A DNA stretch of 63,841 bases, filler included, from Rozella allomycis CSF55 (Eukaryota): NCBI GenBank assembly GCA_000442015.1. It is 13 parts of 13 records of this genome, joined end to end, with 100 filler letters (N's around TTAATTAATTAA, not from the genome) between each part and the next. Parts side by side here need not be neighbours in the genome. Positions count along the whole stretch, not along the records: positions 1 to 25,060 come from KE560431.1; positions 25,161 to 26,844 come from KE560449.1; positions 26,945 to 30,586 come from KE560450.1; positions 30,687 to 34,283 come from KE560451.1; positions 34,384 to 40,732 come from KE560452.1; positions 40,833 to 42,128 come from KE560455.1; positions 42,229 to 44,897 come from KE560457.1; positions 44,998 to 46,069 come from KE560459.1; 5 more parts are not named here. The stretch is one strand, 5' to 3'. Of the stretch, positions 1 to 63,841 are shown piece by piece. Position numbers and translations under genes: made by a program. A model generated the notes under the pieces. It had not been told where the DNA came from, ran no database searches, and saw nothing but the letters and a program-made list of their open reading frames with translations. Within the stretch, counting starts at the first letter, position 1, and every line of letters begins with the position of its first letter.

Positions 1-67
1 ATCAAAGTGTTCTAAAAATAGAAGTACCCTTACATTTGGCAACCCTTGTTGCAAGGGCTTAGACATT

Positions 68-981
68 ATGAAAACATTTTTCTTGTTCTTGGCGCTACTT
101 CAGGTATTATTTTCCGTTCCCTTGACTGCTTTGAAATCTTCAGGCCGTGAAGCTTTAAAAAAAGTGATTTATCGACGATTGTCCACCAGATACATGACGA
201 GGATCACAGAAATGCAATCATTTCTGAACTCAAGGCACTCACTACCAAAGGACGAGAGGTTTCAAATCCTTTGACGCCAGGTTCTTTTACAAACTCTGCA
301 ACGTATTTCTTTTCGACTCGCCTATTCGACTATGTTCTCGAATATTTGCCACGCACAAAGTATTACCTGTCCCACAACGACAATCAAGTAATCGGCATCA
401 GAGAAAAAGCTAAAAATTCAAACTGCGTGAAGTGAAAATGGGAAAGGCGCTCAGTCTTTCTGCTTTCAGGTAACATCGACAATGAATTTGACGACGAAAT
501 CCTGTACACGCATTCTGTTTATGAGTGCGTAGCCTTGAGTATTCGAAGAAAGAAGAGACCGTCCCATTGCTTTTGGCTCATATCAATCGAGAAGAACTGA
601 AAACGGTATCACTACTGATATCGTTGACAGGATCATTCAAAGGTATAAGTCATTTGATGGCAAAGATATTGTGGTAAATGAAAGTCTGCTTATATCTCTG
701 ATCATTTGGAGAGAATCTTGGAAAAATTGTATACGGCAGGAATGAAGAATATCAATTTGAAAATTGAAAACGAGGTTATCTTTATGGACCATGCAGAAGT
801 GGTTAGAGTCGTGAAAAATAATGAAAAAATATTCATGGGCCCCTTCAATCCTCAGTTGCTCTCTGCGTATGTCAAGCCTGCGAATCTTGCACTGTCAAAA
901 TTGACTGGCCAAGAAATCGATCTTTTCCCAGAAGAAAGCGATCCATTCTTGAAGAATATTAAAATTGCGGCAATTAAATAA
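68..981 (+). pseudogene. Degraded gene for a lineage-specific, probably secreted protein
   Basis: The ORF 68-274 begins with a signal-peptide-like stretch (MKTFFLFLALLQVLFS). Coding-like sequence continues across stops and frame changes to the ORF ending at 981, followed by AATAAA. No homology recognised. Confidence 0.35.
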
Positions 982-1050
982 TAAACTGGCATTCAATAAC
1001 AATTACAAATGCATATTTTTTGCCACATAGATGTATTTTATTTGATGAAA

Positions 1051-1332
1051 TTATTCGTCTTCTCCGGATGAAAGAAATCGGCTAATTTCTGGATCATAAT
1101 CTTTGCACCAACATCCTTGTTGATCAAAATCTCGGTTACAAAAGATGTAAGGATTGCAGTTGAATCGTCCGAATCTGTCCAAGTCGTCTCTGTCGCAAAC
1201 ATCTCTGCAAAATCTACGGCAGCGTCTTTCATAACGGTCACAGAAATCCATTCTTCTTCGTCTTTCCTCTTGAGCTGAAGCGATGATTGCTAGAAGGGCA
1301 ATGATTGCAAAAAAGACAATGTTGAATTGCAT
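1051..1332 (-). CDS. Small secreted cysteine-rich peptide
   Basis: MQFNIVFFAIIALLAIIASA signal peptide, then an RRRR polybasic site and a mature region with 8 Cys. Intronless. Confidence 0.7.
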   Translation of the reverse strand: MQFNIVFFAIIALLAIIASAQEERRRRMDFCDRYERRCRRFCRDVCDRDDLDRFGRFNCNPYIFCNRDFDQQGCWCKDYDPEISRFLSSGEDE

Positions 1333-1493
1333 AATGATGGGGAAGTGGATCATCGGTATATTTCAATTAAATTGAAAGCATTTCTTCTAGCTTTGTCTCA
1401 ATTAAAGAAACGATGAATTATTGGTAGCATTGACGTTTCTTCAAACTGGCTTCGCTTCAGCCANAATGGCTTGCCCAGCCACGCTTCTAAACG

Positions 1494-2824
1494 ATGGACT
1501 TTCTACATCTGTCTTACAATGATGACAATTTTGCCACCAAAACAAGTGACACACAGGTAAAAATTACTATTTCTTGAAAAAATGGATCCAAGTAGAGTCG
1601 TCATGCATAGAGCGATTCCAAGAAAATAATTCTTTCACACTTAAGAGGCAAGATCACATCGATTTCATTCTTGAAAACTTTGTTAATCTAGAGTCATATA
1701 TGATCAGTCTTGATTCGAGTCAAACTTGGCTGTGTTATTGGATGTGTCATTCTCTTGCACTTTTAGATGCGCCAATACCTCACCAGGAAAAGTATTTGTT
1801 GATTATTTGTTTTAAAAGATTGATAAACACGATTAGATTGTTGCAAAGTGAACAAGGTGGATTCGCTGGAGCGCCTGGAATGATCCCACATCTTGCATCG
1901 TCTTATGCCGCTATTTTGGCTATAGCAACAATTGGGACACCTGAAGCGTACTCCATTGTTAACACAAAGAAACTATATGAATTTTTGGCAAGTGTGAAAC
2001 ATAAAGATGGCTTCTTTTACATGCAGCAAGGAGGTGAAGTCGATGTAAGGGGATGTTACTGCGCTATTGTTTGTGCATATTTAACAGGCATAATGGACGA
2101 TAAACTGACTGAAAATGTAGCGGAATATATTCTAAAGTAGTTTATCATATTTTGAAATAAAAGATGCCAGACATATGAAGGTGGGTTCGGAGGTATTCCC
2201 GATGCTGAAGCGCATGGCGGATACACGTTTTGTGCAGTTGCTGCGCTCAAGATTTTGGGAAGAGTTAAAGATTGCAATATGGACGCTCTTATTGTAAGAA
2301 ATAATGAAATTCTTGACGTAGCGATTTGTTTCATCGAAACAAATGAAATTGGAAGGAGGATTTCAGGGAAGATGCAATAAATTAGTCGATGGGTGTTATT
2401 CATTTTGGCAAGCAGCGATTTTCCCGATAATTGAGAGTGAATTACCGATTCCAGAGTTTCACGCATACAATCAAGGTAGAATATAGTTTTGCAATTTATA
2501 GAAATGCTTCAAAGGTATTTGCTTTGTTGTTGCCAACTTGATCTTGAGGATCACGGGGGAATGTTAGATAAGCCTGAAAAGTAATAGATTTTTTATCAAC
2601 TTAAATGGTATCCAGATTTGTATCATACATGCTATTGTCTCTCTGGTCTTTCTTTATCTCAAAGAATAATTCGTCTGTCGAAAGAAAATCCATTCACTCT
2701 TAGGTGCATGGAAATGTCAGTTATTCTTGGAGACGAATCAAACGAATTAAAAACTACTCATCCCGTATTTAACATTGTATCAACCAAGGTTGATTCCATT
2801 TTGGATTATTTTAAAGTCAAATAA
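1494..2824 (+). CDS. RAM1: Protein farnesyltransferase beta subunit (6 micro-introns, two with non-AG acceptors)
   Basis: Motifs LDSSQTWLCYW, HLASSYAA, GEVDVRGCY, EAHGGYTFC, KLVDGCYSFW and DKPEKYPDLYHTCYCLSGLS. Introns are 26-29 nt. Confidence 0.95.
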
Positions 2825-2872
2825 ATTTAGCATTAATCATCTAGTTTACTTTTCAGTATTTCTAAATTTCAA

Positions 2873-3622
2873 ATGCAATTTTTGAGTAAGCGTTTATTCC
2901 ACTTGTGATCTTAGAATCAGTTATAGATAAAAATTTTGATACAGAATATATAGCCGAACTAACTGGCGAAATAAAGAATCAAATAAAATCGACCATCAGC
3001 AATTTAACCGAAGAATTTCAAAAAGAAAAGAATGAATTCATGGCAAAAAAGGCAGAAATAGACCAGAATGAAACTGAAGAATTTTGGGACAAGTATACAG
3101 AAGATGTGAAGAAGAGAATACTGGAACTTTCAAACGATTCAAGAAATTTTCTTGTCAATCCGCCAGTTGATACAGAATATCAAAGTGATTATGCAACAGA
3201 TTTGCAAAAAGGCATAGTAATGATTAAATAGAGGGTGTAAAGGCTATAATGAAAGTTGATGAAAAACTGCAATCAATGAGATACCAGCTAGTACCAACAA
3301 AGTAAATCGTGAATGTAAATATAATAGAATTGATGATAAAAGTTTTTGGAGAAATTATTTTTACAGAGTTCATATGATTGTAATGGAATCTGAAGACAAT
3401 GTACTGTTTGACAATTCGTCACCAAAAAAGGAAGAACCAATTGTGGTTATGAAGAGTGAAGATAATAATAAAATAGAAAGTTCTGACTGGGATAAAAATT
3501 TGGATAATGAATTGGAAAAATTGGGGCTGAATTTGGATGACGTGGAAATTGAAGGATCGGAAGACGTTGAATTGAATTTGGACGATATTGATAATGAATT
3601 GAACAAATTAACAAATAAATAA
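2873..3622 (+). CDS. BSD-domain protein (3 micro-introns)
   Basis: The spliced product reads DEKLQSMRYQLVPTKIDDKSFWRNYFYRV, the BSD signature, followed by an acidic tail. Confidence 0.8.
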
Positions 3623-3667
3623 AGAAATAATTTTGTCATAATTTTGTAATGTGATAAATTTGATTGT

Positions 3668-4872
3668 TTATTCTGTAACTTTTTCTGAATCATCCAAATT
3701 TTCAATTTCGGATTTTCCAGAATCTGAAGATTTTGCATTTTCATCAATTTGTTTAAGTTCTTCTTTTGCCTTTTTTCTTTCTTGCTGGAGAGCTCGACAC
3801 AATTTTTCTAATTTTTGATTTTGGGTTTTCAAATTATCAATTGACGATTGCATTTTCGTTCTCTTTGATTATTAAAGAGAGAATAAAATACCTCGTCAAT
3901 CATTTCTAGAATATTTTTATTAAAAGTTTCAATCTTTCTGGACTGGTTCTGTTTTTCAATTTCCAGGGATCTATTCTTTTTATTCATCTGTAATTAAAAA
4001 TAAAATTTATTTTACATTATCGATTTCTTTCTTTAAAGTATCAAACATTACGTTGCTTTTATCCAACATTACTTCAACGCTCTTAAACTTTTCTGCATAC
4101 GTGCAAATTTGAGCTTTCATTTCTTTTTCTATAAATGAATATTCAGTGACTTGTCTCGTTAAAGTTTCTACTTGAGAATTCATTTCTGAATTATTCTGAA
4201 TTTGTTGCTGCAATTTAGCTTCAGCTAATTTCAATTCCAAATCTTTCTTTTTCATCAAAGTATTAAAATGTTTCTCACGAAGATCATATTGCTCAACATA
4301 ATTATTATATTGTTCTTTCATCTTCTCATACATCCCCTGTCTCTTTTTTTGCTCCTCTGAATCCTTTTCAATCTTTTCTTTAATATCAGAAATAGCACTT
4401 TCAAATTTTGATGACAATTCATCTCTCTTCTTTTCAGCCTCTTTTGATGCCTTCAATGCTTCTTCTCTCACACTCTTATTGTCCTTTTGTAGTTCTCTAC
4501 ACAAATTCTCTAGTTTTTTAGATTTCGCACTATCTTGAATCACTTTAAATAAATAACTATAAAAGTTATTACATTGTTCGCGTTCCTTTATCAATAAATC
4601 ACATTTATTCTTTAAAGTGATGTAACTACTCTCAAGATGCTTCAAATCTTTAATCAGAAATTAAATATAAATTATTTAATTACCAAATAATGATCTTGCA
4701 TAGAGTTGGAAGCGGTTAAAATAGCCTTTCCAATTATTTCACCTAAAATGTACATAAAGAGTCTTTTATTACGAACTGGGATATCTTCAACAGAATATGA
4801 CATTTCTAACTGCTCGAGTCTCGATTTTAATAACTCTATAGAGTCAGGTGATAATTTGCTATTTTGGAGCAT
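3668..4872 (-). CDS. Taxilin-family coiled-coil protein (5 micro-introns)
   Basis: Motifs KLENLCRELQKDNK, QYDLREKHF and KLEKLCRALQQER. Confidence 0.9.
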
Positions 4873-5012
4873 TTGAATTTTGGACCAGGGTCATTCTTAA
4901 TGCATTAATTATTCATTGGAATAGTGGAAAATAGCAAATCACCTCAACATTATTTATTAGTAAATATAAAAAGCAAAAAAGTTCATTGTATGTTGCTTTA
5001 TTTTCGGTAACC

Positions 5013-6394
5013 TTAGAGGGTTAATTCCACATAAAATTCCTCGCCCTTTCCTTTACCTGGCTCTTTATAAATGATGCCGTTATCATGAACCTCAAAATTC
5101 ATGTCTTTCTTTTCCCCACCTATAACCTTTTGCTCAAATATATGGACAGGAATTCTCAACTTGTTCTCAACTAGCACTGCGTCCCCATTTCTCTCAAAAT
5201 ACGCATAATATGGAATATCATAGTCAACGGCCATCCAATCCGAAGCCCCACTAGTGTCTCTAGAGGCACAATTTGCTGATCCCTTCTCACACAACTTGAA
5301 ACTATCATCATTTTTACCCTTTGTTATGAATAAAGGTTTGTCTCCGCGTCCGTATTTAGACTTATTATCTACATACATAAACGCATCTTTCCCTACCCAA
5401 GCACCAGCAAAATCCTTTCCTCTCATCACACCAAGAACAGCTTCTTTTCCGTTCACCAACACGTTATCTACTCTACTGCAAACGTCTCTGAACAGGAAAT
5501 AGTCTCCTTTGCATTCATCTTTGGAATAACAAGGTCGTTCACGGTCTTCAGGGACAAGATAATATCCATTTTCACACTTTTGACAGGCCAATTCGGCGTT
5601 TCTCGTCACGCACCCTTTCGGTAAGCAAACCATTTTTCCATTTAATTCATCTTTGTTCTTGCAATCTTGGTTCAAAGTTTTGTCAACATCCAAACATTTG
5701 TCACCGTCCCTATTTGGCATCTTTTCGCCTTTGCAAGAGTCACATTTTTTCCCATCAGGGCTGTACTTTTCANAGGGGTGTACTTGTCACATTCCGGAAT
5801 AGGAGTTGCGCATATTTTCTTGTTGTTGTCAGTCGTTTGAAATGGGCCATTGTCCTTTAACTCACACTCTTTGCATGTGAGACCTCCAGTAAGATCGTAA
5901 ACTTTGCATCCATTGATGGGCATACCGCAAGCATGGTAATCGTTTTCAGCGTCGACTAGAAGAACTTTGTGGTTGCTATCTTTGCATTCCACACATTGAC
6001 CTCCGCTAACACTTTTACATCCGGGAACTTGAACCTTGGCTTGCGAATTGTTTGTCGTTGATGATGAAGATGAAGACGTAGAAGAAGCCGTCGAGGACGA
6101 CGTCGATGAAGGTGTTTGCGTAGTGGTGGGTCCTGATGCGATAGGCGCCCCTGTACTCGTTGAAGAAGCACCTGAGTTTGCTAAAGGAGGTACCGCTATT
6201 CCTGAATTCGGCGGCCAATAGTTTGAAGCCAAAGGACCAGAATACATCGAGGGAAACACTGGACGACCGTATTGGTCATATCCAATTGGCATCTGATAAC
6301 CGTAGTACCCTCCTTGAATATTTTGTGGACGCACACCTGTTGGCGCGCTTATTGATATTCCTAGTAATGCTGGAAGAACAAGAAACTTGTGCAT
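5013..6394 (-). CDS. Secreted CXXC-rich protein, paralogue 1 (frame broken at an assembly N, 5773)
   Basis: Signal peptide, Pro/Gly/Ser/Thr linker, CxxC furin/VSP-like repeats and a beta-rich C-terminal domain. The two ORFs meet at the single N with overlapping DKYTP/EKYSP sequence. Confidence 0.75.
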
Positions 6395-6779
6395 TCGTTT
6401 TGTTACATATTTCTCCTGTTAGCAAAGAATTTATACATCTAATATTAGAAGTTTTAATCTTATTTCAGATAGTATTTCCAGGTAGTAGTACTAAATTTAG
6501 ATCTCAATAATGTTGATGAATTCTAATGCGCTACTCTGTCAGTTGCTACTTCGGCGTTTCCCGCACCATCTTAATAAAATTGGAGATAAATGACGTTTTA
6601 ACTCATTGCCCCTGAAAAGTCAGGCAAGGGTGAATCTGGCGCTACATTGATTGATGAATTAATTAGCATCATCAACTAGATCGATTGCTGGTCACGCTTA
6701 AACGTAAACTATCTTAAAAGCTTCATGAATGTGGTACACTAGTAAATAATTAGATTTATAGCTTTATTATATGTGCTAA

Positions 6780-8252
6780 CTATTGAAGTTCCATCAGGAT
6801 TTCGTAGCATTCCCCTATGTCACTTAACCAAACTCCATCATGTCTAACTACATAGCACAAATCATTAACTTTGCCATCCGAATGCTTTTCCACAAAGGTA
6901 ACGGATACCCTCCACTTATTGTCTTTAAATGATGCATTTCCAATTTTATCCATGGAAATATAATTCCATTTTTCTTTAATATACGAAAGTGACATCCATT
7001 GTTTAGTTTCTGTTCTGAAACCCACGTAATTACTATCACCTTTACCATCAACTTTGCATAGAGCCTTTAAGCCACCCGTGTCTTTTATGTCTTTTATCGT
7101 GTATTCAGGATTATTTCCATTACATTGGTTACCGTATCCTGTCGCAAATTTTGAATATAAATATGTATCATCCCCTTCACAAAGTGCGAATTCATTTCCA
7201 CCATTTTTCAAGATGAGTTTAACTTTTTGGTCATTTTTTATTGCATCCTCCACTTTCATACAACGATTATTCACAAACATGTATTTTCCATTGCATTTAT
7301 CTTTTCCCACACAAGTTTTGTCAAGTAAAAAGTACCCTTAGCCTTCATCGCATTTTGTTGCCTTCCATCCTGTGGCCCCATCTTTTTCACGATCCAACCA
7401 TCCTGTGGGAAGACATTCAATCGCATTATCCTTCTCTTTTCTGTATTTACATTCTGGATCTGATTGGTCGTCCTTTTCAAGGGTTAAACATTTTTTCCCA
7501 TCTGAACTTGGAAGTCTTTTACTACCATTCTCCTTGCAAACATCACAAGTGTTTCCATCAGGCTTGTATTTCTCACAATCAGCAATTGGTGCTACACAAA
7601 TTTTCTTATTCTCAGTGGTAAGAAATGGTCCATTATTCTTATCCGTGCACTCTTTACACGAGAGTTTGTCGCCAGCATCATAGACTTTGCATCCATTCAC
7701 TTCAACACCACATGCGTATACCTTCTTATCAACATCCACCAACAGAGCCTTTTCATTGCCATTGCTACACTTGATACACTTTCCATTAGCGTCACGATTG
7801 CAGCCTGAATCCTCGGCTCTGGCTTGTGAACTACCACTGTTTGTCGTCGAGCTTCCGGTGTTAGATATCGGTGGCACTATGGATCCAAAATTATTAGACT
7901 GGGGAGTTACAATACCCGCTGGACTACCATTGCCGCTTGTCATCGAGTTTCCATTGTTATACGCTGATGGCACTGGTGTCCCAAAATTATTATATTGGGG
8001 ACTTACAATACCCACTGGGCCACCATTTCCCATGGAGCTTGCAAAGTTAGACACTGGTGGGACTGGGCCCCCAAAATATCCCGACTGAGGAGTTACAAAA
8101 CCTGCTTGACCTCCATTTCCATAACCACTACCAGTATTCTGGTATGACGGATTCGGGATTTGATTCTGTTGTGCATAGTTCGGAGGAGGGTAAGGTATTG
8201 GAGCGCTTTTCGCTATTCCTATTAGTACTGCAAGAGCTAAAACGTGTACCAT
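6780..8252 (-). pseudogene. Secreted CXXC-rich protein, paralogue 2, with one in-frame TAA
   Basis: Clear paralogue of 5013-6394 (ACGxxxNGCKVYD, CKECxxKxNGPFxTT). ORFs 7338-8252 and 6780-7310 are in the same frame, separated only by TAA at 7338-7340. Confidence 0.7.
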
Positions 8253-8378
8253 TTAAAACAAGTAGCCCCTTTCTCCTGTTATTTATAGGTCTAATTTAAG
8301 AAACTACATCCTAATAATAGTCTCATGTTGCTTTGAAATCTACATGCCTAAAGTTTGGCAGTGGCATAGTTTCGACGT

Positions 8379-9879
8379 ATGAATGAACAAGAGCTTTTAG
8401 CTGATTTAGACGACCTAGATGATATTTCCGAAAATGAACTAGAAGATAATGCTATCTCTGTAGACGAAAACGAAGTAATACCCGAAAACCAACAATTAGC
8501 AGACTTCAAACTCATACATTCTTATCATCTTAGGCAACTTTTAGATGTAAATTATAAAACAAAGTAACAAAGGCAATTGAAAATGGTATTGAGATAGATG
8601 TTGGCTTTGGCCAAGAAGATCCTCAGTACAAACTCTTATTGCAAGCAAACAAAACAGCCGTTGATATTGATAATGAAATATATCTTATACATAAATTCAT
8701 AAGAGATATTTACTCTCAAAAGTTCCCTGAATTAGAAGGCTCTGTGCTCAATATGGTGGATTATATTAAAGCAGTACAGCTTATCAAAAATGAAACAGTA
8801 AAAAAAGAATATTAATCTTAAAAGGACGTATCCAAAGTTAATCTTCAGCAAGCATTGCCTGCTTCCACCGTGATGACTATATCTGTGGCTGCCTCTACCA
8901 CGACTGGGAAGCCATTAAATCAACATGATTTGGATAGTGTATTGAAGGCTTGTGATATGGCTTTAGAGTTGGAGAATATCAGATGGAAAATATTGGCGTT
9001 TGTTGAAAGCAAAATGACATTTCTGGCGCCAAATCTCTCAGCCTTATTGGGAACCTCAACGGCTGCTAAATTAATGGGAGTTGCTGGAGGATTACTGCCA
9101 CTCTCCAGGCTACCTGGAAATACAATTCAAGTATTAATCAATGCAAATATTAACTAGATTTTGGGTTCACAAAAGAAGCATTTGGCTGGATTTTCATCTG
9201 CTAGTGTCAAGCAACATGTGGGATTTATTTACGAAATGGAATTCATTAAACGCTTGCCCAAAGAATTAAAAATGAAGGCACAAAGAGTCATCGCTTACAA
9301 AGCTGCATTGGCCGCAAGAGTGGATGCCTGCAAGGAAGCACCTGATGGATCCGTTGGAAGAAATTTGAAGCAAGAAATTGATTCCAAGTTTGAGAAATTT
9401 CAAGAACCTCCGCCTTTAAAGAAAATCAAAGCTCTTCCAACGCCTACTGAAGGCCGCAAAAGTAAAAGAGGAGGAAAAAGAGTTCGCCGACAAAAGGAAA
9501 CATTTGCAGTGACTGAATTAAGAAAACTTCAAAACAGAGTTCAATTTGGAGTCCAAGAAGAAGAAATTATCGTAGGGGACACTGTTAAGGGATTAGGTCT
9601 CATTAAAGGAGCATCTGGTCGAGTTAGAACAGCAGCTACTAATGACAAACTTAGAGGTAAACGACTAATATCGATTAGATAGAAAAAATAAAAAAGACTC
9701 GTCAATTAAAACCATTGGCTGCTAATGAATCAGGCTTGGCGACGTCAATCGCCTTTACTCCTGTCCAGGGATTCGAATTGTACAACCCAGAAATTGCAAA
9801 GGCAGAAAAAGAGCAACAAAATTCTTCCAAATACTTTGGCAACATAACTTTTAAAAAGCCAACTTTTGTGCCGAAATAA
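8379..9879 (+). CDS. PRP31: U4/U6.U5 tri-snRNP protein Prp31 (4 micro-introns)
   Basis: NOSIC/Nop motifs IHKFIRDIYSQKFPELE, LAPNLSALLG and LAARVD, then KRGGKRVRRQKE, TELRKLQNRVQFG and SIAFTPVQGFEL. Confidence 0.95.
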
Positions 9880-9913
9880 ATTCCATATTTACAAAGATTT
9901 CATTGAAATGTCT

Positions 9914-11221
9914 TTATTGAAAAAATGCAGAGTACCACGACGCTTTTCCTTTTTGTGCGATTCCTATAACTATCGGAGTACCTAAATACGGTGATTGCCA
10001 TCCATCAACATGAGCAAAATACAAATTCCATGCCATTTTGGACATTAAGGGTACTATCGATTGGCTCCAAGCACATTCTTTTGATGTAGAAACATAGCAC
10101 AGTGGACTAATCACGTATTCCTGGTAAGTGCGAAGTAGCGAGTCTTTTGCAATGGTTGGTTGAACGAATATTAATCTACCTCCAGCTCTTAACGATGAGT
10201 GAATATTATTTAGAATATTCATAATGGTCGAGTTTTTCTCACCATTTAGTGGAAAGCTCCAATCCATGAATATAAAGTCAAACTTGTTGTGCGGCAAAGT
10301 AAAATTGTGCAATGATAGCATGTGTGCATTTTCAGAAAGATGAGAAATACGAAGGTTTGGGGCTTTTGAAATATCAACAAGTGCAGAAAGTTTCACTTTT
10401 GGCTTATTTAAGGTTGTGTATGCAATTCCTGGCAACGGTATAGCAGTGTGAAGCATTTTCGTTACATATTCAACACCTTCATGATATTTAGTTGATAGCA
10501 TATGCAATGGATCGGTTTCATACTTTATCTTTTCCTTTTTGTCTTTGCTATGGGAAGAATTTGGTTTAGACAATGGAGTTACTGTTTCAACTGAATTGCT
10601 CTTCTTTTCTTTTCCTTTTACCGAACTGCTCTTGTTAAAATTTTCAATTATTAATCTTAATCTGTTCGCATAAGCATAGGAATCATCATCGCCGAGGTGC
10701 CCAAGATCTAAGATTTCACCTACCAGGAAAAAGTCAAATATTTGTTTGGGATTCACATTGCTTCCAGTGCCATTTTTCCAGACAATATTTTCAAATGGGT
10801 TCAAGTTCGTTATGTGGTAGAGATACTTATGAACAGGTTGAAGTTTGTGGTAAAATTGAACCGAATGAAGAGCTAAAGAACCACCAGCATAATAAATTGC
10901 CGGCAAAGCATATCCTATGAGTGATGATCCAAACAATATGGCCATGAGAAAACTTGTGAGGAAAGCAATAAAATATGCGTTTTTGTTTGGTCCAATCTTT
11001 CCCGCTTCTTTTTCCTTGACGTTTTTCAAAGTTTTTTCAGGTATAGTATTCAGCGGCTTCTTTTCTGAAATTGGTTTCAATACTTCGTCCTCTCTTTTTA
11101 TTTCAAGGTGCTCTTCTTCTTCAGCTCTTGAACCTGTGCTCTCTCTGGAAATGCTACGACGGCGAGGAGAACGAGAATTGGACTTTTTATTCCGCGTTGA
11201 TGAGCGAACAACTTTTGTCAT
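9914..11221 (-). CDS. Membrane-anchored class I SAM methyltransferase-like protein
   Basis: Basic N-terminus, a TM segment, GEILDLG, and FDFIF...LNNIHSSLRAGGRLIF. Intronless. The SAM-binding motif looks degenerate. Confidence 0.55.
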   Translation of the reverse strand: MTKVVRSSTRNKKSNSRSPRRRSISRESTGSRAEEEEHLEIKREDEVLKPISEKKPLNTIPEKTLKNVKEKEAGKIGPNKNAYFIAFLTSFLMAILFGSSLIGYALPAIYYAGGSLALHSVQFYHKLQPVHKYLYHITNLNPFENIVWKNGTGSNVNPKQIFDFFLVGEILDLGHLGDDDSYAYANRLRLIIENFNKSSSVKGKEKKSNSVETVTPLSKPNSSHSKDKKEKIKYETDPLHMLSTKYHEGVEYVTKMLHTAIPLPGIAYTTLNKPKVKLSALVDISKAPNLRISHLSENAHMLSLHNFTLPHNKFDFIFMDWSFPLNGEKNSTIMNILNNIHSSLRAGGRLIFVQPTIAKDSLLRTYQEYVISPLCYVSTSKECAWSQSIVPLMSKMAWNLYFAHVDGWQSPYLGTPIVIGIAQKGKASWYSAFFQ

Positions 11222-11313
11222 AGAATTCGGTTGCTAGGAACTCTTGTAAACACTTAATTAGGTTAAGGCAGGGTGAAATTGTAACCAAATAGATAATTGA
11301 AACAAACTTTATT

Positions 11314-12399
11314 TTAAGGTATTTGATGAGAAATTATTTTGTCGTACCAATACTTTGCATAAACTATTTCTGGTAAAGTATCAGGCCCGGGTTGATATTG
11401 TTCAAGTACTTCCTGGGTCAGATCATCCCATGATTTCAAAATAATGACTTTGCTTGTATTATTGAAAGCAGCATTCATAGTTGAGTCCAAAACTATAGGA
11501 ATAGCACCCATGACAAGGGCTTCCCAGGTCCGGTGACAATCAAGTCCATTACCCCTTGGGCTTAAAACAAACTTTGAATCAATCAAATCTTCTAAATATT
11601 GATTATATGGAATTCTATTTTTTAATATTTTCACATTGTTTAAATCGCGAAACCTGTTTTCCAAAGCAGCGCGCGCTCCATCCGTCTCCAGCTTCATGTT
11701 GATATAAAGCAACGTTTTTCTTTCATTAAATTTTTTTCGTTTATTGGACATTTCACTAATGAGACGAATGTTACCATGTCCCCAAATAACATTCGCTAGT
11801 CCGATCGGCAAAGGATGAACTTTTTCATGTATCATATCAGCGTTTTGAGGAAACCAAGCAATTAGTTTATCGAAATTTAAAAGACTCTGGTACGGCTCTG
11901 GAGCTGAATGGTCGCTATTTGAAGTAATTAATATGAATGGCTCCTTGACATTCTGAAGAAGGACATTAGTAATGTGTTTCAGCATGTGAGTAGCGACAAA
12001 GACCAGTTCATTTTTCTTGATTCTTTTCGCTATATGCTCATACACTAGATACGATGTATGTTCATCAAACACATGATGGCAAAATGATCTATAAGTGTCA
12101 CCCGATATGAAAGGACATGAAGGTAGCCTGTTGTCGTCTTCGCTTACTTGGATTTTCGGCAGCAATAAACATTCTCGTTCATAGTAGTCTTTATAATAAG
12201 TAGCATTAATGAACTGTTCAGTATCGCTATCTTCTACCTTAAATGTAGAAACATCAATTGTATTTCCTTTAATTTCTAAGCTGGATGCGTCTTTCTTTTC
12301 TTTGTCTCCAGGACTTAAATAAATAAGTATAAGTAATGTTGCAATTGATACCAGAACTAATGATGGAATGCCCTTTGATCTGTAAAGAAATGTCTTCAT
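11314..12399 (-). CDS. Exostosin/GT47-like type II membrane glycosyltransferase, copy A
   Basis: N-terminal TM anchor and YLEDLIDSKFVLSPRGNGLDCHRTWEALVMGAIPI. Intronless. Confidence 0.8.
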   Translation of the reverse strand: MKTFLYRSKGIPSLVLVSIATLLILIYLSPGDKEKKDASSLEIKGNTIDVSTFKVEDSDTEQFINATYYKDYYERECLLLPKIQVSEDDNRLPSCPFISGDTYRSFCHHVFDEHTSYLVYEHIAKRIKKNELVFVATHMLKHITNVLLQNVKEPFILITSNSDHSAPEPYQSLLNFDKLIAWFPQNADMIHEKVHPLPIGLANVIWGHGNIRLISEMSNKRKKFNERKTLLYINMKLETDGARAALENRFRDLNNVKILKNRIPYNQYLEDLIDSKFVLSPRGNGLDCHRTWEALVMGAIPIVLDSTMNAAFNNTSKVIILKSWDDLTQEVLEQYQPGPDTLPEIVYAKYWYDKIISHQIP

Positions 12400-12828
12400 C
12401 CTCGCACTAAATTTTCAAAATTTCCAGTTCGCCGTCATGTGTTAGATTATGATTACACTATATTTTAGTCGCTACTACATGAAAAGTTGTACGGTTGTTA
12501 TACAAGTCCATCTTCCAGTCGATTTGAAAGTGTACCGAAAAATTCACCATATACTTTACCCTTTATAATGTTTATGCCAGCATTATAGAACGATATTGGC
12601 ATATTTGTTAAGGGAATGTTGCGTATTATATAAATCTGTAACCATCTAATTTCTGATTCCATCTTTCATAGAAAACTTATGGTATTATCGTTAAAATTAT
12701 AATTAACTTGGTGTAAATATAAGAAAACAACATCCTTGAGCTTCCATAAATTATAGTCTTCATTGATCTTCACTAAAATAAGTTCAAAATTTGGTTTTGT
12801 GGCTGACGTTTGAACTTTGAAGTTGCAA

Positions 12829-13514
12829 ATGTTTCAAGCTTATATAGAATTCCCTGGCCTTTCAAACCATCTTTTTAACTTTAACGAATCATGTACATAT
12901 AAAGACATTCAAGAAGTTGTATCTAAACATTATAATGTTGATGTATCCAGATATAGGCTCAAAACAAGTCTTGGACTTTATTTGAATGAATCTTTTCATT
13001 TTAAAGAATATTTTAATGTATCTATACCAACATGTATCTCGGTTATGCCGTCTCTCCTCGGCGGGAAAGGTGGATTTGGGAACAGACTTCGTTCACAAGG
13101 TGCCAAAATGTCCATGATTAAAACTACAAATTTTGAAGCTTGCAGAGATCTATCAGGTAGACGATTGAAAACAATACATGACGCTGAAAGACTTGCAAGG
13201 CATATTCTGGAAGAACCAGAAAGAAAGCAAAAGGAAAAGGAAAAATTGAAGAAGAAAATTGAAAAGATTTTGGAAGATCCATTTGAAAGATCTAAAAAGA
13301 AATTCATCGAAGACTCTGAGTTTTTAGATCAGAGCCGAATAACACAGTCTAGAATAGAAGAGGGTGTGATTGCAAGTAATATTTTATGAGGTTTTACATA
13401 GATATTGAGTCAGAAATTATGAAATGTAAAAATAAAGAAAATAATTCAGTCAAGATCAGTAAGAAATGGAATGTCGACTCTGATTCCGATACAGACGAAG
13501 AAACATCAAAATAA
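12829..13514 (+). CDS. SDE2: Sde2 (ubiquitin-fold-activated splicing factor)
   Basis: Ubl region ending LLGG|KGGFG, then NFEACRDLSGRRL. One 26-nt intron near the 3' end. Confidence 0.92.
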
Positions 13515-13573
13515 ATCATTCCTTTACAGAATTAAAACTACTTTATTCTCGAATTCTATACATTTTATTAAAA

Positions 13574-14509
13574 TCATTCTACGGATAATATCTTTTTACA
13601 AAGCGCTCTATATGGTAGTCCACAGCTAACCTTGGTCGGAGCATCAAATTTTCCAGGATTTATTACCACGCATTTGTTATTGTGAGACACTCCGTTCCAT
13701 GAATCAATATAAGTTTTTGAGGTAATACACAAATTCTTGACAATGAAATCATATTCAAAAGATCCCCATAATTCAGCGAGGCTAGCCCCATATTGCTTGC
13801 AAATGTGACGTGCTACCGATTCTCTTCTTAAAGGTAGTACAAAATAGCTAATGACTTGATTTCTTGATGGAGTGCACTTGATAGGTTTAACAACATTTTT
13901 CAAATATAGAATTGGATCGACAACAAACCGAAAACCAGCATCCACTGGTGTCAAACAATCTCCATTGGTGTAAATGTAGCTTAGGTTATCATTTTTCGCT
14001 AACTTTCGCAATGTTTTCAGAGGGCTGCCTGTCTTTAATAACTCCAATCCTTCGGGTGTCGTGTTGAGTGCCTTTAATCTACAGTCCTCTGCAATTTTCC
14101 AAGATGCAGGTAGAAAAATATCAATATCAGTTGTCCAGTTACCGATTTGATTGTTCGAGGTTGAGTCTGCTAGCCATATATCGTCTCCAGAGTTCGAAAT
14201 CAATTTTCCTTGCAGAAAGACAGCAAATGCAACTCCCTGACGTCCCTTTGAGCTTTTTGTCTGTAAAGATATGACAAATGGATCTTGAAGAAGTTTCGTG
14301 TCGTTGTGTGCTATGAATAGAACTGAGTCCTTTGTCGGTTCTCCTTGAACTGTGTCTGCACCAATTGTTAAATTGAATTGGTGAAATGAGGATAAAGCAA
14401 CAACTACGTCAGCCTTAGGGAGCTTCGGATTTAAACTTTTGCTTGATGTTATTATTGAATTGCAGGACATCATGGAGAGCAATACATGAATGAGGAAGAG
14501 TGACTTCAT
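13574..14509 (-). CDS. Secreted lectin-like protein with a C-terminal C-type-lectin-like module
   Basis: Signal peptide, a beta-sandwich-like region with a W..W..SWKIA..C pattern, and C-terminal ARHICKQYGASLAEL...W.G...C......C...ALC. Intronless, with TATAAATA upstream. Confidence 0.55.
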   Translation of the reverse strand: MKSLFLIHVLLSMMSCNSIITSSKSLNPKLPKADVVVALSSFHQFNLTIGADTVQGEPTKDSVLFIAHNDTKLLQDPFVISLQTKSSKGRQGVAFAVFLQGKLISNSGDDIWLADSTSNNQIGNWTTDIDIFLPASWKIAEDCRLKALNTTPEGLELLKTGSPLKTLRKLAKNDNLSYIYTNGDCLTPVDAGFRFVVDPILYLKNVVKPIKCTPSRNQVISYFVLPLRRESVARHICKQYGASLAELWGSFEYDFIVKNLCITSKTYIDSWNGVSHNNKCVVINPGKFDAPTKVSCGLPYRALCKKILSVE

Positions 14510-14804
14510 TGTTTACAATTTTTGAATGGGGGGGGTCCAACGAGGCCGTATTTATAGGGTGGGGTCTTGATTGATTTTCTTAGATAAACAAATATAAATC
14601 CTAATGATAAACAAATATTTCGAGGGGGAATTTTCGAATTGACGATGTAAACAAACATTCACATTTCAATGGGGAGAGAGAATATATTGTAAGAACCGAA
14701 GGCATTAGAAATAAAAAAACAACTAATAAAATAGGAGGATTGAGTCGTATATTATTTCATTATTCAAGTCTAACACCAGTTGTTTCCTAAAATAGGTTCG
14801 GTTA

Positions 14805-15848
14805 ATGGGAATTCATCAAGTCAAAAGGTCAAAAACACTTATTTTAACAATGATTTGTGCAATGTGCTTCTTGTTCATATTCCAACATATGATTAAGCGG
14901 CACCATATCGATTATAATTCTTCATTCAATTCCAAACCGGAAGAACAAAGCATTGATAAAAGAAATTACTACGAAAGAGGATGCGAGAATCTTCCGAAGT
15001 ATCATGTTAACGAGGGTGATATGAAAATACCAGCGTGTCCTTACATTTCTGGCGATACCTTCCGGTCTTTCAGCAACCTAGTGTTTGATGAAACAACCCC
15101 ACAAATGGCATATTCATATAAAGCAGAGAGAATAAGGAAAAATAACTTAGTTTTTGTAGCTACACATTATTTGCGAGAGGTTGAAGCAGCCATTCTAACT
15201 AATACAAGAGAACCATTTATACTAATAACTTCTAACAGTGACGACCCAGCGCCTTCAGCTTACCCAAAATTACTAAATTTTAAATATTTAATAGCTTGGT
15301 TTGCACAAAATGTCGATATGGCACATGAGAAGGTTTATCCACTCCCAATTGGTATCGCAAACTACAAATGGGGTCACGGTAATATCACATTAATCAAACA
15401 TATAGCCGAAAGAAAGAAACCATTTCATAAAAGACAAACTCTGCTTTATGTTAACATGAATGCAGGAACCGATAGATCAGGCGTCAGAGCGACATTAGAA
15501 AAAAGATTTTCTTCATTTTCAAATGTTAAAATTTTGAACGGTCGAGTGCTATACAAAGAATATCTAGAGCATTTACAAGATGCCAAATTTGTACTTAGTC
15601 CGCGGGGGAATGGATTAGATTGTCATCGAACGTGGGAATCAATGATAATGGGTGCTGTACCAATTATTTTGTCTTCTGAAATGGACAAGATGTTTTTTAA
15701 TGTCACCAATGTGATTATTCTGAAAACATGGGAGGAATTAAACGAAGAAATGCTTACGTCATTCAAACCTGACTTTCAAGGTGATGGCTCAGATATAATA
15801 TATGCAAAATATTGGTATGATAAAATCTCTTCGCGAAAGGTTGCTTAA
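14805..15848 (+). CDS. Exostosin/GT47-like glycosyltransferase, copy B
   Basis: Paralogue of 11314-12399 (CPYISGDTFRSF, AKFVLSPRGNGLDCHRTWE, YAKYWYDKI). Intronless. Confidence 0.8.
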   Translation: MGIHQVKRSKTLILTMICAMCFLFIFQHMIKRHHIDYNSSFNSKPEEQSIDKRNYYERGCENLPKYHVNEGDMKIPACPYISGDTFRSFSNLVFDETTPQMAYSYKAERIRKNNLVFVATHYLREVEAAILTNTREPFILITSNSDDPAPSAYPKLLNFKYLIAWFAQNVDMAHEKVYPLPIGIANYKWGHGNITLIKHIAERKKPFHKRQTLLYVNMNAGTDRSGVRATLEKRFSSFSNVKILNGRVLYKEYLEHLQDAKFVLSPRGNGLDCHRTWESMIMGAVPIILSSEMDKMFFNVTNVIILKTWEELNEEMLTSFKPDFQGDGSDIIYAKYWYDKISSRKVA

Positions 15849-15907
15849 CATGATAAATAAACAATTCTTACGTGATCCTTGTTTTGTAATTTTCGGCCTT
15901 CGACAAT

Positions 15908-16495
<588 letters not shown>

Positions 16496-17045
16496 AAGTA
16501 AAAATAAATGGCTAAAAATAAATTTTCAATGCCTTTATCAAGTGTTTTAAACTCTAATTAACCTGAGCCACCACTACCAGTGTTAAATGGACACAAACAT
16601 ACAGTTATTAATCATTACGTCAGTATCAGCGCTCTTCATTGCGCATTTAATGAACTATTTTAATGCTTTTCAGTAATAGTATAAAAGGGGGCAGCAATTA
16701 GAAAGTATGCTTATGTTTTGCTAATAGTCTACCTCGTCGTACTTACAGCCTCCTTTATTTATCCTTACACAGTCATTTCCGAAGATTTTAAAAATGTACT
16801 CCCAATTTAGTTCATTTTAAAGGATCAATATTACATCGCCAAAATTGTAATGACCTTATTAAACATCGGCATATTCCTAGTTTATGTTTTTGATTGGTTT
16901 TATTACCTTCTAATAAAACCAACTATAATTATTGTGCCAGATGAAATTCTTTTCCATTCAAAGAGCGGTTGATGCTATTAAGTTAATTGATAGTAAATTT
17001 ATCATCGAAAACTTTTTATTCCTTTTATATTGAGCTTTTTAATGC

Positions 17046-17618
17046 CTATAAAGTAATGTCCACATCTTTTTGTAACGTCAATTGTTTCCATTCGTTCATT
17101 TTTTGCTCTACTAGCGCATTTATCATTTCTTTTTCCTCTTCATCTTCGCTAGATGTTTCAGAGTCTGAAACGTAAATAATTTCTACAACTAATGACTCCG
17201 TGGACTCCTGTACTAGTGAATCATTCGAAGGCAATTCCGTGTCGTAAACAATTTTTCTCACTGCTAAATTGAAATCGACTTTCTTTACGTTTTCATTTGT
17301 TTTTGTGCCTCTTAGAAGTTCTGTATCTACACAGTCTTGAAAATCTGATACTTCGTCCGCAGGGATACTGATGACATCTTTGGTAACTTTTGCGTCTAGA
17401 TTAGTTAAGTCCTCCGCAGATATTTTTCTATCAAGCTCTTCCAATTCTTTTTTCCTATACTCGTTTTCAAAGCATAGCCCTTGGTCCGCACTACTCAAAA
17501 CATCAATAAATAAGTCATCAGAAGATTCATCATTTTCATTGTATAGACCAAATCTCTTTAATGTCTTTCTGGCCAACTTGGAATAAAACTTTAAGATAAA
17601 AGACATGTTTTGTCTCAA
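17046..17618 (-). CDS. Acidic hypothetical protein (exon boundaries unresolved)
   Basis: 190-codon open frame with no recognisable domain. Confidence 0.45.
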   Translation of the reverse strand: MRQNMSFILKFYSKLARKTLKRFGLYNENDESSDDLFIDVLSSADQGLCFENEYRKKELEELDRKISAEDLTNLDAKVTKDVISIPADEVSDFQDCVDTELLRGTKTNENVKKVDFNLAVRKIVYDTELPSNDSLVQESTESLVVEIIYVSDSETSSEDEEEKEMINALVEQKMNEWKQLTLQKDVDITL

Positions 17619-17941
17619 ATATGTCCGATCACAGTCTAATATTAGGACTCATTTTTTGAAAGTCTATAGATAAATTAAAATTTGGAACGACTGAGAATTT
17701 GAAATTAACGGATCGCAAATCTAGAGATAATTGGAATGAACGATAATACGCGTTTGATAATCGCATGACCAGGGTTAACGAAAGTGACAATTTGATCTTG
17801 AACGGGGTGAATGATTAGGTTGGAACTTGGAAAAAATATTCAATATTTAAATTATTTAATGATATTAATATTCTTACGACTGTTGGGCTACAAATGAAAT
17901 TCTAAAATAGCGTAAATACGTTATAGTAATGAAATTTGAGT

Positions 17942-18541
17942 TTATGGCCTTCTGGACATTAGCTTTGACATGATTGTTATGACTCTATCATGGCAATTGC
18001 TATCTAAATTGGTAAAGTGGGCCTTGAGATCTGACACTGTCAAAAATGGCGCCCCACAGCTAGAGCAATATATAGACCTCTGTCTATCTTTTTCAACAAC
18101 TTTCATGTGCTCGTCAAGATGTTGATGAGTTTCAAAACGCTTGTAACAATGCCCACATAGAGGATGTGACTTTTGTTCGTGATTTTCAAGACACTCCAAG
18201 TTTCTAAAATATTGGCTACAAACGCGACATTTCAAGTGGCAATTATCCAAGTGGTTATATCTGGCTTCTTTATTTTTGAAATACCTGTCACAAAACGGAC
18301 AGTGGAAATCCGAAATTTGATGTTGCTGCCATTTATGCTGATCTAAATGGTTGTCATATTCAAAAACTAATTCGCAACCGCCTTGAGGGCATACGTAGTG
18401 CTTTTTGTTGTTATGCTGAGAAAGAGCGTGCCAGTTAACAAAGAATCGTTCACAAAATGCACAAAATGGTTCATCTGTGACACAATGATGTTGGATAAAA
18501 GTATAAAAACCGTAATCACAATTTTTACAGCACCAAACCAT
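17942..18541 (-). CDS. Multi-C2H2 zinc-finger protein
   Basis: Tandem Cx2-4C...F.....L..H...H repeats. Confidence 0.85.
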   Translation of the reverse strand: MVWCCKNCDYGFYTFIQHHCVTDEPFCAFCERFFVNWHALSQHNNKKHYVCPQGGCELVFEYDNHLDQHKWQQHQISDFHCPFCDRYFKNKEARYNHLDNCHLKCRVCSQYFRNLECLENHEQKSHPLCGHCYKRFETHQHLDEHMKVVEKDRQRSIYCSSCGAPFLTVSDLKAHFTNLDSNCHDRVITIMSKLMSRRP

Positions 18542-18706
18542 TTTGGTGGCTTGAAACTGTAACGTGATTCTGTGCTAAATATAAGAAGCATTAAAATTGC
18601 AGCGAATAATAACTAAAAAAATTTAAATCAAATTAAATGAATAATGATTCAATTCAAATACAGATTTTCATGTTTGACTTTAACTGTCAAGCCACCCAAA
18701 ACTGTT

Positions 18707-21168
18707 ATGCAACCCGAATATATTTCAGTGGGATGTAACCGTGATACTCGAGCATCAGCCTGGTCATATGATAATATCGTAGCGTACGCTGCTAATAAAA
18801 TGATAGCCCTTTTTAAGCCAACGGTATGTAGTAAGAAAAACCAAAATAGGATTCAAAACAGAGAGGGGTTTATAGAACGCTTCTTGGACACAAAGAATTT
18901 GTTACTAAAATCAGTGTCATACATAAAAGTAAACGTCTATGCCAATTTATATTCAGGGACAGGAAAGGATGTTCAAACGATTGGAATGGTTTCTGGATCT
19001 GCTGATGGACAAGTGATTATTTGGAAGCGTCAAGGAGACTCTGTAATTATAAATATTTCACAATATAGTTTAAAATAGTTAAAATCTTGAGTGATCATTC
19101 CCTGACAATTACTGGGCTCAGCGTGTTGGAGGATAAATTGAACCACACCGTCTACTATTTAGCTACATCTTCTTTAGATGAAGCTGTCTTTATATATCAA
19201 TTCAACGAAGAGTTTTTAAATGAAAGCGAAAATGGAAAGTTTGAACTTGATTCGAAATTGAGTTTGGGTACTAAATACGTAACTTGTCTTGCAATGGAAT
19301 GTTTTCTTCCCTTCAATGTTCCTCTTCTTGCATGTGCCACCACTGATTGTAAAATTAATTTGTATTCAAAGGGAATGAATGAAACCTTTCAATTGTTGAT
19401 TACCCTTAAAGGTCACGAGAATTGGATTCAAGGATTATCTTTTGGAGTATTCAATGAAGGTGGGGAAGCAAATGATCTTGTTTTGGCTAGCTCTTCACAG
19501 GATAAATATATTAGGCTGTGGAGGATCAGTTCGAGAAATGTTGCGGAAGCGATGGATGACGACTTTAAGAGTTTACAGCTAAGCACGCAAGCTCAACTGT
19601 TTGAATTGAGCTTGTCTACTGAAAAGACGATGAAATATTCAGTGATGGTTGAAAGTGTGTTGTATGGCCATGACGACTGGGTGTACAGTGTACAATGGCT
19701 GCCCCCAAAGGCAAAAGAAGTGAATGGCAAAATTGAATGGATTCAAGAAAATGTGCTCTTAAGTGCATCGTCCGACAAGTCATTGATGCTGTGGAAGTTT
19801 GATGACGAGAGTGGCGTTTGGAATAATTTTGCCAGGGTAGGTGAAATTGGTGGGAATTCTTTTGGATTTTATAATGGAATGTTTGAACCTAGTGGTAACT
19901 ATATTTTAGGTCAAAGTTACACTGGGGCATTTTATTTGTGGTCATTCGATGGTCAAAGTAAATTATTTTTGAATTGATCAAGGTTAGAACTTGAAGCTGA
20001 ACCTTGCATAACGGGAAATATGGATGAAGTTCGTAGATGTGAATGGAACAAAGAACTTGGATATTTAGTCACAGTGAGCAAAGACCAAACAACGAGGATT
20101 ATAAGTGAATGTGATTCAGCATGGTATGAGATAGCAAGACCGCAGATTCATGGGTATGATATGCAATGTATAACATTTACGAATACTTTTCAATTTGTGT
20201 CTGCAGGTGAAGAAAAAGTTTTGAGAGTTTTTGCAACACCAAAATCATTTATTAAAACTTATTGTGGATTGAAAGGAATAAACGAAGAAGAATATAAGAA
20301 ATTGGAGGGGAAAACAAGCTTTGTTGGAGCTAACGTTCCAGCCCTTGGTTTGTCTAACAAGGCGGTTTCTGAAATTAATGAAAAGGAAGAAATAAATTCA
20401 CATTCTGACAATCGATTTAATAATGAATTTTCAATGATGAGATTAGAAGAAATAAAAAAGGCTCCATTAGAACATCATTTAATTACCGGAACACTTTGGC
20501 CTGAAATTGATAAACTTTATGGGCATGGGTTTGAAGTATTCTCTGTTGCTTCTTCTAACGATGGTTCATTGTTGGCATCCTCTTGCAAATCTTCAACAGC
20601 TGAACACGCAAAAATTATTTTATGGGACACAAAAACATGGAAAATTATTTCTCATCTAGCAGGCCACTCGTTAACTGTAACGCGCATCAAATTTTCTCCT
20701 GATGATTCTCATCTTGTTTCAGTGTCACGTGATAGATCTATTTGTATTTTCAAAAGAAATGGAAATGATTTTAATTTAATAAAAACCATCCAAGCTCATT
20801 CCAGAATTATCTGGGATGTAGATTGGTTTGATAATTTAAACTTTATTACCGTATCAAGAGATAAGAAAATAAAAATTTGGAATCTGGAAAAAGATTTGCC
20901 TACAAATGTTATGGAATTGAATGATTCAGTCACTTGTGTTTCAGTTGCTCCTGTAAACAATATTTTTGCTGTTGGTTTGGAATCTGGAGCTATTCAATTA
21001 TTTATTCAAAGAGAAAATAGAATAGAAAAATATTTGGAAATCGATGATGATCATTTTCATGCTTCATCCGTTACTTCTATTGCATGGTGTTTGATTGACA
21101 AGAGACTCAAGTTGGCATCTACTGGATCTGATAATTCAGTAAGAATTTTTAGCATTAAATATGATTAA
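18707..21168 (+). CDS. ELP2: Elongator subunit Elp2 (WD40), 4 micro-introns
   Basis: Motifs YISVGCNR, LYGHDDWVYSV, WYEIARPQIHGYDM and TLWPEIDKLYGHGFE. Confidence 0.95.
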
Positions 21169-21201
21169 TAATAAACAAACTTGATTAATGCAAAATTTGA
21201 T

Positions 21202-22254
21202 TTATTTCTTGTATTCAAATTTCAATCTTATCGGTTTGCACTTGTCGCCTGATCCACTAATCAGAACTGCGTATTGATTTTTAAAGTCAAGGCACACACC
21301 ACCATCCTTTTTCGGTCCACTTTTAAACATCACTTCAAAAGTGTCGCCAGTTGACCTGACCGGTTCAATGTACACACGGTGGTTTTCAGCGGTTCCAATC
21401 AAAAGATCTGAATTGACTTGAATGAATCGGTTGTATTTGTCATCTTTAAAAGATATAGACTTATCTGCATTCACCTTGAATCTGATTGGGATAGTCTTAT
21501 CCGATGCCACAACTAATTGAATCTCAGACTTTATTTCACTGTCTTCTTTTAATATAGACAATTCCTTGCCATCTAAAGTAAGCGTGGCAATTATACCATC
21601 TTCGTCGTTTCTGAAACACTGTTTTCCAGCATCAGGAACTGTCACTACGACACTATTGTCTTTTGCGTTGCACTCTTTCTCCTCTATGCATTCTGGCACT
21701 TCAGTTCCTATACCAACAAAATCATGTGAACACGCACACCTGTTATTTATTCTCTTTTCGCAATACTGAGGCAATGCACATTCTGCAAAATTGTCCAGCG
21801 TGCGTCGGTAAGAATAACACCGCCCGTAATCGTATGATGGCTTTTTATAGTCTGCCTGCTTAAATTCCAAACACGAGTCCCAGAAATTGATGGTCTTTTC
21901 TGCGCACTCTTCACAAGTGTTATCAGTGTCAGAGTAAAGCTGACACTTGTTTATGAATGGGCCGCACTTCATTGACCCAGATTTGGTTTTCAATAGTTCA
22001 CCGACTTCGCATTTAATGCATTTGAGATCGTTTGAGTACAAGTAGCAGTCTTTGACTTTGGGCCCACAACTCCAAGTCTTTGGAGATTCTGAAACTAGTA
22101 ATGCATCGCCGTCTCGACATGTCTCTAAGCAATCGCCATTTTGGCCATACGCTTTGCACTTGTCAATTAACTTTGGTGCTTCGCCATAGTTCTGAGCAAA
22201 ACTTATGCCAAAAAGAGTAGATGAAAGTAAAACGAAGCGATAGCTGTCAAACAT
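21202..22254 (-). CDS. Secreted CXXC-rich protein, divergent paralogue 3
   Basis: Signal peptide, repeats of the form CG..I..C..Y......C..C, and a beta-rich C-terminal domain like paralogues 1 and 2. Intronless. Confidence 0.7.
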   Translation of the reverse strand: MFDSYRFVLLSSTLFGISFAQNYGEAPKLIDKCKAYGQNGDCLETCRDGDALLVSESPKTWSCGPKVKDCYLYSNDLKCIKCEVGELLKTKSGSMKCGPFINKCQLYSDTDNTCEECAEKTINFWDSCLEFKQADYKKPSYDYGRCYSYRRTLDNFAECALPQYCEKRINNRCACSHDFVGIGTEVPECIEEKECNAKDNSVVVTVPDAGKQCFRNDEDGIIATLTLDGKELSILKEDSEIKSEIQLVVASDKTIPIRFKVNADKSISFKDDKYNRFIQVNSDLLIGTAENHRVYIEPVRSTGDTFEVMFKSGPKKDGGVCLDFKNQYAVLISGSGDKCKPIRLKFEYKK

Positions 22255-22364
22255 TTATAACACACTTACCCCTGAATCATGTTTCATACATCTGTCGTGA
22301 GACGTGAACTATATTTGGAAACATGATGTGTAATATTCATTGACTAAAATTGAATCAGATAAAG

Positions 22365-22830
22365 TTTCAAACGAAGAAGAATATAAGAATTTGAAGAGAA
22401 AAACAAGTTTGTTGGATGTAACAAGGCGGTTTCTAAAATTGATGAAAAGGAAGATGGAAGAAATGAATTCTCATTCTGACAACCATTTAATAAAGGAGAA
22501 TTTCCAACGAAGAAATTAGATAAAAATAATAGAAAAGGCTCCTTTAGAACATCATTTAATTACCAGAACCCTTTGACGGGTATGGATTTGGAGTATTCTC
22601 AGTTGCTTCTTCTAAAGATGGCTCATGGTTGGCATCTTCTTAAATCTTCAACAATTGGACATGCCAAAATCATGTTATGGAGCACAAAACACGGAAATTA
22701 TTTTCTCATCTTAGCTTAATGAACTTGGAAGGTTTTTTATTGAATTGAAGTCATTTCTATTTCTTTTAATAGATCTATCACGTGAAACTGAAACAAGATG
22801 AGAATTATCATGAGAGAATTACAGTTAACA
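22365..22830 (+). pseudogene. Degenerate duplicated fragment of the ELP2 3' region, with an internal inversion
   Basis: 22365-22712 matches about 20280-20655 (e.g. aaggctcc.ttagaacatcatttaattacc.gaac). 22768-22830 is the reverse complement of about 20670-20743. Confidence 0.85.
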
Positions 22831-22849
22831 GTTACCCTAGCGGTTGGAA

Positions 22850-23040
22850 GTTTTGCTGGATATCACGATTCTAACCAGCCTATTAATGTTCCACTAGTCA
22901 TAAATATAGTTAATTGAATATGGTTCATTGATACGTACAAGAAATTAATGGTCAAATTTTTTAATCACGACTCGGCTGAGTGTTTTGGCCAAGCTCAGCC
23001 GTTGCTGGAACGGCATGAGCCCAAGCCGTTAACAACACTA
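22850..23040. mobile_element. Dispersed MITE-like repeat shared with 47559-48040
   Basis: gttttgctgga.atcacgattctaaccagcctattaatgttccactagtcataaatata and cattgatacg.acaagaaattaatggtcaaat recur at 47744-47802 and 47938-48038. Two small hairpins (cggctgag/ctcagccg and aacggc/gccgtt). Confidence 0.65.
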
Positions 23041-23342
23041 CCTTTTTGAGTCTTTAGAACTAATAATAAAATAATCAAACTTATTTTACCTTTATTCTGT
23101 TCCAATTTCAGTTTTACCTCTGCATTTATTTCATCAAGAAGTGCCATTTTTTTCAATCCAGTTTCGTCAACTCAAACCAAATAGGACCTGTTAGCACTGT
23201 GTAATCGCTTTCAAAGAAAAGATTGACAATGTTTTTCGAAAATCATTCAATTAGTTACGGATTTGGCCAGCGGGCACGAAATCGTATAGTTAGTCGCATT
23301 TATTATGTCTTTAGTGAACTGAAAATTTTAAAGGAAATGTAT

Positions 23343-25060
23343 TTATTTTTTGGATTTTGAATAAGCACAGTAATTTGAGTTGGGAAGCGTAGCGCAATAA
23401 AGTGGAATGGGTACATACTTTGGTTTTGGCGTGTATTCATGATTTAATTCAACAGCTAAAATTCTCCCATTTGCTCCTGCAGGTAACTCTTCTGTGTTAT
23501 GTTCTCTAATCCTATCTTTGGGCCTTTGAATGGGCCTTCTCCAGACACTAGTGCTTTTCTCATGGTTGTTTATTGGAGGTAATGTTCGACCTAATGTGTG
23601 AAAAGCATCATTAACCCAGTTGGGACTTGATGAATCACTAGAGGGGCGTTTTGATGATACTAAATCAACTGGTGTGGATGTTATTGGGGTTGGATTCCGA
23701 CCTATGGCATCGTTTTGGACATCACGAATGTTCTCTTTNCATCAAACTCAAAGAGGAAATCAAAGAGGACAAAATGTAGAGGGGAATATGTTAACATTCG
23801 AGCATCTCGATAATCCAAGCCCAACTCTTAAACCAAGTGGAAATACAGTGAATGTTCGCCCGGGTGTAGAGCCTGTGACAATTGCTGATACTAATTCAAA
23901 ATTAAATATTCATGATGTCACCAACGATGCCATAGTTCGGAATCCTACTCCAATAACATCCTNAATCAAAATCCAAATGGGCAAAATGTAAAGGGGGATA
24001 TGTTAACATACGAGCATCTCGATAATCCAAGCCCAACTCTTAAACCAAATGGAAATACAGTGAATGTTCGCCCGAGGGTCGAATCAGAGCAAAATATTGG
24101 TACTAATTCAAAAGGGAACATTCGTGATGTCCAAAACGATGCCATAGGTCGGAATTCTTTTGAATTAGTAGCAATATTTCGCTCTGATTCGACCCTCGGA
24201 CGAACATTCACTGTATTTCCATTTGGTTTAAGAGTTGGACTTGGATTATCGAGATGCTCGTATGGTAACATATTCCCCTCTACATTTCGNTCCGGGTGTA
24301 GAGCCAGCGAGAATTGCTGATACTAATTCAAAAGGGAATATTAATCGTGATGTCGACAACGATGCCATAGTTCGGAATCCAACTCCACTAACATCCACAA
24401 CAGTTGATTTAGTATCATCCAATCACCCTTCTAGTGATTCATCAAGTCCCAACAGTATGAGTGGATCCATATTCAGTCCAGATCAAATTAACGATGTCAA
24501 GGTTGAAAAGGCATTTGAAGTTATTGGTATGAAGAAAACATTCAACATGGACGCGATAAAGAAACAATTTCGGAGAGCCATTCTAATGCAACATCCGGAT
24601 AAAAGTGGGAACACTGCAAAAGCTCAGGATATTATATCTGCATATCAAAATATTATAGACTACATATCTCGAAAAGACGCCCCAACTGCAACTAGTGATA
24701 CTACTGGTATTGGTCACCAGAATGCTAAGAATATTCAGAACAATCAAAGTCAAAGAGTACAAAATGTAGAGGGGAATATGCTACCGTATGAACATCTCGA
24801 TAATCCAATCCCAACCCTTAAACCAAATGGAAATGATCGTGCCAGTATCGAGCGTGAGAAGAATATTGATAATAATTCAAAAGGGAATATTCTTGATGTC
24901 ACCAACGATGCCATAGTTCGGAATCCTACTCCAATAACATCCTCACCAGTTGATTTAGTCTCGTCCAAAGGTCCTTCTATTAGTTCATCAAATCCCAACA
25001 GTATGAGTGGATCCATATTCAGTCCAAATCAAATTAACGATGTCAAGGTAGAAAAGGCAT
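23343..25060. CDS. Tandem-repeat protein with J-domain(s), fragmented and mis-oriented in the assembly
   Basis: A repeat unit (NVEGNML.YEHLDNP.PTLKPNGN...NDAIVRNPTPITS) occurs on both strands. J-domain EKAFEVIGM...FRRAILMQHPDKSGN at about 24500-24660 (+). The C-terminal part reads on - from 23738 to a stop at 23343. Confidence 0.6.
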
Positions 25061-25160
25061 NNNNNNNNNNNNNNNNNNNNNNNNNNNNNNNNNNNNNNNN
25101 NNNNTTAATTAATTAANNNNNNNNNNNNNNNNNNNNNNNNNNNNNNNNNNNNNNNNNNNN
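25061..25160. other. Artificial contig linker (N-run with TTAATTAATTAA)
   Basis: The same all-frame-stop spacer recurs near 26845, 30587, 34284, 40733, 42129, 44898, 46070, 48647, 56408, 58050 and 62198. Adjacency across these linkers is not biological. Confidence 0.97.
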
Positions 25161-26079
25161 CAAGCAGTGGCTCTGAATTCTTTGTTGAGAAACTATTTAC
25201 ATTTTAATTTGTATGATCAAGCGAGTAAGTTAGTTGAAAAGACGACATTTCCAACGAAAGCTGATAATAATCAATTTGTTCGCTATTTGTATTACGTTGG
25301 AAGGATCAAAGCGATTGAATTAGAATACACTCAATCTCATTCACATCTTTCACAAGCTATAAGAAAGGCACCTCAAAGTCCAACCACCGCTGGATTTCTT
25401 CAAGCCGCTAATAAATTATCTATTATTGTTCAGCTTTTGATGGGGGAGATTCCTGAAAGATCTCTTTTCCGTCAAAAGTTGGTTTCTAAATCTCTTATCC
25501 CATACCTCCACTTGACCAGGGCTGTCAGAGTTGGTGATTTGGCGGCATTTCAAGATGTCCTCCAAAAATACATGAACACATTTAAAAATGACAAAACTTA
25601 CACTCTCATTTTGCGTTTGCGTCATAATGTGATAAAAACTGCCGTTAGAATGATTTCACTTTCTTACTCTCGTATTTCCCTTAAAGACGTTGCCCAAAAG
25701 CTTTTGCTTAACAGTGAAGAAGACGCTGAATTTATAGTTGCAAAGGTAATTGTATTTATTGAAATTTAATAGACTATTCGTGATGGGGTGATTGATGCAT
25801 CTATTGATCACATTGGTAGATTCATGAAGAGTAAGGAGAACGTCGATGTTTATTCAACCAATGAGCCACAATTGGCATTCCATCAAAGAATTGCCTTTTG
25901 TCTATCATCTTACAACGATTCAGTCAAGGTATTTGTGTTTTTAGTCTCTTAAAAAGGCTATGAGATTCCCTGATAATGAGCATAAAAAGAAGCTTGAAGA
26001 TGTCCTTGAATTGGAACGTGAACAAGAAAAGGAATTAAAGGACATTGAGGATATGGATGAAGATTACGAAATGGAATAA
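25161..26079 (+). CDS. RPN3: 26S proteasome lid subunit Rpn3 (5' partial)
   Basis: Motifs [35 protein letters not shown] and [14 protein letters not shown]. Two micro-introns. Confidence 0.95.
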
Positions 26080-26125
26080 CTTCAATTCAAATAATAAAAA
26101 ATGTTTAGTTAGTAAAATTATGAAC

Positions 26126-26763
26126 TTAGCTAAAAATTGTCATAAGCAAAAATAGTGTCACTGAAACCAACACAAATTTAGATAACTCATTCCTTCTTTG
26201 TTCATCTTCATCCTCTGTATGATGTTGGGGCTGGTTGGTTGCTGTAAAGGCATTCATGTTGAACATCCCAAATGGAAACACCCCAAAACTAAATGAATAT
26301 TCAAATGGCATCCTTCTTCGGTTAAACTGCTCATTAATCTGTGGTTCTGGCCTTTGGCCTTGTGGCATGGGCTCTTCAAAATCTTCATCCCTTTATTTAA
26401 GACCCAAAATAACTACCTTGGATCTTTTTTCTCATTTCCTCTACAATACACAGGTATTAATTTATCTTTTCCTATACCTGCTTTGCAAACAGGGCAAAGT
26501 GGCGTCTGATTCCTATTTATCCATCTGGAAATACAAGGCCAGCAATACAAATGTCCACAAAGAGATACTACCGGCTTGCTTGCTGTGTCAAAGCATATAT
26601 TACATTCAAATACAATTGAATCTCTATCCTTTTCACTAGTATTTTCTTCTGGCTGTCTTCTTTCGGGTGATGAAACCCGCTCTGTTGTAGTTACATTTCG
26701 ATTTCGTAATTCATCACTAGTGTATGAATATGTATGTCTTTGTTCTGCTGGTTCGTCTGGCAT
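26126..26763 (-). CDS. RNF5/RNF185/RMA1-like membrane RING E3 ligase
   Basis: [27 protein letters not shown]...[24 protein letters not shown] and a C-terminal TM. One 26-nt intron. Confidence 0.9.
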
Positions 26764-26944
26764 GTCTGCCCCTAAGCCACAAGATTCAATGAATAAAAAT
26801 AACATTCTACAGTATCAAAAGTAAAAAGACTCTAAAATTACTTTNNNNNNNNNNNNNNNNNNNNNNNNNNNNNNNNNNNNNNNNNNNNTTAATTAATTAA
26901 NNNNNNNNNNNNNNNNNNNNNNNNNNNNNNNNNNNNNNNNNNNN

Positions 26945-27346
26945 AAGATTGATAATTTTGATGTATTGTGTTATTGGCTTAAAGGGATTAATGCTGCACC
27001 GTATTTTGCAATGCAGGATAGAGTGAGTGTAATATTAAAGGAGAAACTTTTGATTGTTGCAAATAAAGTAGGAAGAAAAGGTGAATTAGAAGCGTTGGGG
27101 ATCCATGAACATGAACATGAACATGAACATGAAGAGAAAAAGAAGGAGTATAGAAAGAATGTAATGAGTAATGTGAAGGATTTGAAGGAGAATATATCTA
27201 CTGTGTTGACGATAGTTGTGGGCGCTGGAGTATTTATAGTGGTGATGGTGGTAGTTTATGTAATTTGGAGAAATGATAAAAAGATGAATACAAAGAGACC
27301 TCCAGTGATACCATTTGCGATGGAAATGCAAGGCATGAAACTATAA
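26945..27346 (+). CDS. Single-pass membrane protein, C-terminal fragment
   Basis: Open frame with a (HE)n repeat and TM segment TVLTIVVGAGVFIVVMVVVYVIW. Confidence 0.55.
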   Translation, partial: KIDNFDVLCYWLKGINAAPYFAMQDRVSVILKEKLLIVANKVGRKGELEALGIHEHEHEHEHEEKKKEYRKNVMSNVKDLKENISTVLTIVVGAGVFIVVMVVVYVIWRNDKKMNTKRPPVIPFAMEMQGMKL

Positions 27347-27462
27347 TTTGGCATTTAAATTAATAATAAATTCTTTGAAGTCATTTTAAGTCATTTAACA
27401 ATTAACATTACACTATGAAAGTCATTTGACATTACAAAAAGTCATTTTAAAGCTATTCAAGT

Positions 27463-30354
27463 TTATTCAACGTATTCAAATGGTTCAGGTGGACTTGGTT
27501 CATTATCGTTATCATTGTTTGCCAAAGGAATATTAATTTTAATTTGATCAAAGGGTTGATTTGGTGTTTTATCTTTCAAAAGAACGATTCCAGACTTTTT
27601 AGATTTGGAGATTGGATGAAATCTAGAATTATCAAAAGAAATGAACTGAGTTTGAATTGGGAGAATTCTAGTAAAATTCATAGCATTGAGATTAAGAGGT
27701 GAAGTAGTGAGATTCTCATTAGAAATATGCTCATTAGAAACATTCTCATTTGAGACATGCTCATTGTCAACCTTCATTTCAACATCACCTTCTTTAACTA
27801 CTTCTTTCACTCCCTCTTTAACTCCTTCTACGTCCATCTTCATTGATTCATCGCCTTTAATCTTCTTTTCCTTTTTGTGAGCTCTCGCTTTAGCTTTGGC
27901 AGTAGTGGACAGAATAGCAGTAACAATTTTATCAGGAAGATCTTTATTTTCATTTTTAATATTTTCAGGATACTCGAATAGTTTTTTAGAATTAAAGTTG
28001 AAATTTGGTAATACTAAATCCTTGTTTAAACCAATGAAACAAGTTGGATTGAAAGATAAAGAAAGACAAAGATTCAATGGAAACCAAAACCATGAATGAA
28101 TAAATAATGATAATCCAACAAATGAAAATGATGAATTTAAAAATATATTAGAATTTCTACCTCCAATATTCAAAATACTTGAAGCTAAACTCGCTCCAAA
28201 TTTACTCAATGGTGATTCATATTTATTCTTTATTACTTTTTGAAACAAATTCAAATAATTTTTAGACTTTGCATTGTTTTGAACACAAATCATCGCAATT
28301 GCTATAAATGCCCCCTGTTTAACATAATCTACATTGTCTCTAGTCAATGGATCCAAAATATTCAATGCTTCTTCAAAGTTACTTCCAGCACATGAAATAC
28401 CCAACGCCAACGTTGATCCAAATCTCACAAATGGATTAAAACTCTCACTCAACAATTTAATAATCTTTGGCACTTGTTCATAATTCTTATACAACAGAAA
28501 CCCAATAAAGATTATCGCTACTCTTCTCACATCATCACTCGTATCACTCACAGCTACATGCAACAAATGTTTAATCCATTTCATATTCCCACTCCCAACA
28601 AACGACATTCCAATCACATACACACTCGCATATCTCATTATTGGATCTTTAGACTCTTTCAATCTATCAATTATCTTCTCTGCCTTTTCTTCTTGCTTAT
28701 ACATTATCAATCCTATTCCAACTGCTATCCCCCTCATAATCTTCTCATGCTGCGTCTCACTCCCATACTCTATCATCTCCTCAATCACTTGCTCATTCCC
28801 TGTACCCATCATTATCAACCCTATCGATATCCCAGCTGCCTCTCCTGACACCGCATCATCCGAATACATTATCCCCTTCAACTCTTCATACACACTCATA
28901 TCTCCACTACCCATCATATTCAATCCTATCCCCAAACTAGCCCCATGCTTTATTGTCTCATCATGGTTATTCTTCAACGCATTCATCAAATACTCTGATA
29001 TCTTTCTACTCTCTTCACTATAATTCCCACACGACATCAACCCCAACGCATACAATGATCCTCCCTCTGAATACGCACTGCCAGCTACACCATTCTGTGG
29101 CAAATATGGCTTCAATATATTAAACGCTTCCTTCACTTGTCCCTTATGGATAACACCAAGTGACGCTGTAACACTAAATTTACTCCACAACGACGCCTTT
29201 TGCATCCATTCCACATTGTTCCTCAAAAATGTATCATCTGTCGTTCCTGCATTCATAAACGCATGTGAAAACATCAATCCATTCATACTAATCGAACTCT
29301 TCGCTTCCAAATACTTTTGCATCTCTTTCAAAATATTCAAATCAGTTTTATTGTTTCTGTACAAAAACTCCAAATACAATTGTCCAGTCAAATCTCCATT
29401 CAATATCGTTATCATCTTTGTTTCTTCTCCCTTAATCTCTCTTATTTTGTTTATTGTTTCATTCAAAAACACTCTACTGGCATTCTCATACAAATTAAAT
29501 CCAATTTGATATCCAATCAGTCTCTTGTCTTCATCCCCCTCACTCAACTCTATCAACACTCTAGCACACTTTTCTGGTTGTCCCAAACTTATCAAACATT
29601 CACCAACCCTCTCATAATTAGCTTCCTTTCTCTTCAAATACATTTCCACACACATTTCCAACATCTATCACTCCATCTCCTGCCTCTTACCTTATTTCTA
29701 ACCTCCAACCCTTCCACATAATTCATCGCAATCTCTCTCACATACTCAATCATCCCCTCAACATCCCCACTACCCTCAATCGCCCTCTCCACTACATCAA
29801 ACCTCAAACTCTCAACAGCTATCCCAACAGCATGCGTCCACATCCCATCCCTCATACACTTGTCAAACATCCTCTCAACAATCTTCACCAGCCGCACATC
29901 AATATCAACACGCCCCTCCCTGCGCTCCCTCACATACCGATCAATCCCCTTCACTACCCTCATCACACAACAACATCCTTACATATCATCGTCTCACTAT
30001 ACTCACTCCCCTCCCCCATCTCAAAATTGGCTCCAGCACTCATCGCAAACATCAGCGCCTCATCATACGCTCCCAAATGGAAATACACCTTGGACACAAC
30101 CAACGCTGCAAGCTCGCGCTCGCTAAACTTTTCATCCTCATACATCATCTCTCTACATCAAATTACAAACGAATCCTCACATTTCACTCAAATAGTCAGA
30201 CACCTCCGCCCAGAAGTAGTCTACGTACGTGTTCAGAGCTTTTAGAGCATACACACGCAAGGTTAAGTCGCTCTCAGATAACAGAGATAGAAATGGACCT
30301 GCGTTAGACAAGATTAGCGCGGTTACTGGCACTGGTAAGTGTTAACGAGACCAT
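27463..30354 (-). CDS. RPN2: 26S proteasome base subunit Rpn2 (4 micro-introns)
   Basis: Motifs FWAEVSD, AALVVSKVYFHLG, NAGTTDDTFLRNN, LLHVAVSDTSDDVRR and C-terminal PPEPFEY. Confidence 0.95.
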
Positions 30355-30686
30355 CAATTTGACAGGGGTTTGAAACAACAATAAGGGTTTTAGCAGAATA
30401 CTTTTAAGAAAATGTAACAATGTTGTTTTAATTTATTTGGAATTTATAATGCGTATTTCTTCTCGTTGGCCCAGGGCTGGGGAAACAATTAATGTTGTAA
30501 ATATTGTAGTACTAGTCTCACAATTAATGATTGTTGAGGTGTCACGAACAATATATTGTACATTAATTGCAACATATTCACACAATNNNNNNNNNNNNNN
30601 NNNNNNNNNNNNNNNNNNNNNNNNNNNNNNTTAATTAATTAANNNNNNNNNNNNNNNNNNNNNNNNNNNNNNNNNNNNNNNNNNNN

Positions 30687-33154
<2,468 letters not shown>

Positions 33155-33238
33155 ATAACAAAACGTTTGCATTTAATAAAGATACTTTCTATTATTTAAT
33201 ATAGATTTATTATTTCATACTTCTCCAGCGAGCCTTGT

Positions 33239-33770
33239 TTAACATTGATGAAATCCAACCTGTGCCAAGCAATTAAACGAGAAGAATGACAACTGGGAAA
33301 ATCGCTCTTGCATTTTTCTTGCAAAAAGTAGGCCGTTTTCTCTTTGAGCAGCTATAGTGTCCCCTTGAGCAGCATACAAATAATTGCAAGCCGGATCAAC
33401 TAATATTCCACGATAACTTTCTGGAATTTGTGCAACAAATTCAGCAAATCCGTCTAAGATTTCTAGAAAAAAAATAGAACTTACTAGGTATCGCGTTATC
33501 CGGAAACACAAATCCGATATAGACCGGATCGATTATTGATGCAAATCTTTCATCAGATTCGACTCGTTCCAAAACCCTGTGATAGAACCCGGAAGCCTCA
33601 GACGCACATTCTCCAACGAAAGTCACACATATAATTCCTCGAAGTGCGATAGCGACCTGATCCGCAAGTTCTTGATCCCATGGCCATGAATATATTGCTT
33701 CTTTTGGCATTTCTTCAAGGTATTCCTTGGCATCGAGTGAGCGAAATTTTTTCGGTTTGAATACAACCAT
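33239..33770 (-). CDS. Hypothetical protein with a 22-nt intron (33463-33484)
   Basis: GTAAGTTCTATTTTTTTTCTAG joins the two overlapping ORFs in frame (..NAIPKILDGFAEF..). Confidence 0.55.
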
Positions 33771-34384
33771 TTAACTAGGGTAGTGAAAAAATTCAGGCCT
33801 AGGGCTCCTTAATGTTGGAATGGATATTCGGCTGTAATAAAACGAATATACAAAGGATCATTTAACAATCTGGCACCAATCATATGAAAACATAATATAG
33901 TAGCTTAAAAGCTTTCACTAGCACGCAAATAACCTATAGGCTATAGGCCATTGGCCATTCGCGTTAATTGTCAATCGACCTTAATTCAACCACTCTTGCA
34001 AAGATGTACACATAAACAGACACTATAAGGCAACTACTTTGATCACTGCATGCACCTGAAATATCATTCTTTGTTACAATTCCGAACTGGCTGATACTGC
34101 AGCACGGCTAAAGGCTCTAATAGCCAATTGGCGTTAATTTTTAATCAAACTTAATTGCATGTCACCTAAATTTAAGGGTGCTCGTCAGTTCTATTAACAT
34201 AACCCATTACTGCCGTACAAAAACATTCGCAATATGAATTGGCCAGATTGCAACATGATAGGTGTGTTTGACGTATAAAACAANNNNNNNNNNNNNNNNN
34301 NNNNNNNNNNNNNNNNNNNNNNNNNNNTTAATTAATTAANNNNNNNNNNNNNNNNNNNNNNNNNNNNNNNNNNNNNNNNNNNNA

Positions 34385-35338
34385 ACTCTGGAAAAATATC
34401 AAGAAAGAGATCAACTGATTCAAGAATTTGCAAAGAAGAGACACCAAATTCGGTATTTCTTCGAAGATATAGAGGGAGTTGATTATAGTGATGATCCCCT
34501 TGGACGTTCCTATATTTGGGACAAAATGTTTATTTCTGAGAAACCAGAATTTTTTGACGACGTTTTTGAATTAACGCGTAAAATTTACCGTAGCCAGAGC
34601 CCCACTAACTCGTCGTATAGAATTCCCAGTGGAAGAACAAAAGCAGAAACATTGCTTCTTGAAGAGGAGTTTTTTAAAAAATACGAAGATTTGGGGAATA
34701 TGATATTTCAAGTGGAAGAATTGAGGAAAGAAAAGGAGATATTGAAAAAAGAAGTTCATGAGAGCATGATCCAACTAAGGCGTATGCGTCGGATATTTAA
34801 AGAAGCAGATTCTCTTCTTAGCGATGTACTAAAAGGAATGGCGAGTTTAGAAGAAGAGGACTACTTTCTTGACGTTAGTCAATTCTCTGACGTTGAAAAA
34901 AGGGAGGCTCGCGAAGAATTGGAATGGGCTATGGTTTTCGTTCACACTTCTTGTATCTTCGGATTTCAAGAAAAGCACAGCTCGTTTGGAGAATTTCCTT
35001 TTCATTATGATGACGAATGGCCCAATTCGGATTCTTGGTCCATTGCTGATACTATTGAACAAATCGAGAAGATTAAATCGATGGTTGACACAATTTGGAG
35101 AGACGTATTGAGAAGGGCAGATTTAATACGTGAAATAATGAACGTCAAAATGAGAGATATTCCAAGGTGCCTTGTAATTAGTTCAGCAAAAGAATTTGAT
35201 GAGAGGAACAAATCGGAGACAAAAGAAAATCGTTTATCGCATGTTGAATATTATTCAAACTTAAGGCCATACAAATTTGATGAAGAAATTGTGAAACGCT
35301 GGCAGAAATTTTCAGACAAATATCTTCCCAAAGAGTAA
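34385..35338 (+). CDS. Hypothetical helical/coiled-coil protein (5' partial, intronless)
   Basis: Open frame of more than 300 codons from the contig edge to TAA at 35338. Confidence 0.6.
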   Translation, partial: TLEKYQERDQLIQEFAKKRHQIRYFFEDIEGVDYSDDPLGRSYIWDKMFISEKPEFFDDVFELTRKIYRSQSPTNSSYRIPSGRTKAETLLLEEEFFKKYEDLGNMIFQVEELRKEKEILKKEVHESMIQLRRMRRIFKEADSLLSDVLKGMASLEEEDYFLDVSQFSDVEKREAREELEWAMVFVHTSCIFGFQEKHSSFGEFPFHYDDEWPNSDSWSIADTIEQIEKIKSMVDTIWRDVLRRADLIREIMNVKMRDIPRCLVISSAKEFDERNKSETKENRLSHVEYYSNLRPYKFDEEIVKRWQKFSDKYLPKE

Positions 35339-35381
35339 GTTTGTTTATTAAAGCAATAATAAATATATTTCCAGTCGATTA

Positions 35382-37742
35382 TTAACATCTTTCGAATACT
35401 TTATAAAGGTCATGTAAATCAGTAACAATTGTGTGGGCATCTTGCACCTGTGGTTTATAGAATTTCTCTTTTAGGGATGGAAGAAAAGCATGTTCGATCT
35501 GCCACTTTAAATTACCATGATCTTCTCCTGCGGCGTCAATTTTAATTTCAGGGGAATATAAGTCTTTTAACAACATGGATATCTTTTTGAAACAATACTT
35601 TTCATTATTCCAATCAACGCTATAGCATAAGTCAATCATAAATTTAGGAATCTTTGACAATGGTGGAATATAATTTGCGACGACTAAAGGAATTGTGTAA
35701 AGTTTGGAATCATTGACATTTAACTGGAAATATTCATCTAACAATCTTGCCTTTGAAGACAATAAACTAATCACCTACTAACACTTGCTTGAAGTTTCTT
35801 ACTTGGCCAATGATATCAATTGCGGGAATATCTAAATTGTATGTACTAATGACAAAGACTTCAAATTCTTCAACTTTAAAAGCTAAATTTAAAATTTCCT
35901 CTACCTTTATTGGTGATTGAAGTTGTATGACTCCAAAATTGGCAAAGTTAAAGAGGATTGATTGATAAAGAAAATCAGGAATTACTTGTGTCATGTCTAA
36001 TATGACTAGTTTAGTTTGACATTGTAATAGAATATTATAATTATTAATGAAACCAACAAATGTATGATTTTTCAAAATGGCTGCTAAATGTGGATCTGTT
36101 TTGTATTAAATATGATTTTACTGTAGTTTTTGGTCGCTTCAGCCATTAATTCTTTTATACTTGTAAATTGTACTTTAATATAGGGTCTATCCTCATTGTT
36201 AAGTATGTTTGATTCATCAAGTCTTTGTCCATTTGATTCTTTCACGCTTTGGCTCAAATCTATAAGACTACCTTCAGTGTTTTTAATTCCTTCTCTTTCA
36301 TTCAAGATCTCCGAATTATCAACCAGAAGTTTATCAGGTATCACTTCTTGGCTCATTTCATTATTCGCGTTGGAATTCGTATTGACAACATTCAAATTTT
36401 TAATATTAGTCGATTCTTTCTTTTCCTTGTCAACTTTAAAGAAGGATAAAAGACTTTTAGCTTTTGGATCAGTTCTAACAGTTTGAAATGGATAAGAACT
36501 CTGGGACGAAGGCTGAGACGATGTTGTCGGGGATTTAAAATTATTGGGCTTCTTTACAATCTAGTCACACCTTAATATATTAGAATACTTGAACAGAAAA
36601 AACTGAAGAAGTTTCGTTCATAGAAAGGGTGCTTTGAATCTTTTCAACAATGAAATCTACAATCTCCTCTTGTCGCTCTAGCAAAACCATTATTAATATT
36701 AAAGCACTTTTACTTGCTCTTTTGAGGGGTGCATATTCACATCAATTTTGTTAGGGGGTAGTTTAATGTCCACAAATACCCATGGATGTGTTCCTTTTAA
36801 GAGAAGCGTTGAATAAAGATTCTGAATCTTTTTTGCAAGTTTCTTATTTTCTACTAGACGCCCTCTTAATAAAAAGATTAATTATTACCGTTGATAAAAA
36901 GAATCATTGTGAACTTCTTTGCTTGATAACTCACCATTGATGCTATCACACTCCCACATATATCAAATTCTTCATTAGTTACATCAATGACTTTCAAAAA
37001 CGATGAAAGGCTTGAAGAGTACACATTCTCTATAGATTTTACTACAGAGCTTGCATTGAATGAAATAAAATCATTGGTTGTGGAATTATGCTTTTTGCAT
37101 GAAAAAGAAACATTAAAGTGAAGAATAGACATTTTCTGTATAAAAGATATTATATTTTGATATTCATCACTAAAAGCTTTTGGAGTTGTCTTCTTTCTAA
37201 GCGGAATACAATAAAATAGATTTTCAACCTTTATCAATATATAACTCTCTTTACCATGATCAAAGTACCGTTATTAGACGCACAATATTTCTTTTCAACT
37301 AATTTACAGTTTTTGTACGTTGCTCTAGCACCAAATTCTTGACTCTGCGGTTTGGATGTAACCGAAACAAAGGATACAGAAGACACACTCGCCAAAGCTT
37401 CACCTCTAAATCCAAAAGAATTAATTCTATTTAGGTCGTGAATGTTTGAAATTTTTGACGTACAATGCCTTTCGCATAATAGATCTAAATCATTAAACTC
37501 TTGAGGTATAATATATTAAAGTACGTTAATTCCAGAGCCATCGTCTTGTATTTGAATCAACGAGTAACCGCCATCTTTAATTTGGATGTTGATACTGGTG
37601 GCATTTGCATCTAGACTATTTTCGACCAGTTCTTTCACAATATTTAAAGGCGAATGAATAACCTTTATTATACTTTCATATAACATACTTCACCTGCGGC
37701 AATCCGTTGGATAACTTTGCCATCCAACTTTTTGATGGACAT
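35382..37742 (-). CDS. MLH1: Mismatch repair protein Mlh1 (about 8 micro-introns)
   Basis: Motifs [39 protein letters not shown] and [11 protein letters not shown]. The C-terminus LYKVFERC is diagnostic. Confidence 0.96.
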
Positions 37743-37943
37743 GCAAAATATTTTCTTAAATTTTAACTTTAGATAAGTCCTAAAAAAGTACTAACAAAAA
37801 AGTGATAGAAACATTATTATCAATCAATAATTAAATAAAATATAGTCTGTTGGTATCGAAAATGCGTAACCACTGATTTTTTAAATAGCAATGTAAGTTA
37901 GAACTTAAAATACAATAATCTTTCAATTTCAGCGTGTCAAAAT

Positions 37944-38132
37944 TTATTCAGCGTCAAAAAAGTTTCCAAGATGTGAGGAAGATATGGTTCCGATCCTCTC
38001 TGATTTACTCAAGTGTTTCTTATTCTGTTTTATTGTCTTGAAAGGATCCTCATTTTTAACTGCATTTCTTTTCTCTAGAAGTTGTAGGTCCTGACTGGTT
38101 AGCTCAATTTGTGTCCATCCTCGACGAAGCAT
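37944..38132 (-). CDS. CDC26: APC/C subunit Cdc26-like small protein
   Basis: N-terminus MLRRGWTQIELTSQDLQLLE resembles the Cdc26 motif MLRRxPTxIxLxxxDI. Confidence 0.6.
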   Translation of the reverse strand: MLRRGWTQIELTSQDLQLLEKRNAVKNEDPFKTIKQNKKHLSKSERIGTISSSHLGNFFDAE

Positions 38133-38220
38133 TTTGAAATTTCGAAGTTCCTGAAAGTTGACTGGTGAGAAGATCTTATTAAATGAAAGCTGCAAAAAAT
38201 AACTTTTCAATTATCTATAA

Positions 38221-39602
38221 CTAAATTTTATTATAAAAAATTATGTAGGAATTCTTGATACAATCATTTTGAGTATCATTTTCTACTGTTATACATTCTG
38301 CATCGCTAAAATGTAGTGACGATTTATTGTCAATATTGACCAGTGAACAATAATGCCCAGAGTATGGCGTGCTCCCAATATGGTATATTAAAGAGCCTAG
38401 AGAATATCCAGAGAGCGAATTTGGATCCACTGCAACATTATTCTTCCACAGAAGCCCATCCCTATATTCAAACCTATTTAATGTAAGAGCTAATAGATCT
38501 GGTTTGTGTATTATTTTATGAGACAAATTGGCATTGGTAAATTCATTACAATTCTCACATTGATAATTTTCTAAGTTTTCCGTGAGAGTTTCATAATTGT
38601 CGAATAGACATTGAATGTTGGTATCGTTATTTGAGAGTGGCAGATGAAGATTAAATGAATTTTCTGTACTAAAACTAAAAGTTCCACATTTCACACATTC
38701 CACTTTCTTTTGTATTGAAATCATAAATTTGGCTTTAAAGGTTTCTAGAGCAATTTTGTTTTCGCATTTTAAAATTTCTAATAGATCATCCATTAAGAGA
38801 ATGTAAAATTCGTGTGCGTCATGCTGATCAGAGTTGTTTAATTGTTCATGCTTGCTGACCACCCATTTTCTCACATTTACAACTGAAGATATTTTATGTG
38901 TTTCAAGGCTACTGAATAGTTTATTAAGGTGAAGAAATCCTTCATTTCTATGATCCATTGACTGGGCAAAAGATTTAAATATTTGGCAATGAAAAAGTGA
39001 AATCATAATTGAATTAATAAAACACCAATTTCCAGGATTTATCAATCTATATTAATTAACTTGCATTATAATTACCCTCTTTTCTCTACTCGCAATTGTG
39101 CGTCGGATTTGTAAAATGAGCGAAGACACCTTTTTGGGGATACGGGAGTGTGGATGGTTATCGGCTTCTTTTTTATAGGACTGTGAACTTCTTGGACCTT
39201 CCTCTTATGTACAAGATTCTTCATGGGTGAGGATGGCGATGAAAGATTTCTCGATTCCAAATTAACTTTGGATGCACTTTTAGGAGTAAAAACGTCTTTG
39301 AGGTCGATTTTTTCAGTTCTTTTTCTTCTCGGTATTGAGTCTAACCACTCTGATATTATTTTGTAATCGTCTTGATTCTTGCATACGATTTGGAATCTTC
39401 CACTTGCACTTGACCCTGAAGTGCTAAATGTGATTGCTTGATTTGCTGCATTAAGGAATACATGTTTCAAATGGTTCACAAGTGGAATAACCCTTTCTTG
39501 AAATGAAAACGTTCCATTTCGCAGTGTAATATTTAACTTGTCAAATTCAAGTTTTTCTCCAACAAGTGGACTCCATTCTATTTTATCTATCAAAACTTCC
39601 AT
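38221..39602 (-). CDS. Ubiquitin-specific protease with a PH-like N-terminal domain (USP37/26/29-like)
   Basis: Spliced Cys box GLINPGNWCFINS, QHDAHEF, and His box HIGSTPYSGHY. The linker is rich in S/T-P sites. Confidence 0.8.
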
Positions 39603-39615
39603 CTCTTATATGCGA

Positions 39616-39693
39616 TTTTGGCGGGAAGAAAAAACTGCAAGGGTGAATTTTTTGTCAATTTCCCTTGACTTTATGAAAATCTCGGCGCGCAAA
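39616..39693. promoter_or_regulatory. Candidate E2F-type sites upstream of the USP gene
   Basis: TTTTGGCGGGAA (39616-39627) and GGCGCGCAAA (39684-39693) in an AT-rich promoter. Confidence 0.45.
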
Positions 39694-39758
39694 TTACGGG
39701 CTAACATTAAAAACTGCTATAAAACTCAAAATAGGTTTATTATACATAAAAAATCTAC

Positions 39759-40179
39759 TTACATAAAAAAGGTTCAACAAGCCTTTTGATTTCTAATCGA
39801 TTTTCGTCATCCATTCCATGTCCCATTTGATTTGTTTTCTGCAACTTGCATTCAAGCATTTCCATGACGGCTTCAAATTCATTTCTCATTCTTTCAAGTT
39901 TATCCGTTTCAGACAACTATAAAAACCATCATAACTAATCTACCACAACCAATTGCAGGTCGCCCGCATTTCGTATCATTATAGTCTGTTTTTCCAGCAC
40001 CAAATATTCCAGTTCCTGGTTCTCCTGGTACTCTCTTTCCAACCAATCAAAAGCACTTACGACATGAGTGCAGCAATTCCCTTGAACAGCATCAGCTTGC
40101 TCAAATCTATTTCAATAATTCCACACGAAAACAATACGTCCTCTTTCTTCTTATCAAAAAACGAAACACCCTGAATCAT
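39759..40179 (-). CDS. Small hypothetical protein (2 micro-introns; not in the ORF track)
   Basis: MIQGVSFFDKKKEDVLFSCG... is kept in frame by 26- and 27-nt GT-AG introns to TAA at 39759. Confidence 0.6.
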
Positions 40180-40232
40180 CCTGTCTCATTATCACGTGAC
40201 TATTACCAAACAAAAAATTCTACGAAATTCAA

Positions 40233-40732
40233 ATGACGACCAACGCCACACTGATGGATCTTGTAGCCGGGTCGGTAAGCATTAAATTGGCGTAATATAC
40301 AGCTGGCCGGTCTCGTTGGCAAGATTGTTGAGCACCCGTTCGATACGATTAAGGTGAAATTGCAATCGCAGCCGGTAACTGGCGCGAAAATGTATAATGG
40401 GCCATTGAATTGCTTGGTGAAGAGTGTGCGGCAAAATGGGTTTTGGAATTTGTATCAAGTAAATTGCAGATGGTTGGTGGAGAGGGACTGCCGAGCCCGC
40501 TGATTGGCAGTATGGCGGAAAATGCGGTTCTGTTTCTTACTTATGGGCAGGTAATGAAGGAACTGGACAGGTATGACTTGACTATGTTGCAGAAATCTGT
40601 TATCGCGGGAGCTGTTGGTGGGTTTTTTGTGTCAAAGATACTGACACCGATTGAGCTGATTAAATGCCGGATGCAGATACAGCATGAAGCGTTTAGCAAA
40701 GTTGAACATAGAGGATCATTTGATTGCTTTAA
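40233..40732 (+). CDS. Mitochondrial carrier, ornithine/basic amino-acid type (3' partial)
   Basis: Motifs HPFDTIKVKLQ, LYQGLPSPLIGSMAENAVLF and TPIELIKCRMQ. Confidence 0.9.
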
Positions 40733-40832
40733 NNNNNNNNNNNNNNNNNNNNNNNNNNNNNNNNNNNNNNNNNNNNTTAATTAATTAANNNNNNNNNNNN
40801 NNNNNNNNNNNNNNNNNNNNNNNNNNNNNNNN

Positions 40833-41932
40833 ATAAGAGTGTGGAGATGGAGTTGTTTTTGTGTAAAGAGATGGGCATTAAAGTAAGGGATTGTTTGAGT
40901 GAAGATAGAAAATGGAAAAATGGAGTGAGAGTGTGCAGAGTAGTATGAAGAATATGCAAGTGCTGACGAGGGTGTATTTGGAGCCTGTTGTTGAGAGGAT
41001 GGCGATAATGATGAATTATTTTAAAGAGTAAGAGTGTTGATTGTGGATTGAAAGTGTTGTTGTGTGCAAAGAAGAGTATGAGCATGTGAAGAGGATGATT
41101 ACTGAATTTTATGAAAAGAGTGGTCAGTTTGATGATGGGATCAATGAATTGAGCGAAGAGTTTGTAAAGTTTAGTGAATGGATTAGAATGTGTAAGTGTG
41201 GTGAAAGAGATTGAATAGTGATTGAAGTGTTGGATAATGAGAGTGAAGTGAATGAAGAGAATGTGAGTGATTTGGAGTATGAAAAGATATTTAAATTTCT
41301 GCAAAAGAAGAGACTGTTTGGAAATACTGTTGTGAATGAGATGATGAGGGATGAGAATGCAGATGGGTTTAAGCAGAGAATTGAGATTATAAGATTCAAA
41401 GCTAATAAATTGTTGGAGAAGAGGATGGATTTAATTTATGACTCGCTTTGTAGTGAAGTTGTTGGTAGGATTGGGAGTGTTGAAGGTGGATGGAAAATGT
41501 ACCAGCATTTGAATGTAAGTTGGAATTAATTGAATTAAATAGAAATTTCTGCTGATGGGACTGATGAATGAAGAGTTGGCGTTGATTAAAGTTGGAGATA
41601 GGGGAAACATTTCAGTGTTAAAGTTGAGATTTGAGAATAGATTGATAGATTGTGAATTGTATGGAGACGAAGAGGTTGTTGTTTTGTTTTCAAATGAATT
41701 TTCAGTGTTGAATTTTAGTGATTATTTGTGGAATGAATGTTTTTGGGATTCTAATGTAGATTTAGTTGAGATAATTAAAGATGTAGAGAGTCAAAAGTGT
41801 GAAATAGACAATGGAAAGCAACTTTGGACTAGAGGGAATATTTCATCTTTTAGTGTTGTTAAAGGGCGCCAATTGGGATTATTTGTGTATCAAGATTGTC
41901 AGCAATTCAAACTATTTGATCTAGGGGAGTAA
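40833..41932 (+). CDS. APC4: APC/C subunit Apc4-like (5' partial, 4 micro-introns)
   Basis: The spliced frame LFLCKEMGIKKMEKWSESV...YLEPVVERM...FVKFSEWI matches the Apc4 long-domain pattern. Confidence 0.6.
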
Positions 41933-43042
41933 CAGTGGATTAATAGGTGTAAGGTGTAAGGGAGAGAAGAATAAATTAAATAAATTTTGTTATAGCAGAT
42001 TTACTGTAATATGTAGAGACTGATCATACTGTGGATAGACTCACTTTTACTCTCATATAGTTTATATCCTCATTAGTTTATTTCTTCATTAGTTTATTTC
42101 CTTGTTGCTGTAATGAAAGTTGTAATCTNNNNNNNNNNNNNNNNNNNNNNNNNNNNNNNNNNNNNNNNNNNNTTAATTAATTAANNNNNNNNNNNNNNNN
42201 NNNNNNNNNNNNNNNNNNNNNNNNNNNNGAATAAATAAAATAATTTAATAAAGCAACTTTTTCAATCATTTGGTTACTTTAGCTTAGCAAAAACATTCTC
42301 TTCAAAAGTATATAAATAGTGTTTTGTTCTCAAACTAAGACTAAGCAGAGCAAATACACAGGCTGAAATGTAACAAAATTTTACCAAATCAAATTTCGGA
42401 TGTTCAGGTGGCATCATGAAACAGGCCCTTACTAATAAGGCCTTAGCTGTTTCAACCGCAACATTATTCTCGTGGGTGTAATTCTTCATATGCAAACTTA
42501 TGTGCTGAAGCACCAAAATCAAAAACAAAACAATGTATTTCTTTACATTGTGCCTTGGGGTGCCCAAGTCTCTTGCATTTAAAGGACATTATTTTAACTT
42601 TGTTACCTTTCTGGTTTTATTTCATAAATATCAATTCAACTTTCTATCTTGTTCTAGAATTAACAACTTCAAATTGCATATCTCTTAAATTTGTTCTTGT
42701 CTAGTTTTTAAACTACTAAATCATCAAGGTACACATTCCGAAGTAATATTCCAATTTTCTTAAACTCTTTTCATATTTAGCAATAGAGTCATTACTTGTT
42801 TTTCCATTAGGTTTGATAAAAGACTTAACTGCTTTGGCTTTCCCTATGTTTGCGTTGCGCATATTCATGTTCTTTACATTTTGCTTTGCTCTTCTGATAT
42901 GTGCAAGGTGATATTTAGATATCAATAATGCAATTGTTGCCAAAGCGTCAAGGTCCGGATGACAGTTTTGGTTGTGTTGAGTTGATCTTGCAAATCATTA
43001 TATTGTTGGCTAATCTATTCAGTAAGGGAACTCGCCATTTTC

Positions 43043-43845
43043 TTGGAAGAGCTTTTGGCAGCAAATCCTCCTAAATCAATTACTAAAGCGTTATACATTT
43101 CTCTTGCGGAATCTACACGTGAACTGCTATGCATAAAACGATTAGTGGGTGAATTGGGTTGTTTCATTTCTGAACCCATTGTTATGATTGAATATAATCA
43201 AGGTGTTGTCAAAATTATTAAATCTGGTACACACCAAAATAGAGTAAAACCTGTGGATATCGCATATCTATGACTGGAACAAGCATCAGACATCTGGACG
43301 ATATTTACGCTTGAAGAGACTGGCGCCAAGGCCAAATGCAAGATCTCATTTAGTGTGCCTATGCTGCACATCAAACAGTACATGTAACTTTTTGTGAAAA
43401 TCAAAGAATGCAAAGTTCTCTTGCCTTCATTCCCTCAGCATTCGTCTAGGTCCAATACCGTTACCTGTCAAGAATAATAAATGAATTGCGAATTAGTTTA
43501 ATTACGTGAATGGAAATTTACATTAATATATCACTTTAATATAAGTTCAGCATGAATTCAATAAATTACATTTAACGTTAATGTCCTATTATTTTATTAT
43601 TATTTTGTTTACCTGAGTTAACAAGCAGCTTATGCTCTGTAAAAAAATCGAATGTTACAAGATTGAACATTCACTTTATGCAAGGAGCGTGCAATTTTTG
43701 CTAATCCAGAAAACTCAACGCTGCGAATAAGGAAATGTCTACGTAATAAACACCGTTTATGCCTGCTATATTACTTCTGCGAGCCGTCACAAAATAACAC
43801 TATCAATCTTTGGCACGTCAGGCTCAGTCACTTCAATAACGTCAC
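43043..43845 (+). mobile_element. Ty1/copia LTR retrotransposon relics
   Basis: RNase H remnant YISLAESTRELLCIKRLVGELG..PIVMIEYNQG..VKPVDIAY. GAG-pre-integrase remnant NLWHVRLSHFN at about 43805. Confidence 0.8.
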
Positions 43846-44130
43846 CATACGAGATGTGTTCAAGCAAAATTGAGTTTTTGATAAACTTAATCCATTAACT
43901 GAAAGACCATCTATAAATGAATGGAGTCAAATAATGTTGAAGTATCCTGATGTTAACAAAACTGCATCTAAAAACAGATGCATCAAGCATAGGCCCTGGA
44001 GGCCGTGCTATATCAGCAAGAGGACGGCGAAAATCAATATGTCTGTTTCAAGGGGAACGCAATTACAGCTAAACAAAAAGGGAATTCGCGGAAATTATAT
44101 TTGCCTTAAAGAAGTTCCATAACTAAGTTT

Positions 44131-44331
44131 TTGCAAGCCACTTCACCCTATATACGAATCATCGAGCTCTTGCTTTTCTTTCTTTTTACACAAAAGCATG
44201 TTACTGCCATGATGAATAGTTGGATGGATCCATTATTAGAGTATGATTTCCAAATCATACAAAACATCAAAAAGAACCCTAGGAATAAAAGTAAACATGA
44301 AGCGGTTGTCCCCGTAACAGATCACTTTTAG
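44131..44331 (+). mobile_element. Ty3/gypsy RNase H relic
   Basis: LFFLFTQKHVTAMMNSWMDPLLEYDFQII resembles the gypsy motif L..L.TQK.....RW...L.EYDF.I. Confidence 0.6.
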
Positions 44332-45054
44332 GTGTCCCAAAAAGTACATCTGCGCCGTGCCTAATCAATCGGAGAGGTGTCCTGCCAAACAGCAATGCCA
44401 CTACCTACTTAGGTGAATTATGGCACACTGGTCGTTAAGAAATATGCGCTACGACATTGTTTATCCACCTTGTCCTCACAAATGCATACACTCCTGAAAA
44501 ACATGGAAACGCTGAAGTCAAGAATAGAGCGCTACGCTATCAATGCTACATTCTGCAAGTTTGCCATCAACTATGTGGGTAACGGCACTCATTGCGACAA
44601 ATCACATTCCGTAAAACAGACATTAGAATCCAATACTCTATTAAAGGGTTTCACGGAAGGAAAACTGATTTATCAAACTTCAGTGCATACGGTTTGAATC
44701 TTTTGCACACATACCAAAACAATTGTGAAACGAGCCATACTTCCATTGAATCAAATGCAACATGGTTGAAATATGAGCATACTTTATAATGATGCCAATT
44801 TGGGCCAGTATGAACCACATAGTGATTGTTACGTGTCACGCAGTGTTAAAAAATACATCTCAATTGATGTTTATAGAAGCAAAAAGTATCAAAAAAANNN
44901 NNNNNNNNNNNNNNNNNNNNNNNNNNNNNNNNNNNNNNNNNTTAATTAATTAANNNNNNNNNNNNNNNNNNNNNNNNNNNNNNNNNNNNNNNNNNNNGAG
45001 TGTCAATCATTTGATTTTCGAAATTTCGAATAGATGAAAGATTGAAACCTGGCC

Positions 45055-45790
45055 ATGAAGTACATTTTCTTGCTACTTTATATGTATGTGAAAATGATCG
45101 ATAATGCTTCAATCAAATCACCCATATCTTTACAAGACCTTCCTTATGATGTCTTGAATATAATATTTAGGTACATTCCGATCGACACTCAAGTGGCAAT
45201 AGTCGAGGCTGCTGAATCTAATACTTTTCTTCATTTGGTGCTTCCAAAACTGATATCCAAAGTGGTGAATAATGAAAATCCNCTGATATCGAAAGTGGTG
45301 AATAATGAAAATCCAGCTTCAGCTAGTGTAGATATGAAATGCATCATAGTAACGGCAAAGAATCCCAAGAGAGTGAATATAATTATGCGTAAAGTTCTTA
45401 ATGAAGATATTGAAAACGTCTTGTATACTGAGAGGTACTTGTGGGATGATTTTCATTCTTGTTGTTGCAGAGACGAAGAGAATTTTCAATTGGACAGAAA
45501 CATGATTATTGATGGCTTAAAGCGNACGATTATTTTTGAGAGATATTATATTATGCAGTGATCACAAACTAAAACTTAGACATCTAAATCTATTTATGGA
45601 AAGCAACGTTGCCTCTTGTAAAGACCTTTTATTGAATTATATTCCAAAAATGTCATACGCGTTACAAGGTAGATATGATCATCTCCATATTTCTGAACTC
45701 TTCAAGGACCATTTAAAACGATGTAATCGTGAAAATTGTCCAATCAAAGAATATTCTGATGATTTTTTTAATACTTCAACGATCATTTAG
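45055..45790 (+). CDS. F-box protein (interrupted by assembly Ns)
   Basis: F-box motif LQDLPYDVLNIIFRYIP. Confidence 0.65.
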
Positions 45791-46844
45791 CCCATGTTAG
45801 TGAGGAGTCTTTAAAAACGCATACTTTCGAATGGTTTATTAAAGAAAAGGCCAATGTTTTCAGCCAGGATCAAAATAATGAATATTTTTACAATACGTTT
45901 CATCCGTCTAAATGGTATTGGCCTACTCGGGTAAATCTCGAAATTTTTATTCAGTTTTTAAACACAAGGTTACTGGTTTAAAGGAATATTTTGTACATTC
46001 GGAGTTTCCGGCCCTCACATTTGCGCGTCTTGCAGATGTCGTAATTGACCAGCTCACTGAGCAAGATTTNNNNNNNNNNNNNNNNNNNNNNNNNNNNNNN
46101 NNNNNNNNNNNNNTTAATTAATTAANNNNNNNNNNNNNNNNNNNNNNNNNNNNNNNNNNNNNNNNNNNNCAATTTGTTCTTCTCATTGATGTCAGATCAT
46201 ATGGCAATCTCTGAAATAAATAAATATGTTATTTTGATATATATTAAGATTATTTTTGCTTCTTAAAGACAATGGTCTGAATTTATCTATATTTGTCATC
46301 CAGGACGACAAAGAGACAATATTTTGATATCGTTCACGGGTCAAAATATATTCAGTGAAAAAAGATTTCAAAGGGAAGTCTTTTTGGCTTTAATTGCATG
46401 TTTCTATTATAGCGAGACGCTAATTATGCATATCTTAAGAATTAAGATATATCTTATGATAGATAATGATACAATACTGAGAATACTCTAACATTTGTCG
46501 ACATCCAAAACATCAAATAACAACTCCTGCAATGGGTTGAACCTTTTTTCTTTGTAGTTCCAACACATCAATTTAGTTCCTTCAAAAAACAAGTTTTACA
46601 TCTGTTAAAGATTATGAAATTCAAGAGTTGAAACAATATGTCCTAAATAAATTAATTGAAATGCCTTTACTTTTTAAATGTTATTATTCATTTAAAGATC
46701 CAAGGTCATTCTATTATCCATCAATGAACGAGAATGCTGAAAGTTCTAAATATAGAAACCTTTGCATTTGATTCATTCCGCACGACTGGTGGACTGGAGA
46801 ATGAGATTAAGTTTACCCCGGTTAATGCGATTGGCAGACGCTAA

Positions 46845-47526
46845 GTGTTGGTGACTGGAAGTGCCGTGAGTTATTTGTCGTTGCATTTTATTAATCGTTA
46901 TGGGATGCTGTTGAAGATTTTATCAAAGTTTGAGCTGCGTAGATTGTGCCGTGTTACTGGAGTAACTGTTCTAGCACGTGTTAGAGTGCCAATGGCTGAA
47001 GAGATTAAATTTTGTGATGTGGTAGAGACTGTTGAGATTCGTGATAGACGCTCAGTGTTTCGACAAGGGGGAGAGAGTTCCTAGACAGTTAGTATTGTAG
47101 TTCGTGGAGGAACTGTGAATTATTTGGATGAAATTGAGAGATCTATTGATGTTGCGGTGAACAATGTGAAATCTTTTGCAAAAGATAATAGATTGGTGGC
47201 TGGTGCAGGTGCCTTTGAGATTGAACTAGCAAGATCGCTTTTAGCACACGGAGAAAGGATTCCGGGGTTGACGCAATGTTCAGTCATCAGTGATAAAATT
47301 TGGATAAGCATTGCAAATAATCCCGCGCACTCTAGATGAGAATGCAGGGTTTGATTCAACAGCTGAGATTGCCAATCTGTTTGCGCTCCATGAACAAAGC
47401 AGCGCAACGTTGGGATTTAGCGTTGAAGAAGGTGGCCAAATTGATGCAGCGGAAGAGAGAATTTTTGATTCTCATGCGATTAAATTAATAAGATTGGCGA
47501 CAGACGCAGCTCTCAACGATAAGTAA
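46845..47526 (+). pseudogene. CCT8: Degenerate fragment of chaperonin CCT8 (theta)
   Basis: SKFELRRLCRVTG, IVVRGGT.NYLDEIERSID and RLVAGAGAFEIELA, with stops and frameshifts. No 5' half. Confidence 0.85.
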
Positions 47527-47558
47527 AGATTTTGTGTTTCTATTTTTAGATTCTGGCA

Positions 47559-48040
47559 CAGTGACTCTCAGCCGAGCCGAGCCGAGTGCCTTGTTGAAAT
47601 TTACATTGGGGTCCTTGAAGTTTTCTCTCATATCCGGGTCCCAGTTAGTGCTTTGATGTTTTATATGATGTCTTTAACAAAAATCTGACAATTACCAGTA
47701 AAAACTCTCGAGAGGTTTGAAACTTACCGTGAGGGTCCTGGACGTTTTGCTGGAAATCACGATTCTAACCAGCCTATTAATGTTCCACTAGTCATAAATA
47801 TAATTAATAGAATATGCGTTAATGTTTAAAGCTCCACTGATTTCTTTGGATCTATAATATATATATATAGAATCGATTGAGTAAAAATGGCTACAGATAA
47901 AGTCACCAGAAAATTTCATCAGTGTTATTGAACATGTTATTGATACGAACAAGAAATTAATGGTCAAAATTATTAACCTCGGCTCTGCTCGGCTATGACA
48001 TTGTCATTGATACGAACAAGAAATTAATGGTCAAATTTAT
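47559..48040. mobile_element. MITE-like element with imperfect terminal inverted repeats and AGCCG subterminal repeats
   Basis: Left end CAGTGACTCTCAGCCGAGCCGAGCCGAG versus right end (reverse complement) CAATGTCATAGCCGAGCAGAGCCGAG. Internal sequence is shared with 22850-22960. Confidence 0.6.
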
Positions 48041-48348
48041 CGGATGGTGAGTTTACGACCCGGACTTCAGAAACGATTTTGGCATGTTGAATTCACACCA
48101 TTTTCACCTCGAATACACACTCACTTTAAGGGATGTACATCGTTAACTAGGGGAGTTGTCGAGTGGTGTGGGTGTGTACAGTGTATGTGTGGATATATCT
48201 TCCAAGTAATTCATGAATTAGTTGCCAAAATTGCCTTATTCCAACTTGAAATTCGAAAAAAATATGAAAAGGAATCTTGATTTTCATTTTTCATTCATAA
48301 TTGCTCACTCTATGTTTTGTCCTCTTTTCCATATTTCCTAAATCATAA

Positions 48349-48468
48349 ATGGCAGATCCCAGCTCATATTCAAATACCGATAGATATAATATTACTCATA
48401 TAAATTTGGATTGTAAAATTGATTTTGATGTTAATGCTATAATCGGAGAAGTGGGAGAAGCATTTTAA
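48349..48468 (+). pseudogene. Truncated 5' fragment of leukotriene A4 hydrolase/M1 aminopeptidase
   Basis: MADPSSYSNTDRYNITHINLDCKIDFDVNAIIGEV followed shortly by a stop. Confidence 0.7.
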
Positions 48469-48971
48469 TCAAATCAAGGTTGAGTTGATTGCTGCTGATA
48501 CTATTACACAAATATGTGTAGATCTGTTGTTGGCCTTTCCCTTTGAGAATATTTTTGATGCAATGTCTCTTATTCAACAAATCATCCCAGGTAACTAGAG
48601 AGCTGGCTGTCGCTCCATGCGCTTATAGTATCTTAATCCTCGTAAANNNNNNNNNNNNNNNNNNNNNNNNNNNNNNNNNNNNNNNNNNNNTTAATTAATT
48701 AANNNNNNNNNNNNNNNNNNNNNNNNNNNNNNNNNNNNNNNNNNNNTTTGCGAAACCGTTTGCGCGATTTTCGAAACACGTCCAATGGTAGCCTATTATT
48801 CGATTTCAATTTATGATCTCCAAAATTTATTTACACTTCAACCCAATATGTATTGTATCTTCATGTATTTTTATTATCGTTGAGGGCTTTTTTGTTGTCA
48901 ATTGCCTGTCTGTTAGAAATTCATCAGAAATATGTAAAATTAATTGTTATACTGTACTATAATATAATTTA

Positions 48972-50118
48972 TTAAAACCTGGTTTCAAATATATGAGGAA
49001 GGCTGCTAATTGATTGAATTTTCTCAAACAGATAATCAAAGCTGCTATCATCACGCACAATTTCTTTAAACCGATTAACCAATAAATGTCCAAACATTTT
49101 ATCACCCCTCAGGAATAGATTGTCAGTTGGTGCCATATTTTTCAGAATTTCAAGGGACTCTACACCTTCTTCATTGTTGAGGATATATGCTTTCATAATG
49201 TGAAATGCAACAACATCATCGTCAGTCGTCAAAGTCTCATTATCAAGTTTATATTTAGCAGTTTCAATGAAATACCCCGCTTCCGACGGATCCACACGCG
49301 ACAGGAACTTTGCAATATACAAATCATCAATAGTCAGCAAACTATGTCCGCCCAAAACCCTGAATTCAATAAAATCCTTGGCAATCCTATCAATCTCTGG
49401 TATATTAGTCTGGCTAGCAATATCAAATGTCATGGTATACAGCCTTCTCGGCACCGGGAAAAAGTAGTCGGGGAAGATTGGAAACATTTGCATCAAACAA
49501 TAAAAATTCTTCAAAACATCCGCCTGCTCGGGATCGCCATTGCGGATGCTCTCTACACACGTTCTGTGGAAATACTGCGACAAATAGAACAGTGTTGGCA
49601 TGCCCGGATTGAGCCCATAAATGCGCCGATTGAGAAGCATTTCCAAAGCCTTGTCCGCCTGATGGTGCTTTGCACACTGCATGATAATAGGATGCGCCTG
49701 CTCGACGTCAAACGTGCGTCTCGAGAACCTGTACACTGCCAGCAAATCAAGCAGCATGTCGAAATCATCCTTTGTGCTGAGATTCTGGAAGAAAATGTTG
49801 AAATCATGCTTGCGCGGATGTTTCTGGTTGATGACCATGTTGGTTCGCAGTCTCTTGTACATTTCCAGCACTTTGGGTGTGGGATTCTCTAATTTATCGA
49901 GAAGCGGTATTGTTTTGATGATTTCTGGGTTTCGCGGATTCAGTTTCTGCATTTTCTTGACCTTGTTGTAGTTTATGTCCAGCATGCGCTGCTGCAGACG
50001 CTCCCTTGTACGCTTCTCTGGGTTGGCAATGAAATGGATGGTTACCTACATGGGGAGGCATTCGAAACCTCTCTTTAAGGGCATGGAGGATTCTTGATTG
50101 TGTAAATGTTCTGAGCAT
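48972..50118 (-). CDS. Probable mitochondrial helical-repeat (PPR-like) protein
   Basis: Presequence-like MLRTFTQSRILHALK, one 28-nt intron, and PPR-like IIMQCAKHHQADKALEMLLNRRIYGLNP. Confidence 0.55.
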
Positions 50119-50304
50119 TGAGTGGACCGTAAAAGGAAATTTGCGATATTTAATTAACACTTTGCAAGACAACAAAACACAAAATTAACAAAGCAACATA
50201 TCTCTACGTCCATTTCTCCATACTAAAACTTATCCTACGTCCATTCCTCCATACTAAAAGTATCGCGCATGCAGTGTCCAATACGCAAAATATAGAAACT
50301 AATG

Positions 50305-50580
50305 TGGTATACCACAGGCTCAGATTAAAGATAAGTTTTACATTAGCAAAAAGGAATGCATCAATTATTCTGAGAAGACTGGCATAAATACATACATAAA
50401 AAAGCAACGTATTTTTTTGAAACCAAACATATTTTATTTAAATGTTTATGCCACAGCCAGTCTTTTCAGAATGAAACCAGGCAAAAATTTGGCTGACCCG
50501 ATAACCATTAACTGCTTTAAAAGTAACATTCCTTTTTGCTAATGTAAAACTTATCTTTAATCTGAGTCTGTGGTATACCA
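50305..50580. mobile_element. Foldback/MITE-like element with 54-bp terminal inverted repeats
   Basis: 50305-50358 and 50527-50580 are reverse complements with one mismatch. A nested inner IR is also present (attctgagaagactggc / gccagtcttttcagaat). Confidence 0.75.
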
Positions 50581-50818
50581 TAATACCAATTATGATTAAC
50601 GAATTTTAGACATAGTCAAACCAAGGCCACTAACAGGGACCACATTAAGCCAATCACCGCTATCTGTTACATACTGAGAATTTAGAACCGCTATATTCCT
50701 ATCGGTTGCTTCTTCTTACCATAGTCCATAACTTGAAAGCTTTGTGTACAATGGTAAAAAGTCATTATTTTTACACTCTAAAAACTCTAAAACTTCAATA
50801 TCAAATTGTAAAGCGCGT

Positions 50819-50975
50819 TTATTTATTGTACCTATTCTTGCGAATCCCAGCCAGCTGGTACCTCGCCTCTTCCAAACTCTTTTCCAAATGAAGAATCTTC
50901 ATCTGCGCCTCCATCTCCATCACGCGTTCATTAGCGACTCCACCCTTACTGAGCACGAATTCCGAATCCGCTGTA
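50819..50975 (-). CDS. C-terminus of an I/LWEQ (THATCH) actin-binding protein, talin or Sla2/HIP1 (5' part lost at N)
   Basis: Reads ..GGVANERVMEMEAQMKILHLEKSLEEARYQLAGIRKNRYNK*. Not in the ORF track. Confidence 0.75.
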
Positions 50976-51017
50976 NGTAATATTTATTTATGGGTATGTA
51001 CAATGTGCAAAAATAGA

Positions 51018-54013
51018 TTAAGCCATTCTAGAAAGATAATCTTGAAAGTTTTCATGTTTTGAGCGATGGTATGCGAGAAAACGTTTAGATTTTGAAAGAA
51101 AAAAGGAAGCAGCCATGACGAGACTGGAAGCGCCTGTGACTATAGAAAGAACAATGGCAACTGAATCATCAGTAGTAGTAACGTTTGTATTTGGAGTATT
51201 TAGTTTTACAGAATGATTGTTAATGGGAGATTCTTTGGGTGGCTCTGGTATTGGCTTTGGAGAGGTAAAAGGTTTTTCTGTTTTCCTTTTTGTTTTTACC
51301 TTTTCTGTCTTCTTTTCTTTTTTCTTTGTAAATTTATTTGAAAGTTTATTGATTGGAATTTCAGAAGGTTCTTCTGGTGAGCTGAAATCTACAATTTCTA
51401 AATTCACTTTCAAAGGTTGATTGGAGGCTTCAGATTTTATAAATTCTTTGGATTCTTTAATTTCTTTTAAATAATTAATTTCTTTAGATTGTATTTCTTT
51501 TTTAATTTTGATTTCAGGTTTTTCATATTCTTTCAGTGGAGGTTTCTTTGGTTGCTTTAATCTTTTATTTCTTAATTTCTCTATTAATTTCCTTTTTGAT
51601 TTTGATTGTTTTATTTCATTTGAAATTTCTTCTTCTTCTTTAACAACTACAGGAAAACTTGTAGTCACTGAATCAATGATTGGTGGGATGATTTCTTCAA
51701 TTGACTCTTTAGGCTCTGGAATAATTTCTATTTCCTCAATTGAAGGTTTAATTTCTTCAATTGGAGGTTTAATTTCATCAATTGGAACTTCAATTGGAGC
51801 TTCAATGATTGGAACGGATTGTTTAATATCTTCAAATGATTCTTTTACTTCTGATTGAACAGATTCAACTGATTCTTTTACTTCTGATTGAACATCTCCA
51901 ACTGATTCTTTTACTTCTGATTGAACAGATTCAACTTGAACTTCTTTATAATCTGAAAAATCTATTCCTTCATCTACCAACTCTTTAATGTTAACTTTTC
52001 TTTTAACATTTCTTTTTGGGTAAGGATCATCAGAACAGTAGCCACTATCATCATCATATTCATCAGCAGAATAATAACCATTATCTATTGGACTCTCAAT
52101 CGGATTCACAATAGTTGGAATTGGTGTTAAAATAGATCGAGGGTCTTTAAATTGAAAATCATCACACAAATCTTCATCTAGGCAACTCTTTTCTGTTTCT
52201 TCTCTCAAACTCTGAAAATCATTTCGAATTTTATTCAAATCTTCTTCTGTTAAACTTCCCATCAAATTATTTTCAGTCTCAACAAGAGTAGAATCTCCAC
52301 CAACATTCCTAAGTTCACTTTGAATATTAGTAGTTTCAACAATTGTATCTCTTTCATCAGGAACTAATGTATCTTCATCACTATCATTCTCAGTATCATC
52401 TATATCATTAGCAATTCCTTCATCTTGCCCTTCATCTACCACGTTATTCTGATCTACATCTCTATCATCTCCACAAATATCATCTCCATCTCCCTCATAT
52501 ACATCTCCCTCATATACATCTCCCTCATCTACATCTACATCTACGTCATCTATATCATCTAATTTAAATCTCTCAATTTCTTCAATCTTAACAATCTCTT
52601 GAAACTCTTCAATTCCAACCCCACTCATCAAACTATGAAACTCACAAATCTCAACATTATAAACCTTCATAGCATCAACAATCTTATCCACATCAACATT
52701 CCCATGTCCAAATCTAATCTTCAGCGTCTCAAGCAAAACATCCTCATACGCTAAATCAATCTCACTTTCCCTCTGCCTCTTAATCAACGTCAATATTCTA
52801 TGCTCTGATTTATAAACCTCAAGATACAATTCATAAATATAAGTCCATCNTAAATATACGTCCATCTCTGTAGCGCTATCACCAGCAATATCGAATCAAT
52901 CTTTTCCATCCGCTTCATCAATCCAATCACATCACTTTTTGGAAATTTCGTAAAATCTATTTCATGGGAATAAAACAACGCCTTGATCACTCTGATTCTA
53001 TCTCTATCAATTAATTCATTCAGATACTCAAAATCAACGTTAAATTCAAAATCTATATTTCTAATCATTTGGTATAATTCATTCTCTGCTAACAGTTCAA
53101 ACGTCTCCTTATCTGTGCCTACTTTCAATTCATATGCAACAAAATCTATCGTTCTTTCTATAAACATGCAACTCTTTAAATCTATTTCCAACCTCAAACT
53201 GTTAAAACACTCCCCTTTCACTTTTCTAAAGATTTCTTCTAGTTCAGAACTAGCATGGATTAATTGAGCTCCACGCCGTTTAAATTCATGCAAAATTTCT
53301 TTCAAAAAGTCATCTAAATATTCTTTCCCGTAAATCTCTTTAAATATAATCTCCAAACTATCGCTCATCTCATAATCTGGCATATCCTCCACAACAATCC
53401 TAAACAGCCCAATATCCCTCTTCTCTACAGCCAATTGAACAAACATTGCATCTTTCGGAAGCATCTCATAATCAACCTCCAAATCTCTATTCCTCAGAAA
53501 ATAATACAGCTTCTCTATTCTATCACTGTCTACTCTATCTATTATATCATAAAACACATCCTCATCACTCATCCCCCGACTATAGCTGTCTCCCAGTCCA
53601 ACCATATCCATCAACATCCGCAAATACCCACAGTTCAGCAGAAACACATACTGCGCAAACTCCTCCGCCNNNNNNNNNNNNNNNNNNNNNNNNNNNNNNN
53701 NNNNNNNNNNNNNNNNNNNNNNNNNNNNNNNNNNNNNNNNNNNNNNNNNNNNNNNNNNNNNNNNNNNNNNNNNNNNNNNNNNNNNNNNNNNNNNNNNNNN
53801 NNNNNNNNNNCGCACACACCCGTGCATCCACATTCTCACCCCCATAACAACAAAATCCCTCCCCTCACATCCACCTCCCCTTCCCATACTCTCAACTCCC
53901 CTCCCGTCCACTCGCACACACTCCTCCCCACCGTCATGCCACTCGCCCTCCTCATCCCCTTCACTCATATTGCCATTCACAAACACCCCAACCAATATCA
54001 GCCATAGTATCAT
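51018..54013 (-). CDS. Large type I membrane/surface protein with an acidic low-complexity stalk
   Basis: Signal-like MILWLILVGVFVNG, a helical region, D/E-rich and ESVQSEVK/EEIKP repeats, and TM SVAIVLSIVTGASSLVMAASFFL near the C-terminus. Frame break at N 52850. Confidence 0.6.
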
Positions 54014-55068
54014 CACACTCAAATGTTTCATTAATTTTACAAATGTGGCGCAGTTTTTCATTATGCAATCAGGCCTAAATGGAATTTTTGCCTTTTCGGT
54101 AAACATGCGCGCATGCCGCAGGCTGCGCGTTTTGGAATGGGCCAAGCCGCTATAGAGTGCTTCTGGGATGGGCATTACGAAGCGTGCGTGGCGATACTTG
54201 CCAAGTGGCAGGGGAGACAGATCTGATGGGGTTTGACAGCCGCTGGTGATATGGGGGAGTGGGAAAAGGTTGGAGTTGGGCAGCGAACGTCGCGTTTACT
54301 GCTGGATCGTCGTTCGTCTTATCTTGGCGCATCTGGAATCAATGGCTTGGCTGCATGGATTAATAGATGAAATTGTAAAATCGTTTAATTACGCTCTTGT
54401 ATTAAATTATATTGGTAATATATTTATTTTATATCACTTGACACTTGCAGTGATGTTCTCGGTGTGAGGATTCACAATCCAATCGTCGGCTGAGGTGGTT
54501 AAATGAAAAAACTGTACAACATTGTTTTTGTCATACATTTTGGAACAATTCGATACTAAAAACTAAAAAGCGCGAATCGGGATTCAACATGAATGATGAA
54601 TGGCACTTCAGTCGCTAGAAATAGAAAAGTCCAGACTTTCTCAGAGAACATATAGACCGAAATTGAAAAACACATTCCAAGAATCCAAAGTTCAAAACTT
54701 TAACTATATCTATATATGTCTCAGAAATCACTGTCAGGATTCAGGATTCATTTCGATTACTTGTCATTTAAACATAACTTTTTTCAATTATCTAATAATT
54801 CTGTTTTTAGGGCGGAAAACTTCACAGAATCGATTGCTACCAACTAGTTTCCTAATTCCTTTATAGGCAAATGAATTGGTGAATCTTTTGTCAACTTTAT
54901 AATATCACTTGTGATTGGTTGTGGTATTAAACAAGAGAGATATTTTTGTGATCGAATATCAAAACATCAAAGTCTCCAACGGGGATTATAGAATCGTTTT
55001 CCAATTTCCATACCGTATAATTTTTAGATTACAGATCTACAAAGTTTTCCACAATTTTGTCTAAACAA

Positions 55069-55123
55069 GGCTTCGTGGTCTAGTGGTATGATTCTCGCTT
55101 TGGGTGTGAGAGGTCCCGAGTTC
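55069..55123 (+). tRNA. tRNA-Pro(TGG), 3' end cut by an assembly gap
   Basis: GGCTTCGTGGTCTAGTGGTATGATTCTCGCTTTGGGTGTGAGAGGTCCCGAGTTC shows the D arm, anticodon arm (CTCGC-TTTGGGT-GTGAG) and start of the T arm. Confidence 0.9.
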
Positions 55124-55959
55124 NAGAAAGTGGCCATTATTTTTTCGGAACCGTTGATCTTCTCTACTTTCAAATAATCCCAAGTTTGGTCAATTCTTGC
55201 TCCTTTTTATCATTCTCAGTACCAAACCGGTCTTTGTCTTCGTCACTCCACACGTCAAAACTTATTTTGTATAAAGACTCCTTAGACATGATATGAACTT
55301 CTTTATCATTGATTTCTGCAGGAGTCTTTGTTGACTAGTAATATCCATCGCAAGTACATTACAAAGGTTTACCGTTTACAGTTAACATATTCCATTTAAT
55401 TATTAGGATTAGACATCCTCATGACCCATTACTACGCTCTTAAGGTTTTGAGGAATAATTTAATCATTANACGCTCTTAAGGTTTTGAGGAATAATTTAA
55501 TCATTAAATAGATTTTTAATTCCATTCCTATTTATCTCTATTGTTACTTGTTGACGAAATTTGAATACAAAAGTTTGACTGAGTAAATGCAAGTTTTAGT
55601 TTTTTAATGTTCACTGAATGTTTGACATTGGATATAAAGTGTTTCATTGTTAGGTATTCAAGTTCATCTCACTTTCGTGTAGAAATTTATGATAAGGACA
55701 TTGAAGGGAATTACTTAAAATCTTCACTGTAATACTGTAATACTCATAAAAGGTCATAGAATTGGATGCCTTCTGTGATTTAAACTATCGGAATTCTCGC
55801 AATCGCCAATGAAAATTTAATGGTGAATTCTTGGCGAAATTAATCCAACTTAGGAAATTTTATGCCCAGCTTTTATAAGATTAGATGAAGAAATTAATAT
55901 CAAATTAAAATGGGTAGCAATTATCACTTCAAATTTATTGAAACTAATCTTTGGAGGAT

Positions 55960-56400
55960 TTAGATTTCTTGGAACTTGGATTCTCGACATAAGCTATTAT
56001 AATCTTTGATAAAAATATTACCTGTTGAACAATTGCCTTTACAGCCACAATAGGTTCCACATTCTGATTGCTGTTTACGACAGCTGCACGTTTTAGTTCC
56101 AAGGGCTTGTGAATATAATTGCTTGTCGTAGCTACATAAAACGCATAAAAAGTGATTACAACAACATGCGCGTGTTAAATGGATACACCAATGCATCACT
56201 TACGTTTTCACGGGTAAAAATAACAATGTTGTTCACCTTAACGCCATCTATCTCGAGATCCGCGAGTTGAGAGTGAAGATTACTAGGAATCATCCTGTAA
56301 ATGATGAACACAAGGCACCATTGATTTAATTGTAGGTTGAGCTGTTCAGCCCTTGCTAGGGCCAGTGACCACTTTTCCTTTAGTGCTGTACTTGTCACAA
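55960..56400 (-). other. Coding relic with a CXC-like cysteine cluster
   Basis: CSCRKQQSECGTYCGCKGNC motif in otherwise disrupted frames. Confidence 0.3.
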
Positions 56401-56559
56401 AAGTATCNNNNNNNNNNNNNNNNNNNNNNNNNNNNNNNNNNNNNNNNNNNNTTAATTAATTAANNNNNNNNNNNNNNNNNNNNNNNNNNNNNNNNNNNNN
56501 NNNNNNNGAGAAGTTGAAGCCCAGGAGGGGTGAAGGAACTTAGATGACAAAGACTTTCG

Positions 56560-57440
56560 GTGAGGAGACGTGATGAGGACAGTAGAAAGAGTGGAAGAGT
56601 GGAAAGAGAAAGGAAAGAAAGTGGAGAGAGAAGAGGAGGAGTGGAGAGAGAAAGAAAGCTGAGAGAAGTTGATGATGACGCAGAAGCTCGGTGAGGAAAC
56701 TTAAACCAAAGATAGGAGGAGAGTAGAAAACAGGAGAGAGAGCGGAGAGAAGTAGAGAGAGGAGAGAGAAATAGAGAAAGGGAGAGAAAGGAAGAAAGAA
56801 ATAGTAATGCAGATAGAGGGAGCGGAAGATAGTTGATCGAAGAGAACGGGAGAGAGAAGTAGATAGTAGAGAGAGAGTGGAGAGAAAGGGAGAGAGAAGT
56901 AGATAGGAGAGACGTAGAGAGAAGTACAGATAGGTGAGAAAGGGAGAGAGAAGTAGAGAGAGGAGAGCGAGAGGGAGACAGACAGAGTGGAGAGAGAAGT
57001 AGAAAGCGGAGAGACGTAGAGAGAAGTACCGATAGGAGAGAAAGGGAGAGAGAAGTAGGGAGAGAAGAGAGGGAGGGAGACAGAAAGAGTGGAGAGAGAA
57101 ATAGAAAGTGGAAACAGAGGTAGAGAGTAAGAGTGGAGAGAAGGCGAAAGTGGAGAGAGAGGGAGAGAAAACGGGAGAGAAAGACGTGACGAGCAGAGGA
57201 AAGATGATCTATGGGAAAATGAAAGAAAGGAAGAGGCAGGAAGAAGGATGAGTGAAAAGCAGAGAGAGGGAAAGAGAATGTAGAGATAGAGAGAGATAGA
57301 AGGAACGACAAAGGTGAAATTGGGGAAAGACCGACAATAGGAGAGAGGAATGATTGATAAAGATAAGACGTGGTCAGGAATGACAGGAGAAACAGAATGA
57401 TAAGAGATACGAAGAGAGACACGAAGCACAAAGAAAGGGG
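56560..57440 (+). repeat. Polypurine (GA-rich) low-complexity tract with about 100-bp internal repeats
   Basis: Nearly all A/G on +. The unit ggagagacgtagagagaagtac.gatagg.gagaaagggagagagaagtag repeats at about 56905 and 57008. Confidence 0.9.
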
Positions 57441-59059
57441 AAATGATGCAGGACTAGCAACGTGACGATGACTTCAAAGAAATGAGGCGTTGGAACATTT
57501 TGTGCCAAAGGTCTACCATGACTCAAAGGTGAAATACTTGCTGCAAGAACACAAGCAAGCGAGAGCGAAGTGACGCAAAGAGACGATGCATGAATATGAA
57601 ACATATACTGAGAAAGTGTGAACGCAAAGAACATCGGGAAATATTTGAGATGAAAATTTAAAGGTTTGATTGCTGTTGATTTAATACAAACTATCGGGAA
57701 ACTACTTTATTAAGACACGTTAGCATTGAAGAGATTTACTGAACATGGCAGTGTTTAGATGTAAGGTTCAAATCATTGTGGGGATCACTAAGAATTTCGA
57801 AATATGCTGCACCAAACGGAAGACAAAGAAAAACTGTATATGAAAAGTATCTTTATCGAAGTTTATGAAGATTTCGTCAAAATTGTCAGTGAGATAGAAT
57901 TTTATTGAACTATTCAAGAAAAATGTTGTGAGGATAGTTTGGTTGGATAGAATCATCAATTACTGTATACCTTTCCCAAAGAAGTAGGGTTTTAACGGCT
58001 ACGTTTTTGATGCATTCGAGGTACATTTTGAGGGAGAGTGTTGGAATGTNNNNNNNNNNNNNNNNNNNNNNNNNNNNNNNNNNNNNNNNNNNNTTAATTA
58101 ATTAANNNNNNNNNNNNNNNNNNNNNNNNNNNNNNNNNNNNNNNNNNNNTAACAGTCATGGTTCATTGCATGTGAGTAATATGATGACGTGCTTAGTAGT
58201 TAATAAAAAGCAAGAATATCAATTGAAAGGAACGGAGCCTGTGAAGAATTACCGTGAACGGTTGGAATTACGTGTCGTCGATGTCCATTAACAAATCACG
58301 TTCGCAGAACTTTATACCAGGAATCCGACTGTTGTGTTTCATTTAGCATTGCTGAAATTGTGTACCTAGCTGGCAACCTTCCGTATGAAACAATGTGGAA
58401 GGTAATTGTAGATCAATTTGACATTCCTATAAAGCACAACCTTTATAAAAGATTCATGGAGACACTTAAGCAATATATGTCCTATATATTGGACGCCAAC
58501 AAACGTTCCTTAGAAGGCAGTCGTGTTTTAGGTAATTTCCAATGTCCTGCCAGTTGTAATGATGGGAATTGAGTGGTAAATATGGATGGCAATTTCACTG
58601 AAAGAGGATTACGGGTGTTACCAAAGGCTCCTTAAGGAACTATTAGAAAAGGCTGGCTACTTCAAGGCCTGTAATGAATTAAATCTAAGTTCGGGAAAAT
58701 CAGCATGTAGCAGCTTTAAGTCTGGAAACGAATCGTCCAAAAATAATTCTGTTTGTGACACAAGCAAATTCTTACAATTCAAGTAGGGCTTTGCCTGATC
58801 AAATATGTGAATCGTTCGTTTTGAATAACTTAGAATGTGTCATTGAACGTGATGCTTTAATATCAAAAGTGAGTGCGTGGAAAAATCTGGATGAAATTAA
58901 TATTCGACTAAAAAGAATGTGTAACTTTTTAAAATGAAGCTATAAAATAGTTATATGATCGATTCGTGGCATCACAAGATCAATTTATGTTAGAAGACAA
59001 TGAGCTCTTTAATATGTTGAACGTTTTGATGAATAAACAGATGCCATTGCCCATTCTTA

Positions 59060-60330
59060 AACAAATAAATCATTTTAGTTATTCATTGATATATAACTTA
59101 TTGACTTTCTTGCTTTTGGGGGTATGATGTGTCGCCTTGGACGTAATCAGTGATGGCATTCAATCACGTAGGTGATTTGCACATGATCCGTATCGACAGT
59201 TTCCAGCATTCCAAATGCCCTGATTACCCCTCGCCTATTGTGAATAGTATTCAATACTTTGTTTTAATAGCTAAGATATTGATATACATTGCTGAATGTG
59301 GACCAATCGTGGTTTGNGAAATAAATCATTTTAATTATTCATTTATGTATATATTATTGACTTTCTTGCTTTTGTGAGGATATGATGTGTCGCCTTTGAA
59401 GTAATCAGTGATTGTATGCAGGTGGTTTGCACGTGATCCGTGATTTACAATTTCCAGCATTCCAAATCCTCTGATTACCCCTCGCCTATTGTAAAANTTC
59501 GGGCCAAGGTCAGCTGCATCTTGCTGCTAAAGCACGCACGAATTATTGACAAAATGATATCCTAATAGTAATAAACATCTAATCATGATTTNTAGTCAAT
59601 TCACGCTTCGTGCTCGTATCCTTCATGGAAAATGTTTGTTCAGTCCACGCATAGCTTTTCACTTTGGTTTATTGAATATTGAGATTATGTAAATCCATGT
59701 ATGCTCAAGCCAATTTACCTTTTCAAACCATCTGGGGATGTATGATTTACAGTGGAATGAANAGTTTATTGTCGCTCAATCGTTTTCGGAGATTTTCGGT
59801 GATTCAGGTCGGCATTCATGGACTTAATGCGGACGCTGCAGATTCCAGGTTCTTAATGTACTCTGCAGATTCCATCAACCTGGAGAGATACATTATTGGT
59901 TTTTAGCATATTTCTAACTATTACACCCGCGTTGTGTTCCATGGAAATATGGTGACCGTGNAAATCTAATTAACTTGACGCAGATCAGCTGCTGCAGATT
60001 ACAGCCTCTGCAGATTCCATTAACCAGGAGAGAGATACATTATTGGTTTTTAGCANCTATTAAATCTAATTAACTTGACTCACATCCGCCGATGCAGATT
60101 CCAGATTCTTAATGCGCTCTGCAGATGCCATTAACCTGGAGAGAGATACATAATTGGTTTTTAGCATATTTCTAACTATAACACCCGCGTTGTGTTCCAT
60201 GGAAATATGGTGATCGTGTATTTGCATATCACATATTACATGTGCACCTCGATTGGCCAAAGTTTAACTTAACCCGCTTAGTGAATTCACGCCTCGAGCT
60301 TGTATCCTTCATGGAAAATGTTTGTTTCGT
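59060..60330. repeat. Diverged tandem duplications separated by single Ns
   Basis: 59063-59245 matches 59319-59497. The block gcagattccat.aacctggagagatacat...ccatggaaatatggtga occurs 2-3 times in 59865-60215. Confidence 0.75.
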
Positions 60331-61344
60331 TTTGTATTCATTACACTGTAAATCATGAGCACCTTACTTGGATTTCCTCATTCGATTCTTCAATCAAGCG
60401 AGAGTTTGCGAATCGGTTTCAAAATTACCTAGAACATATACGAAAAACCGGATGAACTGCCTGGGTTTTATGATTCTCTGGAGAATTCTACAGTACATAG
60501 TTTTGGAAATTANAAGCTGCCTTGCGACAACGTTAGCATCATAGTTTTCATCAACGACTGCTCTAACATCAGCAGCATTTTGAGTAGCATCAACCTCATT
60601 ATCCATATACGCGACTGCAATAGAATCAAAAACGTTTTTATCAACGACTGTTCTAACATTAGCATCCACTCTAGCCCCAATTGAGTCGGAAATCTGATTT
60701 GCAATCTTCCGTACGGACTCTATTTTCGAGGAAGGCCTGAAAGAGTTTTTGTTAGCAATTTACCTTTAATTATTTACGAAATTATTGGCTATGCGGTTTC
60801 AAGTCGCAGTCTATTTCCTGCATGCACTGAATTCGTCTCGTTTGTAAAAGGTTAGATCCTTTATTAAACTGAATAAATAACATTTTTCTACATTACGCGA
60901 ATTTATCTGCGATAGCTTTATGCGTAGGTAACAAACAAGGTGGTGACATTTTTTCGATATTTCTAAAATGAGGGTTCAAATTCAGTTCAAATTTCCTAAT
61001 GTCGATTTTTCCGAAAGAAANCTAGGCACGTTTTTTCGATATTACTAAAAAGAGGGTTCAATCCCGAACGAAAGTGTAGCTAATTTTTTTAATATATCAA
61101 CCGAAGTTGATATATTAAAGAGAGGGAATCCATTGGTCAAAATCACCTTGGAATCTATCCAAGCCCTCCAGTAAATTTCTAAGAAATTAAGCTTTATAAA
61201 CCGCATCCACTGGGAATTGAACGGGATTACTACCTAAAGTCTTGAAAATGCCAGCGCCCTGTCCACTGAAAATCGATTTCAAAATTACCTAGAAAATTTA
61301 CGAAAAAGCTTGTTTGTTTGGAAATTTCCCAAATTTCGTTTTTC

Positions 61345-62197
61345 ATGAGTTCTCATTCTAAGAGGCCAAGAGAGGAAGAAAACGAATTAGAAGAAAGATC
61401 AATCGACGCAGAAATAAAAGCCTGGGTTGCGCAAGACGGTGTAGACATCACAGACATCCCAGTCAATTTACTACCGTTCAAAGAGCGGGTGTTGGACTTG
61501 TTAAAGGAAAAGGTTGCACAACAAATACGAATAGAAGAACTTAAAGCGGAAATCGCGACATTAACTCATTTACGCAAACTAGCCGAGAAAAAAAAAGACC
61601 TCCATACATTCATTAAAGATGTAACGTTCTTGACAGACGATGTACGGCAATCCTTCATAGACACAGTTTTAAAAATNGAATGACATCCATACATTCATTA
61701 AAGATGTAACATTCTTGACAGACGATGTACGGCAATCCTTCATAGACACAGTTTTAAAAATTCCACAGGATCAATTCGATTGTTTAGTTCATGATAAGGG
61801 GCAAAAATATGAAAAATATTCTATACTCAAAGACGTGATGAAGAAAGCAGGTTTGGGGCTCAAAGAAATTGATGTAAGCGTGTTTGGTGTAGAAAGTAAA
61901 CATATATCTATAATCTCACATTGACCCATTATTAATGCATAGTCCATCTGGGCTCAAAAATCAATGGCACTATGGGGCGCTCGGTTTTCTTTTTTGTAGG
62001 CCTATGGACAATTACGGACTCCCTATAACCCTTAAATCAAAAAATATAGCATATTTTGTTAATCTCTATGAGAAGGACGAATATGAAAACTTGAATAATT
62101 ATTTTCCCTCGGCAATAAATTTATGCGTCTCCATGTGCAAGATGTACCAGAATGAAACAGATCGTCGCGGAGCTTGTAAATTTTTAATATGGTTTTT
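61345..62197 (+). CDS. Crinkler/REase-associated-family-like protein (3' partial)
   Basis: Coiled-coil N-terminus, then SPS...CRPMDNYGLPITL...AINLCVSMCKMYQNETDRR, a pattern seen upstream of PD-(D/E)XK domains in fungal CRN-like proteins. One GT..TG intron. Confidence 0.45.
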
Positions 62198-62297
62198 NNN
62201 NNNNNNNNNNNNNNNNNNNNNNNNNNNNNNNNNNNNNNNNNTTAATTAATTAANNNNNNNNNNNNNNNNNNNNNNNNNNNNNNNNNNNNNNNNNNNN

Positions 62298-62635
62298 TAT
62301 TATGATTTGTACAAGGATAGTTATGAGCACAAGTGTCCTATTTGTGAAAAAGAATTTAGCTTGAATGTAATACCACCATTTTGATGTTATAGGAAATATG
62401 TGTGGATGAAGATTTCCTTTCAATTCTTTATCAAACTAAAGAAAAGAATAATAAACTTGTTTATTTGGATATAGAAGGTCGATTGTTTTTTGAAGAAAAC
62501 GCGGCAAACAAGATTACAGAAGTAAACGAAATACTCGATGAAGATGATGGCCAAGTTATATATTTGTCTAGTTCAGACGAATGTTCGCCTGTCCATAAAA
62601 AATTAAAAAATGAGGAAGTAATTGTATTAGATTGA
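62298..62635 (+). CDS. SP-RING SUMO E3 ligase (Siz/PIAS-like), C-terminal part
   Basis: Spliced HKCPICEKEFSLNEICVDEDFLSIL, and SIM-like VIYLSSSDE and EVIVLD. Confidence 0.65.
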
Positions 62636-62784
62636 AGAGATTTCCATTATCATTTATTGTTTTGAACTTAAAGGAGTGTATTAAAATAAAACCACTTTAC
62701 ATACTTTCTTAAACTACAAATATTTGATTAATATATGTATTGAATATACTTAGTTTGTAGGTTTCCTCAATTGGCGAGTTACCC

Positions 62785-63408
62785 TTGTCAAAGCAAATGA
62801 GACGACAATGGCGTTATTGCTTAGGAAGAATGCAAATTAAAAAATCATGGCATCCAATTAATATGTTTAATCATGTGCAATTTCATCAAAATGGATTCCT
62901 GACTCAAAAACGATTAAACAATTTCCAGTTCCAATGGAAGGCCAAAATTCACTTCAACAGTTATTTCCTTGGAGATGTATCCGTGCGAACTTTGTTTTTA
63001 CATTATCGCAAGCATAAGAACAATATGTATAGGGCGCTTGAAGATTTGGAATGCAGGTTAGACAATATAATATATAGGAGCATGTTGGCTCATTCAGTTT
63101 ATGAAGCTAGGAGACTGTGCTCATTTTACAGTGTGGTAGTGAATGGGAAAAAGATGAGAAATCCCGATTACAGAGTTAACGAGGGGGATGTTATTCAAAT
63201 AATTCAAAAGAACCAAGAGAGACATTTCAATAAGACATATGGGTCTCCATATTACAAACTCAACGCGTTTATTCCTCCAAATTTAGAAGTGAATTTTAGG
63301 AATATGAGTATATTTGTAGTCTATAAACCAAAATTTGATGAATTACCACAACCATACGATAGACAAGTAATTGAAAGTGCGATTAACTATTATAACCATA
63401 TTTATTAA
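62785..63408 (+). CDS. Mitochondrial ribosomal protein uS4m (Nam9-like); start uncertain
   Basis: FQFQWKAK...YFLGD, LECRLDNIIYRSMLAHSVYEARRLC and VVVNGKKMRNPDYRVNEGDVI (S4 domain). Confidence 0.85.
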   Translation: MSKQMRRQWRYCLGRMQIKKSWHPINMFNHVQFHQNGFLTQKRLNNFQFQWKAKIHFNSYFLGDVSVRTLFLHYRKHKNNMYRALEDLECRLDNIIYRSMLAHSVYEARRLCSFYSVVVNGKKMRNPDYRVNEGDVIQIIQKNQERHFNKTYGSPYYKLNAFIPPNLEVNFRNMSIFVVYKPKFDELPQPYDRQVIESAINYYNHIY

Positions 63409-63419
63409 ATAAAAACTAT

Positions 63420-63841
63420 TTATTTCTTTTTCAAAAGATTTAAAATGTTTTCTTGAACAGCCTTTAGTTTCAAGTCTTTAGTCTTTGATGATAATGCTTT
63501 GAATTGTTTTTTGTTTGAATAAAATGCTTTCTTGGCTTCGAGACCCAAAATTTGATCATTGAGCAAAGAAAGTATATGAAATACAGCGCCAGATTCAAAC
63601 ACCTTTTCAGAATGCTGAGAAATGAAATCAAAGATTATTTTTCCACAAACTATAAAAGCGCAATTAAGTAATTACCAGAATAGCATTTTCGAAGAGCTTT
63701 GCTTGAATAAAGATTGACAAGAATGTGATCAGCTGACAATTCTGATTCTAACCATGATTTTAATGAAGAAGAGACAGATTCATCATCATGGGAAACCAAT
63801 AGAATATTCTGAGCAATAAAAGATGAAATTGAATCCTTAGT
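63420..63841 (-). CDS. Hypothetical protein, 3' end (one 26-nt intron)
   Basis: Open frame from the window edge, joined by GTAATTACTTAATTGCGCTTTTATAG. Confidence 0.5.

Follow-up and report, generated by a model that had tools for sequence, protein, structure and literature searches.

Candidate U2-type micro-introns ending in TG or GG in Rozella allomycis CSF55

Can a U2-type intron be removed accurately when the AG expected at its 3' end is missing? The question is raised by a 63,841-nucleotide stretch of nuclear DNA from Rozella allomycis CSF55 (13 contigs joined by spacers; hereafter, the window), in which five putative introns of 29, 27, 29, 26, and 28 nucleotides (nt), found exactly where the original prediction had placed them, start with GTAA and end in GG, TG, TG, TG, and TG, respectively (Table 1). 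The source names of deposited proteins with 100% identity agree with this origin of the DNA.

Table 1. Genes and introns of the window that bear on the 3' splice-site question
Feature	Coordinates	Strand	Length (nt)	Sequence features
Protein farnesyltransferase beta-subunit (FTase-beta) gene	1494..2824	+		6 introns: 4 AG, 1 GG, 1 TG
FTase-beta candidate intron	1557..1585	+	29	GTAAAA..AATGG; putative acceptor GG
FTase-beta intron	1792..1818	+	27	GT..AG; in-frame, stop-free; kept in deposited model P0001
FTase-beta candidate intron	2581..2607	+	27	GTAATAG..AAATG; putative acceptor TG
Taxilin-family gene	3668..4872	-		Pfam Taxilin, E = 1.6e-44; deposited model P0155
Taxilin candidate intron	4655..4683	-	29	TG end; alternative is a 44-nt GT..AG intron
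RPN3 intron	25929-25956			Internal TTTTAG skipped
MLH1 gene	35382..37742	-		8 introns: 7 AG (2 of them GAG), 1 TG
MLH1 candidate intron	36688..36713	-	26	GTAAAAG..TAATG; putative acceptor TG
MLH1 intron	36863..36888	-	26	Ends AAGAG (GAG acceptor); AG at 24 nt skipped
MLH1 intron	37498..37524	-	27	Ends CAAGAG (GAG acceptor); AG at 25 nt skipped
Mitochondrial-carrier gene intron	40459-40484	+	26	Ends GGAGAG; TGCAG inside at nt 11
Doubtful candidate intron	61896..61923	+	28	GTAAAC start; TG end

A narrow class of micro-introns

The micro-introns of the window are real, as judged from both an exon-chaining model and a curated set. In the exon-chaining model, which was unconstrained apart from an intron length of 18 to 42 nt and the use of AG ends only, 45 of the 87 predicted introns are 26 to 29 nt long. 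The curated set (38 introns, minus 4 doubtful ones, plus 6 placed through homology or ORF reading) contains 40 GT..AG introns with lengths of 26 nt (15 introns), 27 nt (9), 28 nt (8), 29 nt (5), 30 nt (2), and 31 nt (1). Their mode is 26 nt, and their range of 26 to 31 nt, which exists partly by construction because the set was filtered for lengths of 24 to 31 nt and a GTA start, puts them in the narrow class of <35 nt that characterizes micro-intron genomes. All 40 curated introns and all five candidates begin with GTA, as befits the GT start of U2-type introns. The expectation that introns here would be tiny and start with GT is thereby borne out for this set.

In every curated intron, the acceptor is the first AG at or beyond 26 nt. 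Internal AGs, 46 in total and including all 6 that lie at 24 to 25 nt, are skipped, in agreement with the claim that nearer AGs are passed over, among them the TGCAG of the carrier intron and the TTTTAG of RPN3. Removal of the carrier intron joins ..NLYQ to GLPSPLIG.. in a three-frame reading. It is one of three introns with the rare GAG acceptor, all of which are present as described, the other two being in MLH1. There, the GAG end of 36863-36888 is best by 4.9 bits, and the downstream exon begins with RLVE, aligned to residue 266 of PDB entry 4p7a; the GAG end of 37498-37524 is best by 3.4 bits and brings back a GHKL motif block that is absent from the deposited MLH1 model.

No fixed branch motif was seen in the curated introns, whose sole conserved feature is an A at position -4 of the acceptor (30 of 40) and a T or A at position -3 (34 of 40, with T in 21 and A in 13). 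The original prediction had found no consistent branch motif or pyrimidine tract; to call the introns free of any consistent motif would overstate the case, as the acceptor has the consensus A-[T/A]-A-G.

Candidate introns ending in TG or GG

The evidence for a non-AG end is strongest at 2581-2607 in the FTase-beta gene, which matches FTase beta in the PDB (E = 1.4e-42; 1504 homologues found). When aligned to the human beta chain (PDB), the upstream exon stops at P354/E355 and the downstream exon places a D at 359, with K, Y, and P filling positions 356 to 358 without a gap; in the Pfam Prenyltrans family, the upstream exon reaches position 270 and the downstream P falls at 273; and against a 70-homologue profile, the TG end attains 496.2 bits, versus 490.4 and 490.3 bits for neighboring variants. 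In these three independent alignments, the join is gapless only with the TG end. The next AG lies at 35 nt, out of frame, and the deposited AG-only model (P0001) drops the YHTCY motif, in a segment aligned to DFYHTCYCLSGLS, the histidine of this block being the zinc ligand of the enzyme. The spliced model as a whole scores 496.2 bits, versus 444.2 bits for a model that, as in the deposited case, is restricted to AG ends, and the gene is otherwise intact over 398 codons.

At 1557-1585, the GG end is the best variant in the profile (496.2 bits, with a 20-nt variant at 493.1), and the in-frame 41-nt AG alternative of P0001 is 9.5 bits lower (484.5 versus 494.0). The MLH1 gene, which is 100% identical to deposited P0151 (Mlh1 of R. 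allomycis CSF55) and also matches 4p7a, is otherwise intact over 715 codons. Its TG end at 36688-36713 is again best, with 384.7 bits, a margin of just 1.9 bits over a 23-nt variant (382.8) and of 9.4 bits over the 38-nt AG alternative (375.3), which loses four residues aligned to VHFL; set beside three fungal MLH1 proteins, the sequence aligns without gaps only if the intron ends in TG. The predicted FTase-beta and MLH1 proteins are shown to be gapless and motif complete only with TG or GG joins, and we infer that these joins are made in RNA. One RNA run compared with the window yielded solely spurious pieces of 19 to 33 nt.

The two other candidates are less certain. In the taxilin-family gene, an ORF runs into a GTAATT donor and then into a TAA in the same ORF, but the TG end of 29 nt (201.2 bits) is outscored by ends at 23 nt (204.6) and 26 nt (202.2) and stands next to the AG end at 44 nt (200.4), a length that would exceed the range of the curated introns. 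With the exon placed as in the original prediction, the Pfam Taxilin match begins at its second residue. At 61896-61923, which is doubtful as an intron, the reading frame shifts and there is no in-frame AG. No Pfam family was found for the surrounding gene, whose only relative, the paralogue P0160, has its start shortly before the downstream ORF and is missing the N-terminal part; the region may therefore hold two separate ORFs. The prediction of five non-AG ends thus stands for three of the four that can be tested against homologues, each being the top-scoring variant, and is less certain for the taxilin intron and for 61896-61923.

U2-type GT-AG introns end in AG; the candidates end in GG once and in TG four times, with homology favoring three of these ends exactly. 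When AG introns were scored against homologues as a control, the AG end was chosen in 11 of 13, with one wrong and one undecided. For 1792-1818, whose retention would give the protein 9 residues more than its human counterpart, the profile wrongly favors a 21-nt variant ending in TT, by 7.3 bits, and the misplacement of this AG acceptor shows that in variable loops the profile test can err. A non-AG claim cannot rest on coding potential alone, because any other end dinucleotide also "improves" the models: permitting TT, TG, or TC ends yields gains of 63.1, 55.1, and 40.7, respectively. False non-AG "introns" that stemmed from a frameshifted MCM-like gene and from an assembly artifact at 5773 were rejected. 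Decayed genes do occur in the window, namely, this MCM-like gene, which has at least three frameshifts, and a CCT-like gene interrupted by TAG and TAA codons in frame.

Splicing after TG or GG and the alternatives

On balance, the genes of the window carry U2-type micro-introns, a minority of which, having no AG at the usual distance, most likely ligate their exons after TG or GG. These introns start with GTA, extend for 26 to 31 nt, and end in A-[T/A]-A-G, and their 3' splice site would be picked within a narrow range of distances from the 5' splice site, such that AGs before 26 nt go unused and the first AG at or beyond 26 nt is the usual choice. In the minority with no AG in that range (three supported and two open cases, versus about 40 with AG), ligation would follow TG or GG at 26 to 29 nt, with the last G and usually the A at -4 retained and the A at -2 lost. 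The cause might be a second step under steric constraint ("ruler-like") in which a base other than A is accepted at -2. In spliceosome structures, the terminal G of the intron pairs with its first G, which fits such tolerance. The three supported ends all finish in G, the frequency of G in intron interiors being 0.14, and all keep the A at -4. Distance was proposed to set the 3' site, and the narrow length range agrees, but it would not be the sole criterion, given the terminal G and -4 A kept in the supported cases. That interpretation is upheld in part: several introns of conserved genes yield an intact protein only with a TG or GG end. The accompanying rate of roughly 1 in 10 would be tentative, setting three supported and two open cases against some 40 curated AG introns, and relaxed second-step fidelity in Rozella is something that we infer only.

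It is unlikely, although worth weighing, that the acceptors are AG in reality, either through base-call errors or because the window holds a splice-mutated allele while the other allele has AG. The window is a draft assembly (1217 N, local artifacts at 5773 and 61677), and two haplotypes, separated by about 1.3% (63 differences over 4912 nt), are evident in the runs; between the deposited allelic models of MLH1, 26 of 625 residues are unlike. Contigs X1 and X2 both end at 2593, inside intron 2581-2607, which indicates a variant near that position; across 1539-2593, X2 otherwise has 2 letters that differ and is gap free. Contig X4, from an independent DNA run, spans 1-4912 with 63 differing letters and 22 gap letters, and because all 22 gap letters fall at 1444 and 3625, the first three candidate introns are without indels. 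Depth is 160 to 1400 in three runs, and none of the 40 of 355 differences listed is inside a candidate intron, most X4 difference positions being outside those listed. A second deposited allele set shares the AG-only exon models, which argues only weakly against an error, as the models may have been transferred. Three to five hits exactly at -2, with all donor GTs and terminal Gs intact and two genes otherwise unlesioned, are unlike random error or decay.

Similarly improbable is a tandem arrangement in which the intron would be defined, during the first step, by a nearby AG farther downstream, with the TG taken no earlier than exon ligation and unproductive AG isoforms possibly being made and degraded. 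Such an AG is present 7, 8, 7, 10, or 19 nt beyond the proposed ends, and human TG sites, in the portion of the human survey used here (PMC2374985), are always at most 28 nt from an AG. Yet an AG is expected by chance within about 12 nt in this sequence, by our estimate, and the distance rule seen in the 40 AG introns requires no second AG. Moreover, none of the five candidates has its first AG at or beyond 26 nt (at 36, 35, 36, 36, and 47 nt) in frame.

Strict GT-AG splicing would demand either longer in-frame AG introns (41, 44, and 38 nt), as in deposited P0001, P0151, and P0155, which use such AGs, or, where there is none, a truncated or nonfunctional product, and we consider it quite improbable. 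Three of the five candidates have an in-frame AG farther on, and it is lower scoring in two of these three, by 9.5 bits in FTase-beta and 9.4 bits in MLH1; in taxilin, the 29-nt TG and 44-nt AG introns are inseparable by homology. The sole AG route at 2581-2607 loses the conserved YHTCY block, with the AG-only model 52 bits lower, and the deposited models also lose the GHKL motif of MLH1. The curated introns are all ≤31 nt, in a set that was itself filtered at 24 to 31 nt. Least likely is that FTase-beta and MLH1 are young pseudogenes, like the decayed MCM-like and CCT-like genes of the window, or that the stretches are never removed, since both genes are open and conserved over their full length save for the acceptor dinucleotide, two acceptor lesions alone in FTase-beta are very unlikely under neutral decay, and the candidate stretches contain stop codons in frame or cause a frameshift.

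Ligation after TG or GG, if true in RNA, would give a wild-type organism constitutive non-AG (mainly TG) acceptors at the percent level in ordinary U2-type introns and would furnish a natural system for separating geometry from sequence in 3' splice-site docking. A wider reading, which is credible but short of probable, is that in Rozella, the sister lineage of the microsporidia, the A of AG is dispensable, that 5 to 10% of introns of about 26 to 31 nt are constitutively TG or GG ended through the distance range plus a terminal G, that second-step fidelity factors have been lost or altered, and that a good part of the published gene models are wrong. As foreseen for standard gene predictors, only AG ends are used in the deposited models of FTase-beta, MLH1, and taxilin, which lack catalytic or conserved motifs. 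Fungal and microsporidian phylogenomics is commonly rooted with Rozella proteomes, which also serve widely to infer gene loss, and with mis-spliced models, divergence and loss would appear greater than they are.

Comparison with known systems

The 3' end of U12-type introns is set by how far it lies from the branch site, and several end dinucleotides are tolerated there, which resembles what is proposed here. A U12-type identity was nevertheless rejected: the RTATCCTT motif occurs 3 times in the window (37370, 59616, and 60302), versus 5.3 expected by chance, with none at the candidates, whose starts (GTAAAA, GTAATA, GTAATT, GTAAAA, and GTAAAC) contain no U12 donor motif. Aroian and colleagues reportedly described, in 1993, splicing at mutated non-AG acceptors in Caenorhabditis elegans, so that a U2-type spliceosome can apparently ligate at a correctly positioned non-AG site; those were mutant alleles with reduced function, unlike a standing class of wild-type introns.

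Micro-introns are known from Paramecium, Nyctotherus, Stentor, chlorarachniophyte nucleomorphs, mikrocytids, myxobolids, and Dicyema (PMC10245619; PMC13644364). As far as the excerpts of these accounts extend, the Rozella introns share with them very narrow lengths of <35 nt, a 5' signal reduced to GTA, and seemingly little or no polypyrimidine tract, but differ from them in that those introns have GT..AG ends. For Rozella itself, an excerpt of an earlier study gives two putative S23 introns of about 30 nt without the E. cuniculi motifs (PMC6349667). Non-AG micro-intron acceptors in Rozella were reported in no paper found in the literature, and they are likely a new variant of U2-type splicing, so far as genomic sequence can indicate.

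In yeast lacking Prp18p, the choice of 3' splice site is relaxed and non-YAG ends become usable (Roy et al. 2023, PMC10711555), and Fyv6 also controls this choice (PMC11651659), according to the sections of these reports cited here. The likeness lies in the usable non-YAG ends and in the importance of the interaction of the first intron nucleoside, which fits the terminal G kept in Rozella. The yeast condition, as those sections present it, is a mutant phenotype with alternative and mostly unproductive sites, whereas in Rozella it would be the wild-type state.

The portion of the human survey noted above reports TG as an alternative 3' splice site of U2-type introns in 36 genes (Szafranski et al. 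2007, PMC2374985), always with an AG at most 28 nt away, in no case as the only site, and in a tiny fraction of introns. All five Rozella candidates have an AG within that distance, at 7 to 19 nt, likely by chance in this sequence, and they resemble the human sites described there in being U2 type, in their GT start and, for four of them, TG end, and in having a context like that of normal acceptors. Such sites are thus known in human as rare alternatives only and in yeast from second-step mutants only; the TG and GG ends of Rozella would instead be the sole productive sites, in essential genes, of about 7 to 11% of introns and at 26 to 29 nt.

Length and acceptor sequence of the micro-introns

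The micro-introns of the original prediction are real. An exon-chaining model built from codon log-odds, GT..AG ends and introns of 18 to 42 nucleotides (nt) predicted 87 introns, 45 of them 26 to 29 nt long; the remainder are scattered in length and mostly spurious. A curated set of 40 GT..AG introns was obtained from 38 listed introns by removing 4 doubtful cases and adding 6 through homology or ORF reading. These are 26 (n = 15), 27 (n = 9), 28 (n = 8), 29 (n = 5), 30 (n = 2) or 31 nt (n = 1) in length and start with GTA in every case, the set having been filtered at 24 to 31 nt and for a GTA start, so that the outer length limits arise partly by construction. A occupies acceptor position -4 in 30 of the 40 introns, and position -3 holds T (n = 21), A (n = 13), C (n = 3) or G (n = 3).

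The first AG at 26 nt or beyond serves as the acceptor in all 40 curated introns. As had been claimed, closer AGs are skipped: 46 internal AGs go unused, including six of the six located at 24 to 25 nt. The three reported GAG acceptors all have the form AGAG with the second AG as the acceptor, which fits a minimum intron length of about 26 nt. The numbers of introns given are minimum values, because frame logic and the exon-chaining model are blind to in-frame, stop-free introns. Introns 1792-1818 (+) and 4743-4772 (-) are stop-free and a multiple of 3 in length, such that their retention would keep the frame.

Homology at the candidate non-AG ends

The five candidate introns ending in TG or GG have the sequences originally described. 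At each junction, every in-frame, stop-free acceptor variant was scored against homologue profiles. Among 13 AG introns in three genes used for calibration, the AG end was the top variant in 11. In FTase intron 1792-1818, which lies in a variable loop, the AG end fell 7.3 bits below a 21-nt TT variant, and in MLH1 intron 36561-36588, located in a linker, the AG end was not singled out. Homology favored the non-AG end in three of the five candidates (2581-2607, 1557-1585 and 36688-36713), leaving the claim without such support for 4655-4683 and 61896-61923. The three favored introns are 26 to 29 nt long, retain A at position -4, and all finish in G, compared with an interior intron G frequency of 0.14.

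The strongest candidate is the 27-nt FTase-beta intron 2581-2607 (TG). Relative to the human beta chain, the upstream exon aligns as far as P354, D of the downstream exon falls at 359, and K, Y and P fit 356 to 358 exactly; the upstream exon aligned alone gives a weak match (E of about 3). In the Pfam Prenyltrans family, the final residue of the upstream exon is 270 and the downstream P is 273. With a 70-homologue profile, the TG end scores 496.2, versus 490.4 and 490.3 for neighboring variants, and the next AG, at 35 nt, is out of frame. The 29-nt GG end of 1557-1585 is likewise the top variant (496.2 versus 493.1 for a 20-nt variant), and its 41-nt AG alternative falls 9.5 bits lower in relative values. 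A Pfam search with short upstream exons gave no useful match.

In MLH1, the 26-nt TG end of 36688-36713 scores 384.7; a 23-nt variant reaches 382.8 and the 38-nt AG end 375.3. Only the TG end gives a gapless alignment to three MLH1 proteins from fungi. The 33-residue MLH1 exon matched nothing in the PDB. For taxilin intron 4655-4683, scores against a four-homologue profile are flat (199 to 205 bits), with the 29-nt TG and 44-nt AG ends scoring alike, and only the length rule favors the TG end. No Pfam family was found for the gene containing 61896-61923. Its single relative, the paralogue P0160, starts a short way before the downstream ORF and has no N-terminal part, and the candidate may represent two ORFs instead of an intron. 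The product of 61926-62195 (+) and P0160 are hypothetical kinase-like paralogues (65% identity; APH-type C terminus by eye). P0160 lacks 14 residues (NQWHYGALGFLFCR) found in the window copy, a difference that may be another unusual intron or an indel.

The deposited models of FTase-beta (1494-2824), taxilin (3668-4872) and MLH1 (35382-37742) use AG ends only and lose conserved motifs. The FTase-beta model, P0001, which uses the 41-nt AG, keeps an in-frame intron in; its far AG at the 2581-2607 intron drops the YHTCY block, in the stretch aligned to DFYHTCYCLSGLS, and the histidine there is the zinc ligand of the enzyme. An AG-only model resembling P0001 scored 444.2 against the 70-homologue profile. 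The MLH1 model (P0151) is missing the GHKL DxGxG block, RL and VLLE, and the taxilin model (P0155) includes a 15-nt "intron." Deposited allelic models have identical exon structures and differ by 3 residues in FTase, 26 of 625 in MLH1 and 3 in taxilin, a strikingly uneven divergence. A metagenome scan found only an FTase at 36% identity (L001) and no close relative for intron comparison.

Sequencing reads, misleading signals and window contents

Three DNA runs (X1, X2 and X4) cover positions 1 to 20000 at depths of about 160 to 1400 and contain two haplotypes about 1.3% apart. Deletions at 1444 and 3625 account for all 22 gap letters of the X4 contig over 1-4912, which leaves the first three candidate introns indel-free in X4 and excludes the loss of an A (TAG to TG) in that haplotype. 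None of the 40 DNA differences listed, of 355 in total, hits a candidate intron, which does not prove the acceptor letters identical. The X2 contig over 1539-2593 has 2 differing letters and the X1 contig over 1919-2593 has 0, and since both stop there, a variant lies near 2593. A search for RNA runs over 1470-5770 listed none that contains this stretch, and RNA run X11 yielded only pieces of 19 to 33 nt with long loose ends, which are spurious. Splicing at the candidate junctions is throughout something that we infer from genomic sequence.

Several potential tests of non-AG ends were dropped. Coding potential is uninformative because the models "improve" whichever single end dinucleotide is additionally allowed (TT, +63.1; TG, +55.1; TC, +40.7; AA, +40.5). 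Pairwise listing of ORF junctions was too noisy, exon chaining with an unrestricted end dinucleotide chose every kind of end, and a donor-anchored junction count (22 with an AG option, 25 without) consisted mostly of off-frame artifacts. Three further apparent introns were rejected: 40375-40400 (GG) is ordinary coding sequence of the carrier, 32307-32337 offsets a frameshift in an MCM-like gene, and 5741-5766 offsets an assembly artifact at N 5773.

In the MCM-like gene (about 30785-32718, +; Pfam MCM_OB and MCM P-loop), conserved blocks are interrupted by three or more frameshifts: one follows IYGH, one separates GIYVGADT from QAAGLT, and one is at ILAAD/NPKGG. Either the gene is a pseudogene or the contig is of poor quality. 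A CCT/TCP-1-like gene (about 46880-47560, +) has in-frame TAG and TAA codons in conserved blocks plus a frameshift and probably represents a pseudogene; these defects were masked in the exon-chaining model by false "introns" starting with GTT. About 70 nt are duplicated on either side of a single N at 61677 (61600-61770), and a 17-nt excess at N 5773 (5755-5790) is missing from two DNA runs; both regions are scaffolding artifacts that mimic introns or frameshifts.

The window has a G+C content of 32 to 37%, 1217 Ns and a standard genetic code, with open frames of up to 733 codons. Its translated proteins match records of Rozella allomycis CSF55 at 100% identity. N..TTAATTAATTAA..N spacers occur 12 times, against a chance expectation of 0.06, at 25105, 26889, 30631, 34328, 40777, 42173, 44942, 46114, 48691, 56452, 58094 and 62242; they are six-frame stop linkers between 13 concatenated contigs. 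Gene neighborhood across them is consequently artificial; RPN3, for example, is cut at 25061-25117. Genes identified through Pfam or PDB encode FTase-beta, taxilin, PRP31, SDE2, an EF-hand protein, a WD40 protein, RPN3, RPN2, MLH1, a UCH protease and GT47 glycosyltransferases; a mitochondrial carrier gene was identified solely from three-frame translation. In fission yeast, SDE2 is linked to the splicing of introns whose 3' ends are distant, and no oddity was seen in the PRP31 and SDE2 genes of the window. Rfam and tRNA scans of the whole window gave no matches.

Splicing-factor, glycosyltransferase and tandem genes in the window
Feature	Position	Strand	Remarks
PRP31 splicing factor	8379-9879	+	Nop and Prp31_C domains; 4 canonical introns
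SDE2 splicing factor	12829-13514	+	SDE2 domain; 1 intron
GT47 exostosin-like gene	11317-12414	-	Near the tandem genes
GT47 exostosin-like gene	14796-15845	+	Near the tandem genes
Tandem genes, secreted cysteine-rich proteins	5013-8252	-	Repeated CxxC-type modules; N-terminal parts low-complexity Ser/Thr/Gly

Acceptor choice and comparison with known systems

The 3' splice site would be chosen within about 26 to 31 nt of the 5' splice site, with AG preferred and TG or GG taken if this interval has no AG, a reading that fits the data. A TG-AG tandem of the human type (PMC2374985) would be a variant mechanism; an AG does occur 7 to 19 nt downstream in each candidate, but such an AG is expected by chance. 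The candidate non-AG micro-introns of Rozella are probably a new variant of U2-type splicing, and the observation itself is partly confirmed.

Outside the genome paper of James et al. 2013 and supplementary files, a literature search turned up no account of non-AG acceptors in Rozella or of its intron length class, apart from a passing mention of short introns in PMC6349667. Micro-intron genomes elsewhere are reported to have GT..AG ends (PMC10245619 and PMC13644364). In yeast without Prp18p, the non-consensus sites used are able to interact with the first nucleoside of the intron (PMC10711555), and the terminal G kept in the Rozella candidates agrees with such contact.

What the first reader, a model, noticed from the sequence alone, without database searches (positions are those of the whole stretch)
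36688..36713. GT..TG intron at the conserved MLH1 'HPxKxEV' motif
Removing GTAAAAGTGCTTTAATATTAATAATG (26 nt) gives [19 protein letters not shown], colinear with MutL-family DVNVHPTKxEVxFLxExxI. The in-frame AG alternative (38 nt) deletes the conserved Val plus three more residues.
Basis: partly seen in the sequence, partly recalled or inferred. Interest (0 to 1): 0.75.

Follow-up and report, generated by a model that had tools for sequence, protein, structure and literature searches.

The report
TG-ending mini-intron in Rozella MLH1
A DNA-repair gene of the fungal parasite Rozella holds a 26-base intron that ends in TG instead of the near-universal AG, one of about 3% of its introns that seem to do so, and a splicing protein that guards the AG rule in yeast is altered in this organism, but no RNA data were found to prove the splice.

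Summary
Confirmed on the minus strand: intron 5 of 8 of MLH1 (Rozella allomycis by database name) is a 26-nt GT..TG. Only this cut keeps the two hydrophobic residues found in 39 of 39 MutL homologues. The AG options give a frameshift (36 nt), a 4-residue loss (38 nt) or need a donor that a second haplotype lacks. DNA runs show TG on that second haplotype too, so a base error is unlikely. A homology-free gene model on 846 kb gives introns of 26-29 nt, a likely branch A at +23 from the donor, and about 44 of 1,446 short introns ending in TG (3.0%; all-AG simulation 0.3; spiked AA and AT are recovered). Four of five other testable TG calls are colinear with homologues. U2, U6, the Prp8 alpha-finger and U2AF35 look ordinary, but the Prp18 loop that guards AG choice in yeast is rewritten. 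No RNA run was found, so splicing is inferred. The scan noted this TG class before on other contigs, and EST-backed TG/CG acceptors are published for short Micromonas introns. New here: the haplotype check, the controls, the +23 A and the Prp18 lead.

The parts
35382..37742 (-). MLH1 gene, 9 exons, 715 aa when all 8 introns are removed
36688..36713 (-). intron 5, 26 nt, GTA donor, ends ATG, phase 0: the finding
   Evidence: (posterior 0.991)
36691..36691 (-). A at intron position +23, the likely branch adenosine (inferred from genome statistics)
36706..36707 (-). second GT at intron position +7 (alternative donor of a 32-nt GT..AG); the G is T on the other haplotype
   Evidence: 36707 C>A in all 4 runs
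36676..36679 (-). downstream AGAG: AG at 36 nt (frameshift) and AG at 38 nt (in frame, used by both deposited models)
36714..36862 (-). exon 5, ends in the MutL HP motif (DNA_mis_repair profile 49-96)
36589..36687 (-). exon 6, begins V-L-L-E
37663..37688 (-). intron 1, 26 nt, GT..AG
37498..37524 (-). intron 2, 27 nt, GT..AG, skips an AG ending at 25
37229..37254 (-). intron 3, 26 nt, GT..AG
36863..36888 (-). intron 4, 26 nt, GT..AG, skips an AG ending at 24
36561..36588 (-). intron 6, 28 nt, GT..AG
36096..36121 (-). intron 7, 26 nt, GT..AG
35775..35802 (-). intron 8, 28 nt, GT..AG, skips an AG ending at 25 (that cut would give a stop)
2581..2607 (+). second GT..TG intron in this window, 27 nt, in the farnesyltransferase beta gene; same class as the finding
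   Evidence: exact 9-residue insertion against solved structures

Best explanation
The 26-nt GT..TG is a real U2-type intron and TG is its working 3' splice site. Rozella introns are cut to a near-fixed size: GTA donor, branch A at about +23, and the 3' end 3-6 nt further on (26-29 nt). In that short window the last G is needed but the A before it is not strictly needed, so where no AG lies at 26-34 a TG (less often CG or GG) is used. Shown: the sequence, homology, haplotypes, length distribution, A+23 and the TG excess. Inferred: that A+23 is the branch point and that the mRNA is joined at TG. Most likely cause (about 0.4 on its own): the rewritten conserved loop of Prp18, which in yeast holds positions -3/-4 of the 3' splice site, sets a minimum branch-to-3' distance and suppresses TG/CG/GG ends.
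For: Only the TG cut fits 39 of 39 homologues; 0 of 29 aligned homologues have more than a 1-residue gap there. 1,096 of 1,191 confident AG introns are 26-29 nt and 0 are 36-40 nt (the AG-only model expected 6 of 1,441 at 38 nt, this one included). 1,164 of 1,191 donors are GTA, 18 GTG. A second haplotype differs at 36667, 36673, 36705 and 36707 but not at the TG. Free-acceptor fit from a flat start: AG 1348.6, TG 43.8, TC 11.4, CG 10.2, GG 9.7, TT 6.6, AC 5.9, AA 0.7, AT 0.1 of about 1,446; all-AG simulation gives TG 0.3 of about 1,269, and 40 spiked AA and 40 AT come back as 40.3 and 41.4. 16 of 24 strong TG calls have no in-frame AG at 26-60 nt, and 23 of 24 would break the frame or stop if kept. 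Farnesyltransferase beta and HMG-CoA lyase TG introns are exact 9-residue insertions; the ATG4-family and FHA TG junctions are colinear within 1 residue. Prp18 loop: 131 of 139 homologues keep W-P-x-G-6x-H-x-R; Rozella has one extra residue and lacks the T, G and H, in both deposited copies. Yeast prp18 loss or loop deletion activates AUG, ACG, UGG and UUG ends and branch-proximal sites (PMC10711555, sections 15, 16, 18). G(-1) pairs with G(+1) and A(-2) with the branch A (bioRxiv 10.1101/212811, passages).
Against: No RNA evidence at all. Both deposited MLH1 models use the 38-nt AG, though the one compared in full also loses residues at all 7 canonical introns. In humans, TG acceptors were found only beside an AG (PMC2374985, discussion), and this one has AGs 10 and 12 nt downstream. 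The gene model makes false calls: TC ends get 11.4; a TC call in CCT and a TG call in a DNA-alkylation repair gene miss 9-10 residues; a GG call at window 40375 scored 0.986 but looks like exon. A+23 is enriched in TG calls (20 of 30, p 1.7e-4) but also in non-G-ending calls (13 of 24, p 0.007), so it does not single out TG. In three of the four runs one A>T change is among the 48 rows not shown. The Prp18 link is a coincidence of two features in one genome. Micromonas shows TG/CG ends in one chromosome region, which a trans-acting change would not explain, and Yarrowia has branch point and 3' site juxtaposed with no report seen of relaxed ends.
Confidence: 0.82

Rival explanations
1. The intron is spliced canonically at the in-frame AG 38 nt from the donor, and the protein lacks V-L-L-E.
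For: Canonical ends; used by both deposited models; an AG-only model gives it 0.89.
Against: Breaks a pattern kept in 39 of 39 homologues. It must skip a TAG at 36 nt for a GAG. 0 of 1,191 confident AG introns are 36-40 nt. The deposited model compared is wrong at every intron.
Confidence: 0.07
2. A canonical 32-nt GT..AG intron from the second GT at +7 is removed, keeping the Val and losing 2 residues.
For: Canonical ends, in frame, keeps the conserved Val; 32 nt is within the tail of the length distribution.
Against: The G of this donor is T on the other haplotype in all 4 runs. GTG donors are 18 of 1,191. It puts R where 39 of 39 homologues have F/L/I.
Confidence: 0.02
3. The TG is a recent splice-site mutation: the intron is mostly retained or mis-spliced at 36 nt, and MLH1 is weak or decaying in this parasite.
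For: No RNA data. A slightly damaging allele could be fixed in a small parasite population (inference).
Against: The rest of the gene is intact over 715 codons with both domains. TG is on two haplotypes. Random damage would also hit the final G, yet AA and AT ends are near 0 while TG is 44. Essential-type genes such as farnesyltransferase beta show the same ends.
Confidence: 0.06
4. Assembly or sequencing error, or a hidden allele with AG.
For: Contigs drop rare variants and 48 difference rows were not shown; runs X1, X2 and X7 each have one unlisted A>T change, the kind an AG would give. Some runs may be the assembly's own source.
Against: Run X3's 3,028-nt contig has 15 differences, all 15 listed, none at the TG; the four neighbouring differences carried by all runs are listed, so a shared change at 36689 would rank with them. 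Errors would not spare the last G genome-wide.
Confidence: 0.02
5. A minor (U12-type) intron, whose ends are known to be flexible.
For: Weak U12 and U6atac matches under their cut-offs and a ZRSR2-like gene hint that a minor spliceosome may exist.
Against: The donor is GTAAAA, not RTATCCTT, and no TG call has a U12 donor; length and A+23 match the bulk U2 introns.
Confidence: 0.01

Closest known systems
Micromonas BOC1 introns with TG or CG acceptors (PMC3879977; passages)
   Same: Short, AT-rich GT introns, of which a small part (34) end in TG or CG, most validated by ESTs.
   Different: BOC1 introns are under 75 nt, confined to one chromosome region and have no discernible branch motif. Rozella's are 26-29 nt, seen on several contigs, with an A at a fixed +23. 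Unrelated lineage.
Human TG 3' splice sites in U2 introns (Szafranski et al. 2007, PMC2374985; abstract and discussion)
   Same: U2-type GT donor, TG end, G(-1) kept.
   Different: Human cases are 0.02% of sites, alternative, and tied to a nearby AG; constitutive ones were not found. In Rozella about 3% are predicted, and 16 of 24 strong calls have no in-frame AG within 60 nt.
BG 3' splice sites of S. cerevisiae lacking Prp18 or its conserved loop (Roy et al. 2023, PMC10711555; abstract and sections 15, 16, 18)
   Same: Same end classes (AUG, UUG, ACG, UGG) and short branch-to-3' distances.
   Different: A laboratory mutant with minor alternative use; in Rozella Prp18 is present with a rewritten loop and the TG ends appear to be the only productive ones.
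Yarrowia lipolytica juxtaposed branch point and 3' splice site (PMC2911113; passages)
   Same: Branch point only a few bases from the intron end.
   Different: Strong branch motif and mainly CAG/TAG ends in the passages read; no fixed donor-to-branch distance described there.
Baseline fungal GT-TG rate, Ganoderma lingzhi (PMC11590231; table passage)
   Same: GT-TG introns are recorded in a fungus.
   Different: 22 sites, 0.024%, no higher than GT-AA; Rozella's estimate is about 100 times higher and specific to G-ending pairs.

Membership tests
MLH1 (MutL family) | GHKL ATPase, S5-like DNA_mis_repair domain and Mlh1_C domain in order | tested here: met
U2-type spliceosomal intron | GT donor like the genome's consensus (GTA) | tested here: met
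U2-type spliceosomal intron | Branch adenosine near the 3' end | tested here: inconclusive
   A at +23 matches the genome-wide peak; no lariat data
U2-type spliceosomal intron | AG 3' dinucleotide | tested here: not met
   ends TG on two haplotypes
U2-type spliceosomal intron | Removed from the mRNA | not testable with these tools
   no RNA holder listed; all runs laid were DNA-like with no joints
U12-type intron | RTATCCTT donor | tested here: not met
   donor GTAAAA; no TG call has it
U12-type intron | Minor snRNAs in the genome | tested here: inconclusive
   U12 36.4 bits (cut-off 53), U6atac 26.8 bits (cut-off 33)
Human-type TG-AG tandem acceptor | TG depends on a close AG and is one of two alternative sites | tested here: inconclusive
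   this intron has AGs 10 and 12 nt downstream; 22 of 24 strong TG calls have no AG at 26-34 nt and 16 of 24 none in frame to 60 nt; alternative use needs RNA
Micromonas BOC1-type TG/CG introns | Short AT-rich intron with TG/CG end | tested here: met
Micromonas BOC1-type TG/CG introns | Confined to one low-GC chromosome region, no branch signal | tested here: not met
   TG calls on several contigs; A+23 signal
Prp18-deficient BG splicing | Prp18 absent | tested here: not met
   gene present, Pfam 57.5 bits
Prp18-deficient BG splicing | Conserved loop disrupted | tested here: met
   sequence level only; function not tested

The most novel reading that the evidence does not exclude
Rozella has a naturally re-tuned major spliceosome. 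It branches at a fixed distance (about 22 nt) from the donor and ligates 3-6 nt further on. Its rewritten Prp18 loop makes room for so short a 3' end and drops the check on position -2, so that hundreds of constitutive introns genome-wide, MLH1 intron 5 among them, end in TG, CG or GG. In 26-nt introns the branch A is itself position -4, which leaves one base between it and the A(-2) it pairs with in yeast, so that pair may not form at all.
Probability: 0.35. Interest if true: 0.85.

Novelty: new variant of a known kind. Interest (0 to 1): 0.64.

Why it matters
If the splice is real, a free-standing TG end is the only route to a normal mismatch-repair protein here, which the human data did not show. 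It would give a natural genome in which to test how the spliceosome reads the 3' site: which of the A(-2) and G(-1) contacts can be lost, how short the branch-to-3' link can be, and whether the Prp18 loop is the gatekeeper. The loop-swap test in yeast is cheap. In practice, public Rozella gene models are wrong at such introns and at many ordinary 26-27-nt ones, which affects phylogenomic use of this early-branching lineage.

Tried and rejected
RNA evidence: no RNA holder listed; 4 of the 7 holder runs were laid and none showed joints; this says nothing about expression. Raw donor-to-dinucleotide counts showed the AG peak at 26-28 but were too noisy for TG. A 'first AG at or after 26' rule holds in 1,175 of 1,186 but is partly built in by the length prior for in-frame pairs, so I do not rest on it. 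TG is not clearly avoided just inside longer AG introns (13 of 935 positions against 11 for AG). Pfam flank test: 52 of 76 non-AG calls had flanks long enough, and both flanks hit the same family in only 9 of 52; a matching list of 60 AG control junctions was prepared but not scanned. Loss of Prp18, Slu7, Fyv6, U2AF35, U2 or U6 was considered and rejected: all are present, U2 GUAGUA and U6 ACAGAGA are intact, and the Prp8 alpha-finger exon differs from human at 4 of 75 residues. Prp22, FAM32A, Cactin, SDE2 and U2AF65 were not searched. A metagenome scan with the Prp18 exon gave 5 weak loci and no Rozella-like relative. A word-index search with Prp18 gave only 7 proteins and no sister-lineage copy. 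Literature: no paper holds both 'Rozella' and 'Prp18'; searches listed none on Rozella TG ends; searches supplied background. The library lacks most subscription papers, and supplements were not read, so the Micromonas intron table and the yeast site lists are unseen. No structure was predicted.

Full report
What is there. The window is a string of contigs from an 11.86-Mb, 1,059-contig genome. The finding lies on a 6,349-nt contig, on the minus strand of an MLH1 gene from 37742 to 35382. A protein search names the matching deposited protein as Rozella allomycis Mlh1. Removing eight introns of 26, 27, 26, 26, 26, 28, 26 and 28 nt gives one 715-residue frame.

The alternatives at this junction. 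Four cuts are possible. TG at 26 nt gives full colinearity. AG at 36 nt shifts the frame and stops after 6 codons. AG at 38 nt loses V-L-L-E. A second GT at +7 with the same AG gives a 32-nt canonical intron that loses 2 residues. I aligned 29 of the 42 non-self hits: 24 have no gap in these four columns and 5 have one. Without alignment, 39 of 39 hits that carry the motif have V/I five and F/L/I seven residues after the proline (3 of 42 lacked the motif). TG gives V and L, the 38-nt cut R and E, the 32-nt cut V and R. Both deposited models use the 38-nt cut, but the one I compared in full also drops residues at all seven canonical introns, so it carries little weight.

Is the T real? Seven runs hold the gene, none on record as RNA. 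I laid four, from three studies, all as contigs. All four carry another haplotype at 36667, 36673, 36705 and 36707, on both sides of the TG, and no listed change at 36688-36689. For X3 this is complete: its contig has 15 differences and all 15 are listed. For X1, X2 and X7, 48 rows were cut and each has one unlisted A>T, the kind of change an AG would give; I think it lies in a 10-difference bubble at 35035-35262 that is not listed, since shared full-depth changes were kept, but that is inference. The change at 36707 removes the +7 GT, which undoes the 32-nt option on that haplotype. Contigs cannot exclude a rare allele, and some runs may be the assembly's source.

Is it a class? I wrote a two-strand gene model with explicit introns and no homology, and trained it on 846,428 nt in 125 pieces (600 kb of one contig, small contigs, kinase loci and the window; about 7% of the genome). 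With AG ends only, expected counts are 7 at 25 nt, 339 at 26, 396 at 27, 299 at 28, 185 at 29 and 66 at 30, of 1,441. Counted from the donor, position +23 is A in 87%, 71%, 66%, 75% and 64% of confident introns of 26 to 30 nt (n = 314, 330, 274, 167, 50; background about 33%). The peak follows the 5' end, not the 3' end. I read it as the branch A; that is inferred. Letting the last two bases vary from a flat start gave AG 1348.6, TG 43.8, TC 11.4, CG 10.2, GG 9.7, TT 6.6, AC 5.9, AA 0.7 and AT 0.1 of about 1,446. The MLH1 TG intron got 0.991. Controls: a simulated all-AG genome gave TG 0.3 of about 1,269; 40 spiked AA and 40 AT ends came back as 40.3 and 41.4. So the method can see other ends, and the real excess is for TG, at about 3%. 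The 5-11 counts for TC, TT and AC show the noise in real DNA, so CG and GG are near that floor.

Homology checks on other calls. Of 76 non-AG calls above 0.5, 52 had usable flanks and 9 had both flanks in one Pfam family (gaps are my extrapolation from profile positions). Among TG calls, ATG4-family (gap 0) and FHA (1) fit, HMG-CoA lyase was off against the broad profile but is an exact 9-residue insertion against solved structures, and a DNA-alkylation repair gene (posterior 0.55) did not fit. The farnesyltransferase beta TG intron in this window is also an exact 9-residue insertion. That makes 4 of 5 testable TG calls besides MLH1. One CG call fits exactly and one misses 4 residues in a loop; one GG call fits within 1; the TC call in CCT is not an intron, and the GC call has an AG 2 nt upstream. 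16 of 24 strong TG calls have no in-frame AG at 26-60 nt and 23 of 24 cannot be retained without a stop or frameshift.

The machinery. U2 and U6 have their usual pairing motifs. The Prp8 exon with the alpha-finger differs from human at 4 of 75 residues. Slu7, Fyv6 and a well-kept U2AF35 are present (the U2AF35 reading rests on recalled motifs). Prp18 is present, but its conserved loop is rewritten. Among 139 full-enough homologues of the 150 returned (1 had no motif, 1 is Rozella's own, 9 were too short), the loop has T 90%, V 94%, G 92%, I 93%, H 94% and R 94%, and 131 keep the W-to-H-x-R spacing; Rozella reads V-M-G-P-I-N-L-N-E-R, one residue longer and without the T, G or H (yeast alignment). 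Both deposited copies agree, and the loop lies inside one exon. These homologues were picked by likeness to Rozella and are mostly unnamed; no sister lineage was identified among them.

How it most likely works. In the yeast P complex G(-1) pairs with G(+1), A(-2) pairs with the branch A, and the Prp18 loop buttresses positions -3 and -4 (bioRxiv 10.1101/212811, passages). Without Prp18, or without its loop, yeast uses AUG, ACG, UGG and UUG ends and sites under 10 nt from the branch, 10 nt being the shortest natural distance there (PMC10711555, sections 15, 16, 18). Rozella shows both traits: 3-6 nt from the likely branch to the end, and ends that keep G(-1) but not A(-2). I therefore take the intron to be defined by the donor and a fixed distance, with TG used where no AG falls in the window (0.82), and the Prp18 loop as the likeliest cause (about 0.4). 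Against the cause: it is one genome; Micromonas has TG/CG ends in one region only; Yarrowia has a juxtaposed branch and 3' site.

What is known. TG acceptors are known in humans as rare alternative sites tied to an AG (PMC2374985, abstract and discussion; PMC4176328, passages). 34 short AT-rich Micromonas introns end in TG or CG, mostly EST-validated (PMC3879977, passages); this is the closest precedent and makes real splicing more likely. A fungal baseline is 0.024% (PMC11590231, table passage). PMC6349667 (passages) notes only that Rozella introns are about 30 nt and lack strong motifs; PMC8476143 (passages) gives intron density. Searches found no paper on Rozella TG ends or its Prp18. Earlier notes of this scan report the same class on other contigs; they are not evidence, but they gave me the two paper ids and the Prp18 lead. 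A word search of the notes for the loop and ruler returned nothing, and I saw only their first lines.

Verdict. Observation confirmed, interpretation supported but unproven without RNA. A new variant of a known kind; interest 0.64. The bolder reading, a naturally re-tuned spliceosome caused by the Prp18 loop, has probability about 0.35 and would merit 0.85.

Noticed in passing
window 2581-2607 (+): 27-nt GT..TG intron in the farnesyltransferase beta gene; an exact 9-residue insertion against solved structures, no in-frame AG within 60 nt.
   Followed up: yes
window 4655-4683 (-) and 61896-61923 (+): Two more TG calls (posteriors 0.69 and 0.89) in genes without Pfam hits.
   Followed up: partly
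window 40375-40400 (+): GG-ending call (0.986) in a mitochondrial carrier gene that looks false: the downstream flank has no carrier hit and the stretch reads on in frame like carrier sequence (my reading; motif recalled). The true structure of this gene is unresolved.
   Followed up: partly
window 31620-31645 (+) and 39735-39762 (-): TT- and AC-ending calls (0.87, 0.92) in an MCM-family gene and a small gene; may be contig errors or mis-set ends.
   Followed up: no
L114 1561-1752 (G000:C1022): Prp18 with a rewritten conserved loop; the two deposited copies differ at three residues just upstream of it but share the loop.
   Followed up: partly
L132 612-1755 (-), L090 4863-4995 (+), G000:C12:4427-4533: ZRSR2-like gene plus weak U12 and U6atac matches under cut-off: possibly a divergent or decaying minor spliceosome.
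   Followed up: partly
window 35035-36256: Dense heterozygosity in and around MLH1, with runs showing different mixes of alleles.
   Followed up: no
P0001 against window 35382-37742: The deposited MLH1 model (625 aa) lacks residues at all 8 introns; the full model is 715 aa. Public models of this genome seem to mishandle 26-28-nt introns.
   Followed up: yes
L002 1190-2052: The SSU rRNA match covers only about 860 nt, the 3' half, next to sequence that repeats in the spacer.
   Followed up: no
window 11317-12414 (-) and 14796-15845 (+): Two exostosin/GT47-like glycosyltransferase ORFs close together.
   Followed up: no
L075 7090-7116 (-), L066 204-229 (-), L084 5749-5774 (+), L137 near 1259 (-): TG introns in HMG-CoA lyase (exact) and an ATG4-family gene, a CG intron in a DUF846 gene (colinear), and a TG call in a Rab-like GTPase (unchecked).
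   Followed up: partly
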